Assembly: GCA_964414345.1 (NCBI GenBank)
Contig: CAYPWF010000009.1
Coordinates: 5,321 to 69,320 of the forward strand
DNA length: 64,000 nt
Direction: 5' to 3'
From: an uncultured Desulfarculaceae bacterium
GTDB lineage: Bacteria; Desulfobacterota; Desulfocorpusculales; Desulfocorpusculum
The notes below the pieces were generated by a model, which saw only the letters and a list, made by a program, of their open reading frames with translations, ran no database searches and had not been told where the DNA came from. The position numbers and the translations under genes are program-made. Shown piece after piece: positions 1 to 64,000 of this stretch (position 1 is its first letter; each line of letters starts with the position of its first letter).

Positions 1-17
1 CAAGGCCAATCGGAGGA

Positions 18-45
18 TTGACACAGAAAGGGGAATCTGGATAAT
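18..45 (+). promoter_or_regulatory. Putative sigma70 promoter of the queA-tgt-yajC-secDF operon
   Basis: TTGACA at 18-23, 16-bp spacer, GATAAT at 40-45, directly upstream of queA. Confidence 0.5.
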
Positions 46-62
46 TGCAGCAATTGTCGGCC

Positions 63-1130
63 ATGAAACTAGAAGAATTGGATTATCATTTACCCGGGAA
101 TTTGATTGCCCAGTTCCCCTCCAGACGAAGGGACGAGTCCAGGCTGCTGGTGCTCAAAAAAGAAAGCGGGGAGACTTGGCACGGTCGTTTCAGGGATCTA
201 GTAGGATGGTTGAATGGTGACGATCTCCTGGTGGTCAACGATACAAAGGTTTTCCGGGCCAGGCTGTGGGGGCAGAAGCACACTGGGGGAAAGGTTGAGG
301 TCCTGCTTTGCGAGCCTCTTTCCGAAAGAGGGGAGCCTTTACCTCCCATCCTTGAAGCAGGGGCTTTCAAGAGCCTGACTTGGAAATGCCTGGTGAGGTC
401 CTCGGGACGGATCTTGGAGGGGACTCAGCTCAGCTTCGGTTCCAAAGCCAGAGGTACACTATATCGCGGGGCCGACTCTTGGATCATTGAGTTTACAGGG
501 GTGGGGGACCTGCTTTTTTTTCTTAGGAGGCACGGTCAAGTGCCTCTTCCCCCCTATGTGGCCCGTCGGCCTGACCGCAGGGACCAAAGCAGATATCAGA
601 CCGTGTTTGCAAAGAGGGAAGGTTCTGTGGCAGCCCCTACAGCAGGCCTTCATTTCAACAAAGCCGTGCTTCAAAAGCTTAAGCAGTTGGGTGTTGGATG
701 GGCCAACATAACACTTCAGGTGGGGATGGGCACCTTTTTGCCTGTTCGCACCGTAACCTTGGAGGAGCACCGGATGCACCCGGAGTATGTGGAGGTGAAC
801 GGTGCTTGCTGTGAAGCTTGGGTTAGGACTCGGCAACAGGGAGGTCGTGTAATAGCAGTAGGAACTACGGTGGTGAGAGCTTTGGAGTCAGCTGTTGGGC
901 AAAATGGCTTTTTGGCTCCTTACAAAGGCTTTACAAATCTTTTTGTAAAGCCGGGGTATTGCTTTAAGGCCGTGGATGCTCTCCTGACCAACTTCCACCT
1001 CCCTAGAACTAGTCTGCTTGCCTTGGTCATGGCTTTTGCCGGCAGGGATAAGGTAATAAAAGCCTATGGGGAAGCAATAGGCATGGGCTACAGGTTCTAT
1101 AGTTACGGGGATGCAATGTTCATTTCCTGA
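63..1130 (+). CDS. queA: S-adenosylmethionine:tRNA ribosyltransferase-isomerase
   Basis: DYHLP..IAQFP start, VPLPPY, YQTVFA..GSVAAPTAGLHF, TNFHLP, YRFYSYGDAM; ATG at 63 preferred over the track's TTG at 45. Confidence 0.97.
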   Translation: MKLEELDYHLPGNLIAQFPSRRRDESRLLVLKKESGETWHGRFRDLVGWLNGDDLLVVNDTKVFRARLWGQKHTGGKVEVLLCEPLSERGEPLPPILEAGAFKSLTWKCLVRSSGRILEGTQLSFGSKARGTLYRGADSWIIEFTGVGDLLFFLRRHGQVPLPPYVARRPDRRDQSRYQTVFAKREGSVAAPTAGLHFNKAVLQKLKQLGVGWANITLQVGMGTFLPVRTVTLEEHRMHPEYVEVNGACCEAWVRTRQQGGRVIAVGTTVVRALESAVGQNGFLAPYKGFTNLFVKPGYCFKAVDALLTNFHLPRTSLLALVMAFAGRDKVIKAYGEAIGMGYRFYSYGDAMFIS

Positions 1131-1138
1131 GCAGAAGA

Positions 1139-2344
1139 ATGATGGGAGAATTTTCGGGCAACCACTCAAGTCGGATTCATTTTGGAGAGCAAGGATTCCA
1201 GGTTCTTGCAGAAGATCTTGGGGGTTGCGGACGTGTGGGTGTATTGCGCACTCCTCACGGAGCCTTTACCACTCCGGCCTTTATTCCGGTGGGCACCCAA
1301 GCCACTGTAAAGGGCATGAGCCCTGAGGAACTGAGAGGTCTGGGGATCCAGATAATCCTTTGTAATGCTTATCACCTCCACCTGCGGCCAGGAGAAAAGC
1401 TCATAAAGGAACTGGGCGGGCTTCACCGCTTCATGAATTGGCCCGGGCCCATACTAACCGACAGCGGTGGTTACCAAGTTTTCAGCCTGGCCCCTTTGAG
1501 GAGGATCACGGATGAAGGTGTCTTCTTTAGATCTCACCTGGATGGGACCCCTCTTTTCCTGGGACCAGAGGATGCTGTGCGCATCCAAATCGACCTCGGA
1601 GTGGACTTGGCCATGTGCCTTGATGAGTGTATCCCCCACAATGCTTCACGTGAGTATGCGGAAGAGTCCACCAATAGGACTCTGAGGTGGGCCTTGCGCT
1701 GCAAGAATTCCATGGGGGAGAATTCAGGGGGCATGAGTCTTTTTGGAATCGTACAGGGGGGTCTTTTCCCAGAGTTAAGGCGCCGCAGCGCCCAAGAGTT
1801 GGTCCAGATAGGTTTCCAGGGCTATGCCATAGGTGGATTGAGCGTGGGGGAGTCCCCTGCCCAGAGGGTGGAGATGGTCCAGATGGCCTTGGAGAATTTA
1901 CCGGAGAATGCCCCCAGATACTTGATGGGAGTCGGCTCCCCTGAAGATCTGGTCAAGTTTGTCTCCATGGGAGTGGACATGTTTGATTGTGTTCTGCCAA
2001 CCCGCTGCGCACGAAACGGTCTTCTGTTCACGAGAAAGGGGAAACTGGACATAAGACATGCTCAGAATGCCCGTTCAGAGCTTCCATTAGAAGAATCCTG
2101 CGGATGTTACACTTGCACCCATTATTCAAGGGCCTATCTACGTCACCTTTATATGTCCAGGGAAATACTGGCGGCAAGGTTGAACACACTGCACAATCTT
2201 TTTTATTATGCACAGCTCATGAAGGAGTTGCAAAGGGCCATTAGTCAAGGACGGCTGGTTGAGTATCAGCGTGATTTCTTCAGGGAACGCACTTCTGAAG
2301 ACATAGGTCACAGCGATGTGAAAGGAAAGGAGGCAGTGGATTGA
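1139..2344 (+). CDS. tgt: Queuine tRNA-ribosyltransferase
   Basis: TPAFIPVGT, DSGGYQVFSL, GGLS, C-x-C-x2-C...H zinc site; follows queA. Confidence 0.97.
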   Translation: MMGEFSGNHSSRIHFGEQGFQVLAEDLGGCGRVGVLRTPHGAFTTPAFIPVGTQATVKGMSPEELRGLGIQIILCNAYHLHLRPGEKLIKELGGLHRFMNWPGPILTDSGGYQVFSLAPLRRITDEGVFFRSHLDGTPLFLGPEDAVRIQIDLGVDLAMCLDECIPHNASREYAEESTNRTLRWALRCKNSMGENSGGMSLFGIVQGGLFPELRRRSAQELVQIGFQGYAIGGLSVGESPAQRVEMVQMALENLPENAPRYLMGVGSPEDLVKFVSMGVDMFDCVLPTRCARNGLLFTRKGKLDIRHAQNARSELPLEESCGCYTCTHYSRAYLRHLYMSREILAARLNTLHNLFYYAQLMKELQRAISQGRLVEYQRDFFRERTSEDIGHSDVKGKEAVD

Positions 2345-2730
2345 TAGAAATCGCTTATGCAATGGGGCCGGGTGGTGCTCAGGGCGGGGGTCAAGCCTCC
2401 CCATGGGGGACCTTTATCATGTTGGGGGCGATCTTTGCTATTTTCTATTTTCTGATGATACGTCCCCAGCAAAAAAGGCAGAAACAACACCGGGAGATGC
2501 TGGCCAACCTCAAGAAAGGCGACACCGTGATAACAGGAGGCGGGCTCATAGGCAAGGTCACGGCAATAACCGACAGTGTACTTACTTTGGAAGTGGCCGA
2601 TAGGGTGAGGGTAAAAGTATTGCGTTCCTCAGTCTCCAACGTTTCTTCTCAGCCTCTTCTCGGCGAAACAGCCAACCGAAAAACAGATAAGAAGAAGGGC
2701 AAAGAGGAAGATGGGGAGAATCCGGAGTGA
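2341..2730 (+). CDS. yajC: Preprotein translocase subunit YajC
   Basis: FYFLMIRPQQKRQK, LKKGDTVITGGGLIG; lies between tgt and secD. Confidence 0.95.
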   Translation: MIEIAYAMGPGGAQGGGQASPWGTFIMLGAIFAIFYFLMIRPQQKRQKQHREMLANLKKGDTVITGGGLIGKVTAITDSVLTLEVADRVRVKVLRSSVSNVSSQPLLGETANRKTDKKKGKEEDGENPE

Positions 2731-2792
2731 GAGGTCTGGATCCTCTGTTGGTGCTGTGCGGACCTGTCTGGGAACTGTGAAGGAGCGCAAGA

Positions 2793-4397
2793 GTGATGAA
2801 AATAAACATTAGATGGAGAGGGCTTACCATCTTGGTGGTTTTGGTTCTCTGCGTTTTTTTTGTGGGGCCCTCTTTGATGAATGATTTGCCTGAGTTCTGG
2901 GAAAAGAACGCCCGGAAGATATCCCTTGGTTTGGATCTCCGAGGCGGGGCTCACCTACTTTTGCAAGTTAAGGTGGAAGAGGCTGTACGCAATTCCGTGG
3001 TACAGATCTCCGGGGACCTAAAGGATCTTCTGGTAAAGGAGAAGGTGCGTTTTGCCAAGATGGAGGCAAAAGAAAGAGACCTGGAGATCGTTCTGCTAAA
3101 GCCTGAACAAGAGGGGGACCTCATTAACTTGGTCTCCAAGCAATACCCGGGACTCAAGCGGGTTTCCTCAGGGACTGAGGATGGAAAACTCAAGGTCAGA
3201 TTCCAGCTATCCCAGGAAGAAGCTGATAGGATAAGGGAAAACGCCGTCCGTCAGGCGGTGGAGACCATCAGGAACCGCCTGGATCCAGAGGGAGTAAAAG
3301 AGCACGACATAGTGGCCCAGGGAGAAGATCGGATCCTGGTCCAGCTGCCTGGGGTGGAGGATGTGGAACACGCCAAGGAGATGATCAAGAGGGTCGCTCT
3401 GTTGGAATTCAAGATAGTGGATCGGGAACATTCTTTGGAGGAAGCTCTTCGAGGAAACCTGCCTGCTGACTCAGAGATTCTTTACACCTCCAAAGTGGAC
3501 CCGCAGACCAGAAGAAGAGTTCGCGGAGAGCCTATTCTGGTGAAAAAGCAGACCCTGCTTACAGGGGACATGTTGGATCAGGCCAGGGTTGAGTTCGAAT
3601 ACAACATGCCCAAGGTGGGCATAAGCTTCGACTCCAGAGGGGCCAAGCTCTTTGACCAGGTGGCGGAAGCCAATGTAGGCAAGGAATTGGCCATAATCCT
3701 GGACAATACGGTCTACTCCCATCCGGTAATAAAGCAGCGCCATTACGGGGGAAGGGCTGTCATAGAGGGGAACTTCACCCCAGAGGAAGCCCGCGATCTG
3801 GTGGTAGTTCTGAAGGCCGGCTCATTGCCTGCGCCTGTGGAAGTGGAAGAGGAGCGCACAGTGGGGCCTTCTTTGGGAAGGGATAGCATTCAGGCAGGAA
3901 TCACCGCCGGGGTGATTGGGGCCCTGGCGGTTGTTTTCTTTATGGCTTTCTATTACGGCACTGCAGGCCTGGTGGCTGATCTGGCCCTGGCATTCAACGT
4001 GCTAATCGTGTTGGCTGCCTTGGCAGTCCTTAAGGCTACCCTTACCCTTCCGGGCATAGCGGGAATAATACTAGGGGTGGGTATGGCTGTGGACGCCAAT
4101 GTGCTGATTTTTGAGCGGATCCGGGAGGAAATGAGGGCGGGCAAACCCTTCAGGCTGGCCGTGGATGCAGGCTTCTCCCGTGCCTTTTCAGCTATTTTTG
4201 ACTCCAATCTAACCACTCTCATAGCAGCAGCCTTGCTCTTCCAATTCGGCACAGGGCCGCTCAGGGGATTTGCCGTAACACTGTGCATCGGGCTTGTAGC
4301 AAACCTTTTTACAGCGGTCTGGGTCAGCCGGACCATCATCGATTACCTGCTTGGTCGCCGTAGGGTTATTGGAGTGGGTATCCGGATGGCAGGATAA
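2793..4397 (+). CDS. secD: Protein translocase subunit SecD
   Basis: LGLDLRGG, IRNRLD, GSLPAP..EERTVGPSLG, GMAVDANVLIFERIREE. Confidence 0.97.
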   Translation: MMKINIRWRGLTILVVLVLCVFFVGPSLMNDLPEFWEKNARKISLGLDLRGGAHLLLQVKVEEAVRNSVVQISGDLKDLLVKEKVRFAKMEAKERDLEIVLLKPEQEGDLINLVSKQYPGLKRVSSGTEDGKLKVRFQLSQEEADRIRENAVRQAVETIRNRLDPEGVKEHDIVAQGEDRILVQLPGVEDVEHAKEMIKRVALLEFKIVDREHSLEEALRGNLPADSEILYTSKVDPQTRRRVRGEPILVKKQTLLTGDMLDQARVEFEYNMPKVGISFDSRGAKLFDQVAEANVGKELAIILDNTVYSHPVIKQRHYGGRAVIEGNFTPEEARDLVVVLKAGSLPAPVEVEEERTVGPSLGRDSIQAGITAGVIGALAVVFFMAFYYGTAGLVADLALAFNVLIVLAALAVLKATLTLPGIAGIILGVGMAVDANVLIFERIREEMRAGKPFRLAVDAGFSRAFSAIFDSNLTTLIAAALLFQFGTGPLRGFAVTLCIGLVANLFTAVWVSRTIIDYLLGRRRVIGVGIRMAG

Positions 4398-4416
4398 AGG
4401 AGAAAGAGGAAGTCTC

Positions 4417-5355
4417 ATGGAACTGATCCGTTCAGACCTGAACATTGATTTTCTAAAGAGAAAATGGCTCTTCATGGGCCTTTCGGGGCTGCTTATTTTG
4501 GTGGGGGTGGTCTCTTTGGTAGCAAAGGGGGGGCCCGATTTTGGAATTGATTTTGCCGGCGGACTCTTGCTGGAAATTCGCACTCAGAAACCCGCCTCCA
4601 CCGGAGAGGTGCGGCAGGCCTTGGCGGAAAAAGGGCTTGGAAACGTTGTGGTGCAGAATGCCTGGGAGCTGGGGAAAGCCAGCGGACAGGATTTCCTGGT
4701 GAGGATGGACTTGGGGGAAGGAAAGCCTGAGGAATTCTCAAGGCTTGTACAGAATGCCCTTGAAGAACGATTTGGGAAAGGCGGCCTTGAAATCCGGCGT
4801 GTGGAGATGGTAGGCCCTAAGGTGGGCAAGGAATTGCAGCGCAAAGGCACATGGGCCGTTGTGCTGGCTCTCATTGCCATATTGGTTTATTTGGCCTGGC
4901 GGTTTGAGTTCAAATACTCCCTTGGGGCAGTGGTGGCCCTTTTCCACGATGTGATGATAACTTTGGGGGCCTTCTCGGTAACCGGGAGGGAGATCGACCT
5001 TCCCATAGTTGCAGCCTTTCTTACCATAGTCGGATATTCGGTCAACGACACCATAGTCATCTTCGACAGAGTCAGAGAGAACTTAAGAAAATACAGGAGA
5101 ACCCCCCTGGCAGAGATAATCAACCGAAGCGTGAATGAGACCCTCAGCCGCACGATTCTGACAGCCGGGACTGTTTTTGTGACCGATTTAGCTTTGTTTC
5201 TCTTCGGAGGAGGAGTGATTCACGATTTTGCTTTCGCACTTCTGGTGGGGATAGTGGCGGGAACTTACTCCACCGTGTTCATAGCCAGTCCGGTGGCCCT
5301 TGCTTGGGAACAACGTTTCGGAAGCAGGCGCGCCCCGGCAGGCAAGCTCGCGTAA
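4417..5355 (+). CDS. secF: Protein translocase subunit SecF
   Basis: GIDFAGG, VGPKVG, GYSVNDTIVIFDRVREN, ETLSRTILT; start placed at MELIRSD. Confidence 0.96.
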   Translation: MELIRSDLNIDFLKRKWLFMGLSGLLILVGVVSLVAKGGPDFGIDFAGGLLLEIRTQKPASTGEVRQALAEKGLGNVVVQNAWELGKASGQDFLVRMDLGEGKPEEFSRLVQNALEERFGKGGLEIRRVEMVGPKVGKELQRKGTWAVVLALIAILVYLAWRFEFKYSLGAVVALFHDVMITLGAFSVTGREIDLPIVAAFLTIVGYSVNDTIVIFDRVRENLRKYRRTPLAEIINRSVNETLSRTILTAGTVFVTDLALFLFGGGVIHDFAFALLVGIVAGTYSTVFIASPVALAWEQRFGSRRAPAGKLA

Positions 5356-5556
5356 ACCTGAAGTGAGTTGGGAAAATTTCGAACCTAACATATAATATCT
5401 TGACAGTTTTTTGAGTGTGTGCTAATGCAGGGAGCATGGATGGCCGGGGAGTCTCGGGACCACATCATGCTCTTGGGTGGACCTCGAGGCCAAGATCCCG
5501 AAAGACGGACCCAAGCTCTCTTAGGAGTGCGGGTCCTCAACCTATAAGGGGGTGTT

Positions 5557-7269
5557 ATGGCTCGAAAAGTTCTGCTGGCCGACGACAGCATTGCCGTGCA
5601 GAGGGCCGTTGAGGCAACACTCGAGCCCAAGGACTTCGAGGTTCTCTCGGTCTCCAGGGGCGCTGAGGTCATTCTGGAGGCCAAGAAACTTCATCCTGAT
5701 CTGATCCTGCTGGACGGAGACCTCTCGGATCTGAATGGTTATGAGGTCTGCCGTATGGTGAAGGAAGACCCTGATCTCATGTCCGTCCCTGTTATTATTA
5801 TGTCTTCCGGAGAGGATCCAGAGAGGGCCAGGGAGGCCGGGGCCGAAGCACAGCTGAGCAAGCCTTTCCAAGGAAATGATTTGCTTCAACAGGTTCTGGC
5901 TGTGGTGGACATGACCATGGAGTCCACCTTCAAGCTGGATACCTCTGAAATGGAGGTTCTGGAAACAGACGAGGAGGTTTCCCAAGAGGAGTTTGATCTT
6001 GGAGAACTTGAGCTGGACGACTCCATTTTGGAACTCACCGAGGAGTTGGATGAGCCGGGAGCTACTTTGGCCGACACTTCAGAGGGGGCTTTGGAAGGCT
6101 TGGATGAGTTGGATTTGGAAAGCACTGCCCAGGAGCCTTCCTCGGCTCGTCGCACTATAAAGACCGAGGAGTTGGAGGAATTATCCTTTGAAGAAGAAAT
6201 AGACGAGCTGGACCTGGGGGAGCTGGAGCTGGAAGGAGCCGAGGGTTTGGGCTCTATAGAAGAGGATGTGGGAGCAGGCTCAGCCAAAGAAGATCTTTTG
6301 GTCACTGACGAGGTGGAGTTGGGAGTGGATTTTGACGAAGAGTTTCCTCTGGAAAAAGGTGACCAAGCCTTAGATCAGACCCTTTTGGGGACTGAGGAGG
6401 AGGCCGCCGGCCTCATCTTGGACACCCAAGAGGGTCTCAAAGAGGAGACAGTTTCAGACAGCATCATTGATACTGATGAGCTTGAGGCCCTGGCCCTGGA
6501 TGAGGAAGAGACGCTTCTGTCCACCAACGGAGATACTCTTGCACCCCAAGGCCTGGAGGAGACAACTATCGAGTTTAGTGAGACAGAGGAGCTTGTAGAG
6601 ACGGGCCTGGAGGAAGTCGAGAAGGATATGAGAGTTTCCGGTATGATGGAGACTCTGGAGGAGGATGCGGGCCAATCCTTGGAGGAGACCTCTTTGGACT
6701 GGGAACAGACTGAGATATCCCTGGAGTCGGCTGAGGAGAGTTCCATGGGAGGTGGAGGGGCCGTGGAGACTCATCCTTTGCCTGGAGAGGGTACAGAGGC
6801 GAGACCGCCCAGCCTGGAGACCTTTGAGGAGCCTAAGGAACTCCGGGAAGAGCCCCTGGAGCTGAAACCAGCTATGGTTCAAGAGCAGATTCAGCGGGCA
6901 GCTGCAGTGCTGGAGCCTTTGGAGGAGGTAGGATTGGATGAGGAACTGGCGGCCCTTTCTGCTGCAAAGGAAGACACAGGAGTTCAGCCTCTTGAGATAT
7001 TGGAGCTGTCCTTGGCCCAGCTTCCTCCCCTTGCCCAAGGGCTTAGGCTGGAGCTGATGGAAGAAGATTTCGGACTGGTGGATCCTTTTTCAGAGGAAGG
7101 CATAAGAAGGGAGCTGGCTAGAAACCTTCAAGAGATGGTGGAAAGGATACTCTCCCAGATGGCCCCGCCAATAGTGGAAAGAGTGGCCCGCGCTGTGGCC
7201 TTGGAGCAAGCAGAAAGGATTGTTCTGGAGGAGATCGAGAAGATCAAACAGAGTTCCCAGAGGCCGTGA
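5557..7269 (+). CDS. Response regulator receiver with long acidic linker and RomR-like C-terminal helices
   Basis: Receiver motifs LADD, LILLD, SKPF; long E/D/L-rich low-complexity middle; C-terminal helical segment IVERVARAVALEQAERIVLEEIEKIK; immediately upstream of valS. Confidence 0.85.
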   Translation: MARKVLLADDSIAVQRAVEATLEPKDFEVLSVSRGAEVILEAKKLHPDLILLDGDLSDLNGYEVCRMVKEDPDLMSVPVIIMSSGEDPERAREAGAEAQLSKPFQGNDLLQQVLAVVDMTMESTFKLDTSEMEVLETDEEVSQEEFDLGELELDDSILELTEELDEPGATLADTSEGALEGLDELDLESTAQEPSSARRTIKTEELEELSFEEEIDELDLGELELEGAEGLGSIEEDVGAGSAKEDLLVTDEVELGVDFDEEFPLEKGDQALDQTLLGTEEEAAGLILDTQEGLKEETVSDSIIDTDELEALALDEEETLLSTNGDTLAPQGLEETTIEFSETEELVETGLEEVEKDMRVSGMMETLEEDAGQSLEETSLDWEQTEISLESAEESSMGGGGAVETHPLPGEGTEARPPSLETFEEPKELREEPLELKPAMVQEQIQRAAAVLEPLEEVGLDEELAALSAAKEDTGVQPLEILELSLAQLPPLAQGLRLELMEEDFGLVDPFSEEGIRRELARNLQEMVERILSQMAPPIVERVARAVALEQAERIVLEEIEKIKQSSQRP

Positions 7270-7325
7270 GGGGGAAAAGAGCCCGCGTTCACCCATTGGG
7301 CCATAGGCTCTGAGAAGGGATTACC

Positions 7326-7358
7326 GGGGGATTGAGGTCAGATCCCCCTTTCGTTTTT
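7326..7358 (+). terminator. Intrinsic terminator between the receiver gene and valS
   Basis: GGGGGAT-tgaggtcag-ATCCCCC followed by TTTCGTTTTT. Confidence 0.6.
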
Positions 7359-7410
7359 CCTAAAGATGATGATCCTATAAGGACCTTAGGCAGGCTTCGG
7401 AGTAAGGAGA

Positions 7411-10068
7411 ATGGGCACTGAACTTCCCAAGACATTCGATCCGCAAAAAATAGAGCAGAGGTGGTATACATATTGGGAACAGGAAGGACTTTTCAGGGCT
7501 GAGCCGGAAAAAGGCGGAATTGCCTATTCCATTGTGATTCCGCCTCCCAATGTCACCGGCTCCCTTCACATGGGGCATGCCCTCAACAATACACTTCAGG
7601 ACATTTGTGTTCGCTACAAGAGGATGGACGGCTTCAATGTATTGTGGATGCCGGGGACAGACCACGCAGGCATCGCCACCCAGAATGTGGTGGAAAAGCA
7701 GTTGGCCGCCGAAGGGCTCACCCGCCACGACATTGGTCGGGAAGAGTTTATAAAAAGAGTCTGGAAGTGGAAGGAGATTTATGGGGGCCAGATCATTCAC
7801 CAGCTGAAACGCTTGGGGGCTTCCTGCGATTGGAGCAGGGAGCGCTTCACCATGGATGAAGGACTTTCGAGAGCTGTAAGGGAAGTTTTTGTAAGGCTTT
7901 ATACGGACGGTCTCATTTACAAGGGTGACTACATAATCAACTGGTGTCCTCGTTGCTCCACAGCCCTTTCAGACTTGGAGGTGGAGCACCAGGAGCACGC
8001 CTCAAGCCTTTATTACGTGCGCTATCCTCTCAGGGAGGGTCCCGGATACATAGTTGTGGCCACCACCAGACCCGAGACCATGCTGGGGGATACAGCGGTG
8101 GCCGTGAATCCAGAAGACGAGCGATATCAGAGCCTGGTGGGCAAAACCTGCATACTGCCCCTTGTGGGACGAGCCATTCCCGTGATTGCAGACTCATATG
8201 TGGAGCCGGCTTTCGGCACAGGAGCCCTTAAGATCACACCGGCCCATGACCCAAATGATTTTGAAATAGGCCTGCGCCATGGGCTGGAAAAGGTCCGGGT
8301 CATAGACGAAGAAGGCCGAATGAACCGTAAAGCCGGGGCTTTCGCAGGAATGGACCGGGAGGAGTGCAGGAAGGCTGTGCTGGAAGCTTTGAGGCAGGAG
8401 GGTTTACTGGAAAAAGTAGAGCCTTACACCCATAAGGTTGGGCATTGTCAGAGATGCGCCACGGTGATTGAGCCAACCCTCTCCAAGCAATGGTTCGTAA
8501 AAGTGGAGCCCTTGGCCAAAGAAGCAATCCGGGCCGTTCGAGAAGGCAGGATTCGGATTATTCCGGGGAAATGGGAGAACGACTACTTCGCCTGGATGGA
8601 AAACATAAGGGATTGGTGCATATCCAGGCAAATTTGGTGGGGGCACAGAATCCCGGCCTGGTATTGCCGAAAGTGCGGGGATGTGACAGTGACCGGGCAA
8701 GATCCCAAGAGCTGTTCAAGTTGCGGCAGCCCCGATTTGGAACAAGAAAGCGACGTCCTGGACACATGGTTCAGTTCTGCCCTCTGGCCTTTTTCCACCC
8801 TTGGTTGGCCTGAGAAAACCCCAGAGCTGCAGTTCTATTACCCAACCAGTCTCCTGGTGACTGGCTTCGATATCCTGACCTTCTGGGTGGCCAGGATGAT
8901 AATGATGGGCCTTAAGTTCATGGGAGACGTACCTTTTAGAGATGTGTACATCCACGCCCTCGTCAGAGATATAGAAGGCCGCAAGATGAGCAAGTCCTTG
9001 GGCAATGTCATAGACCCTTTGGAGGTTATAGAGCAGTATGGAGCGGACGCTTTCAGATTTGCTCTGGCCGCCTTTGCAGCACAGGGTAGAGACATAAAGC
9101 TCTCCTTTGAAAGGGTGGAGGGTTATCGAAACTTTATGAATAAATTGTGGAATGCCGCCCGCTTTGTACTCATGAACCTGGATGAGCAACTTCCTCCAAG
9201 CTGGCCTATCCAAGGGGGAAAGCCTTCTTTGGTGGAGCGCTGGATTTTCAGCCGGCTTACAAGGACCATAATGGAGGTGAGGGAACACCTGGATTCCTAT
9301 CGTTTCAATGATGCTGCTGGGGCCATCTACCAGTTTCTTTGGCATGAGTATTGCGATTGGTTCTTGGAATGGATAAAACCCTCTCTCTATCGCCCCACTG
9401 AGGCCTTTGAAAAACAGAGTGCCCAGGCCGCAATGCTGGAAGTGCTGGTTCAGGTGCTGCAGGTGCTTCACCCTTTTGCTCCTTTCATAACCGAGGAGAT
9501 CTGGCATGCCATCCCAGGCATTGAAGGATCCATAATGAGCTGTAGGTTTCCCACACCTTCCAGGGAATTGCTGGATCCAGAGGCTGAAGCAGAGGTGCAG
9601 CTACTGCAGGCTGTAGTGGGCGGAATCAGAAACCTCAGGGCAGAGATGGGGATCCCTCCTGGGGCTAAGCTCAACGTGGTTTTGATCTCCCCGGCAGAAT
9701 TGGAAAACACCTTGAAGGCTCACCAAGAGATGATCTGTACCTTTGGGAAGGTCAAAGATCTCCTGGTGGATGCGAGGGCCTCAAGGCCGCCCATGGCTGT
9801 TTATTCCATAGCCGAGGGCGTGGAGATACACCTGCTCCTGAAAGGAGTCCTGGACCTGGACAAGGAACAAGATAGGCTCAGCCGTGAAAAGGAGCAGATA
9901 GAAAAAGAACTGGAGGCTGTAAGGGCTAAGCTGGCCAACCACGGGTTCGTGAAAAAGGCCCCTTTGGAGGTGGTGGAGAGGGTTAGAAACAAGGCCATGG
10001 ATCTGGAAAGCAAAAGCCGCAAGCTGGCCGAGGGAATACAGAGGCTCAAGGAAGTGGTGAGGGGTTAA
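7411..10068 (+). CDS. valS: Valine--tRNA ligase
   Basis: PPPNVTGSLHMGHA (HIGH), DWCISRQIWWGHRIP, KMSKS, C-terminal coiled-coil arm. Confidence 0.98.
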   Translation: MGTELPKTFDPQKIEQRWYTYWEQEGLFRAEPEKGGIAYSIVIPPPNVTGSLHMGHALNNTLQDICVRYKRMDGFNVLWMPGTDHAGIATQNVVEKQLAAEGLTRHDIGREEFIKRVWKWKEIYGGQIIHQLKRLGASCDWSRERFTMDEGLSRAVREVFVRLYTDGLIYKGDYIINWCPRCSTALSDLEVEHQEHASSLYYVRYPLREGPGYIVVATTRPETMLGDTAVAVNPEDERYQSLVGKTCILPLVGRAIPVIADSYVEPAFGTGALKITPAHDPNDFEIGLRHGLEKVRVIDEEGRMNRKAGAFAGMDREECRKAVLEALRQEGLLEKVEPYTHKVGHCQRCATVIEPTLSKQWFVKVEPLAKEAIRAVREGRIRIIPGKWENDYFAWMENIRDWCISRQIWWGHRIPAWYCRKCGDVTVTGQDPKSCSSCGSPDLEQESDVLDTWFSSALWPFSTLGWPEKTPELQFYYPTSLLVTGFDILTFWVARMIMMGLKFMGDVPFRDVYIHALVRDIEGRKMSKSLGNVIDPLEVIEQYGADAFRFALAAFAAQGRDIKLSFERVEGYRNFMNKLWNAARFVLMNLDEQLPPSWPIQGGKPSLVERWIFSRLTRTIMEVREHLDSYRFNDAAGAIYQFLWHEYCDWFLEWIKPSLYRPTEAFEKQSAQAAMLEVLVQVLQVLHPFAPFITEEIWHAIPGIEGSIMSCRFPTPSRELLDPEAEAEVQLLQAVVGGIRNLRAEMGIPPGAKLNVVLISPAELENTLKAHQEMICTFGKVKDLLVDARASRPPMAVYSIAEGVEIHLLLKGVLDLDKEQDRLSREKEQIEKELEAVRAKLANHGFVKKAPLEVVERVRNKAMDLESKSRKLAEGIQRLKEVVRG

Positions 10069-10155
10069 GCCGCATCATCCACCGCTACTGAATAAAGAGG
10101 GAAGGGGCTCAAACCCTTCCAGTCTCTTGGGAAATGCGGTTCAAGGAGGTCTGTG

Positions 10156-10923
10156 ATGTTACTGGTGGTGGACGTTGGAAATACCAACACCGTGTTCGGA
10201 GTTTATGAGCAGAAGAAGTTGCTCAGCCACTGGCGAATCAGGACCATCCAGGGACAGACCGCGGATGAGTTCGGCATGTTGGTGTGGAATCTGTTCCAAT
10301 GGGCAGGACTGCCCATGAAGGATGTGCAGGCCGTGGTGGTTTCATGCGTTGTGCCACCGCTGCTAAGAGCCATCCATGAGCTGTGCCAACGCTATTTTGG
10401 TGTAACTCCACTTGTAGTGGGCCCTGGAATTAAGACCGGAATGCCTATCCTGTATGACAACCCCAAGGAGGTGGGGGCTGACCGCATAGTCAATGGTGTG
10501 GCTGCCTTCGAGAGATACCGCCAAGGGGTTATAGTGGTGGATTTCGGCACAGCCACCACCTTTGACATGATCTCCCCCAGAGGGGAGTACCTGGGAGGAG
10601 CCATAGCCCCGGGCGTAGGTGTGGCCAGCGAAGCCCTGTTCCAGAGGACGGCCCAGCTGCCCAAGGTGGAGTTCGCTAAGCCAGTATCGGTGCTGGGTAA
10701 GAACACTGTGAGTTCCATCCAGTCAGGATTGTTTTGGGGCTATGTGGGCCTGGTGGACGGCATAGTGGAGAGACTACGGAAGGAACACGGGGAAGGCACT
10801 ACAAGGGTTGTGGCCACAGGGGGCCTGGCCTCAGTCGTAGCCTCTGAATCAAGTACCATAGAGGAGGTCGACGAGTTCTTGCTGCTAGACGGCATGAGGA
10901 TAATCTACGAAAGGAATTCCTGA
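10156..10923 (+). CDS. coaX: Type III pantothenate kinase
   Basis: DVGNTN, EVGADR, VVDFGTATT, GGAIAPG, VATGG; GGAGG RBS upstream. Confidence 0.95.
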   Translation: MLLVVDVGNTNTVFGVYEQKKLLSHWRIRTIQGQTADEFGMLVWNLFQWAGLPMKDVQAVVVSCVVPPLLRAIHELCQRYFGVTPLVVGPGIKTGMPILYDNPKEVGADRIVNGVAAFERYRQGVIVVDFGTATTFDMISPRGEYLGGAIAPGVGVASEALFQRTAQLPKVEFAKPVSVLGKNTVSSIQSGLFWGYVGLVDGIVERLRKEHGEGTTRVVATGGLASVVASESSTIEEVDEFLLLDGMRIIYERNS

Positions 10924-10949
10924 GGCGGGCTTTGCCCAAAATCAAAGGC

Positions 10950-11142
10950 TTGCCCAAGATTATTCACCAGTAGTGGATAGTGCGGGCTATCATAATGACA
11001 TGCTTGGGCAAACCGTTCCATGCTCAAAAAAACCCTGATTCTTGGTTTCAGCTTTGCTCCTGGTTTGAGTCGAAATATGCCAAAGCTTGAGCAGGGGCTT
11101 GAGCCCATAAAGTCACAGGCTTTGGAGAATAATCCGGGCTAG
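10950..11142 (+). mobile_element. Family-1 MITE-like repeat, copy A
   Basis: Homologous to copies at 28998, 45531, 48185, 53296, 54714; ends TGCCCAAGATTATTC ... GAATAATCCGGGCTAG are imperfect inverted repeats. Confidence 0.75.
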
Positions 11143-11146
11143 AGGA

Positions 11147-12277
11147 TCACGCCCATACGCCCGGGATCTGAAAACCACAGAATCCGCACCGAGCTTCCCG
11201 CAGGTTCTTACTCAGAATCCCGAATCCCTTTCGGGAGATCACAACCTGGTTGCATGCTGGGCAGCGGGTGTTCTCATCTCTGTGCCCCGGCACGTTCCCT
11301 ATGTAAACAAAGTTCAATCCTTCCTCTTTCCCTATGGCTGCACATCTCTCCAAGGTGGCCACCGGCGTGGGAGGCAGATCCTGCATTTTGTAAGCCGGAT
11401 GGAACCTAGTGAAATGCAAGGGCACATCCGGAGAGAGCTCTTCCCGGATCCACTTGACCATTTCCCTGATCTCGGCAGGCTTATCATTCTGTCCTGGCAC
11501 TATCAAGACAACTATCTCAGTCCAGATCTTCCAGCGCTTGAGTCTAATGAGCGTCTCCTTGACCGGTTTCAGCTCCCCCCTGCAGATCTCTTTGTAGAAC
11601 CTTTCGGTGAAAGCCTTAAGGTCCACCTTCACCGCCGCCACATGATCGCACAGTCGCCTCAGAGGTTCCTCATTTATGTAACCATTGGTTACCACTACTG
11701 ATCGAACTCCTTCTTTTTGCCCCACAACAGCCGTATCAAACATGTATTCATAGAAGCTCACAGGCTCCGAGTAAGTATAGGCTATGCTTTGGCAAGAGGT
11801 TTCCTTGGCTCTTCTGACCACCTCTTCCGGGGGTAGGAAGGCTGATCTGACCTGCTCTGGCCTGAATTGGGCGATCTGCCAGTTTTGACAGAACTGGCAT
11901 TCTATGTTGCAACCCGCAGCAGCAATGGAGAAGGAGAAACTGCCCGGGAGGAAGTGAAAAAAAGGCTTTTTCTCTATGGGGTCTACATGAACCGCGCAGG
12001 CTCTGGAGTGCACCAGGGTATAGTAACGGCCTCCCCGATTTTCCTTGTTCCCGCAAAAACCCCTTTCCTGGTCAGCGATACGGCACTTTCGTGGACAAAC
12101 CTGGCACTCCACCCTGTCCCCATCCAAGCTCTGGTAAAACATCACCTCCACCAATTCCTCTCCAGCTGAAGGCTGAAGAGCCCTGCAATTTTTTGGAAGC
12201 GCTGTGGAGGCTAGGGCACAGGCCCCCGCCAACAAAACCCCCGCAAACTCCCTGCGGCAAAGCGAATTCTCCTGCAT
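11147..12277 (-). CDS. AmmeMemoRadiSam-system radical SAM enzyme (AmrS-like) with twin-arginine-like N-terminus
   Basis: VECQVCPRKC, GFCG, DPIEKKPFFHF, CNIECQFCQNW (CxxxCxxC), YTYSEP, RFHPAY, CPAC; N-terminus RREF plus hydrophobic stretch. Confidence 0.9.
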   Translation of the reverse strand: MQENSLCRREFAGVLLAGACALASTALPKNCRALQPSAGEELVEVMFYQSLDGDRVECQVCPRKCRIADQERGFCGNKENRGGRYYTLVHSRACAVHVDPIEKKPFFHFLPGSFSFSIAAAGCNIECQFCQNWQIAQFRPEQVRSAFLPPEEVVRRAKETSCQSIAYTYSEPVSFYEYMFDTAVVGQKEGVRSVVVTNGYINEEPLRRLCDHVAAVKVDLKAFTERFYKEICRGELKPVKETLIRLKRWKIWTEIVVLIVPGQNDKPAEIREMVKWIREELSPDVPLHFTRFHPAYKMQDLPPTPVATLERCAAIGKEEGLNFVYIGNVPGHRDENTRCPACNQVVISRKGFGILSKNLREARCGFCGFQIPGVWA

Positions 12278-12639
12278 GAGAGCCTCCTAGCCCAAACTCT
12301 CCCTTAAGACCGACGCTATTGGGGAGCAAACCCCGAAGGCCCGGTTTATTTTGCCATTCCCGGATCCAATCTTGGGCCGGGCTGGGGATGTAAGATCAGA
12401 GTTTTCTTTGGCCATGAATCACTTTGGCAATATGGAGAAGTTATCCTGCACTGTAAACCAGCTGTACATAGTGCAGACACAGCTTCCATAATAATAACAT
12501 GGGAAGGCCTGCCACAGTTCCACTTGGTGGTCCGCTAAAAGGATCTGATGAGCCGATGGGCTTTTATTCCTGGTGAGCCCTGCTGTTTGGGAAACTCTGG
12601 GGCAGCTCGCACTGGCCCTCTTTAGGAATAACTCGGTTC

Positions 12640-12667
12640 AAGCACCCGGCTTTTTCCCCGGGTGCTT
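12640..12667. terminator. Stem-loop downstream of the FmdB-family gene
   Basis: AAGCACCCGG / CCGGGTGCTT perfect 10-bp stem; no clear U-tract on the minus strand. Confidence 0.4.
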
Positions 12668-12687
12668 CAAGAAGAATGGCTCCTGAA

Positions 12688-12960
12688 TCAATTTTTCTTT
12701 TCAGATGCCGAGTCCTTGGAGGAATCCTTCTCGGACTTGGATGCCGAGGAGCCTTGGGAAGAACTCGAGGCAGAAGCTCCTTTACGGGCGTAATCCGTTG
12801 CGTACCAGCCTGTTCCTTTAAGCACAAAAGAAGTGTTTGAAATAAGGCGTTGGAGCACACCGCCGCAGGAAGGACATGACTCCAGGGGATTCTCGGTGAT
12901 CTTCTGCATTACCTCCAAATCCTTTCCACAGTCCTGGCACCTATACTCGTAGATGGGCAT
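12688..12960 (-). CDS. FmdB-family zinc-ribbon protein
   Basis: [12 protein letters not shown]...[27 protein letters not shown] plus Ser/Lys-rich tail. Confidence 0.92.
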
Positions 12961-13091
12961 TACCTCACCCCCCTCTCTTTAACTTATCCCGGGATCCCTT
13001 ATCCCGCTTTGATTCCAAACATCCGGGCCGGCTTGCTCTCCTTGCCCATGTGTTAAAAATATAATCTTTTTGGCCTCCAAGGCAACCCCTC

Positions 13092-16000
13092 TCAACGGGC
13101 TCCATATGGCGCCTCAGGCTCTGGAGGTAGCTCTCCTGGTGGACCCAAGTCTCCAAAAGGATTTTGGAAAAGCCTAAGGAACATTTCCATCACGGTCTGC
13201 CCCAAAGAACGAAAAGGCACGGCATTCACCTCTGGCTGATCCAGCGGGCCGGTCACCAGGAAGTAGGTGGCCAGGACGGTTCGCTTGGGACCTGCCAAAT
13301 AATGACGGATTATGGGAAGCTTGTCCACAAATCTGTCCACTCCTACGAAAGGCTGTACCCCCACCTTCAGGTCGCACTGCCTGGTTCTAAGATCAATATC
13401 CCCCACCATGGTGATCACCACGGCTTCGCTTTCCACACGCAAGTCCTCTGTTCTGAGCACCCCCTGGTCCAGCTGGAAGGTGCCTCGAATGCTCTTGAAC
13501 ACCATTCCTTCAGAAGACAAGTCGGGAAGCCTCCCGGTAAAGAGCTGACTCAGGTTCATCATGGAAAGTACGCTGGCCAAGACAGGGAACCGTCTCATTA
13601 AGCCTTTTTCTATCTCCAGATTCAGCATCCCACGATAACGACTGGGTGGATCATTGTTTGTGCCGCCTTGGATGTCCACTTTGATCCCCAGGGTTCCCTC
13701 TATAAGGGCTTCTTTAAGACCCAATGCTGCAAAGAACTCAGCTGAGCGGGCCCCCTTAAGGGTTCCTTTTAGGCTCCACATGCCCTCTGGGTTCAGGTTT
13801 CCTTCCATGGAGACCTCTCCGCCTGCCAGATGACCAACATAGCCCTCCAGGGAAATCCCATGGCCTTTTTTCAACATCCTGGCCTGCACCCCTGTGAAGT
13901 CCAATCCCAGAAACTTCATGCTCCTAAAGGCCAGGCCCATCTGGGACTCCTCAAGCTTGTCTATCCACTCTTTGAGTCTCTTACCGGATTCAGATCCCTT
14001 CTCCCCACTGTTGTTTCCCGACCTGCGGGCCAAAAATCCATCCAGATCCAGTGCCTCTCCCCTAAGCCCCCCCTTTATCTTGAATTTCTGCTCTTGCGCA
14101 GCCTGGATGGAGCCGGAAAAGGTGAGCTGCTGAGATTCCATTTCAATTTGGGCTGACTCGGCTGTGATGCCGGTTGGATTGAGCTGGAAACGACCCGAGC
14201 GAATCAACAAGGAACTTCCTGCCACTTCTTGGGAGATTCTCACTTCCCTGGCGCTTATGTTGGCATCCCAGGAAATGGATTCTTTAGATCTGACACGCCC
14301 TTTTATCTCCACCTCTCCCCCTTCCAGCTTTCCCCTTAAAACCGGCCAATGTTTGACCAGCTCATCTGTGGGACATGGAGCAAGCTGGAAGTTCCAGAGG
14401 CCTACCTCCCCTGACCCGGAGCTGCTTATGAGCATGTATGCCACTCCATACCGTGCCCGCGCCTCTTGCAAATTCCACTCGCCTCCCAGGCTGCCCTCCA
14501 GGACCAATTCCACATCCAAAGGCTCTCCCAAGGGCTTCTCCCAAAGCTCCTTGTAAACCAGCTCCGTTGGGGAGAGGTCTGCCTGAAGCCTTGCAGTTGC
14601 CTCCTGCAAATAGCCCTGGATGGAGAAATCCAAAGGCAGGTTCTCTGCTTTTACTATTTCCATACCGGGGAGGATTTGAAGAAAAGCCGCTTGCAGAAGT
14701 TCGGAGGGAATTCCCATTTTCCCCTTCAAGGAAAGGTTCGGTCGCTCATCTCCCCAGTTCTGCATGGAACCGGCCGCCTCCCACCAGGAGCCGCTCCAGG
14801 TGCCCTTTAAGGATCCTATCTCAACTTTCTTGGGAGTGGCCGTAATTTCCCCTGAATCCACCTTCCACGGGGGAGGGACCCCAGGCAGTTCACCCCAGGC
14901 CCCATTTATTCGAATCTTGGCCTCGTAATAAAGAGGATCCTTGCGCAAGAAGGCCTTGCGGAGGGTCAGATCAAGAACCGAACTTCCCTCCACCTTAGAA
15001 AGCAAAGCACCCTTTGCTCTTGATGGTGCAACCGCGGAGAAAAGCTCTTCCAGTTCAGGCCAAGCCAGCTCCAAGGAGAAACTCCCCTCCAGGAGCGAAA
15101 CCCTTCCGATCTCTGTTATACGGGCTTCCATGCCTATGAAAGCACGGTTTCTGTATTGAGCTTTGAGATTCTTGAACCAGACCCTGTCGCCTTGCCACAC
15201 CAAGGTCCCGGCCAAATTCTCCAAGGGAGGCAGGCGAGGGTCAAAACGCAGGGAGGCCTCCTCGAATTCAAGCTCCATTACAAGTCTGTTTGCTCCCCCG
15301 TTGGAGCCTTGATCCTCGGGTAAAAGCCTGAAGACCGCCCCCTTTCCCTCCCCTCCTAGGAGTTCTTCCCTGAAAAAGCCGTAAAGTGCCGGCCCTATAA
15401 GCTCGCGGTCCAAATAAGGTATGACTTTTCGGAAGGAAAAAGATCCTGCGCGAACAAAGCCCGTCAAACCATGGACAGAATTGCTTAGCTGTCCCTCCAA
15501 AGACAGCTCCTGGCTTTTAATCCTGCCTTCCTGAATGCTCCAGTAACCCCGCTCCCAGATCCCTTTGGCATGGGCTTTGAGCTGCTTGGCCTCAAAAGGA
15601 ATCTCCAGCACCTTGGGCCAGTTCACTCTTAGCTCTTTTGCCTCGAGGTATCCATCCCAGAGAAGTTGCCCGTTGGATCCCCTTTGGAGCTCCACACGCA
15701 GCCCGGCCTTTCCAACCACCCGATCCGCCTCCTGTGGCGGCAGCAAAAGCCCACTCAGTTCCTCCAAGGAGACGGACTCACATTCCAAAAGGGCCTTTCC
15801 CGAACCACTAGGCTCCAGCCTTCCCCTGAACTGAACCGGCCAATTTTGAGTCCCTGCCCTCATGTCTCCCTTGAGCCAGAAGTCCAGGGTCTGGCCTTCT
15901 TCCCCCATGTGGAGATCAGCCGTAATGTTCTGCAATACCAAGAGTTTTTCACCGGCAAAAACCCATCTCAGTGTAGAGTTACGTAATTTTATATGGCCCA

Positions 16001-16427
16001 GCCTCTGGAGCCCTGCCTCGCTCTTTCCTTGCTCCAGGAGCAGAAGCTCTGGTTGGTCCATTTCCAATCCATCCAGGATCATGGAGCGAAGGAGCACTTG
16101 GCCCGCCAGCAGATCCTTCCAGCGCAGCTCCACCGCCACCTGGGGAATCACCAAGACGTTGCCTCCCGAGGGGCTCTCCAATGTGAGCCCCCTGCCCCTG
16201 ATTTCCACCAGAGAGAGGCTTGCAAGCTCAAGGTACTCCAGCCTGGCCACATAACCCGTGGCGCGTTCAATCTCCTTACAAATCGCCGCCTTCACGTCTT
16301 GGCTATCCAGAATTCTTGGGAGCCAGATCCATCTGACCGAGACAAGCAGGCTCAAAAGGAGAAAAATTGCAAGAGTGAAGATTAGAAACTTTCTTGGTTT
16401 TCCTGTTAAGCTCAAGCCTTCCTCCAA
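13092..16427 (-). CDS. AsmA-like/YhdP-like envelope bridge protein
   Basis: N-terminal TM, long beta-rich body, C-terminal AsmA_2-like segment (FKSIRGTFQLDQGVLRTEDL, YFLVTGPLDQPEV). Confidence 0.8.
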   Translation of the reverse strand: MEEGLSLTGKPRKFLIFTLAIFLLLSLLVSVRWIWLPRILDSQDVKAAICKEIERATGYVARLEYLELASLSLVEIRGRGLTLESPSGGNVLVIPQVAVELRWKDLLAGQVLLRSMILDGLEMDQPELLLLEQGKSEAGLQRLGHIKLRNSTLRWVFAGEKLLVLQNITADLHMGEEGQTLDFWLKGDMRAGTQNWPVQFRGRLEPSGSGKALLECESVSLEELSGLLLPPQEADRVVGKAGLRVELQRGSNGQLLWDGYLEAKELRVNWPKVLEIPFEAKQLKAHAKGIWERGYWSIQEGRIKSQELSLEGQLSNSVHGLTGFVRAGSFSFRKVIPYLDRELIGPALYGFFREELLGGEGKGAVFRLLPEDQGSNGGANRLVMELEFEEASLRFDPRLPPLENLAGTLVWQGDRVWFKNLKAQYRNRAFIGMEARITEIGRVSLLEGSFSLELAWPELEELFSAVAPSRAKGALLSKVEGSSVLDLTLRKAFLRKDPLYYEAKIRINGAWGELPGVPPPWKVDSGEITATPKKVEIGSLKGTWSGSWWEAAGSMQNWGDERPNLSLKGKMGIPSELLQAAFLQILPGMEIVKAENLPLDFSIQGYLQEATARLQADLSPTELVYKELWEKPLGEPLDVELVLEGSLGGEWNLQEARARYGVAYMLISSSGSGEVGLWNFQLAPCPTDELVKHWPVLRGKLEGGEVEIKGRVRSKESISWDANISAREVRISQEVAGSSLLIRSGRFQLNPTGITAESAQIEMESQQLTFSGSIQAAQEQKFKIKGGLRGEALDLDGFLARRSGNNSGEKGSESGKRLKEWIDKLEESQMGLAFRSMKFLGLDFTGVQARMLKKGHGISLEGYVGHLAGGEVSMEGNLNPEGMWSLKGTLKGARSAEFFAALGLKEALIEGTLGIKVDIQGGTNNDPPSRYRGMLNLEIEKGLMRRFPVLASVLSMMNLSQLFTGRLPDLSSEGMVFKSIRGTFQLDQGVLRTEDLRVESEAVVITMVGDIDLRTRQCDLKVGVQPFVGVDRFVDKLPIIRHYLAGPKRTVLATYFLVTGPLDQPEVNAVPFRSLGQTVMEMFLRLFQNPFGDLGPPGELPPEPEAPYGAR

Positions 16428-16719
16428 GGCCCGGCTGAGCGTGAGCCTTTTTGAAAATATTATTTAGTATAAGCCCAAGCCGAATTGGGCACAAACAGTC
16501 TCAAGTGCATTTAACTTCATCAAAACCCGGGGGCCCCTGTGATAGAATGAAAGCAGAAGTGTCTCCACGATCAATAGGTGGAAGCCCTGGGAGCCGGATT
16601 CTTAACCTCATGCTTTTGGCAGGGTATTCGGGGCTGAACGCAACTTGGTTGATTCACTGGGAGTCCTAAAGCGTCATTTCTTCTGAACAAGCAGCATAGG
16701 CTTTGCCTGGAGGGCGCAT

Positions 16720-19713
16720 ATGAGGACGCACTATTCTCCCTGGGAGGAAGAGGTCCGGGAATTGGGCAAGACCATCTTCCTCAAGATGGGCGAGGAAAAA
16801 CCTTCTCTTTTCAGAAGGGACTATTGGATCGGCAGAATGCTTGAGTGGTGCATGGAGCATCCTTCTTTCAAGGTGCAGATGTTTAGACTTGTGGATGTGC
16901 TTCCTGCGCTTCGCTCCTCCAGACAAGTGGGACAGCATCTCAAGGAATACCTCATTCAACCGGAGGTGGAGCTTCCCCCCATGCTCCAGTGGCTTGTGAC
17001 CTCACTGGCCTCTAATCCTGTGACAGCACCTTTGGCTGCCCAGCAGACACGCAGGAACGTGGAAGAAATAGCAAAACGCTTCATTGTGGGGAGCACCCCC
17101 TCAGAAGCCTTGGATTTGCTTCGCCATGGCTGGAACCGTGGCATAGCCTTCACATTGGACCTTCTTGGCGAGGTAGCGGTGAGTGAACAGGAGGCCCTGC
17201 AGTATCAGAGTCGGTATCTGGAGCTTTTCCAGGTTCTAGGCCCCCGGATAGGAAAGTGGCCCGCCACTGATATTGAGAGGGAAAAGCATTTCCCCAGATT
17301 GAGTGTCTCCCTGAAATTGTCCTCACTTTTCTCCCAGATGGATCCTGCTGATTTTGGCGGCTCGGTCTCGGCACTGAAGGAAAGGCTAAGACCTATTTTC
17401 AGGCAAGCTCATGAGCATGGAGGCTTTGTGAACATTGACATGGAGCAATTCGCCTTTCTGGAGCTCACCCTGGCCACTTTCAAGAGCCTTCTGGAAGAGG
17501 AGGAATTCCGTGCAGCTCCGGCAGCCGGAATAGTCATTCAGACTTATCTGAGGGATTACAAGGAGCATTTGCAGGAGCTGATCCAGTGGGCCCGGGAGAG
17601 ATCCAGACCAATAACAATCCGCTTGGTCAAGGGGGCGTACTGGGACTACGAACAGGTGGTGGCCAGATGGAACGGCTGGCCTGTACCGGTTTTCCTCCAA
17701 AAAGGGGAGACAGATGCGGCCTTCGAAGAGGCCACCCGAATCTGCCTGGCAGCATATCCTTTGGTTAAGACCGCCATTGCAACCCACAATGTGAGATCCA
17801 TAGCCCATGGAGTAGTTGCTGCAAGACATCTGGGGTTAGAGGAGCATGCTGTTGAAATACAGATGCTTTACGGAATGGCTGAGCCGGTCAAGAAAGCCAT
17901 GCTGGAACTGGGGTTGCCCCTTTGTGAATACTGCCCCATAGGAGAGCTATTGCCCGGCATGGCATACCTTGTCCGGCGGCTTCTGGAAAACACCTCCAAT
18001 GAATCCTTTCTAAGGAAAAGCTTTGCAGAGGGAGTGGATCAGGAGGAACTCCTCTCGGCTCCGAAGAGCTTGGAGGAGCCCTCCCCTCAAGCCGCTTCCA
18101 AGGCTGCTTGGCCGGGATCTTACGGGCTGGAACCTCCAAGGGATTTCGGGAAAGCCCTCTTTAGGGAGAACTTTGAAAAGGCGATTCTGAGTGCAGGACG
18201 AGAGTTGGGGGAAACCCATCCCCTCTGGGTTGATGGCAAGAAACTCACAACCTCTAGGGAGCTTCTCTCGGTGAATCCAGCGCGACCTTCTCAGGTGGTG
18301 GGTCGCACCTTCCTGGCCAACCGGGAGGAAGCGGAAAAAGCCGTGACAGCAGCTTACAAGGCTCTTGAGCATTGGAGGGAAACCCCCGTCCAAAAGCGGG
18401 CCAGATTGGTGATGCGGGTGGGTGAAATCTTGCGTTCCAGAAGGGATAAGCTGGCAGCCCTTCAGGTGTATGAAGTCTCCAAGACCTGGAGGGAAGCTGA
18501 TGCGGATGTGTGCGAGGCCATAGATTTCTGTGAGTATTACTCTAGGGAGATGCTCAGGATGGCCACCCCCCGGAAAATGGATCCCATGCCCGGCGAAACG
18601 AACGATTACTTCTACGAACCAAGGGGAGTGGTCTTGATTATTGCACCCTGGAATTTCCCTTTGGCCATATCAACAGGTATGAGCATGGCAGCCCTCGTTG
18701 CGGGCAACCCGGTCATTTACAAGCCCTCCAGCCTTTCTCCCGTAACAGGGGCAGCTCTGGCAGAGGCGGTTCGGGAGGCCGGTTTCCCAAAGGGGGTTTT
18801 CCACTTTCTCCCCTGTACCGGTGGCGAGACAGCCGCCTGGCTGGTGGAACACCCCAAGGTGGCCCTCATTGCGTTTACAGGCTCAAAAGAGGTGGGGCTG
18901 GAAATAGTTCAAAGAGCCGCGACTGTAAAACCCGGGCAAGAAATGCTCAAGAGAGCTGTGGTGGAGATGGGCGGCAAGAACGCCATCATAGTTGATGCAG
19001 ATGCCGACCTGGATGCCGCAGTCCTGGGAGTGGTGCAGTCTGCCTTCGGGTTTCAGGGCCAGAAGTGCTCCGCCTGTTCCCGTGTAATAGTCCTTCAGGA
19101 GCAGTACGAGCGGTTTGTGCAGAGGCTGGTGGAGGCCACAAGGAGCATCAAAGTGGGAGATCCCCTCCACCCCTCGGTTGGGATGGGCGCAGTAATAGAT
19201 TTACAAGCCATGAAACGCATTTTGGATTACATTGAGTTGGGCAGGGAAGAAGGGGAACTGCTTTTCCAGGGGGATGCACCCCAAGAGGGTTATTTCGTGG
19301 GACCCACTATTTTTGCCCGAATCCCTCCCCAACACAAGCTGGCCCAGGAGGAGATCTTCGGGCCCGTGCTTTGTGTGATGGAGGCCGAAGACCTGGAGCA
19401 GGCTCTGGAGGTAGCAAATGCAACTCCTTATGCCCTAACTGGTGGTTTTTACTCTCGAAGCCCAGGCAACATAGAGAAGGTAAAGCAGAATTTCAGGGTG
19501 GGGAACTTGTACATAAACAGGAAGATCACGGGGGCGATTGTGGGCCGTCAACCCTTTGGGGGATTCAAGATGTCCGGAATAGGCTCCAAGGCAGGAGGTC
19601 CAGATTATCTCCTACAGTTCATGGAGCCGCGAACAATCACTGAGAACACCTTGAGGAGAGGTTTTGCCCCTGAATTGGAAACTGGCCCTAGCTGGCCAAC
19701 AGCTTTGGCTTGA
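16720..19713 (+). CDS. putA: Bifunctional proline dehydrogenase / P5C dehydrogenase
   Basis: FTLDLLGE, VNIDMEQ, IRLVKGAYWD, ATHN, QMLYGM, RRLLENTSN; ALDH half EMGGKNA, GQKCSACSR, EEIFGP. Confidence 0.96.
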   Translation: MRTHYSPWEEEVRELGKTIFLKMGEEKPSLFRRDYWIGRMLEWCMEHPSFKVQMFRLVDVLPALRSSRQVGQHLKEYLIQPEVELPPMLQWLVTSLASNPVTAPLAAQQTRRNVEEIAKRFIVGSTPSEALDLLRHGWNRGIAFTLDLLGEVAVSEQEALQYQSRYLELFQVLGPRIGKWPATDIEREKHFPRLSVSLKLSSLFSQMDPADFGGSVSALKERLRPIFRQAHEHGGFVNIDMEQFAFLELTLATFKSLLEEEEFRAAPAAGIVIQTYLRDYKEHLQELIQWARERSRPITIRLVKGAYWDYEQVVARWNGWPVPVFLQKGETDAAFEEATRICLAAYPLVKTAIATHNVRSIAHGVVAARHLGLEEHAVEIQMLYGMAEPVKKAMLELGLPLCEYCPIGELLPGMAYLVRRLLENTSNESFLRKSFAEGVDQEELLSAPKSLEEPSPQAASKAAWPGSYGLEPPRDFGKALFRENFEKAILSAGRELGETHPLWVDGKKLTTSRELLSVNPARPSQVVGRTFLANREEAEKAVTAAYKALEHWRETPVQKRARLVMRVGEILRSRRDKLAALQVYEVSKTWREADADVCEAIDFCEYYSREMLRMATPRKMDPMPGETNDYFYEPRGVVLIIAPWNFPLAISTGMSMAALVAGNPVIYKPSSLSPVTGAALAEAVREAGFPKGVFHFLPCTGGETAAWLVEHPKVALIAFTGSKEVGLEIVQRAATVKPGQEMLKRAVVEMGGKNAIIVDADADLDAAVLGVVQSAFGFQGQKCSACSRVIVLQEQYERFVQRLVEATRSIKVGDPLHPSVGMGAVIDLQAMKRILDYIELGREEGELLFQGDAPQEGYFVGPTIFARIPPQHKLAQEEIFGPVLCVMEAEDLEQALEVANATPYALTGGFYSRSPGNIEKVKQNFRVGNLYINRKITGAIVGRQPFGGFKMSGIGSKAGGPDYLLQFMEPRTITENTLRRGFAPELETGPSWPTALA

Positions 19714-19764
19714 GGTTTTTTGGGAGAGCTCGCGCTATGGGGAAGCCTCTGCCGTATGAAGGCC

Positions 19765-20706
19765 TCAAGAAGGGCGGGTGCGCCAACGCCTGTGCATCCA
19801 GACCCATTGCCCCGGGTGCTCCCTTATGAACTCCTCCAATCTCTTGGTGTAAAGGGAAACGAGCCGCCTTACCTCTTCCTGTCTTGGAGCTTTAGGGTTT
19901 GCGTAGAGCGGGGGATCCACTGTAATTCGATGTCGCCCGGCCTTCCGGATGTCCCTGGCAAGCAACAAGGGGGCTCCGCTTGCCAAGGCCAGCAAGGCCG
20001 GGCCCACAGGAGTATATGCAGGACGGCCGAAGAACTCCACAAAGATGCCTCCGACCCGTCTCACATCCTGATCTGGGAGGATGCCCAAAAACTCATTTCG
20101 CTCCAAGCACCTAAGCATCAGCCGCATGGACTGATCACGATAAAGGGTGTTTACGCCCATGGCCTGCCGCATGGAGACAAGTTGCCTGTCCAGCTCCTCC
20201 ACGTAGATGCGCCGGGCCACAACATTCATGGGGAAACCCTTTAGGGCCACATATACTGCACAAAGCTCCCAGTTGCCCAGGTGACCTGTAACAAATATGG
20301 CTCCCTTTCCTTTTGCCCTAGCTTGCTCAACATGTTCCCAGCCTTGAATCTCAACCAGCCCCAGAATCTCATGCTTTTGCATGCGCTGCATGTTTAGGCA
20401 CTCCATGCCGCTTAGGGCAAGGGATTGGAAGCACTCCAGTGCTATCTTGCGAATGGCAGAAGGCTCATACTTTTCCCCCAAAGCCAGGTTAAGCTGCCGG
20501 ATGGCCCGGTTTCTTTCTTTGGGAAGAACTTGGAAAGCCAAGAAACCAAGCAAGCGGCCCCAAGGCTCATAGCCGCTCCTTCCCAATGAGGCCACACAAA
20601 GCTTGGCCAGTTCCACTCCCAAGGGGTAAAGAGACCTGCGAAAGAGCTTGAAGCGTTTCTTAATCCATCTGCCAAGCTCCGATTTTTTCCCAACCGGTCG
20701 GATCAC
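19765..20706 (-). CDS. Lipid A/lysophospholipid acyltransferase (LpxL/HtrB family)
   Basis: VTGHLGNWE, ILPDQD, FVEFFGRPAYT, QWVWMHRRWR. Confidence 0.9.
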   Translation of the reverse strand: MIRPVGKKSELGRWIKKRFKLFRRSLYPLGVELAKLCVASLGRSGYEPWGRLLGFLAFQVLPKERNRAIRQLNLALGEKYEPSAIRKIALECFQSLALSGMECLNMQRMQKHEILGLVEIQGWEHVEQARAKGKGAIFVTGHLGNWELCAVYVALKGFPMNVVARRIYVEELDRQLVSMRQAMGVNTLYRDQSMRLMLRCLERNEFLGILPDQDVRRVGGIFVEFFGRPAYTPVGPALLALASGAPLLLARDIRKAGRHRITVDPPLYANPKAPRQEEVRRLVSLYTKRLEEFIREHPGQWVWMHRRWRTRPS

Positions 20707-20954
20707 TTCAGCTCCTTGAGAAAGAGTTGGTGATATTCCTCTTCTTTCAAGTGAGCGCGCATCAATCCGGTGAGAAGGTGCACTGTGCGGTCTATCTCCT
20801 CTTGGGTGAGCCTAGGGCATATCGCCTCCAAGAGGCGGTCGTCGGAAAATTTCTGGAGAAAAACCTTGAAAGAGGCCTCGTCCAGCTCCCTTGAGAGCCC
20901 GAAAGCCACCTCCCCCTGATAATTTTCCACGAACTGGTGGGAATGCTTGCCCAT
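20703..20954 (-). CDS. Small hypothetical cytoplasmic protein (83 aa)
   Basis: Helical-looking ORF from MGKHSHQF with RBS-like GGAG upstream; 4-nt overlap with the acyltransferase start. Confidence 0.7.
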   Translation of the reverse strand: MGKHSHQFVENYQGEVAFGLSRELDEASFKVFLQKFSDDRLLEAICPRLTQEEIDRTVHLLTGLMRAHLKEEEYHQLFLKELK

Positions 20955-21015
20955 GGTATGCTCCTTTTCCGACTTATCTTGCACTGCATAAGGGGCGGCA
21001 AGTAACATATCGTAC

Positions 21016-22992
21016 ATGCTTATCGCTGCCAATCAGGTCACCAAATTCTACGGCAAGCAGGACCTTATCCGCCGGGCCAACCTTCACATCAACAGAGGCG
21101 AGAAAGTAGGGCTGGTAGGTCCCAACGGTTCGGGCAAGAGCACTTTGCTTAGAATTCTGCTGGGTGAATTAGAACCCGATGAAGGGGAAATCCATGTGGC
21201 CCGCCATATCCGCATTGGTTATCTCCCCCAAGATCTGCTCTCCTTTAGGGGGAAAACGGTCATGGAGCAGGTTCTGGATGTGGCAGAAGAGATCCGGTGG
21301 GTGGAAAAACAGATGAGAGCTCTCCAAAAAGAGATGGACTCCGGTTCTGGAGCTGATCGGGAGGAGATGGCCCTCAGACTCTCCCAACTCATGGATCGCT
21401 TTCAGCACCTAGGAGGATATGACTTGCAGCCCAGGGCTGAGAAGATCCTCATAGGCCTGGGCTTTGAGCAGCAGGATTTCTCCCGGCCCACAGAAACCCT
21501 AAGCGGCGGCTGGATGATGAGATTGGCGCTGGCCCGGGTGCTTTTGAGCGATCCGGACTTGTTGCTTTTGGACGAGCCCACCAATCACCTGGACCTGGAG
21601 GCCTTGAGGTGGCTGGAGGACTTCTTGGTGCAAATGCAAGCGGCCTTACTGATCATCTCTCATGATCGGACCCTCCTGAACAAAGTGGTAAGCCGGATCT
21701 TGGAACTTGAAGCAGGAGAGCTGGTCTCCTATTCGGGGAACTTTGATTTTTACAGAAAGGAGAAACAGCGGCGTCTGGAACAAAGGTGGGCTGCTTATAG
21801 GGCGCAGCAAGAGCAACTGAGGCAAGTTCAACGCTTTATAGAGCGGAACCGGGCCAGAAAAGATAGAGCCAGACAGGTCCAGAGCCGTATAAGGTCCATT
21901 GAGAAGTTGGAACTTGTTGAACCACCTCGAAAAACAGAAGAAATGAAATTCAGATTCCCACCAGCGCCGCCTTCGGGAAGAATAGTAGCCGAGCTGGAGA
22001 AGATCTCATTCAGATTCAACGAAAGAGCTGTCTTCAAAAAAGCCTCCTTAGTTCTGGAAAGAGGCGTCAAGCTGGCGGTCGTAGGTCCCAACGGCTCTGG
22101 TAAGAGCACTCTTCTTAAGCTCCTGGCAGGTGAACTCTCCCCCCAAGAAGGAATCCGCAGGACCGGCCATGGGGTTAGGATAGCGCATTTTTCCCAGCTC
22201 CACATGGATAAGCTCCACCCTGAAAAGACGGTCTTGGAAGAACTGCTGGATACCAGCTCTCATCCCCACCAGGGAGAGCTCAGGGATCTTTTGGGCGCCT
22301 TTCACTTCCGCGGAGATGCGGTGTTCAAGAGGGTATCGGTTCTAAGCGGCGGAGAAAGAAGCCGCCTGCTTCTGTGCAAGATTCTCTTGGCTGAAGCCAA
22401 TATGCTTCTTTTGGACGAACCCACAAATCACCTGGACATCTCCTCCAGAGAGGTCTTGGAGAGGGCCTTGGTTGAGTTCAAAGGGGCGCTGTGCTTGGTG
22501 ACCCATGACAGGGAGCTGATGAATAGAGTCACCCATCAGACTCTCCTGATGCGCCCCCAAGGCTGGGAGGTTTTCCACGGCAGCTATCAGGCTTACCTTA
22601 GTTCTTGGGCTGGAAGAAATGTTGAGCCTACCCAGGCCCAAGTCAGCCCTTTGCAAGGCAAATCGGTCCGTAGAGAAAAAGAGCAAAAACGCCTTGAGGC
22701 AGAATGGAGAAACAAGTTTTACAGGCTCAAGGAACCCATTGAAAGCGAAATAAGAAGTCTTGAAAATCAGGTGGAAGTCGCCTCGCAGAGGCTTGATGAG
22801 ATCCAAAGGGAAATGGGTGATGTGGAGCTATATCGTTTTGCCGAGAGGGCCAAGGCCATACAACAGGAATTCGAGACCCTTAGGGCCCAGGTCCGAAACT
22901 GGACACAGAGGTGGGAAGAGTTGCAAGCCCAATTGGAAGAGATAGAAGAGCAGATGGCAAGGGAGCGCCCTTCGGCAGCCCAAGACTCTTAA
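21016..22992 (+). CDS. ABC-F family ATPase (YheS/Uup-like)
   Basis: Two ABC domains (GPNGSGKST x2, LSGGW/LSGGE, LLLDEPTNHLD x2), no TM segments, C-terminal coiled coil. Confidence 0.93.
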   Translation: MLIAANQVTKFYGKQDLIRRANLHINRGEKVGLVGPNGSGKSTLLRILLGELEPDEGEIHVARHIRIGYLPQDLLSFRGKTVMEQVLDVAEEIRWVEKQMRALQKEMDSGSGADREEMALRLSQLMDRFQHLGGYDLQPRAEKILIGLGFEQQDFSRPTETLSGGWMMRLALARVLLSDPDLLLLDEPTNHLDLEALRWLEDFLVQMQAALLIISHDRTLLNKVVSRILELEAGELVSYSGNFDFYRKEKQRRLEQRWAAYRAQQEQLRQVQRFIERNRARKDRARQVQSRIRSIEKLELVEPPRKTEEMKFRFPPAPPSGRIVAELEKISFRFNERAVFKKASLVLERGVKLAVVGPNGSGKSTLLKLLAGELSPQEGIRRTGHGVRIAHFSQLHMDKLHPEKTVLEELLDTSSHPHQGELRDLLGAFHFRGDAVFKRVSVLSGGERSRLLLCKILLAEANMLLLDEPTNHLDISSREVLERALVEFKGALCLVTHDRELMNRVTHQTLLMRPQGWEVFHGSYQAYLSSWAGRNVEPTQAQVSPLQGKSVRREKEQKRLEAEWRNKFYRLKEPIESEIRSLENQVEVASQRLDEIQREMGDVELYRFAERAKAIQQEFETLRAQVRNWTQRWEELQAQLEEIEEQMARERPSAAQDS

Positions 22993-23020
22993 AGCTTGAA
23001 CCACGAACTGGAAAAGAGAA

Positions 23021-23283
23021 GCCCCCGACTGGGTGCGGGGGCCAAGGTAAAGGAGGTTTGGGGAGATCGCTTCCCCACAAATTTAGACACCCCTGGGAAT
23101 TTTTTGTTCCAGAAAATCTTGGAACCGGTCCCTATTGTTCCCCCAAACAAAAACCCCCGCTGGGTACGGGGGCCAAAGTGGAGGAGGTTGAGGGAGTTGT
23201 TTCCTAAAATTTAAGACAACACCAACTGAAAAAGGTTCCAGGTTCAAAAAAATTTTTTTGGCCTCCATCTTTCCCCATTTGCC
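23021..23283. repeat. Degenerate tandem duplication, ~132-bp period, each unit starting with a REP-like hairpin
   Basis: CCCCGACTGGGTGCGGGGGCCAAGGTAAAGGAGGTT (23021+) versus CCCCGCTGGGTACGGGGGCCAAAGTGGAGGAGGTT (23154+), with similarity continuing to AAATTTA(A)GACA. Confidence 0.65.
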
Positions 23284-23460
23284 TTGGGGGGGTGACGGCC
23301 CACCCAGCAATGAATTATTCTATCCAAATGGGCTTGCCCCTCTCCTTTGGCCCAAACGAGCCTTTGACAGGTCATGGGAGTTGGGAGGCGGAACTCCCCA
23401 TGGATCAGCTCATGGTCTTTGATGGCTGGCGCCTTGGGGGGTTGCGTTTTGAGGGTAGTT

Positions 23461-23670
23461 GGTCACGGGGGTGATGGCATTTCTCTTTGCTTCAAGCCCT
23501 CGGCGCTTGATTTTCCAAAGGATTTGGTCTCCGGGGGATATTTGCCCCCTCCCTCGGTCGCCCTCAGCTTAGCTTCGGGCCAGAGGGTTTCCCCCAGGTC
23601 CAAATACTGGAAAATCAAAGCGGATCTGCCAAGCCGCTCCGAGAAACGGAATCATCCTGTGATCGCTTAC
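23461..23670 (+). repeat. Family-2 long-hairpin repeat, full copy 1
   Basis: Ungapped match to the reverse complement of 39601-39810, 190/210 by hand count; nested inverted repeats. Confidence 0.85.
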
Positions 23671-23763
23671 CTTTGAGGTGTAGAGAAACCGATTATATTT
23701 GGCTTGCGGGGGAAACCCGCCTTTAGGTTTTTTTTCATTCCAAGCCAAGGAGATCGTTTTTTT

Positions 23764-25494
23764 ATGTGGCCTTTTTCCAGAACAGACCTTGTGTTACTTC
23801 ATCCCCCTAGTGTCTATGATTTCAGAGACCATCCCATAATGTTCGGCCCTATAAGCGACGTTATCCCCTCTACGGCCATCTTTGAGATGTATCCAGTTGG
23901 ATTCACGGCCATGGCCGAGTACTTGGGCCGTAGCGGCTTTAGGGTCAGGATCATCAATTTGGCTCTTCGGATGCTCAAGAGCCCAAGCTATAACCCGGAG
24001 GCCGTGATCAAGGCTCTTAGGCCTTTGGCCTTTGGTATAGATCTTCACTGGCTCCCCCACGTGCAGGGAAGCCTGAAGGTGGCTTCCATATGTAAAAAGC
24101 ATCATCCGGGGATACCGGTCATAATGGGAGGGTTCTCCTCCTCTTACTTTTTTATGGAACTTCTTCAAAGGCCCGAGGTTGACTATGTGCTCAGGGGGGA
24201 TTCCACCGAGGAGCCTCTACGCATGCTTATGGAGGCTATTTCCCAAGGACGCACCAAAGACCTATTCCATGTTCCCAACCTGGCCTGGAGGACTCGGCAC
24301 GGAAAAATAGTGGGGAATCCCATCTCCCACCTGCCCCAGGTACTGGACCATTATGTAGACAACTATGGATCCATGATGAGATCCGCCATACGTTACCTAG
24401 ACATCAAGAGTATGCTTCCCATACACGACTGGTGGTCCTATCCCATCACCGCGGTCATGACATGCAGGGGATGCGTCCATTCCTGTTCTTTTTGCGGGGG
24501 AAGCCGCTATGGTCTTAGGATCTTCGGCCAGAGAAGTAAGCCTGCTTTCCGTCCTCCTGACTTGGTAGTACAGGACATACGTAAGATATCAGGGTTTACC
24601 TCAGCGCCTATCTTCGTGGTGGGGGACCTGCGTCAGGCAGGAGAGGATTACGCCCGGCAGGTCTTGGAGGGATTGGAACCTCTAAGGGTCCCCAACCAGG
24701 TGGTGATCGAGCTTTTCGGCAAAGCCCCCCTGTCCTACTTTAAGAAATTGGCCCAGGCTGTACCAAACTTCAATCTGGAGATGTCCCCGGAAAGTCACGA
24801 GCTTGAGGTGCGGGCAGCCAGCGGCAAGCATTACACCAATCAGGAGCTGGAAGAAACAATTCAAGCAGCCCTGGATGCAGGTTGCCGCAAGTTTGATCTT
24901 TTCTTCATGATCGGTCTGCCGAAACAAACCTTTGAATCTGTGCTGGCCACAGTGGATTACTGCGAAGCTTTGCTCAAACGATTCGGGCCTAGGCTTGTGC
25001 CTTTCATTTCTCCTCTTGCACCTTTCATAGATCCTGCAAGCCCGATATTCGAAGAGCCGGAACGATTCGGGTACAAGTTGTTTTTCAAGACATTGGAGGA
25101 GTTTGAAAAGGCCCTGCTTCAGCCCAGCTGGAAATATGCCCTCTCTTACGAGACCAAATGGATGTCCAGAGACCAGATAGTGGAGGCCACTTACGAGGCA
25201 GCTCTAAGACTAAACCGCATCAAAGCCCGCTTTGGTCTTCTTGAGCTTCCCACCTCGCGCAAGGTTGAGGAACGCATCTTGCTGGCCCGCAGGCTCATCA
25301 AGCAGATAGACGAGTGCCTCTTGCTCCCCGAGGCTCAGAGAAGAAAGGCTCTGGATAGAATGAAGCAGGAGATACAAGAGGCAAATTCCGACACTCTTTG
25401 CGAGGCAAGGGAAATCCAGTGGCCCTCCCCCAAGAACTTTCACTTCATGGGCATAGCCAAGAACCTGCTTCGCAGGTCCGGAAAAGGAACCTGA
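23764..25494 (+). CDS. B12-binding radical SAM protein (resembles TIGR04190/Ta0216 family)
   Basis: LLHPPSVYDFR...STAIFEMYPVGF, GIDLHWLPH, CVHSCSFCGG (CxxxCxxC), SPESH, FFMIGLP; ATG at 23764. Confidence 0.88.
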   Translation: MWPFSRTDLVLLHPPSVYDFRDHPIMFGPISDVIPSTAIFEMYPVGFTAMAEYLGRSGFRVRIINLALRMLKSPSYNPEAVIKALRPLAFGIDLHWLPHVQGSLKVASICKKHHPGIPVIMGGFSSSYFFMELLQRPEVDYVLRGDSTEEPLRMLMEAISQGRTKDLFHVPNLAWRTRHGKIVGNPISHLPQVLDHYVDNYGSMMRSAIRYLDIKSMLPIHDWWSYPITAVMTCRGCVHSCSFCGGSRYGLRIFGQRSKPAFRPPDLVVQDIRKISGFTSAPIFVVGDLRQAGEDYARQVLEGLEPLRVPNQVVIELFGKAPLSYFKKLAQAVPNFNLEMSPESHELEVRAASGKHYTNQELEETIQAALDAGCRKFDLFFMIGLPKQTFESVLATVDYCEALLKRFGPRLVPFISPLAPFIDPASPIFEEPERFGYKLFFKTLEEFEKALLQPSWKYALSYETKWMSRDQIVEATYEAALRLNRIKARFGLLELPTSRKVEERILLARRLIKQIDECLLLPEAQRRKALDRMKQEIQEANSDTLCEAREIQWPSPKNFHFMGIAKNLLRRSGKGT

Positions 25495-25529
25495 AACAGC
25501 TGGATCCGGGCAACCCCGCAAGAGGCGTC

Positions 25530-25769
25530 TCAGCCCCCTGCTATGGGTGGAAATATGCTCACCCTGTCGCCTTCCTGGAGGAGCTGTTCCTTGGGGGCGT
25601 GAACACCGTTTACCAAAACTATCTTGGGGTCGCTGGGGGGTATACCGAGTTTCTCGATGAGATCTTGGAGAGTGAATCCCTCAGGCACATCCATCTGCAC
25701 CCCTGGCTGGCCCTGAGTCGGGAGGTATTCTCTGAGATGCCCGAAGAGCCTAAGCTCCACCTTAGGCAT
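25530..25769 (-). CDS. MoaD/ThiS-family sulfur carrier with canonical C-terminal GG
   Basis: LFGHLRE, VLVNG, GDRVSIFPPIAGG-stop. Confidence 0.93.
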   Translation of the reverse strand: MPKVELRLFGHLREYLPTQGQPGVQMDVPEGFTLQDLIEKLGIPPSDPKIVLVNGVHAPKEQLLQEGDRVSIFPPIAGG

Positions 25770-26100
25770 CAGATGCCCCCTTTTTCTCTCCTCTGGAAGC
25801 CTCTCTGGCCAAAACCCGCTCTTTTCTAAAAGAAAGCGACACAAAAGTGTTGAAAGAAAGCTCCGGCGGGAATATGGCCACCCTATCTCCGGGCCCCAGA
25901 ACCGTCTCAGGGGTGGATCCCTTCCCATTTACCAATATCAGCTTGGCCCGGCTCTGGGCCAGACCAAGCCTTTCCAAAAGTCCGGTCACACTGAGGGGGC
26001 CCTTTACCTCCAGCATCAGCTCCCCTTGCGCAACACCCAGCTCTTCCCGCAAGTGCCCTCCCACCAACACCCTTATGCTCCCGGAGCCGTCTTGCTTCAT
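25762..26100 (-). CDS. MoaD/ThiS-like paralog lacking GG, with ~33-aa C-terminal extension
   Basis: GHLRE, LLERLG, ILVNG, GDRVAIFPP, then ELSFNTFVSLSFRKER...; overlaps both neighbouring genes. Confidence 0.8.
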   Translation of the reverse strand: MKQDGSGSIRVLVGGHLREELGVAQGELMLEVKGPLSVTGLLERLGLAQSRAKLILVNGKGSTPETVLGPGDRVAIFPPELSFNTFVSLSFRKERVLAREASRGEKKGASDA

Positions 26101-26888
26101 AGAAGCCCCTTACAGTATCCACCGTCTATGGCTATAGAGGCCCCTGTGATGTAGCTTGCCCTTTCAGAGGCCAAAAAGGCCACCAGGTCTGCCAGTTCCT
26201 CTGGTTTTCCCAGTCTTCCCATGGGAATCTGAGACTCCCATCCCCGCATGATCTCGGATGCAGTGGTCCCTTTGCTGGCAGCCAGAGACTTGGCCAGCTC
26301 CTCCACACGTTCCGTCAGCATGAAGCCAGTGCAAACACAGTTCACCAGTATCCCTTCGGCTGCAAGCTCGTTGGAAAGGCTCTTGGCCCATCCATGCACC
26401 CCCGCTCTAATGGAGTTGGACAGGATGAGCCCCTCTATGGGCTGCTTGACTGCTGCCGAGGTGAGATTGATGATGCGTCCCCAGCCTTGTTTTCGCATGT
26501 ATGGAAGAACCAGCCGAGTGAGTCTTATGGCGCTCATGAGATTGAGCTGGAAGGCATTCTCCCAGCTATCCTCTTTCAGATCCAGGAACCTGGCCGAAGG
26601 CGGGCCTCCGGCGTTGTTCACCAGGATATGGACGCTCTGGAACCTCTCCACGGCCTCTTCCACAAAGGCCTTTACATCTTGGGGATTGGAGAGGTCTGTG
26701 GCTTTCCACCAAAGCTGGGTTCCTGTCTCCTGAGAGATGGCAAGGGCCGTTTTTTCCAAGAGCTCTGCGTTTCTGGCACATATGCCCACCTTTGCCCCTT
26801 CACGGGCCAGGCTGCGTGCAACTTCCCGACCCAGGCCCTTGCTGGCCCCCGCCACCAGAGCCACTTTGCCTTTCAAACCAAGATCCAC
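26097..26888 (-). CDS. Atypical short-chain dehydrogenase/reductase
   Basis: AGASKGLG, LVNNAGG, PMGRLGKPEE, YITG..IAIDGG; SNSIR in place of YxxxK. Confidence 0.9.
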   Translation of the reverse strand: MDLGLKGKVALVAGASKGLGREVARSLAREGAKVGICARNAELLEKTALAISQETGTQLWWKATDLSNPQDVKAFVEEAVERFQSVHILVNNAGGPPSARFLDLKEDSWENAFQLNLMSAIRLTRLVLPYMRKQGWGRIINLTSAAVKQPIEGLILSNSIRAGVHGWAKSLSNELAAEGILVNCVCTGFMLTERVEELAKSLAASKGTTASEIMRGWESQIPMGRLGKPEELADLVAFLASERASYITGASIAIDGGYCKGLL

Positions 26889-26931
26889 CGAAAACCTCCC
26901 TTGAGCGCCTGTCCTTAAGTTTTCAAGCCTT

Positions 26932-26957
26932 AAAGAAGGGGGCCGCAGCCCCCCTCC
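26932..26957 (-). terminator. Possible weak terminator/hairpin between aor and the SDR gene
   Basis: Minus strand GAGGGGGG-CTGCGG-CCCCCTTC followed by a short TTTA. Confidence 0.35.
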
Positions 26958-26981
26958 TGCAGGAGCCTCTCAACTGGAACC

Positions 26982-28718
26982 TCAAAAATTGAAAATCTGG
27001 TCCAACTCCTTTGCCGGGACGTCAAACACCACATTGTGGGGAGGCAAAGGCTCCTTCTGGAAGAACTCCGGCAGGCGATCCTGCAATGCCGTAAACCCTG
27101 CGGCCAGATTGAAAGAGCGCTCCTTCCTCAGCACTCTCTTGCCGTACTCCAGAAGGTCCTCCATGCCAAAGCTCCATCCGTACTGGGCGCCCACCATTTT
27201 GGGAAGCGCCTCCATTCCAGAGGGTATATCCATTATGGCGAAAGCCACAAACACGCACAGGCCTAGGGAGTCTATGGCTGCAGTGGCGATCTGGAGGTTG
27301 CGGGAGAGATCCACCTGCCCTTCGGGCTTCAGCGGGTCCACGAACCCGCCCACCTTCATTATGTTTGTAGCCACTGCATAACCTGCTGTGTGATCCGCTC
27401 CCATGGGGCTTGTGGCGTAGGTCACCCCGATCCCCTTGATAGCCCTCGGGTCATAGGCTGGGAGCCCCTGGCGTTTTACCACAGGCACATGAGACACCCC
27501 GAAGGCCTGCCCCACCACCGCAGCCCCACTTCCTATAATGCGTCCCAGGGCAGTACCCTTTCCCACCTCCTGGAGGAGCTCTATGGCTCCCTGGGCATCC
27601 CCGAACCTCTTCACCCCAGCATACATGGCCACCCCGATGGCGCAGCCCATCTCGATGGTGTCCAGGCCGTACTCGTCGCAAAGCCTGTCTATCTGGGCTA
27701 TGGCGTCCAAATCGTCTATCCCGCAGTTGGCCCCATTGGCCCAGATGGTCTCGTACTCAAAGCCAGAGGTAAGGTACTTGCCCTCCTTATCGTTGTACAC
27801 GTTGGAGCATTGGATTATGCAAGTCGAGCAGGCAGAGTGAGTAGTGCTGCCCCCCCTGGCCTTTATGACATCGTGCATGGTCTCACCGCTGATCTTATGG
27901 GTCCCCTCGAACCTGCCCTCTGTAAAGTTCCTGGTGGGGTAGGCCCCAGCTTCATTTATTACATTTGCCAGGATGTTAGTCCCGTACACCGCAAGTCCCC
28001 CTCCGGGCTTGGTCACCGGGTGCTCCCTGAGGGCGTCCCTGAAGGCGGCAGCCGCGGCCTTGAAGGCCTCCTGGTCCGCGTAGGAAACCCCTGGGGCTTC
28101 GGTGTCATCCACCACAATGGCCTTGAGCCCCTTGGAGCCCATTACCGCCCCCATGCCTCCCCGCCCTGCATGCCGCGCAGGCTTCCCTTGGGTGCTGGTC
28201 ACAGCCACCGAGGCGGCCGAAAGCTTCATCTCGCCAGCAGGCCCAATGGAAACTATGCCCACTTTCTCCCCGTATTTGGCCTGAAGTTTTTCGCAAAGAG
28301 CATAATTGGTGAGCCCGGCTAGGTCACCCCCCTCAAGCAGCTTTCCCCCCTCCTTGTTCACCAAGAGGTAATACCACTTACCGCTTTTGGGAAGGCCCTC
28401 TACCACTATCCCGGCAATCCCCAGCCTGCCCAACTTCACAGCAACGTTCCCCCCCACGTTGCTCTCTTTGATGCCTCCCGTGAGCGGACTTTTCCCACCC
28501 ACTGAAAGCCTCCCCGAGTTGGGACAGGTGCTCCCTGCCAGGAGACCGGGTGCCACCACCAGCTTGTTGGCCGCCCCAAGGGGATGGCACAATGGGTCCA
28601 CCTCTTTGGCCACGATGGAGGAGGTCAAGGCTCGCCCCCCCAGCCGAGCCTCTTCTCCTGAGAGATCCTCCATCCGCACCGCCCCGGCCGACATGTCCAC
28701 CCTCATCAGCTTTCTCAT
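26982..28718 (-). CDS. aor: Tungsten-type aldehyde:ferredoxin oxidoreductase family protein
   Basis: KSPLTGGIKESN, GRGGMGAVMGSKGLKAI, CSTCIIQC, EYETIW, CDEYGLDTIEMG, YDPR, GADHT. Confidence 0.93.
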   Translation of the reverse strand: MRKLMRVDMSAGAVRMEDLSGEEARLGGRALTSSIVAKEVDPLCHPLGAANKLVVAPGLLAGSTCPNSGRLSVGGKSPLTGGIKESNVGGNVAVKLGRLGIAGIVVEGLPKSGKWYYLLVNKEGGKLLEGGDLAGLTNYALCEKLQAKYGEKVGIVSIGPAGEMKLSAASVAVTSTQGKPARHAGRGGMGAVMGSKGLKAIVVDDTEAPGVSYADQEAFKAAAAAFRDALREHPVTKPGGGLAVYGTNILANVINEAGAYPTRNFTEGRFEGTHKISGETMHDVIKARGGSTTHSACSTCIIQCSNVYNDKEGKYLTSGFEYETIWANGANCGIDDLDAIAQIDRLCDEYGLDTIEMGCAIGVAMYAGVKRFGDAQGAIELLQEVGKGTALGRIIGSGAAVVGQAFGVSHVPVVKRQGLPAYDPRAIKGIGVTYATSPMGADHTAGYAVATNIMKVGGFVDPLKPEGQVDLSRNLQIATAAIDSLGLCVFVAFAIMDIPSGMEALPKMVGAQYGWSFGMEDLLEYGKRVLRKERSFNLAAGFTALQDRLPEFFQKEPLPPHNVVFDVPAKELDQIFNF

Positions 28719-28997
28719 GGCAAACCTCCTGTTTGTGGGATGAGAAAAAGCGGGTGCAAGCGGGCCAATGAATGAAACCAGCTCCGCCTAAGCTTCTGGC
28801 ACAAGAATAGAGACAGCTCACTTCAAAAGTCAAGCCGCTTGGGATGACAAATTGAGCTCGGCTTCGGCTTAACAAGTCGTTTTATGCTGGAAAAAACATA
28901 ATTTCTTCTTTTCATGCTTGGTGTCTTCAAGGCAAAGGATAGAATTGTTGCAAAATTTATGGGCTTACCTTTGTTTATGGATGATCTATTTAACGAT

Positions 28998-29195
28998 TAG
29001 CACGTATTATTCACGAGTAATGGATGATGCAGGCTATCTTAATGACATATCTGGAGAAATCGGTCCATGCTCAAAAGCAGCCTGCTTTTGGGTTCCAGAG
29101 TTTATATTGCTTTGAGTCGGAATATGTCGAAGTGCACCGGGGGCTGGGGGGCTTGAGCCCCCAAAGTCAGCGGCTTTGGAGAATATCCTGGTTAG
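28998..29195 (+). mobile_element. Family-1 MITE-like repeat, copy B
   Basis: TAGCACGTATTATTCACGAG...GCAGGCTATC...GGGGGCTTGAGCCCCCAAAGTC...GGCTTTGGAGAATATCCTGGTTAG. Confidence 0.75.
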
Positions 29196-29219
29196 CTGTG
29201 TCAGTGGTGAGCTTGACTC

Positions 29220-30509
29220 TTATTTTTCCAAACGAAGATGCACAGAGTTGGCGTGAGCAAAAAGGCCTTCCAGCCTGGCCATTCGCAGAGCGTGAGGTCC
29301 AAGAAGGTTCATGCCGGCCTGGGAGATGCCCACTATGCTCGTTCGTTTCAAGAAATCCTCGACTCCAAGAGGGGATGAGAACCTGGCCGTGCCCCCTGTG
29401 GGCAACACGTGGCTCGGACCTGCCAGATAGTCTCCCATGGCCTCCGGGGAGCCTGCCCCCAGGAAAACCGCCCCTGCGTTTTTAACCATGCAAAGCCAAT
29501 CCAGCGGCCTTTCCACCAAAAGCTCCAGATGTTCAGGGGCCACCTCGGCCGCCACCGCAAAAGCCTCTTCCATGTCCCGGCAAACCAATATGGCTCCGTA
29601 ATTCTCCAGGGAACACCTCGCTATGCTCTCACGCGGGCTCTGTGCAAGTTGGATCTCCAAGCTTGCCTCCACCTCCTCTGCATAGCCCCCCGAGGGTGTC
29701 ACCAGCAAGGCCGAGGCCGATTCATCATGCTCTGCTTGGGAGAGCATGTCCGCAGCCGCCAGCTCTGCCCGTACGGTGCCATCTGCCAGGATAAGCACCT
29801 CACTGGGCCCTGCCAGCATGTCTATGTCCACCTCCCCGAAAAGCATCCGCTTTGCCTCTGTAACATACGCATTTCCAGGCCCTACTATCTTATCCACCCT
29901 AGGGATCTCTCCTACTCCATATGCCATGGCCCCAACGGCCTGCGGCCCGCCCAGCCTAAAGACCCGATCCACCCCGGCTATTCTGGCGGCTGCCAGAACT
30001 GCAGGGCTGGGGTTACTCCAAGCAAGGGGGGAACACATAATCACTTCCTTGACTCCTGCCACCCGGGCAGGAATGGCTGTCATGAGCACTGAGGAGGGGT
30101 ATTGAGCCTTCCCCCCAGGAACGTAGATACCCACCCTCTCCAGGGGCTGTACCAACTGTCCAAGCAGACAGCCTTGTGAATCCACCGTGAGCCATGATCT
30201 GAGCAAACAGTGGAGGTGGAACTCCCTGATCCTCTCGGCAGCAATCTCCAGAGCCCTTCTTTCTTCTTCAGGGAGAAGCCCTTGGGCCCTATCCCACTCT
30301 TCGGCATGCACCTCCAGGCTTTCCGCTTGCTCGGGCATTCCATCCAGAAGGCGAACCCAACTCAGAAGTCTTTCCTTTCCTCCAAGACGCAGGCTCTCCA
30401 GGATCTCTTGCACCCTAAGGCCCACCTCCCTATCCCTGGAGCCTCCCCTTTGCCGCAAGCTCTTCAAGAATTCTTCCCAAGAAAGATCCTTGCTACTGAT
30501 ACGCCTCAT
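29220..30509 (-). CDS. hisD: Histidinol dehydrogenase
   Basis: GIYVPGGKAQYPSSVLM, KIVGPGNAYV, IDMLAGPSEV, QAEHD, APEHLEL, GPSHVLPT. Confidence 0.97.
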   Translation of the reverse strand: MRRISSKDLSWEEFLKSLRQRGGSRDREVGLRVQEILESLRLGGKERLLSWVRLLDGMPEQAESLEVHAEEWDRAQGLLPEEERRALEIAAERIREFHLHCLLRSWLTVDSQGCLLGQLVQPLERVGIYVPGGKAQYPSSVLMTAIPARVAGVKEVIMCSPLAWSNPSPAVLAAARIAGVDRVFRLGGPQAVGAMAYGVGEIPRVDKIVGPGNAYVTEAKRMLFGEVDIDMLAGPSEVLILADGTVRAELAAADMLSQAEHDESASALLVTPSGGYAEEVEASLEIQLAQSPRESIARCSLENYGAILVCRDMEEAFAVAAEVAPEHLELLVERPLDWLCMVKNAGAVFLGAGSPEAMGDYLAGPSHVLPTGGTARFSSPLGVEDFLKRTSIVGISQAGMNLLGPHALRMARLEGLFAHANSVHLRLEK

Positions 30510-31888
30510 GTGCTCTCCTCAACAGACTGCTCCGGGCCCGCATTAGACCTGCGACCCGGTATCTGGATGGAGTATTTCCTTATCTTGTAATGGAGCACTC
30601 TTCTTGAGACCCCCAAGAGTTTTGCTGCGTCTTTTTGAATCCAGTTGGCCCGTTCCAGGGCCTCCATGATCAGCTTCCTCTCGCCTCCTTCCAGGGAGAG
30701 AGGGGGCTTTTTTGTAACTTCAGGAAGCCCTGCGCCACTTTGGATCACTCCCGCTGCTGAAAGGTCCTTAACAGTCAAAAGCCCGCCTCTGCAAACCACT
30801 ACACCCGCCTCCAGGGTATTGCGAAGCTCGCGGACATTCCCAGGCCATGGATATGCAAGCAACCATTCCATAGTCTCCCTGGGGATGGAAACCCGGGTCT
30901 TGCCATGCTTTTGGCAGAATCGCTCCACAAAACGCTCGGCCAACTCCGGGATGTCCTCGGGCCTATCCCTCAGGGGGGGCACCCTGAGAATTACCACCCT
31001 GAGACGATAGTACAGATCTTCCCTGAAGCGTCCTTCCTCAACCTCTCGGGCCAGATCCACGTTGGTGGCTGCAATCACCCTGCAGTCCACCGAAACCTCT
31101 CTTATGTCTCCTATCCTACGAATCTTTCTTTCTTCCAGGAAACGCAAGAGCCGCACTTGCATCTCTTGGGAGATGTTCCCAATTTCATCCAAAAACAAAG
31201 TCCCGCCGTTGGCGGCTTCTATCAGTCCCTTCCTATCCCTGATGGCATGGGTGAAGGAGCCGCGAACATGCCCGAACAGCTCGCTTTCTAGTAGGCTGGC
31301 CGGAGTGGACCCGCAGTCCACCACCACAAAGGGGCCTTGGGATCTGGGGCTTTGTTTATGGATGAACTTGGCCACAAGTTCCTTGCCCACGCCGCTTTCC
31401 CCTAAGATGAGAAGACTGACATCTGTACGACTCACCCTCTCCATCAAGGACCAAAGCTCCCTCATGGCAGCACTACTGCCGATCCAAAACTCCTCCGGCC
31501 CCTCTGAAGAACCTGGAGTCTTGGAGTGATCACCCAGCGCTGCATCTATGGTCCTGAGAAGTTGTCTGCCGTCAAAGGGCTTGGTCAGATACTCAACAGC
31601 CCCTGCCTTTATGGCTCTGACCGCATCAGGGATGGTTCCATATGCGGTCAAAAGAATCACTGGGAGATCCGGGCAGACCTTCCTTAGTGCCTCCAGGAGT
31701 TCCATGCCCCCCATTCCAGGCATTCTCACATCGGTTATGACAAGATCCACTTTCCTTCGCTTGAGTAACTCAAGAGCCGAAGACGCCGAAGAGCTCTGCA
31801 AGGTCTCATGCCCTGCAGCACCCAGGCGAGCCTCAAGCACTTCCAGTATGTGCGGATCGTCGTCCACAAGCAGAATAACGCTGCCCAT
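30506..31888 (-). CDS. NtrC-family sigma54-dependent response regulator (GlrR/QseF-like)
   Basis: Receiver (LVDDD, ITD), AAA+ (GESGVGKE, ESELFGH, LFLDEI, DLYYRL, WPGNVREL), Fis-type HTH; GAFTGA loop reads GSFTHA. Confidence 0.93.
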   Translation of the reverse strand: MGSVILLVDDDPHILEVLEARLGAAGHETLQSSSASSALELLKRRKVDLVITDVRMPGMGGMELLEALRKVCPDLPVILLTAYGTIPDAVRAIKAGAVEYLTKPFDGRQLLRTIDAALGDHSKTPGSSEGPEEFWIGSSAAMRELWSLMERVSRTDVSLLILGESGVGKELVAKFIHKQSPRSQGPFVVVDCGSTPASLLESELFGHVRGSFTHAIRDRKGLIEAANGGTLFLDEIGNISQEMQVRLLRFLEERKIRRIGDIREVSVDCRVIAATNVDLAREVEEGRFREDLYYRLRVVILRVPPLRDRPEDIPELAERFVERFCQKHGKTRVSIPRETMEWLLAYPWPGNVRELRNTLEAGVVVCRGGLLTVKDLSAAGVIQSGAGLPEVTKKPPLSLEGGERKLIMEALERANWIQKDAAKLLGVSRRVLHYKIRKYSIQIPGRRSNAGPEQSVEEST

Positions 31889-32086
31889 GTTCAGAATTCT
31901 CTCCAGCTTCCTGAGCTCGGATTACTCTTTCTTCCCGCTCGTTCTGTGGGCTATACCCCTCAAACTTCCAAATCCCAAGAGCTTTAAGCCCTCTTGAGCT
32001 TTGCTAGGTTGCCAACACAGCCCCTTCCTGCATTAGGCGAGCCGCCCGACAATGGGCTTTCCCTATCCTCGCATTTGAGTTGAGGG

Positions 32087-32749
32087 CTAAGGGCCAGCAG
32101 CACCCTTTTTCTTTTTCTCGATGTCGCGATGTATGTTCTCCAAGGCCTCTATCTGCTCCCGCAGCCTCTCTATCTCTTCGTCGCGCAACCTTATCTCCTC
32201 TTCCTTCTGACGTATTTCCTCTTCCTTTGAGGAGGCCTGCTTGCCTGATGAGGCGGGAGGTGGGGAGGGCCTTCTGCTTTTTGTCTCCCCGGATGGAGCC
32301 CAACTCACAAGTTTTCTCAAGATCTGGGTGAGCATCCTAGGGTCTTCATTTCCAAACTCCCCGCTTACCCGCTCCTGCCACTTTTCCCACAAGGCTAAAG
32401 CCTCTTGAAAAGAGTTCTTGTCCGTAGCCATTGCCAAACGACTGCATGCCAGCCCGTACAAGGCCTTTCTCTTTCCCTCTTCAGATGAGAGACTTTCGCT
32501 CAAAAAGCTAAAAATCTCAGCGGCTCTGGACAAATCCCCCTGCTGGAAAGCAATGGCCCCTGTCTCCAAAGAGGGAATTGAAGCGGCTGACTTACGACTT
32601 TCCTCTACCACACTTTTTACTGTGCGGACCTCGGAGGGCTCCAAAGTCTCCGAGACAAACACACAGCTTGTCCAAGAAAACAGTGCGCTGGAAAGAACTC
32701 CGCACAACCATACCCACTTGATCAACCCTCTTGGCTCTCTGTGGATCAT
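32087..32749 (-). CDS. Putative lipoprotein with C-terminal coiled coil (QseG/YfhG-like)
   Basis: Signal peptide ending WTSC, helical TPR-like core, tail LREQIEALENIHRDI; lies between the kinase and regulator. Confidence 0.7.
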   Translation of the reverse strand: MIHREPRGLIKWVWLCGVLSSALFSWTSCVFVSETLEPSEVRTVKSVVEESRKSAASIPSLETGAIAFQQGDLSRAAEIFSFLSESLSSEEGKRKALYGLACSRLAMATDKNSFQEALALWEKWQERVSGEFGNEDPRMLTQILRKLVSWAPSGETKSRRPSPPPASSGKQASSKEEEIRQKEEEIRLRDEEIERLREQIEALENIHRDIEKKKKGAAGP

Positions 32750-32755
32750 CCCCCC

Positions 32756-34183
32756 TCACCTTGCCCGCGGGACCGTGAAATAAAAACAACTGCCTTCTCC
32801 TGGCCTGCTCTTAAGGCCCATGCTTCCGCCATGGGCCTCCACTATGTGTCTGGAGATACTGAGCCCCAATCCCATACCCTCCTGAACCCCTGGCCCACCG
32901 GCGATGCGGTAATACTTCTGAAAAACCATGGACTGCTCCTCCTCAGGAATGCCTGGGCCCTTGTCCTCCACACTGAAATGAACCCAGCGACCCTCCCCAT
33001 CCATCTGGGCCTTGATCAAGACCTCCTGACCTGCCGGAGAGAATTTAACGGCATTGGCCAACAGATTCAGTATCACCTGTTGAAGCTGTGCCTCGTCGGC
33101 CAGAACCGGAGGCAATCCCGGAGTCACAACCGCTCTGATCTTGACGCCGGCAGGCTCTGCCAAAGGTTGTGCTTTCCTAAGGCAGCCCCCTATGAGGCGA
33201 GTCACATCCACCGGCCTCTGTTTCAGTTCCACCTTTCCGGCTTCCATACGCGAGACGCGCATGAGCTGTGTCAGGAGTTCCGTAACCCGGCCCATTTCCT
33301 CTCTGGCGATGCGTAATAAACGCTTTTGCCTCTCATTTATGGAACCCGCCACCTCTTCTTCCACCAAATTCACCGACTCGGCTATGGAGGTCAAAGGGGT
33401 CCTTATCTCATGGCTTAGCATTGCAATAAAATCAGAGCGCATCCTCTCTTCTTGCCTGAGTCGGTCAGCCATTTCGTTGAATGCACAAGCCACCTCCCCC
33501 AGTTCATCCCTTGAGCTGACTTCAAGGGACTCAATGGGCCCGGTATGCAGAACCGAGCGTATACCCCTTTTCAAAGCCTTCAAAGGGCGACTCACCGAGT
33601 AGGTAAGAAGGATCAGTCCCACCAGCCCTGCCGCAGCAGAACCCACCACTCCAATGAGCCCCCACCTTTGGGCAGCCATGTTGGAGGCCTGCAGCTCACG
33701 CAACTCCAGCTCCATTTTCAGCTGGTTCTCTGTCCTGGCCTCCGTGATCTTGCTCATCAGAGCCCCTGCCAGCTCTTCCGGAAGCCAGCTTTCCCCATTG
33801 CGAAGACTCTCACGGAAGGCTGCCACTCCAAGGGATACTCTGTTGAAATCACCCCTTAGGGAATCCCAATCACCTTTCTCACCCAACTCAGCCTGAATTG
33901 ATTCCAATTCTTCCAAGGCCTTCAGAAAAGAATGCCTGGAGTCCTCAAAGAGTTTCGCATACTCCTGCTTTTTCAGGAGCCTGTATTTCTTCTCATTCTC
34001 CTCCATGGAAAGCAGGCTCTCCAGAAGCCTACCACAGAGGGAGTGAACCCGATATCTAGCATTAACTATCCGGTCAGTGGCCTTTCCTGCCCTGTGAAGC
34101 TGAAAAAAAAGCACTCCCACCGTTACATAAAAAACGGTCAGCAGGATCAAGTACCATAGCAGGAACCTGCCGCGGATGCTCAT
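32756..34183 (-). CDS. HAMP-domain sensor histidine kinase (GlrK/QseE-like)
   Basis: Two TM segments, HAMP (DELGEVACAFNEMA), H-box SHEIRTPL, N-box NLLANAVKF, DKGPGI, GMGLGL. Confidence 0.93.
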   Translation of the reverse strand: MSIRGRFLLWYLILLTVFYVTVGVLFFQLHRAGKATDRIVNARYRVHSLCGRLLESLLSMEENEKKYRLLKKQEYAKLFEDSRHSFLKALEELESIQAELGEKGDWDSLRGDFNRVSLGVAAFRESLRNGESWLPEELAGALMSKITEARTENQLKMELELRELQASNMAAQRWGLIGVVGSAAAGLVGLILLTYSVSRPLKALKRGIRSVLHTGPIESLEVSSRDELGEVACAFNEMADRLRQEERMRSDFIAMLSHEIRTPLTSIAESVNLVEEEVAGSINERQKRLLRIAREEMGRVTELLTQLMRVSRMEAGKVELKQRPVDVTRLIGGCLRKAQPLAEPAGVKIRAVVTPGLPPVLADEAQLQQVILNLLANAVKFSPAGQEVLIKAQMDGEGRWVHFSVEDKGPGIPEEEQSMVFQKYYRIAGGPGVQEGMGLGLSISRHIVEAHGGSMGLKSRPGEGSCFYFTVPRAR

Positions 34184-34361
34184 GGAAGGAGCCGCTATCT
34201 CCTCTTGGGGTCAGACTTAACCCCCATTATTGCCCTAAAAGGGATTGGCGCGGGGGCTGCACCCCCCCCCACCCGGCATATTTGGCCACATTCTGGCTCA
34301 GCCGCTGGTGGGACCTGGAACGCAAACTCAGAGTGTCTTGGACCATGAGTCATGGAATCCC

Positions 34362-34370
34362 ATTATATCA
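34362..34370 (-). promoter_or_regulatory. Extended -10 promoter element upstream of the kinase operon
   Basis: TGATATAAT on the minus strand. Confidence 0.4.
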
Positions 34371-34423
34371 ACAGGTTAGCCTGCATTGAGCATTCCCCTT
34401 GAAAAATGCAATTTGGCCGCTTC

Positions 34424-35677
34424 TCAACTTTGAACCCTGCAAATATCAGCACCTAGAGCAGAAAGTTTTTGCTCCAAGCGCTCATAACCGCGGTCCAAAT
34501 GGTAAACCCTTGAGATCTCGGTGGTTCCCTCGGCGGCCAAGCCGGCCAGGATCAAAGAGGCGCTTGCCCTCAGGTCTGTAGCCATTACTGGAGCTCCTTT
34601 GAGACGAGCAACACCCTTTACCACTGCGTTGGCCCCCTGCAGCTGGATTTGCGCCCCCATCCTGCGCAGCTCCGCCACATGCATGAATCTGTCCTCAAAT
34701 ACGGTCTCTGTGATGACACTGGTTCCCCTGGCCAGAGCCAGCAAGGCCATGATCTGAGCCTGCATGTCTGTGGGAAACCCAGGATAAGGTCTTGTCTTTA
34801 CATCCACTGCCTCCGGCCTACCCTTGGCCGAAACCAGCACCAAATCCTTCTTTACCGCAAAATGTACTCCACTCTCTTTAAGTTTACCCACAACAGCTTC
34901 CATACTGGAAAGAGGGCACTCCCTCAAAAAGACCTCCCCCCTGGTTATGGCTGCGGCCACCATGAAGGTGCCTGCTTCTATTCTATCCGGACCCACTCGG
35001 TGATCCATGGGGCCCAGTTCCTCCACTCCCTGAATTAGGATCTGATCAGTACCTGCTCCCTGGATCTTGGCGCCCATGCGGTTTAGGGCCTGAGCCAGTT
35101 CCACCACTTCTGGCTCGCACGCGGCATTGCGAAGCAAGGTTTCTCCGCGGGCAAGGGAGGCCGCCATCATAAGATTTTCCGTCCCGGTCACAGTTGGAAG
35201 ATCAAAGCAAAAAGAGGTGCCTTGCAGTCCTTTGCTCCTGGAGTATACATAGCCGTGTCTTAGTTCAATTCGGGCCCCTAGGGCTTCCAGCCCCTTGAGG
35301 TGCTGGTCTATGGGCCTTGTCCCAATGGCGCAACCTCCTGGTAGAGAAACGATTGCCCTACCGGTGCGGGCCAAAAGGGGCCCCAAGACCAACACCGAGG
35401 CCCTCATGGTCTTAACCAGCTCATAGGGTGCCTTGCAGCTGCGAATCCTCTCGGCGTTTACTAAAACCTCCTCACCGCTGATCTCCACCTCAGGCCCGAG
35501 CTGTTCTATCAAAGACTTGAAGGTGTCAATATCCCGAAGTCTGGGTACATTGGTGAGCCGATGAGGTCCTGGGCTAAGAAGAGTGGCTGCCAGCAAGGGA
35601 AGTGCCGCGTTTTTCGCTCCGCTTATGCGCACTTCCCCCTGCAATGCTCTTCCCCCTCTTATAAGAATGCGGAACAT
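34424..35677 (-). CDS. murA: UDP-N-acetylglucosamine 1-carboxyvinyltransferase
   Basis: [55 protein letters not shown]; start at MFRILIRGG. Confidence 0.97.
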
Positions 35678-35682
35678 TCTCC

Positions 35683-36573
35683 TCACACCTCTCGAGTGAC
35701 AGCCCATAGAGCTCGGAGCCTACCCCCGAGATCTTGGCGCCATCCCCATTTTCCCCATCTGGAGTCTTTGCCTAAGATCTCATCCAGGAGCTCGGACTGT
35801 GCTTCACCAACTTCCATAACCAGCATGCCTCCGGGAACCAGTCTGCAGGGAGCCTGCTCAATAATCCTTCGGATCAGTGCCAGGCCGTCATGGCCCCCAT
35901 CCAAGGCCAAAGCGGGCTCGTAGCAGCGTATTTCGGGCTCCAACTGCTGGATCAAGGCAGTGGGGATATAAGGTGGGTTGGAAATCACCAGCCTGAACCT
36001 GCGCTGATCTGGTTCCAGAGCTTCCCACATATCTCCCTGTAAGAATTTGATCCAGCCTTGCACCCCCAGCTGGCGGGCATTCCACCTTGCCACTTCCAAA
36101 GCTTCCCTGGAGATGTCGGTCGCCCACCATGACACAGAAGCTCCAAGCTCCCTGGCCAGGGCTATGGCAATGGCTCCAGATCCAGTGCCCAGCTCCAAGG
36201 CAGAGATGGGCAAGGACTCTTTTCTGACCGCTTTCTTGAGTTCCTCCAGGGCCACCTCCACAATGGTCTCGGTTTCGGGCCTGGGGATCAATACACTGGG
36301 GCTCACCCTTAAGCTCAAGGACCAGAACTCTTTAGCTCCCAGTATGTAAGCCAGAGGCTCCCTCCTTGCTCTTCGCCGAAGCAGCTCCCGGAAGCGATCC
36401 AGCTCTTGCTTTGTCAAGGGTTGATCAAAACGAAGATATAGCTCCACCCGGCTGCAGCCCAGCACACAGGCCATCAGGAGCTCTGTATCCAGTCTAGGGC
36501 TGGAAACCCCTTTTTTGGCCAGATATGCCGAGGCCTCCCTTATCAGCTCCAGGAGGGTCCAGGAAGGCTTCAT
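35683..36573 (-). CDS. prmC: Release factor glutamine methyltransferase
   Basis: [42 protein letters not shown]. Confidence 0.96.
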
Positions 36574-37646
36574 CCCCCACCGGCCCCCTCCCTGAAAGCT
36601 TCCGCCCTTTGGTGGGTTTGAAGAGCGTCTATCAGCTCATCCAAGGCACCATCCAAGATCTCCGGGAGTCGATAAAGGGTAAGGCCTATTCGGTGGTCTG
36701 TAACCCTTCCTTGAGGGAAGTTGTAAGTGCGAATCCGCTCACTTCTGTCTCCCGAGCCCACCTGCATTCGCCTTTGCTCGGAAATCTCTTTTCTTTGTTG
36801 CTCTAAGATGCGGTCCAATAGACGGGCTTTTAGAACCCTTAGGGCCTTGGCCCTGTTCTTGTGTTGGGATTTCTCATCCTGACAAGTGACCACCAGGCCT
36901 GTGGGTATATGGGTGACCCTTACTGCCGAGTCAGTGGTGTTCACACTCTGGCCCCCTGGTCCTGAAGAGCGAAACACATCTACGCGCAGCTCGGCCGGCT
37001 CCAGGTGCACCTCCACATCCTCGGCCTCAGGCAAAATAGCCACGGTCACGGCAGAGGTGTGAATGCGCCCCTGTGACTCGGTAACAGGTACCCTTTGCAC
37101 TCGATGAACTCCGCTTTCATACTTGAGTCTACTGTACACGCCCCGGCCTTCCACCAAGGCTATTATTTCCTTGAGACCGCCCACTCCGGTGGGATGGCTG
37201 TCCACCACATCTACTTTCCAGCCCTGACGCTCGGCATAGCGGCAGTACATCCTGAAGAGGTCGGCAGCGAACAGGGCAGCCTCCTCACCTCCGGTTCCAG
37301 CCCGTATTTCCAGGGACACGTTCTTTTCGTCATGGGGGTCCTTGGGTACAAGCAAACCCCTGAGCCTGACCTCTAGCTCTTGCTGTTTGTGGGCCAGCTG
37401 GGCGACCTCATCCTCTGCCAGGGCTCTCATCTCGGGATCTTTCTCTGTGCGAAGAAGAGCTCTGGCAGCCTTCAGTTGCTCCACCACCCTGTTGTGGGCC
37501 CTGTATGCCTCTACCAAGGGGACCAACTCGGACAGCTCCTTGGCCAGCTTTTGGAACCGGGATGGATCTTTGGCCACCTCAGGATCCCCGAGCTGCTGCT
37601 CAATGGCCCGGTATCTCTGTTCTACAGCAGCCAGTTTCGCCCACAT
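36570..37646 (-). CDS. prfA: Peptide chain release factor 1
   Basis: [20 protein letters not shown] (PxT), [21 protein letters not shown]. Confidence 0.97.
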
Positions 37647-37735
37647 GTTCTAGGATTCCCTTCGGATACAGAATAGGCTCCCAAGCCCTTGGGGCTGGGG
37701 TCTTGCATCGTACCCTGGGCTCTCTGTTCGGCCCT

Positions 37736-37954
37736 TTATTTGCTGCTGTTCAGATAGCCTTTCCCGAACTTCTTGTGAAACCGTTCCACCCGACCAGCAG
37801 AATCCACCAACTTTTGTTTCCCGGTAAAAAATGGGTGGCACTTGGAGCAGATCTCCACCCTTATCTCCGACTTGGTGCTTCTGGTCTCTATAACATTCCC
37901 ACAAGCGCATGTTATGACGGCCTTGTCATACTTTGGATGAATTCCCTTCTTCAT
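37736..37954 (-). CDS. rpmE: 50S ribosomal protein L31 (zinc-binding type)
   Basis: [32 protein letters not shown]. Confidence 0.96.
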
Positions 37955-38174
37955 GGGTTTCTCCTTTCCAGTCTCCAAAAAAATTCCCAGGACTCTCTCA
38001 TCCTTCTCCTCAATCACCCTCTGCCCGCTTGTCTCAAACTCCTCTTAAAGCTCAAATCTTCCAGCTCCACGCTGTTAAGATTGCCCAACTATAAGTTTTG
38101 CCCCTGGTTTCTCTCCCTTGGGACTCCCCATCATCTCTCTTATGAGACAGGCTAGGATCGCAGCCCTTATCTTA

Positions 38175-39422
38175 TCAGGAGCTCATGGAATCCAGGAATT
38201 CCCTGTTGGTCTTTGTTTTCTGTATCTTGTCCAGCAAGAACTCCATGGCATCAACCGGATTCAGGGGAGAAAGCAGCTTTCTCAGTATCCAGATGCGATT
38301 TAGGTCCTCCTTTGGAAGCAGCAACTCCTCTTTGCGAGTTCCAGACTTGTTGATATCGATGGATGGGAATATCCTTTTGTCTGCCAAACGCCTGTCCAAC
38401 TGGATCTCCATGTTCCCGGTGCCCTTGAATTCTTCAAAAATAACTTCGTCCATTCGGCTTCCGGTGTCTATAAGGGCGGTGGCTATGATGGTCAGGCTGC
38501 CGCCTTCTTCCACATTGCGTGCAGCCCCAAAAAACCTCTTGGGTCTTTGCAGGGCATTGGCGTCCACACCGCCTGAAAGGATCTTTCCGCTGGGCGGGAC
38601 CACGGTGTTGTGAGCCCTTGCCAATCTGGTTATACTGTCCAGCAATATTACCACGTCCTTCTTGTGTTCCACGAGTCTCTTGGCTTTTTCCAGGACCATG
38701 TCCGCCACTTGGACATGGCGCTGAGCCGGCTCGTCAAAAGTGGAGCTTATCACTTCGGCATCCACTGAGCGCATCATATCTGTTACCTCTTCAGGCCTTT
38801 CATCTATCAAAAGGACTATGAGGATTATCTCCTTGTGATTTTGGGTTATGCTGTTGGCGATGTTCTGAAGTAGAATTGTCTTGCCTGTCCGGGGGGCTGC
38901 AACTATCAGTCCTCTTTGCCCTTTTCCGATGGGGCACAGCATGTCCATTATGCGCATTGAAACCTGGTCGTGGCTGGTCTCGAGTTTTATCCGTTCCTGA
39001 GGGTAAAGAGGGGTCAGATTGTCAAAAAGAATCTTGTCCCTGGCAACTTCAGGATCTTCGTAATTAACAGCTTCCACCTTGAGCAAAGCAAAGTATCTTT
39101 CCGAGTCCTTAGGAGGCCTTATCTGACCTGAGACTGTGTCTCCTGTTCTGAGGTTGAATCTACGGATCTGGGAAGGAGACACATAGATGTCGTCAGGCCC
39201 CGGCAGATAGCTGTAATCCGAGGAGCGCAGAAATCCGAATCCATCAGGGAGAATCTCCAACACACCCTCCCCGTAAATAAAACCGTTCTTCTCTGTCTGG
39301 GCTTGCAAGATAGCGAATATCAATTCCTGCTTGCGCATCCCGCTGGCCCCTTCTACCTGCAGCTTTTTGGCTAGATCCAACAACTCCGAAATCCTTTTCT
39401 CCTTTAACTCAACCAGATTCAT
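38175..39422 (-). CDS. rho: Transcription termination factor Rho
   Basis: [61 protein letters not shown]; start at MNLVELK (39455 also possible). Confidence 0.98.
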
Positions 39423-39600
39423 CTTCGCCCTCTTCGATTCTCGGTTTTGGGTCATGTGCCTGTTTCTTCTCCCTGGTTCCTAAAGGGTCATGGGGGTCCC
39501 TTCACACCCCGACCCTAGGCTTCCCCCCCCAGAGGCCCCCTTTTTCACCTTGCAGGGAAGGATTCTATGTTGGGCTCCCGCTCCGGCGGCTTTTAACTTC

Positions 39601-39810
39601 GTAATCGATCCCAGGGTGATGGCGTTTCTCGGAGCGGCTTGGCGGAGGCGCTTTGATTTTCCAGGATTTGGACCTGGGGGAAACCCTCTCGCCCGAAGCC
39701 AAGCTGAGGGCGACCGAGGGAGGGGGCAAGTATCCCCCGGTGGCCAAATCCTTTGGCAAATCAAGCGCCGAAGACTTGAAGCGGAGAGAAATGCCGTCAC
39801 CCCCGTGACC
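39601..39810 (-). repeat. Family-2 long-hairpin repeat, full copy 2, inside the rho leader
   Basis: 190/210 identical to 23461-23670; terminal arms GGGTGATGGCGTTTCTC / GAGAAATGCCGTCACCC. Confidence 0.85.
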
Positions 39811-39992
39811 AGCTTTAACTTCATACCAGGTTCTCCTCCCAGAAAGCTGAAGCTCTCGAGTCCTTCTGCAGAGGCTTCCAAATGGATCTTTGTGGGTGAG
39901 CATCTAACCTGAATGGTGCACTCTCTGGGAGACGAATCCTTAAGAGACGATACTTATCCTACCTTAGGCAGGTTGAATACAAGAACACCTCT

Positions 39993-40021
39993 AAGCTATC
40001 GGATAAGTTCCCGCCTGTCAA
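39993..40021 (-). promoter_or_regulatory. Putative sigma70 promoter of rho
   Basis: TTGACA-N17-TAGCTT on the minus strand. Confidence 0.6.
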
Positions 40022-40202
40022 GAAAAAATAGCACCAGCAACCCCTTATCCGAGCTGCATGGCCGGGTTCATTCCCCAAAAACAACCGCTTTGGAGACCTG
40101 AACTCCTCAGAGGGCAAGTTGGTTCATTTTTTCAACCCACCCCCCCAGGACCTCATGCCGCGCAGCACGGGTACCCAAGCCACCTGATTTTCTCTTCATC
40201 TT

Positions 40203-41012
40203 TCAATCCACCAGCTGAATTAAATTTAGCTGACGACCGGTTTTGCCTTTGCTGGCGCGGTGAGAGAAGAAGACTTTTGAGTTACAGGAAGTGCATGCAC
40301 TCACCCTTACTATGTTGCCCTGTGATACTCCTGCCTGGAGAAGCTGGTGCACATTGAGGCCTACCAGGTCTAGGGTATATCTGTTGGCCCTCAAGGGCTT
40401 GATAAATTCTTTCCAGCGGGCCGTGCTGTTTTTTATGGAACGCACCACTTTGATGTCCACCTCATAACAACAATCCCCTATGCATGGCCCGAACCCCACC
40501 AGGAGCTCCTGCGGGTCAACTTGGAAAACCTTCTGAAACTTGGCCACTACGGTCCCAACCACGTTCAGACAGGTCCCCCTCCAACCGGCGTGCACTATTC
40601 CTATTGCCTGCTCCCTTGGAGCATACAGAATTATGGGGAGGCAATCCGCGGTTAAAACCCCTATAGCCACCCCCCTCTCTTGAGTCAATATGGCGTCGTA
40701 GTCCAGGTGTTGATACTTGCTTCCGGCCCTGATGGGATCCTCATCCAGGATAAGCACTTGGTCCCCGTGAACCTGGTTGGCAAGGAATATCCTCTCAGGA
40801 TCCAGCTCCAAGGCCTCGGCTAAGATTTTCTTGTTTTGGATGACGTTTTCCCTAGAATCCCCGCCCTGGGTATCGAAGTTGAGGCTCCGGAAAGGCCCCT
40901 GGCTCACACCACCCAGCCTTGTGCAAAAAGCATGCTTCAAACGCCCATTGGAGGCTTGCTTGAAGCGTTCCAATGTGACAACTCTCACCTTGCCGTATGT
41001 CTCAAGCCCCAT
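40203..41012 (-). CDS. pgeF: PgeF/YfiH laccase-domain purine nucleoside phosphorylase family protein
   Basis: TRLGGVS, NQVHG, DAILT, LTADCLPI, HAGWRG, GPCIGDCCYEV, CTSC..FFSHR. Confidence 0.92.
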   Translation of the reverse strand: MGLETYGKVRVVTLERFKQASNGRLKHAFCTRLGGVSQGPFRSLNFDTQGGDSRENVIQNKKILAEALELDPERIFLANQVHGDQVLILDEDPIRAGSKYQHLDYDAILTQERGVAIGVLTADCLPIILYAPREQAIGIVHAGWRGTCLNVVGTVVAKFQKVFQVDPQELLVGFGPCIGDCCYEVDIKVVRSIKNSTARWKEFIKPLRANRYTLDLVGLNVHQLLQAGVSQGNIVRVSACTSCNSKVFFSHRASKGKTGRQLNLIQLVD

Positions 41013-41082
41013 GGTAGTTTCGGAGGATGCTGCAAGCAGGATGTGCTCGGTAGTCTAATGAAGAAAAGCCGACCATAGTCTA

Positions 41083-41112
41083 ATCATACAGGGAAAAAAT
41101 ACTTTTTGTCAA
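41083..41112 (-). promoter_or_regulatory. Putative sigma70 promoter of pgeF
   Basis: TTGACA-N18-TATGAT on the minus strand. Confidence 0.55.
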
Positions 41113-41191
41113 TATTAGCGTGTTTTTTGACCACTCTCCGATCAATCCCTTTTGCACAAAGTAGTGATTCCCCCCTGGCAATAAGAGTTCT

Positions 41192-42871
41192 TCACTTTTC
41201 ACTTACTCCTTTTTTCTCCAATGCCTCCTCCCACTTCCCCTTTTCCAGACGTCTACGCTCCTCTCCTCTGACCTCCCTTCTTAGCAGCTTACCCACTTTT
41301 GACTTGGGAAGCATATCCCTGAATTCTATATACTGAGGGATCTTGTAGGGGGCCAGTCTCTCTCTACACCACCTTATGAGTTCGTAGCCGCTCAATCCTT
41401 TCACATCGCTTTTCAGCACCACCAAAGCCTTTATTCTTTCCCCGAGCTTGGCATCCGGAACCCCTATGACACAAGAGGCCACCACTGCAGGATGCTCCTG
41501 CAAAACGGCCTCTATCTCGGAGGCTGAGACCCTGTAGCCCTTGTGCTTGATGGTATCCACGGTCCTATCTACGAAATAAAGGTACCCCTCCTGATCCATT
41601 GAGACTATATCCCCGGTCCTATACCATAGACGGCCTTCCAGTTCCAGGAAGGCCTCTTGAGTCTCCTTGGGCTTGTTCCAATAGCCTTGCACCATAGGAT
41701 CCGAATGCACCAAGAGCTCTCCGGGCTTGCCCGATTCCACCTCTTGCAGGGTCTCGGGATCCACTATTTTTACCGACTTGTTTGGAAGCACACGCCCCAT
41801 GCTATGGGGTGGGGTTTGCTCTCCGGGAAGGCTAAGGCTCACACCACCCACCGTCTCTGTGGCACCGTATCCTTGATAGATGGGAATTCCAAACCGCTCC
41901 TTCCAACGCTGTCCCAACTCCGGTGGGAGCACATCCCCCCCGCTGAAACAATATCTGAGAGAACTCAAGTCATAGGAGTCCAGCCTGTCATGCTCCAAGA
42001 TCATTCGGTAAAGGGCCGGCACTCCAAAAAGCGACAGGGCCTTGTGCCGAGCTACCGCGTCCATCATTCCGTCCAGATTCACCCTAGGCAGCAAGATGAC
42101 GCTTTCCCCCCTCAGACAAAGGGGGCCCAACCCGAAAATCTGGCCCAAGATGTGGAATAGGGGAGCCCCCTGTACCACCAGGTTGCTCCCCTTGGGGATT
42201 ATGGGATCTGCCACCTCCAACTGGACACGGGCCGACTCCAGAAAAAGTTTGTGAGTGATGGGCACTCCTTTGGGAAATCGAGTGGTGCCGCCTGTGTATA
42301 GGATCTCGGCGTTTTCCTCTCCGGGGATGCAAAATCCTGTGTTAGCTTCTCTTCCAAGTCTAAGGAATCTCCGCAATCCCGTCTGATTGCCACCGCTTAG
42401 GACTTTGCCCCTGGGCACCTTGTCAAAGAGCCTTCCCAGGATGCGTTTCCAAAAGGGCAGTAAGTCTGCAAGGTTGGTGTGTATGACTCTTTCAAGTCTG
42501 ATTTTGGCCGCCGCCTGTGCCACGTAAGAGTAGTTGGTATCCGTACAAAAGATGGCTCGTGCACCGCTGTCTTGCGCCACGTAGAGCAAATCGTGGGTGG
42601 TATAGATGGGAGTTACCGGAACCAGCACCGCCCCGGCCATTAGGCCTCCCAGCCAAGCCACAACCCACTGGGGAGAGTTGGGTAGGTAGATGATGACTCT
42701 TTCCCCAGGTGCTATGCCTGCGGCATGAAGTGCCCCAGCCAGAGCTTGGGCCCAATTCAATATTTTTCCATAGGAATAGGATGTCCCAAGAAACAAAATC
42801 GCCTTCTTCTTGGGATTCCCCAAGGCTTGTTCCTTGAATTTTTCTCCTATGTTGCTTGCGGTTTCAGGCAA
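41192..42871 (-). CDS. Long-chain acyl-CoA synthetase (AMP-binding)
   Basis: YTGGTT..PKG, YQGYGATE, YRTGD, FVDR..DTIKHKGY, LPKSKVGK. Confidence 0.92.
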   Translation of the reverse strand: MPETASNIGEKFKEQALGNPKKKAILFLGTSYSYGKILNWAQALAGALHAAGIAPGERVIIYLPNSPQWVVAWLGGLMAGAVLVPVTPIYTTHDLLYVAQDSGARAIFCTDTNYSYVAQAAAKIRLERVIHTNLADLLPFWKRILGRLFDKVPRGKVLSGGNQTGLRRFLRLGREANTGFCIPGEENAEILYTGGTTRFPKGVPITHKLFLESARVQLEVADPIIPKGSNLVVQGAPLFHILGQIFGLGPLCLRGESVILLPRVNLDGMMDAVARHKALSLFGVPALYRMILEHDRLDSYDLSSLRYCFSGGDVLPPELGQRWKERFGIPIYQGYGATETVGGVSLSLPGEQTPPHSMGRVLPNKSVKIVDPETLQEVESGKPGELLVHSDPMVQGYWNKPKETQEAFLELEGRLWYRTGDIVSMDQEGYLYFVDRTVDTIKHKGYRVSASEIEAVLQEHPAVVASCVIGVPDAKLGERIKALVVLKSDVKGLSGYELIRWCRERLAPYKIPQYIEFRDMLPKSKVGKLLRREVRGEERRRLEKGKWEEALEKKGVSEK

Positions 42872-42909
42872 GAGGTCTTTTCCCTCAAAGAAGTCTTTGC
42901 CGGCTGGCT

Positions 42910-43656
42910 CTAAACACCGAAATAGGCTGATTTCACCTCTGGATCATCCATGAGCTCCCTACCCGATCCCGAAAGAGTCATCATGCCGCTCTCTATTACA
43001 TAGGCATGGTCCAGAAAAGGAAGCAGGGGTCTGGCAAACTGCTCCGCCACAAGTATGGTCACGGCTGCCTCCTGCCTTATTGTCACTATGGCTTCCACCA
43101 AGTGCTTCTGCATCAGAGGACTTAGACCTAGAAGAGGCTCGTCTAGCAGCAGGAGCCTGGGACCTGCCACCAGGGCCATTCCTACAGCCAGCATCTGCTG
43201 TTCTCCGCCGCTTAAAAACCCGGCGCGTTTTCCACCCAACTGGGCCAACTGGGGAAAAAGTCTAAACACAAATTCAACAGCCTCTGAGATTTGGCTGCGT
43301 TTCCTGAGGTGTCCTGCAATGCGCAGGTTCTCCATCACGTCGCTTTCCGGGAAAACAGGATGGCGTTCCCTGCAAAGCACAATTCCTCTTGCCACCCGCT
43401 GGGGAGGTCTCAACATAGATATCTCCTCCCCTTCATAAAAAATGCTGCCCAAAAGAGTTATGCGTTCCCCCCCTCGTCTCTGCTCTTTGGTTCTTATCTC
43501 CACTATGAGCCCAGAAAGGGTATGCATAAGGGTTGTTTTTCCAGCACTGTTGGAACCAATCACCCCCCTTATCTCACCTCTAGGAATCTGGATACTAAGG
43601 TCATTGAGGGCCAAGGCGTTCTCGAAAAAGACCATCAAGTTTTCCACCTGGAGCAT
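42910..43656 (-). CDS. HAAT-family ABC ATPase (LivF-like)
   Basis: GSNSAGKT, LSGGEQQMLA, LLLDEP. Confidence 0.9.
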   Translation of the reverse strand: MLQVENLMVFFENALALNDLSIQIPRGEIRGVIGSNSAGKTTLMHTLSGLIVEIRTKEQRRGGERITLLGSIFYEGEEISMLRPPQRVARGIVLCRERHPVFPESDVMENLRIAGHLRKRSQISEAVEFVFRLFPQLAQLGGKRAGFLSGGEQQMLAVGMALVAGPRLLLLDEPLLGLSPLMQKHLVEAIVTIRQEAAVTILVAEQFARPLLPFLDHAYVIESGMMTLSGSGRELMDDPEVKSAYFGV

Positions 43657-43701
43657 CCTTCCCTCCGGACCTTAGCTGAACCCAAATTCTCCACAGTTTC
43701 C

Positions 43702-44460
43702 TTAGCCGTCTGCCTCTGTGCCCAGATAAGCCTTCTTCACATCATCGCTCTCCATGACCTCAGCAGGATTCCCCTCTGCTATTTTTTGACCGAAATTCAA
43801 GACGATCACCCTGTCCACTATCCTGAAAAGCTCTCTTAGGCGGTGTTCAATTAGGATAATGGAACGGCCCTCCATCTTGAGTTTCTCGATTATGGGAACA
43901 GTTGAGGCGACTTCCGCCAGGCTGAGGCCCGAAAAAAGCTCATCCAGCAAGATCAGGTCTGGTTTTATGGCCAGACAACGAGCCAGCTCCAGGCGCTTAA
44001 GATACCCGTGTGGAAGAACGCTGGCGGGTTTGAAGGGAACCGAGGAGTCCCGCTCAAAGCCCACCTCTTCCAGGAGGTCCAATGCCATGGTATCCCTTTC
44101 CCCCAAGCCTCCCCCGGCCAGAGCCCGCACCCGAGGCGAGTACAGAGGAACTACCAAGTTTTTGTATGCTGCCAGCCCGTAAAAAGGACGAGCCATCTGA
44201 AAGGTCCTTGCAACGCCCATTCTGGCTATGGAGTAAGCAGGCATACCTGTTATAGGATTTCCCTTGAAGCGAACCTCCCCAAAGTCAGGTTTCACAAAGC
44301 CGGTTATCAAGTTCACCAATGTGGTCTTTCCGGAGCCGTTGGGGCCAATTATGCCTAGAGATTCCCCCTCTTTCAGGTCAAAAGAAACCCGGTCTACTGC
44401 TCGAACTCCTCCAAAGTCTTTGATCAACTCCCTGACCTGCAGGATGACGCACTCTTTCAT
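43702..44460 (-). CDS. HAAT-family ABC ATPase (LivG-like)
   Basis: GPNGSGKT, ARTFQ, KRLELARCLA, LLDE, IEH, VKKAYLG. Confidence 0.9.
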   Translation of the reverse strand: MKECVILQVRELIKDFGGVRAVDRVSFDLKEGESLGIIGPNGSGKTTLVNLITGFVKPDFGEVRFKGNPITGMPAYSIARMGVARTFQMARPFYGLAAYKNLVVPLYSPRVRALAGGGLGERDTMALDLLEEVGFERDSSVPFKPASVLPHGYLKRLELARCLAIKPDLILLDELFSGLSLAEVASTVPIIEKLKMEGRSIILIEHRLRELFRIVDRVIVLNFGQKIAEGNPAEVMESDDVKKAYLGTEADG

Positions 44461-45470
44461 GACTCTACAGCTGTCCAGCGCTCGAACTGGTGGTACTTGC
44501 GCTTCAAATAATGGAAAAGCCCTTCGGGCAGACCCACTATGAAAATCACTAAGAATACCCCATAGAAAACTATCCTGAGGGCCCCAAGGGCCCTGAGGGC
44601 CTCTGAAAGAGGCACCAGCAAAAAGGCCCCCAAAGCTGGCCCTGCTATGCTGCCCATGCCCCCAACAACCGCGGCTGTAATGGGAAGAATGGAATAATCC
44701 AAAGCAAACACCGGCATACCCACGAACATGTACGCGTGAGTCATGAAGGCTCCTGCCAAAGCCCCCATGCAGCCGGCCAGGAACAAGGCCTGTGCCTTGA
44801 ACCAGTATGCGTTTATACCTGAACTGATTACACTGCGGTCATTGTCTCTGATCCCTTGTAAGACTAAACCATAGTCTGTACCCAGGATTCTTCGGTACAG
44901 AAAGAGAGCTGCCAGGAATATCCCCAGACTCAAAGCCAACTCTACCCCGAGCCCGGGGAAGCCCTCTATGGAGCTCAACCCCTCTGTGCCCCCCAGAACC
45001 TTTGTGGCCTCTATGATACGAACAAGCATGAGAGGGAGCACCAAGGTGACCATGGAAAAATAGATGCCTCGGAGCCTCAATACCGGCACCAGAAAAATCG
45101 TGCAGATGCCTCCTCCAAGAAGGCTGGCCAGCGGCAGGTTAACCCACCAGGGCCATCCCCAGGCATGGTGGAATGTTCCGGCCAGATAGGCCCCGACCCC
45201 GAAGAAAAGCGCTTGCCCCAGGGAGACCAAACCCACGCAGACCAGGAAGTCCCAGCTCATGGCTAGAATCCCGAATATGGCGCTGGTAACAAGCACTTTT
45301 TTCCAGTAAACAGGCAAAACCAAGGCCAAAAAGAATAGTGCCAGAAGCGGCAGCAACCTGGGTGCCAGGAGATAAAGGATCTCTCTCCAAGAACTTAGGG
45401 CAAATATATCCTCTGAGCGGGCTTTTATCCCCCTGTCAATACGCTCTTTCCTAGCCCCACGCTCCTTCAT
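44457..45470 (-). CDS. HAAT-family ABC permease (LivM-like)
   Basis: SLGQALFFGVGAY, LRGIYFSMVT, VVGGMGS; the track's 5' extension runs through a repeat, so start set at MKERG. Confidence 0.88.
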   Translation of the reverse strand: MKERGARKERIDRGIKARSEDIFALSSWREILYLLAPRLLPLLALFFLALVLPVYWKKVLVTSAIFGILAMSWDFLVCVGLVSLGQALFFGVGAYLAGTFHHAWGWPWWVNLPLASLLGGGICTIFLVPVLRLRGIYFSMVTLVLPLMLVRIIEATKVLGGTEGLSSIEGFPGLGVELALSLGIFLAALFLYRRILGTDYGLVLQGIRDNDRSVISSGINAYWFKAQALFLAGCMGALAGAFMTHAYMFVGMPVFALDYSILPITAAVVGGMGSIAGPALGAFLLVPLSEALRALGALRIVFYGVFLVIFIVGLPEGLFHYLKRKYHQFERWTAVES

Positions 45471-45530
45471 GAGCCTATATCCCAAAACAAGATTCCCTCT
45501 TTCCCAAGGATCCCCAAGCTCTTCTTGAAC

Positions 45531-45704
45531 CGCCCGAGATTCTGTGCCGGATGCCCAAGCCCCTGATACGCTTTGGGGTATCCCCACCAATACCAGGGGC
45601 GAATCTGAAACCCAAGATAAGGGTCTTGCTCAAAAGGACCTATTTATCTCAACATGCCATCCAGATAACCTGCATTATCAACTGCTCGTGAGTAATGTGC
45701 GCCA
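45531..45704 (-). mobile_element. Family-1 MITE-like repeat, copy D (partly deleted), between the two permease genes
   Basis: Reverse complement reads ATTACTCACGAGCAGTTGATAATGCAGGTTATCT...CCTTATCTTGGGTTTCAGATT...GGGATACCCCAAAGCGTATC. Confidence 0.7.
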
Positions 45705-45755
45705 AAAAACCCACCCCAAAAGCTCTGATCCTCTGGTACAGCCCAACCGCCAGCC

Positions 45756-46628
45756 TCATATCCTCTCTTCCAACTCCTTCTGCTTGCCCAGGAGGCCCGA
45801 AGGCCTTATGCCCAAGATAAGAAGAATAGCCAGCAGATTCACGATCATCATCCAATGTGAACCCAAGTACATGGAGGTGATGGATTGCGCCATCCCCAGT
45901 ACAAAGCTTGCGATGACCATACCCAGGGCGCTTCCCAAGCCACCCACTATGCACACTGCCAGGGCTTCCAGGAGCACATCATAGCCTGCGTCCACTGAGA
46001 TGGTCCCTATGGGAAGTATTACCACAGCAGCCAATGCGCACAGCCCCCCCCCGAAGGACATGGCAAGGGTGGCCACCTTGTCCGAGTCTATCCCCATACA
46101 GAGGGCCGTATACTCATCTTGAGCTATGCCCCTGAAGGCCAGGCCCGTGCGTGTGTAACGAGTGAATAACCAGAGAAAGCTGGTCAGCCCTCCCCCCAAG
46201 ACCAGGATGCACACCCTCTGCAAATCCAAAAAAAGAGTACCTATCTGAACCGAGCCCTCCATGAACACCGGCAGGGTGTATTGGAAGCCTATGAACCCCA
46301 GGTACCGGAAGAATTCCAGTATTGCCAATCCGATCCCGAAAGTGGCTATCACCTCCGAGATGACCATGCCCCGAATCCTAACCAGCACGATCCTGTAGAG
46401 CAGGGCACCCAGCAGGGCTGTGGCCAACACCATGGCAGGGATGGCAGCCAAAAGGGGCAGGCCCAGCCTCTGGAGCATCATCCAGGTGCCGTAGCCTGCC
46501 AGCACGTACATGGCTCCATAAGAGAAATTGGCAATCCCGCTGATGCCAAATGTGAGGTTGAAACCGAGGGCAACAAGGGCCAGGCTCACTGAGTTGACCA
46601 CACCATAGAGCAGAGCACCCCACAACAT
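45756..46628 (-). CDS. HAAT-family ABC permease (LivH-like)
   Basis: ALGFNLTFGISGIANFSYG, TRTGLAFRGIAQD, IVGGLGS. Confidence 0.9.
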   Translation of the reverse strand: MLWGALLYGVVNSVSLALVALGFNLTFGISGIANFSYGAMYVLAGYGTWMMLQRLGLPLLAAIPAMVLATALLGALLYRIVLVRIRGMVISEVIATFGIGLAILEFFRYLGFIGFQYTLPVFMEGSVQIGTLFLDLQRVCILVLGGGLTSFLWLFTRYTRTGLAFRGIAQDEYTALCMGIDSDKVATLAMSFGGGLCALAAVVILPIGTISVDAGYDVLLEALAVCIVGGLGSALGMVIASFVLGMAQSITSMYLGSHWMMIVNLLAILLILGIRPSGLLGKQKELEERI

Positions 46629-46681
46629 TGACAGCGCAGAGGCCTCCTGTGCCTTCTCTCAATATGGCGTTCACACAATCA

Positions 46682-47959
46682 TCAGCGGGCTGGCTTGATC
46701 CACTCCGGCAATTTTACCTTTGCCTCGGCCACCGACTCGGGGAACACCACAGTCCTTTTCCCGCCCTCTTCCCACTGAATCACACAGCCCAGAGCCGCTT
46801 GGGAGGGGTCGTTCCCGAACACAGCCTGATGTCCTTCGTCGAAACGAATCCTGCCGATGGCACCTGAGCGATCCGACTTCGCCATCTGGGCGGATATGGC
46901 GTCTGGATCCAATTTCCCGGCCTTCTCCAGGGCATCAGCCAGAAGGTAAACCGAATCGTAGGATGGTGCAGGGCCGTGCCCGGATTGGAGCTCCTTACCC
47001 CATCTCTTCTTGTAGGCCTCATAAAAGGAAACCGAGGCAGCCACCTTCGGCACCGGGATGTTGCCGATCTCGAAGATGGCATTGAGGGCCCCTGCTATCT
47101 TGCCCTCGAAGGTCTTCCAGGCCTCGGAACCGGACATGGGAGATATGAATCCGGCCATGAGGGCCCCAACTTTCATGCTATTCCACTGCTTGACCAGGAT
47201 CCCGCTTTGGGGCATGTCGAATACAGGCATGATTATATGTGCCCCCGCAGCTTTGGCCTTTAGCAGCCCAGCAGAGAAATCAGAAGCACCTGTTGGGTAG
47301 GCCTCTATGCCCAGGATATTCCAACCTCCACCCTTTAGAACCTCCGCCACCTTCTCAGCCGTACCTCTGGCCCAAAGCACATCTTGGTGCATGACAAACA
47401 ACTTATTGAAGCCGAATTCCTTCTCAAGATACTTCATCATTCCCACAAGGTAGCCCACCAGATACTTGGCATTAAGACAGGTCCTAAAGATGTATTTATA
47501 CTTGTCGGGCTCTTTCTTGATCTTGTCCTCAGAGGCCGGAGTCATGGCGATGGTCCCCAACAGAGGCACCTTGTACTTGGCCAGCATATCCATACCGGCC
47601 AGAAGAGCCTCGGAACGGAAAGGACCCACCACCATGGCATTCACCTTCTTCTCCAAGATCATCTTTTCCATGCCCAGCAAGGCTTCCGGGACAGGAACTC
47701 CCGGTGCTGCATCCCTTATGTCTATGGATTCCAAAAGCAGCTTCTTCTTGGAACCCGCGAGGCTCACCCCCCCTTTGGCATTTATTTCCTCCACAGCCAA
47801 AGTAGCCGCCTTGAGGCTCTCATCCCCCTCCAGGAAGCCGGTGGAGGTGGCCACCCCTATTATTACGGCATCTGTTTGAGGGAAGACCGGAAGTGGGTTG
47901 ACCCAGGCCAAAGACAAAAATAGAACCGCAGTCCAGGGCAAAAGCTTCTTCCTTCTCAT
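46682..47959 (-). CDS. HAAT-family periplasmic substrate-binding protein
   Basis: Signal peptide MRRKKLLPW..., AVEEINAKGG, VGPFRSE, DFSAGLLK, YDSVYLLADA; GGAGG RBS. Confidence 0.9.
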   Translation of the reverse strand: MRRKKLLPWTAVLFLSLAWVNPLPVFPQTDAVIIGVATSTGFLEGDESLKAATLAVEEINAKGGVSLAGSKKKLLLESIDIRDAAPGVPVPEALLGMEKMILEKKVNAMVVGPFRSEALLAGMDMLAKYKVPLLGTIAMTPASEDKIKKEPDKYKYIFRTCLNAKYLVGYLVGMMKYLEKEFGFNKLFVMHQDVLWARGTAEKVAEVLKGGGWNILGIEAYPTGASDFSAGLLKAKAAGAHIIMPVFDMPQSGILVKQWNSMKVGALMAGFISPMSGSEAWKTFEGKIAGALNAIFEIGNIPVPKVAASVSFYEAYKKRWGKELQSGHGPAPSYDSVYLLADALEKAGKLDPDAISAQMAKSDRSGAIGRIRFDEGHQAVFGNDPSQAALGCVIQWEEGGKRTVVFPESVAEAKVKLPEWIKPAR

Positions 47960-48184
47960 CTGCCGCCTCCTTGAAATTGAATGGGGCACCGAACCCGCTG
48001 AATGTCCTTTTTCCAAGAACACCATCTGGGCGGTCTTGTCCAAGGGCGGGCAAGGACAAGAAAACAAAACTCTCGCTGCCAACCCAAGACTTCCTTACAG
48101 GGCCTGATATGATCCATGGCTTCAAGGATGGGGCTTACTTTACCTGTGGAATCATATTTGTGTCAAGGCAAAATCCAAGACACC

Positions 48185-48372
48185 GGCCCGGATTGTTCCC
48201 CAAAGCCTGTGACTTTGGGGGCTCAAGCCCCCAAACCCCCGATACGCTTTGGGGTATCCCTACTCATGCCAAAGCCAAATCTGCAACCCAAGATAAGGGT
48301 CTTTCTTGGCAGGAACCCCTTTATCCCAACACATAATCTAGATAGCCTGCATCATCCACTGATCGTGAAAAA
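48185..48372 (-). mobile_element. Family-1 MITE-like repeat, copy E
   Basis: GCCCGGATTGTTCCCCAAAGCCTGTGACTTTGGGGGCTCAAGCCCCC...GATAGCCTGCATCATCCACTGATCGTGAA. Confidence 0.75.
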
Positions 48373-48405
48373 GCCTCCAGGGAATCCCTTGGGGTTTGTA
48401 GAGGA

Positions 48406-50937
48406 CTAGCTGGAATCCTTCCTTAGCGAGATACTGCGGTTGGTCAGGTAAGTCCTAACTCGCAGATCAGAGCCGTCTGTCTCAAGGCTCACCATTCCAT
48501 CCTCCCCTGTATGGAGGATCTCTGCACCCAGTTCTTTGTATCTCTGCAGAATTTCTGGATGCACCAGGCCCCTTTCACCTGCCTTTGAGGAGAAGATCAC
48601 AATACTCGGCATGACTCTTTTTAAGAACTCCCCGGTGCTGGAAGTTTTGCTGCCATGATGAGGAGCTAGAAGAACCGTGGAGGCAAGATCATGCTTTTCC
48701 AACAGCAGCGTCTCTGCCTCGGCCTCAAGGTCCCCAGGAAGCAGCACAGAGACCTGCCCCATACTGACCCTCAAGACCAGTGAGCGGTTGTTGGTCTCAG
48801 AAGCCCTGCTTTTGGACTTAAGTGAAAAGCCCCCACAAGGAGGATGCAAGACCTCCAGCCTGGCTTGGCCAATGCCCCAGCTCTCTCCAGAGCAAAGTGC
48901 CCTGGGCCTCCATCCCGTGGCTTGAACGGCTTTGAGGAACTCCAAGTATTGGGGATCATTGGGGCGATGCCCGTTGTCCCATACTCCATCTTTAACCTTG
49001 AAGGCACGCAGGATGAAGAGCAGTCCTCCTAGGTGGTCTGGGTGGGGATGGCTGAGGATCACCCTGTTCAAACTCATGATCCTTCTCTCCCACAATACAG
49101 GAGCCACTTGCATTGCTCCCACATCCGGACGGCCTTCCAAATTCCCTCCCCCGTCTAAAAGAAGGCTCTCTCCTCCGGGAGCCTGTATCAAGACCGAAGT
49201 GCCGTTTCCAACGGCTATGAAATGAAGCCTCAACTCCGGATCGCGGAGTTTGGCAACCCCCTCATATGCCCAAAGCACCACCAGCAAGAAAACCAACCCC
49301 AGCGTGGCCCGGGCAGCCCATCTGGACTTTCCAAAAGAGCAAAGTCCAATGCAGATGAGGTAATAGATAACTATCTCCCAAGCCCTTGGGGTGGGAAGAT
49401 AGATGACTCCTCCTATTGAGGCTGCCCAAAGAATCATTTTCACAGCCCAATCAGCCATCCAGGCAGCCACCCAGAGCAAGGCCAGCCCAACGCTCTCCCA
49501 GCTCAGGTACAAAAAGCTTCCCAAAAGAGCCATGGGAAGCACAACCCAACCCACTAACGGAACTCCCACGAGGTTTGCCGGGATGCCCAAAAGAGGAAAC
49601 ATATGAAATCGCATTACCACCAAAGGCATGGTGGCCAAAGAGGCGGCAAGGGTGGTGGCTGCAGCCAGCAAGGCCCTCCTACCCCAGCTGTGCAGTGCTT
49701 TTCTCTTGCCTGGGAGTAATTCTTGATTTCCTCTTGGTAGATAAGACATGAGTTTAGGTGCTACATACAAGATGCCCATTACGGCCAGGAAGGAAAGCTG
49801 GAAAGAAAGTTCAAAAATGCAAGAGGGGTTCAAAACCAGAATGATTAGGGCGGCCAAGGCCAAGGCATGATAGAGCCTTCTTGTCCTGTCCAAAATGAGT
49901 GCAGCCGCCAAAGCCAAGACCATTATCAGGGAACGTTGCACAGAAGGAGCCATTCCGGCCACTGTCCCATAAACCAGCAATACCGGCACGGTGATAAGCC
50001 AGGCCAGCTTTTGTACGGGGAACCTGAGCACAAGCCACGCCCACAGGCTTAGCAGTTTTAGGGAAACCCAGTAAACGCAGAGAGCCACCAGGCCGAAATG
50101 CAAACCGCTTATGGCCAGGAGATGAGACAAGCCGAGAGTCGCAAAAGCATCGCGCAGTTGGCTCGGCAAGGCTCCTGCCTGGCCCACAACCAAGGCCAGA
50201 ATTACCTCCCTGGAGGGACTTGGGAATTCCGCACTAATCACCCGGGTGAGATCCCAACGCAAATCCTCCATTTTCTGCCTGGCCCAATGGCCTCGGCCCC
50301 TTTCCATTAGAAGCATATGCTCTGCATCCGGAAGAAATCCAAGGAACCCGACACCTTGCAAAGCCAATACACGGGCCCTGTCCAAGGTGCCGGGATTCAG
50401 CCGAGGCTCCGCAACACGCAGAAACGTCTTTAACCTGAGTCTGTCCCCGTATCGGAATTGATCCCCGCCTTTTTCTATGTTCAGAAACATCCTACCTCGG
50501 ATTTCCTTGGCCTCAGAACCCTGGAAGAGCGTTTCCAGTTCCAAAAGGAGCCTTGTTCCGTCCAGTCTTAGCTCAGGGGACCTTATGAGGGTACCTTCCA
50601 AATCACAAAGTTCGGCTCCACAAAATCCCAAGGGATCTTCTTGGGGAAGGCTCTTGAGCCCCACTCGCTGCCCGTGCCAGGCTCCAAGAGTCAGGAAAAC
50701 CAAAATCGCCAGAATCCTTTGTCCGGCAAGCCACTTGCCTTTCCACATAAAGGGAATCCAAAGCCCCAAAAGAACAAAACATGGGAAAGGCCACAGCTCT
50801 TGCACGGGCAAAAGCTTCCCTAGTAGGATTCCATTGGCAAAGGCCAGCACCAGGATCGGGAAGAGGTAAACGCCCAGCAACAGAGGTTCCCCTGTCTTGG
50901 TGACTTGGTAAGCAACCGGAAGGCCTTGGGGGATCAT
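48406..50937 (-). CDS. comEC: DNA internalization competence protein ComEC/Rec2
   Basis: DUF4131-like region, SHLLAISGLHFG, FQLSFLA, metallo-beta-lactamase SHPHPDHLGG, LLPGD, HHGSKTSS. Confidence 0.94.
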   Translation of the reverse strand: MIPQGLPVAYQVTKTGEPLLLGVYLFPILVLAFANGILLGKLLPVQELWPFPCFVLLGLWIPFMWKGKWLAGQRILAILVFLTLGAWHGQRVGLKSLPQEDPLGFCGAELCDLEGTLIRSPELRLDGTRLLLELETLFQGSEAKEIRGRMFLNIEKGGDQFRYGDRLRLKTFLRVAEPRLNPGTLDRARVLALQGVGFLGFLPDAEHMLLMERGRGHWARQKMEDLRWDLTRVISAEFPSPSREVILALVVGQAGALPSQLRDAFATLGLSHLLAISGLHFGLVALCVYWVSLKLLSLWAWLVLRFPVQKLAWLITVPVLLVYGTVAGMAPSVQRSLIMVLALAAALILDRTRRLYHALALAALIILVLNPSCIFELSFQLSFLAVMGILYVAPKLMSYLPRGNQELLPGKRKALHSWGRRALLAAATTLAASLATMPLVVMRFHMFPLLGIPANLVGVPLVGWVVLPMALLGSFLYLSWESVGLALLWVAAWMADWAVKMILWAASIGGVIYLPTPRAWEIVIYYLICIGLCSFGKSRWAARATLGLVFLLVVLWAYEGVAKLRDPELRLHFIAVGNGTSVLIQAPGGESLLLDGGGNLEGRPDVGAMQVAPVLWERRIMSLNRVILSHPHPDHLGGLLFILRAFKVKDGVWDNGHRPNDPQYLEFLKAVQATGWRPRALCSGESWGIGQARLEVLHPPCGGFSLKSKSRASETNNRSLVLRVSMGQVSVLLPGDLEAEAETLLLEKHDLASTVLLAPHHGSKTSSTGEFLKRVMPSIVIFSSKAGERGLVHPEILQRYKELGAEILHTGEDGMVSLETDGSDLRVRTYLTNRSISLRKDSS

Positions 50938-51164
50938 AGCCGGGCTGCGTCCCCTGTCAAGCGAAAATAGGAAAGTGGCTGCTCTTTACTGGAGATCACC
51001 TCTGGTGTATTTTCTGGTAGCCTCCAGACCCCCCGGCTGGGAAAGATTCTTTTTCCCCCTGCTGGGGGAACTCACGGCCGGGCGAGTGAAGGGATGTAAG
51101 CTTTCTGTCAGGTGCTTCTTTTGTTAGACAAAGTATTATGTTGGGGAGACAAAAGCCTTTGAAA

Positions 51165-51911
51165 ATGAAAGCAGTGGGAAAGACCCACGTGGGTCGAGTG
51201 CGGGGCAATAACGAGGACTTTTTTTGCATAGACGAAGAGCTGGGGCTTTTTCTGGTTGCCGACGGAATGGGAGGCCATGCCTCAGGAGAAGTGGCCAGCC
51301 GCATGGCTGTGGAGATCCTTCACAAGGCCTACTCCAGTAACCGGGATAGAGATCCCCAGGGGGACGAGCCTTTTGAAATGGAAGAAAGGAGGCTGTTTGA
51401 GAACATCCAGCTGGCCAACAGGGCCATCCACGAGCTGTCTCTGAAAGAGCAAAATTACAGGGGAATGGGCACAACCCTGGCCGGCATCCTCCGCAAGCGG
51501 GACTCTTTGCTATGTTTCCACGTGGGAGATAGTCGTATATACAAACTGCACGAGGGATCACTTCTTCAATTGACAGAAGATCACTCTGTAGTGGCCCAAC
51601 AGGTGAAGATGGGTGTAATAACCCAGGAGCAGGCCCGCACATCAAGGATAAGGAACGTTATAACCAGGGCAATAGGAGTCCAATGGGACGTGGAAGCCGA
51701 CATCTCTGTTCAGGACATGCAGGAGGGGGATATTTACATGATTTGCACTGACGGCTTGTCAGACTTCGTTCCCTTGGAGACCCTGGAGAGGGTGCTTCTG
51801 GATCATGCTAGGGACCTAGAAGGAGCGGCCTTTCAACTGGTGGAAGAGGCCTTGGGAATGGGCGGACAGGATAATGTGACGGTTGTCCTGGTCAGGCTCG
51901 ATACAGAATGA
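51165..51911 (+). CDS. PP2C-family Ser/Thr phosphatase (Stp1/PrpC-like)
   Basis: GRVRGNNED, VADGMGGH, GMGTT, HVGDSR, RNVITRAIG, CTDGL, GGQDNVT. Confidence 0.94.
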   Translation: MKAVGKTHVGRVRGNNEDFFCIDEELGLFLVADGMGGHASGEVASRMAVEILHKAYSSNRDRDPQGDEPFEMEERRLFENIQLANRAIHELSLKEQNYRGMGTTLAGILRKRDSLLCFHVGDSRIYKLHEGSLLQLTEDHSVVAQQVKMGVITQEQARTSRIRNVITRAIGVQWDVEADISVQDMQEGDIYMICTDGLSDFVPLETLERVLLDHARDLEGAAFQLVEEALGMGGQDNVTVVLVRLDTE

Positions 51912-51970
51912 TCCCTAGGCCCTGGAGGTCTGTCCCATAGAAGTGAGAGGCAATGGGAGGTGATCTAGTC

Positions 51971-52642
51971 ATGGCCAGGTTGATAGTGAAATTCAGGGGG
52001 GCTGTTGTGCAGGAGCATCTTTTGGACAAACCCTCTGTGCGCATAGGCAGACGTGAAGGAAACGATATCAGGATAGACAATCTGGCGGTTTCGGGAAACC
52101 ACGCAAAAATAGAGAAGATAGACGGATCATATATAATCGTCGACCTCAAGAGCACAAATGGAACCTTCGTCAACAATAAGAAAATTGTCCAGGCCAAGCT
52201 GCGTCACTTGGATGAAATAATGATAGGAAAGCATGTCTTGATATTTGAGGACGAATCGCAGGTGGCGGAAGCCAGGGAAACAGATCTTCAGGAAGCCCAG
52301 GCAGAGGTGCCCCAGGAGCAATTGATTCAGAAACCCGCAGCAGAGTTCACTGGCAAACCAGCAGTGCTCAAGTTCTTGGAGCCCGCCCATCAGCCAGAGG
52401 TGATTCTTCAGAAAAAGCTTACGGTCATAGGCCGAAGGGAGGACGCTGAAGTAAGGCTTCGCGGGCTTTTTGAACCCAAGGTGGCTGCGATAATTGCCAG
52501 AAAACCCACTGGGTACTCTTTGCTCCCGGAAGGAAAGGTTAAGGTCCTCCTAAACGGTCAAGCGGTCTCCAGGCGCACGGATTTGAAAGATGGTGATGTA
52601 ATAGAGGTGGGTTCTCTTAGGCTTCTGTTCTCGGGAACCTGA
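51971..52642 (+). CDS. Tandem FHA-domain protein
   Basis: FHA1: IGR..NDI..VSGNHA..DLKSTNGTFVN; degenerate FHA2: IGR..LNGQ..LKDGDVIEVG. Confidence 0.88.
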   Translation: MARLIVKFRGAVVQEHLLDKPSVRIGRREGNDIRIDNLAVSGNHAKIEKIDGSYIIVDLKSTNGTFVNNKKIVQAKLRHLDEIMIGKHVLIFEDESQVAEARETDLQEAQAEVPQEQLIQKPAAEFTGKPAVLKFLEPAHQPEVILQKKLTVIGRREDAEVRLRGLFEPKVAAIIARKPTGYSLLPEGKVKVLLNGQAVSRRTDLKDGDVIEVGSLRLLFSGT

Positions 52643-52785
52643 TTCCTGCTAGGGGCAAGAGCAAGAAGGCCCTGGTGGCATCACATGTTGGGGGAGCTGG
52701 AAGCTCAAAGAACCCGGCCCGGGCCAGATCTTCAAGGGGCTTGACTTAATATTGGGCGCGATCCCATGGAACTGGTTTAGACCAT

Positions 52786-53265
52786 ATGGACGAAAACTCT
52801 GCAGCCAAGGAGTCCTTTGGTGAGTACCTGATGAGGGAGCGCACGTTGCGCAACATCCCTCTGGAAGAGATATCCCAGAGGACCAGGATATCGATGAAAG
52901 TGCTTCAGGCCTTGGAAGAGGAGCGTTGGGAAGAGCTGCCAGCAGATGTGTATGTTCGAGGTTTTCTTAGGACCTACTCCCGTTATCTGGGCCTTGATGA
53001 AAATGAGGTATTGGTGCGCTACGAGGACCAGCGTCCAGGAGCCGTTGCGCCTGTGAGAGATGTTTTTCAGGAGCTGGAAAAACCCAGAGCCAAGATCAGA
53101 AGGCTTTGGCTTGTCTTGCTACTTTTGGGCTGCGTTGCTTTTGCTCTTTATTGGTTTTGGGGACGCCCCTTGTTTTGGGGGGAGAGCACTCCCGCTAAGC
53201 CGGCCCCGCCAGGGCCCCATCTTCGTTCGCTTCCCATGCCTCCAGCTCCCCCGGCCGGAAATTGA
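52786..53265 (+). CDS. RodZ-like HTH membrane protein lacking the periplasmic domain
   Basis: SFGEYLMRERTLRNIPLEEIS..TRI..LQALEEE..LPADVYVRGFLRTYSRYLGLD, one TM segment, Pro-rich tail. Confidence 0.85.
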   Translation: MDENSAAKESFGEYLMRERTLRNIPLEEISQRTRISMKVLQALEEERWEELPADVYVRGFLRTYSRYLGLDENEVLVRYEDQRPGAVAPVRDVFQELEKPRAKIRRLWLVLLLLGCVAFALYWFWGRPLFWGESTPAKPAPPGPHLRSLPMPPAPPAGN

Positions 53266-53295
53266 GGTACCAGAAAAATGGCTGATGCACTTAAT

Positions 53296-53494
53296 CTAAC
53301 CTGACTTGTTCACGATCAGCTGGATAATGCAGGCTATCTTATTGACATATTTTGATAAACTGGTCAATACTCAAGAACCCCTGACTTTTGGTTTCAGGTT
53401 TTGCCCGGGGTTGAGTCGGAATATGTCGAGGTTTACCGGGGGTTTGGAGGTGTAGGCGCAGAAGTTCTAGCTTTGGAGAGTAATCCGGATCAAG
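53296..53494 (+). mobile_element. Family-1 MITE-like repeat, copy C
   Basis: CTAACCTGACTTGTTCACGATCAGCTGGATAATGCAGGCTATCTT...GAGTCGGAATATGTCGA...GCTTTGGAGAGTAATCCGG. Confidence 0.75.
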
Positions 53495-53644
53495 CCATCA
53501 TCATTTTTGGGGTTATTTCTTTTTGCGGCCGGCCTGAAGGTGGGTTTGAACATCTGGAACTGTACAAAACCTCTCCCCTGGGGTGGCCTTATTTGGTAAT
53601 TGACCAGGTTTTGGGCAGCAGGGACAAAGCTAGGGGATTCTTGA

Positions 53645-54613
53645 GTGATGCACCGCAAAAGGTGGAAAAAGCGGCTTAAGAGAGGGCCTGGGGCCTGGGC
53701 AGCATTTGTGGGCCTTGGTTGTCTTTATCTAGCTCTCCATCTGGTCTCCACAGACGCAATACCTGTCATAGGCCGCTGGGTGGGAGGGATGATGGCCTGT
53801 CTTGCCGGTCCCAGAAGACGCATTGCAATGAAAAACATAACTCTTGCCTTGGGCTCCTCTTTGGGTCTTGAAACAAGAAGGCGACTGGTCAAAAGGCTAA
53901 TCCAGGGACTGGGTCTTAACCTTGCAGAGCTAGGCCACCCAGGCTTCATGCAAATTGATTTTCTGCGAAAACGAGTGCCCATACAGGGTCTGGAGCATTT
54001 GGAAGAAGCCCTCTCTAAAGGCCGGGGAGCCATTCTGGCGAGCGCCCATTTTGGAAATTTTCCCCTCATATTGGCCAGGCTTGGCCTTGAAGGATATCAG
54101 GTGGGGGTTATCATAAGAGACCCCCGCCACAAGCCCGTTGCACGCTTTCTGGATCAATGGAGGGCCAGGTACAATGTGCGCACCCTCAGGGACAAGCCTA
54201 GATGGGCTTCAGTCAAGGAGGCTCTGGCCCTTCTTCGTCAAAATGGAATTCTGGTTGTGCATGTTGATCTAAATGTCTCGGAAGGGGGGCTTTTCGTGCC
54301 TTTTTTCGGCCATTGGGTGCCAACTTTCCGCGGTCCTGCCATGTTGGCCCTTCGCTCAGGCACTCCCTTGCTGCCCACCTTCATAAAGAGGCTCCAGGGC
54401 CTGGATCACAGGCTGAGTATCCACCCACCTGTTCAGGTTCAGCTTACTGGGAATCGGGATCAGGACACCTGGCAGATGCTTTTGGCATTAAACCAAGAAG
54501 CAGAGAAAACCATAAGGGAATATCCGGAGCAGTGGTGGTGGATACACAGGCGTTTTAGAAAGGCAAAGCCGGCCTCAGAGGTGGGGGGCCCCATCCCCCT
54601 TGAGTCCGCCTGA
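53645..54613 (+). CDS. LpxL/HtrB-family acyltransferase paralog with divergent catalytic motif
   Basis: SAHFGNFP, VPFFGHWVPT..GPAMLALRSG, QWWWIHRRFR. Confidence 0.85.
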   Translation: MMHRKRWKKRLKRGPGAWAAFVGLGCLYLALHLVSTDAIPVIGRWVGGMMACLAGPRRRIAMKNITLALGSSLGLETRRRLVKRLIQGLGLNLAELGHPGFMQIDFLRKRVPIQGLEHLEEALSKGRGAILASAHFGNFPLILARLGLEGYQVGVIIRDPRHKPVARFLDQWRARYNVRTLRDKPRWASVKEALALLRQNGILVVHVDLNVSEGGLFVPFFGHWVPTFRGPAMLALRSGTPLLPTFIKRLQGLDHRLSIHPPVQVQLTGNRDQDTWQMLLALNQEAEKTIREYPEQWWWIHRRFRKAKPASEVGGPIPLESA

Positions 54614-54713
54614 GCACGCAGGTTCCCCTGGAAGGACACCTTGTTCCGATCAACCAAGCCCCTCAGCCTTGGTGGTTTTGCCTTGCAACCCGCCAAGAAG
54701 TTCTTTTGTCTTG

Positions 54714-54824
54714 TTAACCTGTAATGTTCCCGATCAGTGGATAGTGCTGGCCAAACAAAGCGTGAGCGGGGGTCGGGGAGCTTGAACCCCAAGAGTTACA
54801 GGCTTTCGAGAATAGTCCGGGCTA
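54714..54824 (+). mobile_element. Family-1 repeat, internally deleted copy F
   Basis: 5' end (TTAACCTGTAATGTTCCCGATCAGTGGATAGTGC) fused to 3' end (GGCTTTCGAGAATAGTCCGGGCTA). Confidence 0.65.
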
Positions 54825-54836
54825 AACACAGAAGAA

Positions 54837-54913
54837 GCATCCCCCCAGAGGCCCAATCCTTTGGAAAATCGAGCGGCGAAGACTTGAAGCGAAGAGAAAA
54901 TGCCATTACCCCG
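54837..54913 (-). repeat. Family-2 repeat, truncated copy (first ~80 nt)
   Basis: Reverse complement GGGGTAATGGCATTTTCTCTTCGCTTCAAGTCTTCGCCGCTCGATTTTCCAAAGGATTGGG matches the 5' arm. Confidence 0.75.
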
Positions 54914-54966
54914 CCCAAGCAAAGTGCATTTTTCCAGATACAATCTTTGGGTGCTGAAGGCTACCT

Positions 54967-55845
54967 TCAGCCTGACTTCCTTGCCAGAAGGGGAAAACCC
55001 ATGGATTCCCTTTGCTTCAGATAGGCCTGAGCGCAGGCCCTGGCTAGCTTCCTGACCCTAAGGATGTAACGGGTCCTCTCGGCCACACTGAGAGCACCCC
55101 TTGCATCCAGAAGATTAAAAGTGTGGGAGCATTTAAGGCAGTGATCATAGCCTGGTAAGACAAGCCCCTTGTCCACCAGCCGCAAGCACTCGGCCTCATG
55201 CATATCAAAGAGCCTAAAAAGCGCCTCCACATCCGCCTCTTGGAAGTTGTATCTGGAAAACTCCACTTCGCTTTGGTGGTGCACATCCCCGTAAGTTATG
55301 CCGTGCCCCCACTCCAGGTCAAAGACACTGTCCACGCCCTGCAGATACATGGCTATGCGCTCTATCCCATAGGTTATCTCCACAGAAACAGGGTGGAGGT
55401 CTATGCCGCCGGCCTGCTGGAAATAAGTGAACTGGGTTATCTCCATGCCGTCCAACCAGACCTCCCAGCCCAATCCCCAGGCCCCTAGGGTGGGGGATTC
55501 CCAATCATCCTCCACAAACCTTATGTCATGCACCAAAGGGTCCACTCCGAAATGGCGCAGGCTGTCCAAATAGAGCTCCTGAACCTCTAAAGGGGAAGGC
55601 TTCATTATCACTTGGAATTGGTAGTAGTGTTGCAACCTGTTGGGGTTCTCTCCGTAGCGGCCGTCTGTTGGTCGCCTTGAGGGTTCCACATAGGCTGCAC
55701 TCCAGGGCTCTGGCCCGAGCACCCTCAGGAAGGTGGCCGGGTGAAAGGTGCCCGCCCCAACTTCGGTGTCATAGGGCTGATGCAGAATGCAGCCTCGGCT
55801 GGCCCAGAAGCGCTCAAGCGCCAAAATAAGCTCTTGGAAAGTCAT
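54967..55845 (-). CDS. glyQ: Glycine--tRNA ligase alpha subunit
   Basis: [62 protein letters not shown]. Confidence 0.98.
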
Positions 55846-55925
55846 TTTGCAATCCCCCTGCCCTCACTGCTCGTAAGCTATAAGGCCGGAGAAGCCGGCA
55901 ACACAATTCCCAGGACTGATTCGCA

Positions 55926-55934
55926 ATTATATCA
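55926..55934 (-). promoter_or_regulatory. Extended -10 element upstream of glyQ
   Basis: TGATATAAT on the minus strand in the recO-glyQ gap. Confidence 0.4.
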
Positions 55935-55976
55935 CCCGCTTGGGCTGGCCTGTCCACCTCAAATCCAAAGCCTTGT

Positions 55977-56726
55977 TCACGTTCCTACTCTTTCCAGAAA
56001 CTCACCGGACTTCAAACTTCGGCCTGCGTGATACATGAAGAAGGCCCGAAGAAGCCCCTTGGACTCCTTGAGGGCCAAGGAGGAAAATCCCACCCGGTGA
56101 AGCCGCTCCAGGGGAAGGGATCTGGCCTCTTGGAGCAGCTTGAGGGTCCCCCTGCTAATGCTCAACCCTCCTCCAGCCCCGCAGCCTCGGCACAAGGCCC
56201 CCCCTTGGGATACCTCCAGTCTTATTGAGATTTCCTTCCCCAGATGGGCCCCACAACGTGCACAGGAATCCAGTCTTGGACCATATCCGGCCAAATCAAG
56301 GGCCCTGATTTCAAATAGACGCAGCACAGCCTCTTGGCCACCCTTCTTACCAAGAGACCTGAGAGTCCAAAGCAACAGAGGTAAAAGCCCTTGCACAGGC
56401 TGCCTTTCAGGGGCGCACCCCTCCACCCATTCAGCTATGTAACACCCCCTAGCAAAACCTGCTAGGTCTTCCCTCACTGAATCAAAATGCTCCAGCAGAT
56501 CCGCTCCTTCCACCCGTACCAAAGAGTCCCCGCCCCGATCAAAGCCGTGGATCCTAACATGGGCGAGCAGGTCCAGATTGGCCCCAAAACGTTTCCTGCT
56601 GGCCTTGGCCCCTTTTGCTACACCTGTAAGTTTCCCTCTCTCATCCCCGTAAAAAGTTACAAGAAGGTCTCTCTCCTGAAAATCCGCTGCCTTCAATATC
56701 ACGCATTCGGTCACAAAAGGAGGCAT
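55977..56726 (-). CDS. recO: DNA repair protein RecO
   Basis: ERDLLVTFY..GKL..VAKGAKASRKRF, CARCG..GALCRGC zinc finger, upstream of glyQ. Confidence 0.93.
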   Translation of the reverse strand: MPPFVTECVILKAADFQERDLLVTFYGDERGKLTGVAKGAKASRKRFGANLDLLAHVRIHGFDRGGDSLVRVEGADLLEHFDSVREDLAGFARGCYIAEWVEGCAPERQPVQGLLPLLLWTLRSLGKKGGQEAVLRLFEIRALDLAGYGPRLDSCARCGAHLGKEISIRLEVSQGGALCRGCGAGGGLSISRGTLKLLQEARSLPLERLHRVGFSSLALKESKGLLRAFFMYHAGRSLKSGEFLERVGT

Positions 56727-56878
56727 AAAGCCCCGACTCCTTCCTTGAGAGAATCAACACCAGGAGAGGCCTTCTCCTTATGTTGGGGGTAAACCTCCTG
56801 AGCGTCAAGAAGGAGGGCTTCAGGATTCCTATGACTTGAGTTAGGATGAAATCCGGTGGGGATAAGGAAGGAGAAGCT

Positions 56879-57883
56879 ATGTCCCGAATTCAAGCACCCG
56901 ACAAGGCTTCAGGCACGTTGAGCGGGGGAAACATTCCCAGGCGAATACTGCTTGCAAGTCCCAGGGGATTTTGTGCAGGGGTCAAAAGAGCCATAGAGAC
57001 CGTGGAGACAGCCTTGCGAGAGGCCGGGGCTCCTGTGTACGTTTTTCACGAGATAGTGCACAACACTCATGTGGTGAGGGAGCTGGGAGCCAGGGGAGCC
57101 CTTTTCGTTGACCGGGTGGATGAGGTGCCCAGCGGGAGTCTTCTGATCTTCTCTGCCCACGGGGTTTCCCCCAAGGAAAGGCGCTTGGCCAAGCAAAGGG
57201 GTCTCAGGGTTGTTGATGCCACCTGTCCCCTTGTGACCAAGGTGCACATGGAAGCCAGGCGCTTTGCCAAAGAGGGTAAGACCATCCTGCTAGTAGGCCA
57301 CGAGGGCCATGAGGAGGTGGTGGGCACCATGGGTGAGGCACCTGAGCACATCCGGCTTGTGATCTCGGTAAGGGATGTGGAAAAGGTGAAGGTAGAGGAC
57401 CCGGAGAAGGTGGCCGTCATAACTCAGACCACGCTTTCCCTGGACGAGACCAGGGAGGTGATGGAAGCCGTAAAGGCCAGATTCCCCAAGGCCGTGACTC
57501 CTGCCAAGAAGGACATCTGTTATGCTACCACCAACCGTCAAACAGCGGTCAAGGAACTGGCCCCGTGGTGTGATTTGATCCTTGTGATAGGCTCAAGCAA
57601 TTCCTCCAACTCCAGAAGATTGGCCGAGGTGGCCGAGTCCTACAAGACCAGGGCACATCTGGTAGACGATGTGGGAGGCATAGAGATGAGTTGGCTGGTC
57701 GGGGTGAGCACCTTGGGGATCACGGCCGGAGCCAGCGCACCGGAGCATTTGGTCTCCGAGGTGGTGGACTTTTTCAGGCAAAAGGGAACGGATTGCATAG
57801 AAGAATGGAGATCAAAAGAGGAGGAGAAGGTGCGCTTCGGGCTTCCTTCAGAGTTAAGACATCTTAAGGATTCTTCCCAATGA
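56879..57883 (+). CDS. ispH: 4-hydroxy-3-methylbut-2-enyl diphosphate reductase
   Basis: PRGFCAGV, HEIVHN, FSAHGV, DATCPLV, HEEVVG, TQTT, DICYATTNRQ, SSNS, TAGASAP. Confidence 0.96.
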   Translation: MSRIQAPDKASGTLSGGNIPRRILLASPRGFCAGVKRAIETVETALREAGAPVYVFHEIVHNTHVVRELGARGALFVDRVDEVPSGSLLIFSAHGVSPKERRLAKQRGLRVVDATCPLVTKVHMEARRFAKEGKTILLVGHEGHEEVVGTMGEAPEHIRLVISVRDVEKVKVEDPEKVAVITQTTLSLDETREVMEAVKARFPKAVTPAKKDICYATTNRQTAVKELAPWCDLILVIGSSNSSNSRRLAEVAESYKTRAHLVDDVGGIEMSWLVGVSTLGITAGASAPEHLVSEVVDFFRQKGTDCIEEWRSKEEEKVRFGLPSELRHLKDSSQ

Positions 57884-58163
57884 GCCCTTTTTTCTCCAAG
57901 CGCTCCCTGTGTTCCCGATAGAGCTTTTGAGGCACCAGCCTAAAGGCAAGAAAAACCAAGGCAGGCACCAGAATCAGGTCGTCCAGTTGCCCCAAAACCG
58001 GTATAAAATCAGGGATCAGATCAACAGGGGAAAGAGCATAAACAAGGGCAAAGCCCAAAAGCCAACGGGCCACCCTTGGGGTGCGCGGATCCGAATAAAC
58101 AGCCCTGATTACCGTTAGTTCCCGCTTAAACACCCCTACCGCTCCCCTAAAGGAAATTCTCAT
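57864..58163 (-). CDS. DUF1232/YkvA-family small membrane protein
   Basis: DPRTP, YALSPVDLIPDFIPVLGQLDD. Confidence 0.9.
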   Translation of the reverse strand: MRISFRGAVGVFKRELTVIRAVYSDPRTPRVARWLLGFALVYALSPVDLIPDFIPVLGQLDDLILVPALVFLAFRLVPQKLYREHRERLEKKGLIGKNP

Positions 58164-58278
58164 CCTGGAGGGAACTCCTCTCTCGCCTACTCATGTGCTG
58201 TTTGAAAAACAGTCCAGCAGTGCCCCCCTTGGTCCCCAGGGGGACCTCCATCTCTTCTGAGGGCTTAGCCTCCGCGGC

Positions 58279-59070
58279 TCACTCCAGCTTAAACAGAATC
58301 GGTACTTCCACCTCCATTTCCACTGGCTCTTCGCCCAAAAACGCAGGTATGAATTTCCAAGAGGCCACAGCTTCTGTGGCGGCATCGTCCAGGATCTTGT
58401 ACCCGCTGCCTTTGATTACTCGCACCGACTGAGGGGAGCCGTCCTTCAGAACCAGCACCGATAGGATCACCTTACCCTCGTATCCCCTCTTCCTGGCAGC
58501 CTCCGGATAAGCAGGTTTGGGATTTCTCCCGTAGCGAGGCAAGGCTTTCTTGAGCTGGGCCTTGGGGGATGCGTTTCCATCTTGGGACGATTCCGTGCCT
58601 GTTCTCTTTTCCTCTTTTCCGGAGACGGACTGGACCTCCTGGCTTTGGTTGCTGCCAGTTGCGGGTATGGTGGAATCCGAAGGTACATGGGCCACAGAGG
58701 TATTCTCTTGGGGAGGTGAAGTGCTCTTAGCCTGGGTTTCTTGCTTTTTTTCCTCTGGTTGCGGTTTGGCCTTGGGCTTTGAGAAATGTTGAGAGGAAGC
58801 AGACTTCTCTATCTTTGGGATTGAAGGCTCAAGATTCTGTGGGGAAGTGGAGAGAGGCTCGGGCTTTTCTTGGGATGCAGCCAGTTGGGTTGGGGATGAG
58901 CTCCAGGTGGAGTCATCTTCCTTTTGCACAGGCGCCAAAAAAGATATCTCCAGCTCCGGCTTGGGAACCCAAAGAATCTCAGTCTTGGGCACAAGACTCC
59001 ATGGGGCAAGAAAAAAAGCCAAGTGGAAACCGGCCGAAACCAGGCCTCCAAGGATCAGCTCACGCCTCAT
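58279..59070 (-). CDS. tonB: Energy transducer TonB
   Basis: N-terminal TM (S..H), extended linker, PAYPEAARKRGYEGKV, SGYKILDDAA..WKF. Confidence 0.92.
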   Translation of the reverse strand: MRRELILGGLVSAGFHLAFFLAPWSLVPKTEILWVPKPELEISFLAPVQKEDDSTWSSSPTQLAASQEKPEPLSTSPQNLEPSIPKIEKSASSQHFSKPKAKPQPEEKKQETQAKSTSPPQENTSVAHVPSDSTIPATGSNQSQEVQSVSGKEEKRTGTESSQDGNASPKAQLKKALPRYGRNPKPAYPEAARKRGYEGKVILSVLVLKDGSPQSVRVIKGSGYKILDDAATEAVASWKFIPAFLGEEPVEMEVEVPILFKLE

Positions 59071-59477
59071 CTACCACCCCTGGGCTGGGCCTCCAAAGAG
59101 ACTTTGCTCAAGCCTGAAGAGCGGATTTTGTCCAGCACCTCCATGATTCTCTCATAGTTGACTGCTCTGTCTCCCCTAAGTGTTACCCTGTCTGTATCCC
59201 TGGAGCTTGCCATGGCCTGGAGCTTTTCCCCCAAGAGTTCCAGGCTTATCTGCTCACCCTCCAGGAATACAGCCCCCCGGGCATCCAGACTAACCTCCAA
59301 GGCCTGAGCACGCTCCTGAACAGCCGTATCGGCCTGGGGGAGTTTCAGCGGAATGCCTCTTTGGAGTGCCATGAACAGCGAGACATATATGAAGAAGGAA
59401 AGGAGTTGGAAGGTCACGTCAATCAGAGGTATCATCTCGATCCGCGCCTTTTTTCTATCCGACCTGGGAATCTTCAT
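59067..59477 (-). CDS. exbD: Biopolymer transporter ExbD
   Basis: IEMIPLIDV, LKLPQA, LRGD..Y..VLD. Confidence 0.92.
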   Translation of the reverse strand: MKIPRSDRKKARIEMIPLIDVTFQLLSFFIYVSLFMALQRGIPLKLPQADTAVQERAQALEVSLDARGAVFLEGEQISLELLGEKLQAMASSRDTDRVTLRGDRAVNYERIMEVLDKIRSSGLSKVSLEAQPRGGR

Positions 59478-60136
59478 GGCACCCGCTCCGGCTCAGACCC
59501 CGGGGGAACGTGGAAAAAACCGCCTAGACTCCCCTGGTGACGGTTCTTGCTGTGGACTATTTCCAGGGAGGTGCCGTAGGTCTCCATCTCGTTGGCCGCC
59601 TGCTCGGCGCGTTTCTGGAAGAAGTTGTAAAAGATCACACAGGGCACTGCTATCACCAAGCCAGCAACCGTGGTTATGAGGGCCTCTGCCACCCCTATGG
59701 TGACCACGCGGGGATCCTGGAACCCCGAGCTGCCCAAGAGGTCAAAGGCCTTGATCAAACCTGTCACCGTGCCCAAGATACCCAACATGGGAGCCACGGT
59801 CACCAGTGTGTCCAGCACAGCAAGCCCCCTTCTCATTCTTTCCATCTGTTCCTTGGCTGCCACTTCCATGGCCGCAGAAAGAGAAAACTCTCTGTGCAAG
59901 ATGCCGCTTACCAAAACCTTGACCACATAGTCACGGCTTCCTTGCACCTTTTCTCTTATCTCCTCGTATGCCTCCTTCTCGGCCAAGAAAAGCACATCTT
60001 CAACCAAGGCCCTGTTTCTCCTGGCGCTTTCCCTAAGCCAGAAAATAGCCCTGTCCACGGTTACAGCCAGAGCCACCAAAGAACATCCAAGAAGAGGCCA
60101 CATCACTGGCCCACCTCTCTGAAAAAGATCCATCAT
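59474..60136 (-). CDS. exbB: ExbB/MotA/TolQ proton channel
   Basis: GGPVMWPL, VTVAPMLGILGTVTG, EALITTVAGL. Confidence 0.92.
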   Translation of the reverse strand: MMDLFQRGGPVMWPLLGCSLVALAVTVDRAIFWLRESARRNRALVEDVLFLAEKEAYEEIREKVQGSRDYVVKVLVSGILHREFSLSAAMEVAAKEQMERMRRGLAVLDTLVTVAPMLGILGTVTGLIKAFDLLGSSGFQDPRVVTIGVAEALITTVAGLVIAVPCVIFYNFFQKRAEQAANEMETYGTSLEIVHSKNRHQGSLGGFFHVPPGSEPERVP

Positions 60137-60148
60137 TTCCTTTACCCC

Positions 60149-60952
60149 TTATTCCTTTCCCTTCCCAAGACCCGCCAAGCGAGGGGTGATACGCGGAGCG
60201 CCGCTTACGGGATCCATATCCACAATCACGCGAGCTCCGTATACCTCCCAAATGGTCTTTTCTGTGAGCACTTCTTGTGGGCTGCCCAGAGCTTGCACCT
60301 TACCCTGTTTTAAAAGCAGAAGTCTGTGGCAGACAAGAGAGGCCAGGTTTAGATCATGGGAAACCCACACCACTGTGAGCCTCTCCTCCCTGTGGAGCCG
60401 CCTGAGGAGCTCGACAAGCTCCATTTGATGCCTCAGGTCCAGGTAAGCGGTGGGCTCATCCAGGAGGAAGACTCTGGGCTGCTGTGCCAGGGCCCTGGCC
60501 ACCAAGACCCGCTGCCTCTCCCCTCCGCTGAGCTCGTTGATGTCCCTGTCAACCAGATGGGCGCAGCCCGTCTTCTCCAGGCTGGCAATGGCGATGGCCC
60601 TGTCCTCCACACCCTCGAATCCCATCATGCCTAGGTGGGGGTGTCTGCCCATGAGGGCCACCTCCATTACGGTGAAGGATTGCACCAGAGCCATCTCCTG
60701 GGGCACCACAGCCAGAGATTTGGCCACCCTCCTCCTGCTCATGCCCTGGATGTCCTGCCCTTGGAGCAGCACCCTTCCCCTCTCGGGCCTGAGAATCCCC
60801 TGGAGCACACCCAGGAGGGTGGTCTTGCCAGAGGCATTGGGTCCCAGGATGCCGAGGATCTCCCCTGGCATCAGATCCAGGGACACATCCTTTAGCACCC
60901 ACTCTTGCCGGTAGCGAAACCACACGCCTCGCGCGCTCAGGAGGGGTTCCAC
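60149..60952 (-). CDS. Cobalamin/iron-chelate ABC ATPase (BtuD-like)
   Basis: GPNASGKT, VVPQE, MGRHPH, LSGGERQRV, LLDEPT..LDLRHQ, HDLN. Confidence 0.9.
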   Translation of the reverse strand: MEPLLSARGVWFRYRQEWVLKDVSLDLMPGEILGILGPNASGKTTLLGVLQGILRPERGRVLLQGQDIQGMSRRRVAKSLAVVPQEMALVQSFTVMEVALMGRHPHLGMMGFEGVEDRAIAIASLEKTGCAHLVDRDINELSGGERQRVLVARALAQQPRVFLLDEPTAYLDLRHQMELVELLRRLHREERLTVVWVSHDLNLASLVCHRLLLLKQGKVQALGSPQEVLTEKTIWEVYGARVIVDMDPVSGAPRITPRLAGLGKGKE

Positions 60953-61983
60953 CTGGCCCCCCTTGTGCGAAGCAGCAGGATGAAGAACGGAGCCCCCAGG
61001 GCTGCAGTCACCACCCCAACGGGTATCTCGGCCGGAGAGATCACGGTCCGTGCCATGGCATCCGCCAGGATAAGGAAGGCCGCCCCGGCCAGAGCCCCTA
61101 CCGGAAGAAGAAGCCTGTGGTCTGGTCCCAACAGCATGCGAATCAGGTGGGGTACAATTAGGCCCACAAATCCTATCAGGCCGCTTACACTCACAACAAG
61201 GCCTGTAAGCAAGGCTGTGACAACCAGAAGCAGGAGCCTGCTTTTGTCAACCTCAACCCCGAGCTGCAGGGCGGTGCGCTCCCCGAGCCCCAGAATGTTC
61301 AGGCTGCGGGCCTGGCTCCAAAGAATGGCCAGTGCCACCAGGGCCCCAGGGCCCACAAACCCTGTGTGTGCGTACCTGGCACCGCTCAGATCCCCGTAGA
61401 GCCAAAACATCATGGAGTGGAGCTGCTCGGCCCGGCTCAGGCTCAAGATGAGCATTATGAGGGATGTGAAAAAAGCGTTCACTATGACTCCAGTGAGAAG
61501 TACCCTTGTCATCTCGAGCCTCCCCCTTCCGCCTGCAATTCCCAGTACCAAAGCCATAGTACTCATGGCCCCCAGGAAGGCTGCCAGAGGTGTTGTAAAA
61601 GGCAGGAAACCAGCCCCCAGAGCCATGGAGCTGAGGGCCCCCAGGGCCGCTCCACTTGAGATGCCCAGCACAAAGGGTTCTGCCAGGGGATTCCTGAGCA
61701 GAGACTGGAGCACCACTCCCGATACCGCAAGCCCCATCCCCACTACTGCGGTGAGGAGCACTCTCGGAAGCCGAATCTCCACCAGGATAGCCCGCTCGGT
61801 AGGCTCCAGGGAGCCGCCTGCCAGCTTCTCCCCCAGGACTTCCCCCAGGACCCCTCTCCAGCCAAGAGGAGTCGGCCCTGTGCCCAGGGCCAGGATCCCT
61901 GCCAGGCCCACTGCCAGGACTCCCGCCACGGTCCATGCCAAGACCCCGCGACCGGTCACTGCTTTGGGCCTCACAGACCACAT
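60937..61983 (-). CDS. Cobalamin/iron-chelate ABC permease (BtuC-like)
   Basis: IRLPR, RNPLAEPFVLGISSGA, GLIGFVGLIVPH, EIPVGVVT. Confidence 0.9.
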   Translation of the reverse strand: MWSVRPKAVTGRGVLAWTVAGVLAVGLAGILALGTGPTPLGWRGVLGEVLGEKLAGGSLEPTERAILVEIRLPRVLLTAVVGMGLAVSGVVLQSLLRNPLAEPFVLGISSGAALGALSSMALGAGFLPFTTPLAAFLGAMSTMALVLGIAGGRGRLEMTRVLLTGVIVNAFFTSLIMLILSLSRAEQLHSMMFWLYGDLSGARYAHTGFVGPGALVALAILWSQARSLNILGLGERTALQLGVEVDKSRLLLLVVTALLTGLVVSVSGLIGFVGLIVPHLIRMLLGPDHRLLLPVGALAGAAFLILADAMARTVISPAEIPVGVVTAALGAPFFILLLRTRGARWNPS

Positions 61984-62021
61984 CTTTCCCCTCCCCTCAC
62001 CAAGAGGTGAAACTCATCTTC

Positions 62022-62936
62022 TCATCTGGCGGCCTGGCCTGGAAACTCCGGGTGGATAATCCTGGCCATCTCCTCCAGTCCCTCCACCACCCTGGGGGAG
62101 GGTCTGTCTATGAGATCCCCGTCCAGCACGTAAATCCGCCCGCTCTTCACAGCCGGGATCTCCTTCCACCTCTTCCATCTGTTCCTCTCCTGCTCTGCTC
62201 CCCTGGGATCGGCCATGGAGGAGATGAGGATGATCTCCGGAGCCAGGGTCATGACCCGCTCCAGGCCGAGCATGGGGTAACCCTTGCCCAAGGAGCCGGC
62301 CACATTCTGGCCTCCTGCAAGCCCGATGAGGTGATCCTGAAGGGTTTCTGTGCCTGCCACCACGAGGGGCTGAGCCCCCACCTGCAGGAGCACCCTGGGC
62401 CTGGGTTTATGCTCCAGGCTGCGCCTGATGCCTTCTATCCGATCCCGCATCTGGGATACTACGGCCTCTGCCACTTGCTGGCGCCCCAAGAGCTCTCCGA
62501 GGCAAAGAAGTGTCCGAAAAAGACCCTCAAGGGATCTGGGATCCAAAACGAACACCTTCAGGCCCAACTCCTCCAGCCTCCTTATCTGTTCCCTGGGGTT
62601 CCCGTCCCTGGTGGCCAGAACCAGATCGGGCCTGAGAGCCACTATGGCCTCCAGTTGAAGGTGAACGTAAGAGCCAACCTTGGGCCTGGAGGCTGCCTGG
62701 GGCGGGAAGTTGGTGTGCTCGGTGACCCCCACCACTTCCTGATCCAGGCCCAGGGCGAAAAGACACTCGGCGATACTGGGGGCCAGGGCAACTATCCTGC
62801 TGGGCACCCCGGTGAGCAGGACCCTTCGGCCTGCCTCGTCTGTCATCTCCAGGCCGAAGCCTGCCGCCTGGGCCCCCAGGAGCCAAAACAGCAGGGCCGG
62901 GCCCAAAGCCCTTTTTTTCCAGTGGGCTTTTACCAA
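62022..62936 (-). CDS. Cobalamin-binding periplasmic protein (BtuF-like)
   Basis: RIVALAPSIAE, LRPDLV, APEIIL, DLIDRPSPR; downstream of a B12 riboswitch. Confidence 0.9.
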   Translation of the reverse strand: MVKAHWKKRALGPALLFWLLGAQAAGFGLEMTDEAGRRVLLTGVPSRIVALAPSIAECLFALGLDQEVVGVTEHTNFPPQAASRPKVGSYVHLQLEAIVALRPDLVLATRDGNPREQIRRLEELGLKVFVLDPRSLEGLFRTLLCLGELLGRQQVAEAVVSQMRDRIEGIRRSLEHKPRPRVLLQVGAQPLVVAGTETLQDHLIGLAGGQNVAGSLGKGYPMLGLERVMTLAPEIILISSMADPRGAEQERNRWKRWKEIPAVKSGRIYVLDGDLIDRPSPRVVEGLEEMARIIHPEFPGQAAR

Positions 62937-63043
62937 ACCTTCCTCCCAAAATCCAAAGGCCCCGACCTCAAGGAAGTCGGGGCCAGAGTATACTCAGGGA
63001 TCTGCCGCCTTCCCCTCGAAAGGTCGTTCAGATGGGGGGCCCG

Positions 63044-63235
63044 GCCGGGTCTACTGGCTTACGGCGACCTACTCTCCACGCCTTCCCATTCCGCCCTTAG
63101 GAACAGTGGCTTTCCGTCCGCAGATTCAGCCTTGCGTCCGGGTGGATTTCGTTCCGATCACAGTTGCGGGGCAGCGATGGCCTCTCACCATCTTCCCCTA
63201 TGGGCCCGCCTGGGCGGACCCACCGAACCCGCATT
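63044..63235 (-). ncRNA. Cobalamin riboswitch
   Basis: Minus strand: AGGGGAAGATGGTGAGAGGCCATCGCTGCCCCGCAACTGT ... GCCACTG ... TGGGAAGGC ... AAGCCAGTAGACC, the characteristic B12-element motifs. Confidence 0.92.
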
Positions 63236-63253
63236 CTCCCATTTGACAGGATC

Positions 63254-63282
63254 ATCATATGAAGAGCCCCAGTCGGTGTCAA
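63254..63282 (-). promoter_or_regulatory. sigma70 promoter of the riboswitch/btu operon
   Basis: TTGACA-N17-TATGAT, ending about 20 nt upstream of the riboswitch. Confidence 0.75.
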
Positions 63283-63458
63283 CGTGACTTTTCACGGGCT
63301 CAAATTTTGAATTAAGTAGTCCCCAATCCCAGGACGTGGTATGATCCCCAGTAGATCACGCCCGCTAGCTTTGCGGGAAACTGCTTCAGAAGAACTCACG
63401 TTTTCTCGCAAAACCGGAGCCGACCGGCCGGCTGTACAGGTGCTCGAGGGGGAGTGCC

Positions 63459-64000
63459 ATGGAGCCTACTTACGACCTTATCATCTTGGGAGCGGGTCCT
63501 GCCGGATTAACCGCAGGTATCTATGCTGCCAGGGCAAGGCTTAGAACCCTGGTGCTGGGGAGCAGACCCGGGGGCAAGCCCCTCATGTACGAGCAAATCG
63601 GCAACTACCCTGGGTTTCCAGGGGGCGTAACCGGTGCCCAGTTGATGACCGGTATGCTGCAGCAGGTGAGCGATCTGGAGGTTGACCGCGTCTGGGAGAA
63701 CGCCACAGCCTTAAGCCTTGGTCAGGAGTACAAACAGGTTTTGGTCGGCTCCCAAAAATACCTGGCCAGGGCATTGCTTCTAGCAACAGGCTCGGATCCA
63801 ATTCCCTTGGAGGTCCCTGGTGCAGCAGAGTATGAAGGCCGCGGTATCTACTATTGCGCCCATTGCGATGCTCCTGTTTTCAGAGTCATGGAGAAATCCA
63901 AGGCTGCTGTGGTGGGTGGAGGCGACTCGGCACTTTACACAGCCCTGTATCTGACCAAGTATGCTGAGGAAGTCACCGTGGTACACCGGGGGCCGCAGCT
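63459..64000 (+). CDS. trxB: Thioredoxin reductase (runs off the window end; absent from the ORF track)
   Basis: Translated by hand: YDLIILGAGPAGLTAGIYAAR, NYPGF, LATGS, EGRGIYYCAHCD, VVGGGDSA. Confidence 0.93.
   Translation, partial: MEPTYDLIILGAGPAGLTAGIYAARARLRTLVLGSRPGGKPLMYEQIGNYPGFPGGVTGAQLMTGMLQQVSDLEVDRVWENATALSLGQEYKQVLVGSQKYLARALLLATGSDPIPLEVPGAAEYEGRGIYYCAHCDAPVFRVMEKSKAAVVGGGDSALYTALYLTKYAEEVTVVHRGPQ

Follow-up and report, generated by a model that had tools for sequence, protein, structure and literature searches.

REPs are palindromes of 20–40 nt that are not known to have terminal inverted repeats or a target duplication, and RAYT (Y1) transposases mobilize them. In Correia elements the duplication is TA, and promoter, IHF and RNase III sites have been documented. 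The ends of IS5-family elements usually begin with G (GA or GG), and the duplications made by IS1380, IS701 and ISH3 are 4–5 bp long. IS5 has a documented signature, a 4-bp duplication at YTAR (PMC5009759), and IS711 duplicates TA within YTAR (PMC2266754). Chunjie of Geobacter uraniireducens and the QMITEs of Coxiella are MITEs of 180–235 bp with conserved inverted and direct repeats; they occur, mainly between genes, as dozens of full copies and many partial ones, and the duplication of QMITE2 is 7–9 bp (PMC10969869).

The window, by which we mean the whole 64-kb stretch of DNA analyzed here, comes from an uncultured hot-spring bacterium and carries a non-coding element of about 191 bp with terminal inverted repeats, a target duplication and dispersed copies that show presence/absence differences. 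These are the features of a MITE, and the 4-bp duplication at YTAR is that of the IS5 group. The element represents a new MITE family of a well-known kind and involves no new kind of biology. We assign a probability of about 0.9 to the account as a whole, in which this MITE is mobilized in trans at YTAR with a 4-bp duplication, builds up between genes and decays neutrally.

The element and its copies in the window

The structure of the element was derived from an alignment of 60 distinct full-length copies, taken from the window and from related hot-spring metagenome contigs; the related loci were gathered by a 29-nt pattern, so that well-preserved copies are favored. Conservation among the 60 copies has sharp edges, at CCCGC... 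and ...CCGGG, which delimit an element of about 191 bp, CCCGCATTATTC...GAATAATCCGGG. Its terminal inverted repeats are 12 bp (CCCGCATTATTC / GAATAATCCGGG) and match as inverted complements at 11 of 12 positions in the 60-copy consensus. The first-pass annotation had reported inverted-repeat ends, and these exist, but the sequence that it quoted, TAGCCCGGATTATTC, takes in three bases of the target duplication. Inside the 5' end lies a second, inverted copy of the repeat, with the result that nucleotides 1–39 fold into a perfect hairpin of 17 bp. Near the 3' end, at a distance of about 35 nt, is another hairpin, GGGGGC..GCCCCC. Solo hairpins of 33–39 nt also occur in the family. The clearer solo end-hairpins are at L114:7145-7183 and L145:8591-8629; a possible one in the window (inverted repeat-loop-inverted repeat, minus strand, 10066-10101) is a weak match (nhmmer E 7e-4, model positions 6-41) that begins at TAA, the stop codon of valS.

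The six copies recorded in the first pass are genuine. All of them align where they had been placed and contain the shared blocks quoted for them, with nhmmer E values of 1e-56 to 1e-11 for the 60-copy profile searched against the window and of 8e-58 to 6e-15 for a profile built from the six alone. The count was nevertheless too low, since the 60-copy profile detects eight MITE copies in the 64 kb, two of which, c7 and c8, had been overlooked. All are intergenic, and the six lie, as had been noticed, close to stop codons, at distances of 15–100 nt.

Copy c1 (10951-11142, plus strand, E 1.7e-51) lies between the coaX stop at 10923 and the stop at 11147 of a convergent radical-SAM gene; its 3' duplication, CTAG, is intact and its 5' end is degenerate. 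The diverged c8 (12288-12452, minus strand, E 4.2e-9, model positions 31-199) is about 11 nt upstream of a radical-SAM gene start (12277). On the plus strand, c2 (28997-29195, E 1e-56) is located between the start of an aldehyde:ferredoxin oxidoreductase gene (28718, minus) and the hisD stop (29220, minus), anti-oriented to both, and its duplication looks like TTAG/TTAG, provided that one base has been lost at the 3' end. The also diverged c7 (34218-34409, minus strand, E 1.1e-15) sits 15 nt past the aroA stop (34424, minus) and upstream of a histidine kinase gene, and is present in the sister strain's contig as well. Branched-chain amino-acid permease genes, one on each side, border c3 (about 45519-45705, minus strand; E 2e-45 with the six-copy and 6.7e-34 with the 60-copy profile), which has a degenerate 3' end and is 62% identical to the consensus. 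About 25 nt past the comEC stop (48406, minus), and upstream of a periplasmic binding-protein gene, is c4 (about 48184-48381, minus strand; E 8e-58 and 3.3e-50 with the same two profiles). The flanks of c5 (53296-53492, plus strand, E 3.1e-47), which is found between the stop of a RodZ-like HTH gene (53265) and the start of a lipid A acyltransferase gene (53645), are CTAA and TCAA. Finally, c6 (54714-54824, plus strand) is flanked by two stops, that of the acyltransferase gene (54613) and that of glyQ (54967), which is convergent. It had been described as internally deleted, and the nhmmer match indeed splits into two segments, with about 92 model positions absent: 54714-54752 corresponds to model positions 2-40, and 54756-54824 to 133-199. 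Behind c6, at 54842-54899, is a piece of another repeat family. With the 60-copy profile, the match to c3 covers 45539-45705 and that to c4 48184-48373. Five of the six recorded copies are, as claimed, co-oriented with the gene that ends before them, the exception being c2 (given in the first pass as 28998-29195), which is anti-oriented to hisD.

Mobility, abundance and decay

The element moves, as is evident from two pairs of filled and empty sites, one of them exact to the base. At the filled site L130:14239-14429 the element has CTAG on both sides, and the matching empty site, on a contig from the window's own strain (run X1), reads AGCCT-CTAG-CCTGTG, the element and one CTAG being absent. 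In the second pair L236:5708-5903 is filled, and positions 56726-56846 of the window, together with L234, represent the empty state at a YTAT site. The proposal of a non-autonomous mobile element with inverted-repeat ends is upheld. In addition, back-to-back copies have one TTAG in common.

Many more copies had been expected genome-wide, and this expectation is borne out. Summed contig k-mer depth, a rough measure, yields about 65–90 copies in the window's strain and about 200–260 in the 4.04-Mb assembly of a sister strain, in which 452 contig pieces from a total of 1270 contigs carry the element. The profile matches 96 times in about 336 kb of window and related sequence, and a 21-nt 3' pattern is found there 19 times. 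Neither this 3' pattern nor a 29-nt 5' pattern was found in any of 185,579 species genomes, and an 18-nt degenerate pattern gave chance single matches only in reference genomes. When the glyQ and acyltransferase neighborhoods of about 85 other species (1.35 Mb) were surveyed, no copies were found except in the two closest relatives and as one weak match, in the Desulfarculaceae MAG L237.

That the family is old, as had been surmised, is supported by the identity of copies to the consensus, which ranges from 58 to 95%, and by the orthology of c5 with L236:2446-2639, from a relative whose acyltransferase has 82% amino-acid identity; the two copies agree in derived changes at their ends (CCT.., ..CCGGAT) and in their flanks. 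Once fixed, copies drift at the neutral (synonymous/intergenic) rate. The sister-strain orthologues of c1 and c8, in L139, are 93.4% and 89.1% identical, and in the same comparison other intergenic DNA is 90.9%, third codon positions 93.1% and first and second positions 98–99% identical.

The window contains no transposase, in agreement with the first reading of it: the 39 larger ORFs, all compared with Pfam, and the annotated genes of the matching contig L109 are housekeeping genes. No transposase was found beside orphan inverted repeats, and a comparison of distinct related loci, about 270 kb in total, revealed no repeated protein-coding sequence. A cognate autonomous IS bearing these ends was likewise sought without success in the 64-kb window and in about 270 kb of other related loci.

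Insertion sites, orientation and competing explanations

In 13 of the 60 copies the duplicated TAG or TAA serves as the stop of a neighboring ORF that is 100 codons or longer; for the related loci, genes were called crudely, as ORFs. Intergenic DNA has 1.8 times the density of YTAR sites that coding DNA has. Of the copies situated between genes on the same strand, 23 run with transcription and 4 against it (p = 3e-4), so that the co-orientation seen in the window persists in the larger sample; this orientation bias is real. The supply of sites was considered as its cause and rejected, TTAG and CTAA being about equally available (35 vs 29). Copies are also present in divergent promoter regions (11) and in convergent regions (17).

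A TA target had been suggested for the element. What flanks it is a 4-bp direct duplication, YTAG/YTAR, with a composition over the four positions of Y-T-A-R (mostly TTAG, CTAG and CTAA); the direct repeat is perfect over 4 bp in 23 of the 60 copies and reaches 5 bp in none. If the element were a MITE of the IS630/Tc1-mariner type, duplicating only the TA within a CTAG-like target, the invariant TA at the flank center and the frequency of CTAG flanks would be explained, and IS711 offers a precedent for the duplication of TA within YTAR (PMC2266754). In this model the base that follows the 5' TA and the one that precedes the 3' TA are part of the element, and they are expected to be inverted complements. 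What is found is a direct match of flank positions 1 and 4 in 42 and 44 of the 60 copies, compared with inverted complements in 18 and 19, and not one of 10000 permutations reached the observed value. Moreover, non-palindromic pairs occur (ATAG/ATAG, CTAT/CTAT, CTAA/CTAA) and the clean empty site retains exactly one CTAG. The direct-repeat test contradicts a TA dinucleotide duplication, and we regard this model as very unlikely. Even less probable is an IS200/IS605-type palindrome-associated or REP-like element, moved by a Y1 (HUH) enzyme and placed beside a fixed tetranucleotide on the lagging-strand template. The hairpins near both ends would suit such an element, as would a strand bias such as 23 vs 4, which is typical of the class. 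Elements of this kind, however, are without terminal inverted repeats or target duplication and are inserted 3' of a fixed tetranucleotide, whereas the present element has a 12-bp inverted repeat and its 4-bp flanks differ among copies and agree within a copy. Furthermore, the window holds no Y1 transposase, TnpB or RAYT gene.

Two further readings give the element a function. It had been suggested that it may act on mRNA 3' ends, and it might be mainly a functional RNA module (3'-UTR stabilizer, terminator or small RNA) kept by selection, its spread being secondary. The consensus of the forward strand folds with −87.2 kcal/mol (z = −7.1), compared with −66.8 for the reverse strand, the co-orientation between same-strand genes is in keeping with such a role, and a metatranscriptome contig spans 53380-53634, covering the 3' half of c5 and the downstream leader. 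This contig, however, is single and of low depth, and it starts at a repeat-induced assembly break. Covariation is not above that of shuffled alignments (paired cells 82.9% vs 82.4%, with a score of 0.130 in both), G-U is not in excess over A-C (236 vs 211 cells), and RNAalifold applied to 57 copies returns nothing beyond a 7-bp stem that lacks a covariation term. Promoter and terminator consensus scans of two near-consensus copies gave background levels; no Rfam family matched at gathering score in the window, nor did Rfam covariance models at E ≤ 1 match loci with near-consensus copies. Together with the synonymous-site pace at which orthologous copies diverge and the presence of copies in divergent and convergent regions, these results speak against the 3'-end role as it was stated, and we consider a selected RNA module quite unlikely. 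It is scarcely credible that each copy encodes a small protein, for which the consensus offers a 47-codon ORF running from ATG to a TAA inside the 3' inverted repeat. At least 47 codons are open in this frame in 23 of 57 copies (11 have exactly 47, one 48, one 51, and 10 are open to the end of the copy), and the longest open frame per copy has a median of 61 codons. But substitutions are spread evenly over the codon positions (351, 354 and 335; p = 0.74), the ratio of synonymous to non-synonymous changes does not differ among the three frames, a 1-nt indel between sub-families shifts the frame, and the ATG is absent from 15 copies. These observations contradict a coding role.

The preferred reading, a MITE mobilized in trans, would work as follows. 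The element would derive from a DNA transposon of the cut-and-paste or copy-paste kind, and we infer that the mechanism is of the DDE type and that the parent chooses its targets as IS5 does. A transposase acting in trans would bind the 12-bp terminal inverted repeats and cut YTAR sites with a 4-bp stagger. Copies would accumulate between genes because selection purges insertions inside them, and many would come to lie on or beside stop codons, largely because the target motif contains TAG/TAA; the duplication would restore a stop codon hit by insertion. After fixation the copies decay neutrally. The family has probably long been active in one hot-spring lineage, the closest reference genome of which is labelled Desulfarculaceae.

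An orientation bias of 23 vs 4 is not predicted for a symmetric inverted-repeat transposon in neutral decay. To account for this bias together with the landing on stop codons, insertion might be tied to the direction in which transcription or replication proceeds, or one orientation might provide a useful 3'-end RNA structure at insertion that is later free to decay. We think this rather unlikely; if true, either would be unusual for an inverted-repeat, target-duplicating transposon. The bias poses a small, testable question about what is otherwise an ordinary MITE.

Relation to known repeat families

The family makes up about 1% of the sister strain's 4-Mb genome and is a main cause of assembly breaks there. 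Its consensus should be of help in assembling, binning and annotating these hot-spring bacteria and should prevent the open frame and the hairpins from being mistaken for genes or small RNAs. Through its connection with stop codons, the YTAR target also supplies a simple mechanical reason for the position of some MITEs after genes.

Like REP/BIME and ERIC of the enterobacteria, the present elements are abundant, structured intergenic repeats, often situated just after genes, in mRNA 3' regions; they differ from REP/BIME in having inverted repeats and a 4-bp duplication. With the Correia elements (CREE) of Neisseria they share high copy number, a size of 100–200 bp, inverted repeats, an intergenic position near gene ends, a cognate transposase that is not known and a comparable density of about one per 15–60 kb (reviewed in PMC10969869). 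The sequences are unrelated, and the present family has a 4-bp duplication and no detected functional RNA or promoter signal.

The resemblance to IS5-group MITEs extends to short terminal inverted repeats, non-coding sequence, intergenic accumulation and the 4-bp YTAR duplication (CTAG, TTAG, CTAA) made by IS5 itself (PMC5009759). The present family differs in that no transposase with these ends, of the IS5 type or any other, was found and that the 185,579 reference genomes gave no match. The IS5 family is no more than a candidate parent, given that the termini start with CCC, unlike the G-rich termini of that family; the duplications of IS1380, IS701 and ISH3 are also 4–5 bp. Chunjie and the QMITEs belong to the same size class and likewise have inverted and direct repeats and mostly intergenic positions, whereas sequence, host lineage and duplication length are different. 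To what is seen in those elements, the present family adds an inner copy of the inverted repeat, which forms a terminal hairpin, and the solo hairpins of 33–39 nt.

Ends and target duplication of the element

Alignment of 60 distinct full-length copies, drawn from the window and from related hot-spring metagenome contigs and each taken with 40-nt flanks, shows a sharp onset and stop of conservation at both ends. The element proper reads CCCGCATTATTC...GAATAATCCGGG, is 191 bp long in a young copy and carries a 12-bp terminal inverted repeat with 11 of 12 positions matching. The four bases just outside each end form a direct repeat, which is perfect over 4 bp in 23 of the 60 copies and over 5 bp in none. 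At flank positions 1 and 4 a direct match is found in 42 and 44 of the 60 copies, compared with 18 and 19 for the inverted complement, and the observed match was reached in 0 of 10000 permutations. The flank pairs include the non-palindromic ATAG/ATAG, CTAT/CTAT, CTAA/CTAA and TTAG/TTAG, and by composition the four duplicated positions are Y, T, A and R. Because this 4-bp repeat is direct, the inverted repeat 'TAGCCCGG...' described in the first-pass annotation wrongly includes part of the target duplication, and the target is more than the TA suggested there as a possibility.

At the 5' end of the element there is a second, inner copy of the repeat in inverted orientation. This makes nt 1-39 a perfect 17-bp hairpin, where numbering starts at the TA of the 5' duplication. 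Solo repeat-loop-repeat units of 33-39 nt were found in two related metagenome contigs (L114:7145-7183 and L145:8591-8629), and a weak profile match at 10066-10101 in the window, which begins on the valS stop codon, resembles a solo end-hairpin. The two solo units, and possibly the window match, have a 5-nt loop and YTAR-like tetranucleotide flanks. Such units may represent minimal mobile forms, with the inner repeat serving as right end, or remnants of deletions. Full-length copies also stand in tandem or back to back (L120:3235-3621, L149:4362-4893 and L143:1962-2357). In L120 a single TTAG is common to both adjoining copies, as expected if the second had inserted into the duplication of the first. 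Several joints in the public run X7 go back about 190-200 nt, which shows that more such arrays exist.

Copies, age and abundance

The six copies listed in the first-pass annotation are real. They align with one another over ~190 nt, contain the shared blocks quoted for them and are each matched by a six-copy profile (E 8e-58 to 6e-15). A profile built from the 60 copies bears out the internal deletion reported for 54714-54824 (+) and adds two diverged copies, c7 at 34218-34409 (-) and c8 at 12288-12452 (-). Every window copy is intergenic, and the flanking genes are ordinary chromosomal ones (coaX, radical-SAM enzymes, a YhdP-like protein, hisD, aroA, liv transporter genes, comEC, a RodZ-like HTH protein, lipid A acyltransferase and glyQ). 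The acyltransferase-glyQ spacer carries a copy both in the window and in a related species (L234:10851-11032), on (+) and (-) strands respectively; this suggests independent insertions into one spacer, or an inversion.

Two filled/empty pairs show that the element is mobile. In the cleaner one the copy at L130:14239-14429, with 91% identity to the consensus and CTAG on both flanks, is carried by the sister strain, a close relative of the window's strain (runs X6/X7, JGI Ga0209381). In the window's own strain a 16.9-kb contig of run X1 joins 14234 directly to 14430 and reads AGCCT-CTAG-CCTGTG, so that what is missing is precisely the element and one CTAG. In the second pair a copy lies between recO and ispH in L236, a contig from a relative with 82% amino-acid identity, and the site, a YTAT, is empty in the window (56726-56846) and in L234; the 5' duplication of the L236 copy has since mutated.

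Sequence comparison indicates that some insertions are old. The copy c5 (53296-53492, +) has derived end changes and flanks in common with L236:2446-2639 and therefore predates the split from that species. The copies c1 (10951-11142, +), c3 (45519-45705, -), c4 (48184-48381, -), c7 and c8 are all common to the window and the sister strain, which are ~95% identical in DNA. Identity to the consensus is 58-95% over all copies and only 62-80% for those in the window, which must therefore be old, in agreement with the initial impression of a diverged and old family.

Copy number was estimated by summing contig k-mer depth across a near-consensus copy and comparing it with the unique flank of that copy, and the figures are rough: ~200-260 copies per 4.04-Mb assembly in the sister strain and ~65-90, at >=80% likeness, in the window's strain. 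Many more copies genome-wide had been anticipated, and these values bear this out. In the sister assembly (1270 contigs) 452 contig pieces contain the element. A 29-nt pattern from its 5' part retrieved 41 metagenome loci, holding ~100 copies by profile, back-to-back copies among them; neither this pattern nor a 21-nt 3' pattern had any match in 185,579 reference genomes. The window itself is nearly identical (99.1-100%) to JGI hot-spring metagenome contigs and one Logan assembly, and the public runs containing it are hot-spring and microbial-mat metagenomes. Since the closest species reference genomes, a Desulfarculaceae MAG and a 'Deltaproteobacteria' MAG, reach only 80% (acyltransferase) and 81% (GlyQ) identity, the host lineage is poorly represented.

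Placement, orientation and function

In 13 of the 60 copies a flanking ORF of 100 codons or more terminates at the duplicated TAG or TAA (7 on the 5' side and 6 on the 3' side). The density of YTAR sites in intergenic DNA is 1.8 times that in coding DNA, and insertions within genes are presumably lost. The element is not confined to gene ends, with 27 copies between same-strand, 17 between convergent and 11 between divergent genes, where the genes of related loci are simple ORF calls. In the same-strand spacers the orientation follows transcription in 23 copies and opposes it in 4 (p = 3e-4); in single-copy regions only, the count is 18 to 3. Site availability does not account for this bias, because on the coding strand there are 35 TTAG and 29 CTAA sites. 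The bias may stem from selection acting against one orientation when the element inserts, or from coupling to replication direction.

The consensus folds at -87.2 kcal/mol on the forward strand (z = -7.1) and more weakly, at -66.8, on the reverse. The copies do not preserve this fold: 82.9% of cells pair compared with 82.4% in shuffles, the covariation score is 0.130 in copies and shuffles alike, and G-U and A-C cells number 236 and 211. Between the window and the sister strain c1 is 93.4% and c8 89.1% identical, close to other intergenic DNA (90.9%) and third codon positions (93.1%) and below first and second positions (98-99%), so fixed copies drift neutrally. The repeat matches no Rfam family, even at E <= 1. 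At 63026-63242 (-) lies the sole Rfam match in the window, a cobalamin riboswitch (RF00174, 85.5 bits), upstream of a minus-strand periplasmic-binding/FecCD/ABC and ExbBD-TonB gene cluster. Scans of the element for promoter and terminator consensus sequences remained at background level.

The master sequence contains a 47-codon ATG...TAA frame at model positions ~46-190, and an open frame of 44-65 codons is kept in most copies. A small-protein reading was rejected, as the frame bears no coding signature. Gene callers could mistake these frames for small genes; JGI-called ORFs of 36-92 aa overlie copies in L109 and L110. One low-depth contig of 255 nt, from the metatranscriptome of a microbial mat, is 100% identical to 53380-53634 and is at most evidence for transcription there. 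This contig spans the 3' half of c5 and the leader of the acyltransferase gene, and it starts at a point where DNA assemblies break too.

A second short repeat family, unrelated to the element, is present at 23457-23670 and, inverted, at 39601-39814 (214 nt, 90% identical), with a fragment at 54842-54899. The sister strain's contig lacks the 39601-39814 copy, skipping 222 nt with 9 letters that could belong to either side, a pattern that suggests a target duplication of 9 bp. Because its summed depth is ~20-25 times that of the flank, this family seems to be another MITE, one that was active recently.

Relation to known elements

Structurally the element has all the features of a prokaryotic MITE other than an autonomous partner, which was sought and not found in the window and in ~270 kb of other related loci; as first noted, there is no transposase among the scanned window ORFs. 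Families besides IS5 make duplications of 4-5 bp, and IS5-type ends are unlike the CCC termini of the element; for these reasons IS5 is only one candidate parent family. Duplication of 4 bp at YTAR is the documented signature of IS5 (PMC5009759), which the element resembles in this respect. IS711 duplicates TA only, within YTAR (PMC2266754), and a TA-only duplication of this style is rejected for the element by the flank data. Bacterial MITEs of similar size and habit are well known, and the element, which resembles Correia, Chunjie and QMITE in both (PMC10969869), is a new MITE family of known kind, which is both abundant and of long standing in a single thermophilic lineage.

Follow-up and report, generated by a model that had tools for sequence, protein, structure and literature searches.

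A 216-bp hairpin-forming MITE with IS66-type ends in the rho leader and elsewhere in an uncultured Desulfarculaceae bacterium

A hairpin-shaped repeat occurs three times in the 64-kb stretch of DNA analysed here (the window), once in the 5′ leader of rho. An initial annotation took the repeat for a candidate novel ncRNA or a palindromic element, and the question is which kind of object it is and what put it in front of an essential gene. We find that the repeat is a MITE, as its termini, 8-bp duplications, empty sites and lack of orientation bias show. We consider it highly probable that this 216-bp MITE is mobilised in trans by a transposase, itself probably of the IS66 family, and serves no host function. 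The MITE family, from uncultured Thermodesulfobacteriota, is new but of a familiar kind, and leaves the known working of such elements unchanged.

Copies and termini

Copy 1 is full length (216 bp; 23455..23670, + strand; nhmmer model positions 2-216, 256.5 bits). It is flanked by an ABC-F gene (21016-22992) and a B12/radical-SAM gene (ATG 23764), and ends 93 nt before the ATG of the latter, in agreement with its earlier placement. The termini of copy 1 read GTAGTTGGTCAC... (5′) and ...GTGATCGCTTAC (3′; reverse complement, GTAAGCGATCACAGG). Copy 2 lies in the rho 5′ leader (39601..39816, − strand; nhmmer model positions 2-216, 258.9 bits), where, as originally described, it separates a conserved TTGACA-N17-TAGCTT block (40021-39991) from the rho start (39455). 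Its 5′ end reads AAAGCTGGTCAC, the first two terminal bases (GT) being missing or replaced, so that the element proper is probably 39601-39814. A repeat search recovers the two copies as inverted pair I1 (arms 23457-23670 and 39601-39814, 214 nt, 90% complementary). A direct count reproduces the 190/210 identity reported for 23461-23670 against the reverse complement of 39601-39810, and the two copies are identical at 193/216 positions across the full unit.

The third fragment that had been pointed out is also real, with 54842-54899 aligning at 86-88% in the repeat search (families D6/I3) and nhmmer delimiting it at 54835..54912 (− strand, 55.8 bits). It comprises only the 5′ arm (model positions 14-89), with a degraded outer terminus, and follows the glyQ stop by 55 nt in the same sense, as had been stated. 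A Family-1-like repeat (54756..54824, − strand), belonging to a nested second repeat family, replaces or interrupts the rest of the copy. This segment aligns with Family-1 copies elsewhere in the window (48150-48400 and 28990-29200) and also with an insert in contig L090, after which the present element (Family 2) resumes. The junction between the 5′ arm and Family-1 recurs in L068, L075 and L090. Copy 3 has decayed and has a second repeat nested within it.

Across the family, the termini read 5′-GTA[A/G][C/T]TGGTCACGGGGG... and ...CCCTGTGATC[A/G]CTTAC-3′. Specifically, the 5′ end is GTAACT or GTAGTT, and the 3′ end, read as its reverse complement, is GTAAGCGATCAC in subfamily B and GTAAGTGATCAC in subfamily A. 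The terminal inverted repeats are imperfect, with 10/12 positions matching between GTAACTGGTCAC and the reverse-complemented 3′ end GTAAGTGATCAC. These true termini lie 6 bp (5′) and ~10 bp (3′) outside the stems listed by the initial annotation, which explains the homology that it had correctly seen to continue ~10 bp beyond the inverted ends. Its judgement that such ends are atypical for a TIR MITE was wrong, since the real termini show terminal inverted repeats, 8-bp duplications and clean empty sites.

Insertion sites and spread of the family

Among 56 non-redundant full copies, the flanking octamers are identical at 8/8 positions in 22 and at 7/8 in 14. The octamer sequence varies from copy to copy, and several of the poor scores are register shifts of 1-2 bp. 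Copy 1 is flanked by TTTTGAGG on the left (23447..23454, + strand) and CTTTGAGG on the right (23671..23678, + strand), a 7/8 match. Copy 2 is flanked by GAAGTTAA on both sides, at 39815..39822 (− strand; left in element sense, overlapping model positions 1-2) and at 39593..39600 (− strand; right).

Both loci are empty in close relatives. In L112/L113, which encode a 97% identical radical-SAM protein, the copy 1 site reads CTTGTG-CTTTGAGG-TATAGAGAAACC, with a single octamer that L113 shares with the right-hand duplication of copy 1, while the window reads GTTGCG-TTTTGAGG-(216 bp)-CTTTGAGG-TGTAGAGAAACC. In L107/L108 (Rho 99% identical), the copy 2 site reads CTGGCAC-GAATTCAA-GGTCGG..GGGAGCCCAA, with the single octamer GAATTCAA, while the window reads CTGGTAT-GAAGTTAA-(element)-GAAGTTAA-AAGCCG..GGGAGCCCAA. 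The rho leader also lacks copy 2 in L101-103 (Rho 97%) and L104-106 (Rho 93%); copy 2 is present in L100, a second contig of the same genotype with an identical Rho. Copy 1, behind the ABC-F gene, and copy 2, in the rho leader, are each a recent insertion specific to the lineage. Recent insertion of a non-autonomous transposon in this uncultured, sulfate-reducer-type bacterium argues for ordinary selfish DNA and not for a new RNA gene, and we infer that the copies have no host function.

In a metagenome scan, 95 stretches carry the element, and in a genome scan 4 contigs do, all from one Desulfarculaceae MAG; many of these occurrences lie at contig ends. A search with nhmmer yields 149 non-overlapping matches, 66 of them full length, on ~100 public contigs from several metagenomes and one MAG. 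The element also accounts for breaks between contigs in MAGs of the lineage, and its insertion polymorphisms offer markers separating very close strains.

The possibility that the repeat encodes a small protein or module is negligible. It was raised by ORFs 23374-23676 (+) and 39565-39903 (−), which cross the two full window copies in the same register and stay open throughout, but these ORFs have no Pfam match. In addition, copy length ranges from 211 to 220 bp through 1-, 2- and 5-nt indels, no reading frame is stop-free in more than 20/43 copies, and the two full window copies differ by seemingly neutral substitutions (~6/~20 synonymous, hand count). For annotation, such ~220-bp blocks are best masked as MITE and treated neither as ncRNA candidates nor as small ORFs, even though several ORFs of 100-140 aa cross them.

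Hairpin, orientation and the rho leader

The rod-like fold described at the outset is real, and the stems then named appear in the MFE structure. Paired over its full length, the element forms a rod of 82 bp. The two full window copies reach MFEs of −93 kcal/mol (z = −3.0) and −100.4 kcal/mol (z = −4.3), with z taken against dinucleotide shuffles, and 94.7% of stem cells are paired across 43 copies. The opposite strand folds comparably (−87 kcal/mol, z = −3.4), and the reverse strand is the more stable one in 36/43 copies (mean −109.8 versus −104.1 kcal/mol). The hairpin reflects the fact that one arm repeats the other in inverted form, and not a dedicated RNA structure. Pairs changed on both sides number 7, versus a shuffle mean of 6.8. 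At the level of cells, covariation is 52 versus 21.6, an excess that comes from four subfamily-marker pairs and hence from few events (alignment columns 114/132, GC<->CG; 92/141; 25/208; 26/207).

As a point against the MITE explanation, these four compensated stem positions suggest that the palindrome is constrained to some degree outside the ends bound by the transposase. Compensated differences between subfamilies reach deep into the stem, and one may ask whether the whole hairpin is under selection, with the folded form needed either as single-stranded DNA (in IS66-type transposition) or as RNA. We regard this as distinctly unlikely; if it held, sense insertions such as that in the rho leader would be new RNA-level regulators of essential genes.

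The claim that the element is always co-oriented with transcription holds for the three window copies and breaks down for the family. Between co-directional genes, 17 copies are sense and 14 antisense (p = 0.72; gene calls by a crude longest-ORF heuristic), the remaining contexts being 12 divergent and 11 convergent. The co-orientation in the window is thus a small-sample coincidence, and the novel-ncRNA reading, which had been made to hinge on orientation and covariation, fails on the absence of bias among family copies. A structured ncRNA or cis-regulatory leader hairpin, co-transcribed and acting as RNA (6S-like, or an RNase III/stability element), would suit the very stable rod (z = −3 to −4.3), the shared sense of three out of three window copies with their adjacent genes, and the pervasive pairing with its four pairs compensated between subfamilies. 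It is nevertheless very improbable in view of the near-even orientation, the better fold of the reverse strand, a covarying-pair count at the shuffle expectation, and loci of copies 1 and 2 that are empty in close relatives. Furthermore, no promoter or terminator consensus is found in or at the element, and the only Rfam match in the window at the gathering threshold is a cobalamin riboswitch. Permissive Rfam scans of the copies, 6S RNA included, give only noise (12-18 bits versus cut-offs of 44-200).

The suggested likeness to 6S RNA (RF00013) is not borne out by Rfam, at either gathering or permissive thresholds, and we reject it. The element resembles 6S RNA in being ~200 nt long and a rod with an internal bubble, but differs in being multi-copy, mobile, present in both orientations and missing from the corresponding loci of close relatives. 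The alternative suggestion of a palindromic element of ERIC or Rickettsia type came close in recognising a mobile, hairpin-shaped, non-coding repeat, although the repeat is in fact a MITE. ERIC, Correia (NEMIS) and Rickettsia palindromic elements are imperfect palindromes of 100-200 bp that form long RNA or DNA hairpins, lie between genes in either orientation, and can influence mRNA processing when co-transcribed. The present element is likewise a hairpin-forming imperfect palindrome between genes in either orientation, but shows no apparent relationship to them in sequence and has other hosts, an 8-bp duplication and IS66-type ends. Correia elements duplicate TA and have Neisseria-type ends, Rickettsia elements form in-frame insertions in ORFs, and ERIC, of ~127 bp, is enterobacterial. 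Membership of the Correia/NEMIS group is rejected on the target duplication, which in the present element is 8 bp long and varies in sequence instead of being TA.

A further reading, compatible with the MITE explanation, is that copy 2 has been co-opted, its sense hairpin altering Rho autoregulation or mRNA stability. In well-studied bacteria, Rho controls its own expression through Rho-dependent attenuation in the rho leader, and the stability of an mRNA can be altered by MITE hairpins, ERIC and Correia elements among them. Copy 2 lies ~175 nt 3′ of the promoter-like block, which is conserved in relatives, and 145 nt 5′ of the rho start, and is very probably transcribed because of this placement. 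It is also retained in L100, and its 5′ terminus lacks the terminal GT, so that it may no longer move. Against this, the relative with a 99% identical Rho does without copy 2, which is thus not needed, and the same argument would fit any intergenic MITE insertion. The rho-leader copy could affect rho expression, but we consider co-option unlikely. The recent insertion does provide a natural comparison with and without the element for rho regulation, and this is the sole point of wider interest.

A probable IS66-family partner

On the MITE explanation, the element is a DNA transposon that is palindromic over almost its entire length and encodes no protein, its transposase included. It would rely on a DDE transposase acting in trans to cut it at the terminal inverted repeats and to insert it through a staggered 8-bp cut, and repair of that cut would leave the 8 bp directly duplicated on either side.

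The hallmarks of IS66 are ends that start with GTAAGCG and direct repeats of 8 bp (PMC11946415, citing Ross 2021). The MITE displays both, with a GTAAGCG/GTAA terminal repeat and 8-bp direct repeats at its insertion sites. Its termini are matched by ends of IS66-type ISs from the same populations (GCAGTTGGTCACGGGGGTC, GTAAATGGTCACAGGGGTC and GTAACCGTTCACGGGGGTA), and MITE-related IS ends occur in L076, L109 and L111. The end GTAAATGGTCACAGGGG cuts into a MITE copy in L076 and adjoins an ORF matching DDE_Tnp_IS66 (E = 4.7e-19). L110, from the same assembly as the 99%-Rho relative, contains a complete 1605-bp IS with one 483-aa ORF (DUF6444, zf-IS66, DDE_Tnp_IS66) and a second, truncated IS66-type copy (IS2). 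The right end of IS2, the only one of its ends recovered, shares 17/18 positions (20/25) with the MITE 5′ terminus; the next-best 18-mer in ~24 kb, over both strands of L109-L111, reaches 14/18. L109, from the same sample as the window genotype, adds another transposase of IS66 type, whose end is similar. PF03050 matches adjoining the matching ends have E-values of 4.7e-19 (L076), 6.6e-24 and 5.5e-31 (L110), and 1.1e-19 (L109).

Other transposase families, such as IS1595, ISL3, IS256, IS6 and IS1, also make 8-bp duplications, and one of them might move the MITE instead. Consistent with such a source, contigs from the same populations yielded no complete, autonomous IS with both ends matching both MITE ends, and the likeness to IS66-type ends stops after ~18-25 bp. 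We nevertheless hold this to be quite improbable, since the combination of a GTAAGCG end with an 8-bp duplication is the IS66 signature, the 17/18 identity is to the end of an element encoding DDE_Tnp_IS66, and three more IS66-type ISs from the same populations share the end motif GTAAnnnnTCAC(G/A)GGGGT. Judged by these shared ends, an IS66-family transposase probably moves the element, most likely one of the single-ORF type from the same populations.

The single-ORF (ISBst12-like) subgroup of IS66 comprises elements of 1.35-1.9 kb with one ORF, GTAA ends and 8-9 bp repeats. The candidate partners fit this subgroup, being ~1.6 kb long with one ORF containing zf-IS66 and DDE_Tnp_IS66, and the MITE shares with it ends that begin GTAA(GCG) and an 8-bp direct repeat (PMC11946415). 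Unlike the IS66 ISs, the MITE has no transposase and an unrelated interior, and has only ~18-25 terminal bp in common with them. The family is apparently a clean and active MITE/IS66-type pair in uncultured Thermodesulfobacteriota, with nested second-family insertions.

A bacterial precedent for a MITE derived from an insertion sequence is MITEPsy1/ISPsy2 of Pseudomonas syringae (PMC3189936). Like MITEs of that type, the present element is short (100-230 bp class) and non-coding, has terminal inverted repeats matching a resident IS and a fixed-length target duplication, and occurs in many dispersed, mostly intergenic copies with presumed mobilisation in trans. A difference is that its mobility is read from empty sites and not from experimental trapping. 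It also differs in sequence, in host phylum (Thermodesulfobacteriota) and in parent, which is IS66-type with 8 bp versus IS5-type with 4 bp for MITEPsy1, and in that its entire 216 bp, beyond the ends, forms one near-perfect hairpin.

Hairpin repeat family and its insertion sites

The window carries two full copies of a 216-bp hairpin repeat, Family 2, at 23455-23670(+) (copy 1) and 39601-39816(-) (copy 2), and a 5′ arm of a third at 54835-54912(-) (copy 3). A repeat search of the window recovers copies 1 and 2 as an inverted pair with arms at 23457-23670 and 39601-39814 (214 nt, 90% identity). Direct counting gives 193/216 identical positions across the full unit and, over the 210 bp compared by hand in the initial annotation, exactly the 190/210 reported there. 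The third fragment that it described is real, being detected at 54842-54899 with 86–88% identity in the repeat search and at 54835-54912(-), corresponding to model positions 14-89, in a profile search. The gene contexts had also been assigned correctly: ABC-F and B12/radical-SAM for copy 1, YfiH-like and Rho for copy 2, and GlyQ for copy 3.

The hairpin element is a MITE. We searched public collections for a conserved pattern internal to the repeat, which occurs in four genome contigs, all from a single uncultured Desulfarculaceae MAG and with 3/4 matches at contig ends, and in 95 metagenome stretches. A profile derived from four copies yields 149 matches that do not overlap, including 66 at full length; forward matches score ~250 bits and reverse matches ~50 bits, indicating that the palindrome is imperfect and that its orientation can be defined. 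Alignment of copies with their flanks sets the unit at 216 bp in the window and 211–220 bp family-wide, with a 5′ end G(T/C)A(A/G)(C/T)TGGTCAC and a 3′ end GTGATC(A/G)CTTAC. The homology that extends past the inverted ends, a puzzle in the initial annotation, is thereby accounted for, being the true terminal inverted repeat of the element. An 8-bp direct repeat that varies by copy, e.g. GGATTTTT, GAGAAGAC, CATCAGGT or CCATTTCC, flanks the element; among 56 non-redundant full copies the two octamers are identical at 8/8 positions in 22 and at 7/8 in 14, and several of the low scores are 1–2 bp register shifts. Neither a blastn comparison of the element with 72,556 plasmids nor a comparison of its terminal 24-mer with viral contigs gives a match.

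Copies 1 and 2 are recent insertions. The names attached to close Rho homologues mark the host as an uncultured member of the Thermodesulfobacteriota. At the copy 2 site, no element is present upstream of rho in relatives whose Rho is 99%, 97% or 93% identical; a contig with a Rho identical to that of the window (L100) has the element at rho. Specifically, the empty site of the 99% relative reads CTGGCAC-GAATTCAA-GGTCGGCTGAGTGGGAGCCCAA, and the filled site reads CTGGTAT-GAAGTTAA-[element]-GAAGTTAA-AAGCCGCCGGAGCGGGAGCCCAA, with the same octamer on both sides and the terminal GT of the element lost. At the copy 1 site, the intergenic region is 227 bp shorter in a relative whose radical-SAM protein is 97% identical, where it reads ...CTTGTG-CTTTGAGG-TATAGAGAAACC...; the filled site, with left octamer TTTTGAGG and right octamer CTTTGAGG, reads ...GTTGCG-TTTTGAGG-[216 bp]-CTTTGAGG-TGTAGAGAAACC... 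The contig of this relative carries a Family 2 copy at another locus (L011), so the family is common to both and the insertion sites are not.

RNA and protein-coding readings of the hairpin

As described initially, both full copies fold into one long nested hairpin each, with minimum free energies of -93 and -100.4 kcal/mol (z = -3.0 and -4.3 versus dinucleotide shuffles). For copy 1, a similar fold forms on the opposite strand (-87 kcal/mol, z = -3.4), and the reverse strand is the better fold in 36 of 43 copies. In an alignment of 43 distinct full copies, with a mean column identity of 90%, the 82-pair rod is 94.7% paired, with only 7 pairs changed on both sides, compared with 6.8 in shuffles. 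The excess of compensated cells traces to four pairs that separate two subfamilies (columns 25/208, AU<->GC; 26/207, CG<->UA; 114/132, GC<->CG; and 92/141), that is, to few evolutionary events. Two of the four fall in the transposase-binding ends, where the arms must change jointly; the two deeper pairs point to some constraint on the palindrome, or to arm-to-arm correction, and are silent on whether its RNA or DNA form matters. The element folds as a rod simply as a consequence of its palindromic organisation.

The reading of the repeat as a noncoding RNA always co-oriented with transcription does not extend to the family. With genes called on the fetched contigs by a longest-ORF heuristic, 17 copies between co-directional genes lie in the sense and 14 in the antisense orientation (p = 0.72), a count in which both full window copies are included and one locus appears twice; a further 12 copies lie between divergent and 11 between convergent genes. 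The suggested likeness to 6S RNA finds no counterpart in Rfam: in a search of the whole window at the gathering threshold no family, 6S RNA included, matches the element, and permissive E-values applied to both full copies and four copy-bearing loci return noise only, without 6S RNA. In addition, scans of the surroundings of copies 1 and 2 for promoter and terminator consensus sequences place neither signal inside the element, with counts near the shuffle expectation. ORFs across the element have no Pfam match, its copies differ by indels of 1, 2 or 5 nt, none a multiple of three, and no reading frame is conserved, ruling out a small protein. The MITE probably has no host function, and represents a further example of a well-known kind of element.

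An integron attC site was considered on account of integrase-like gene ends at two public loci, L076 and L110, and is ruled out by the size, the 8-bp duplications and the IS66-type ends. These gene ends (L076 1310-1561 and L110 1-86) encode tyrosine-recombinase C-termini resembling integron integrases (...LGH..TTMIY...) and directly adjoin MITE and IS66-type copies, the L110 gene being apparently cut by the IS.

Candidate IS66-type partner

The MITE is most likely moved by an IS66-family transposase. A DDE transposase encoded at another genomic locus would recognise the terminal inverted repeats, excise or copy the MITE, and insert it at a staggered 8-bp cut. A passage of PMC11946415 citing Ross et al. 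2021 gives the IS66 signature as an 8-bp direct repeat and ends starting GTAAGCG; the window-type MITE 3′ end reads, in reverse complement, GTAAGCGATCACAGGGTGATGG. The candidate partner was traced from a MITE copy into which an IS end had intruded: in L076, this copy is broken at model position 82 by the foreign end GTAAATGGTCACAGGGGTC, behind which an ORF matches DDE_Tnp_IS66 (E = 4.7e-19). Homologues of this ORF lead to L110, a locus in the assembly of the 99% relative, where there is a complete 1605-bp IS with ends GTAAGCATTCACGGGGGTA and GTAACCGTTCACGGGGGTA and a single 483-aa ORF comprising DUF6444, zf-IS66 and DDE_Tnp_IS66 domains. Such a single-ORF, 1.6-kb architecture fits the ISBst12-like subgroup of the family.

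Another IS66-type copy in L110 is truncated, and its right end, GCAGTTGGTCACGGGGGTCGTG, agrees with the 5′ terminus of the window-type MITE in 17/18 positions (20/25); no other 18-mer on either strand of L109-L111 (~24 kb) exceeds 14/18. A further IS66-type transposase, with end GTAACCGTTCACGGGGGTATGG, is present in L109, a locus from the sample that also yielded the window's own genotype, and L111 has a probable left end, GTGCGCGATCACAGGGTAG, that matches the MITE 3′ end at 15/18. L111 was rejected as a full IS, its left end being MITE-like and its right end not identifiable. Paired ends 1–3 kb apart, as in an intact parent IS, do not occur among the fetched loci, themselves picked by the MITE-internal pattern, and no single intact IS with ends matching both MITE ends was recovered; an IS66-type partner is therefore well supported, though short of proven. 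A search of an open-access subset of the literature finds no description of an IS66-derived MITE with this sequence.

Variants, nested Family 1 and neighbouring features

Some MITE copies contain one or two additional internal hairpin modules of 27–34 nt, namely CCTGTCTGCGTGCGACGCACAGGCAGG after model position ~85 and CCCTGCCTGCGCCAAGCAGGGCGCGGCAGGCAGG near position ~175. Module-bearing copies include L015, L019, L036, L081-L084, L001, L025 and L028, among others, and none in the window. The modules occur within MITE copies in 33/35 and 13/13 cases, which identifies them as subfamily modules and rules out an independent REP-like mobile family. Other copies are internally deleted, with ~130 bp left.

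Copy 3 and the copies in L068, L075 and L090 share one common junction, at which the Family 2 5′ arm passes into a Family 1 copy. In L090 Family 2 sequence resumes past Family 1, indicating a Family 1 copy nested within Family 2, and the identical junction implies either that Family 1 is mobile and favours a target within Family 2 or that the two travel as a composite. Family 1, presumably the repeat so named in the initial annotation, is a second dispersed repeat of ~180–210 bp (72–91% identity between copies), located in the window at 10959-11139, 29006-29183, 45554-45679, 48186-48372, 53321-53450 and 54756-54824(-).

Among the copies, only copy 2 has a plausible side effect, its position being downstream of a conserved promoter-like block (40021-39991) and ahead of the rho start codon. 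The rho leader upstream of it (~39890-40021(-)) comprises a TTGACA-N17-TAGCTT block followed by ~130 nt conserved down to 93% Rho identity, with the core ...CCTGCC.AGGGTAGGA...TCTCCCAGAGAG.GCACC..., and outside these parts the intergenic sequence diverges. The conserved stretch, which has no Rfam match, may be a rho autoregulatory leader element. The first ATG of the rho ORF (38175-39455(-)) gives 426 aa, and most database relatives start 11 codons downstream (415 aa), leaving the true start uncertain by 33 nt.

A terminator-like hairpin, GCGGGGGAAACCCGC, followed by a T-run (23706-23735(+)), separates copy 1 from the start codon of the radical-SAM gene (ATG at 23764); it is conserved in the empty-site relative, and its position assigns copy 1 to the end of the upstream ABC-F transcription unit rather than to the leader of the radical-SAM gene. 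The only Rfam gathering match in the window is a cobalamin riboswitch at 63026-63242(-), which covers the full model length with 85.5 bits against a gathering threshold of 31.5.
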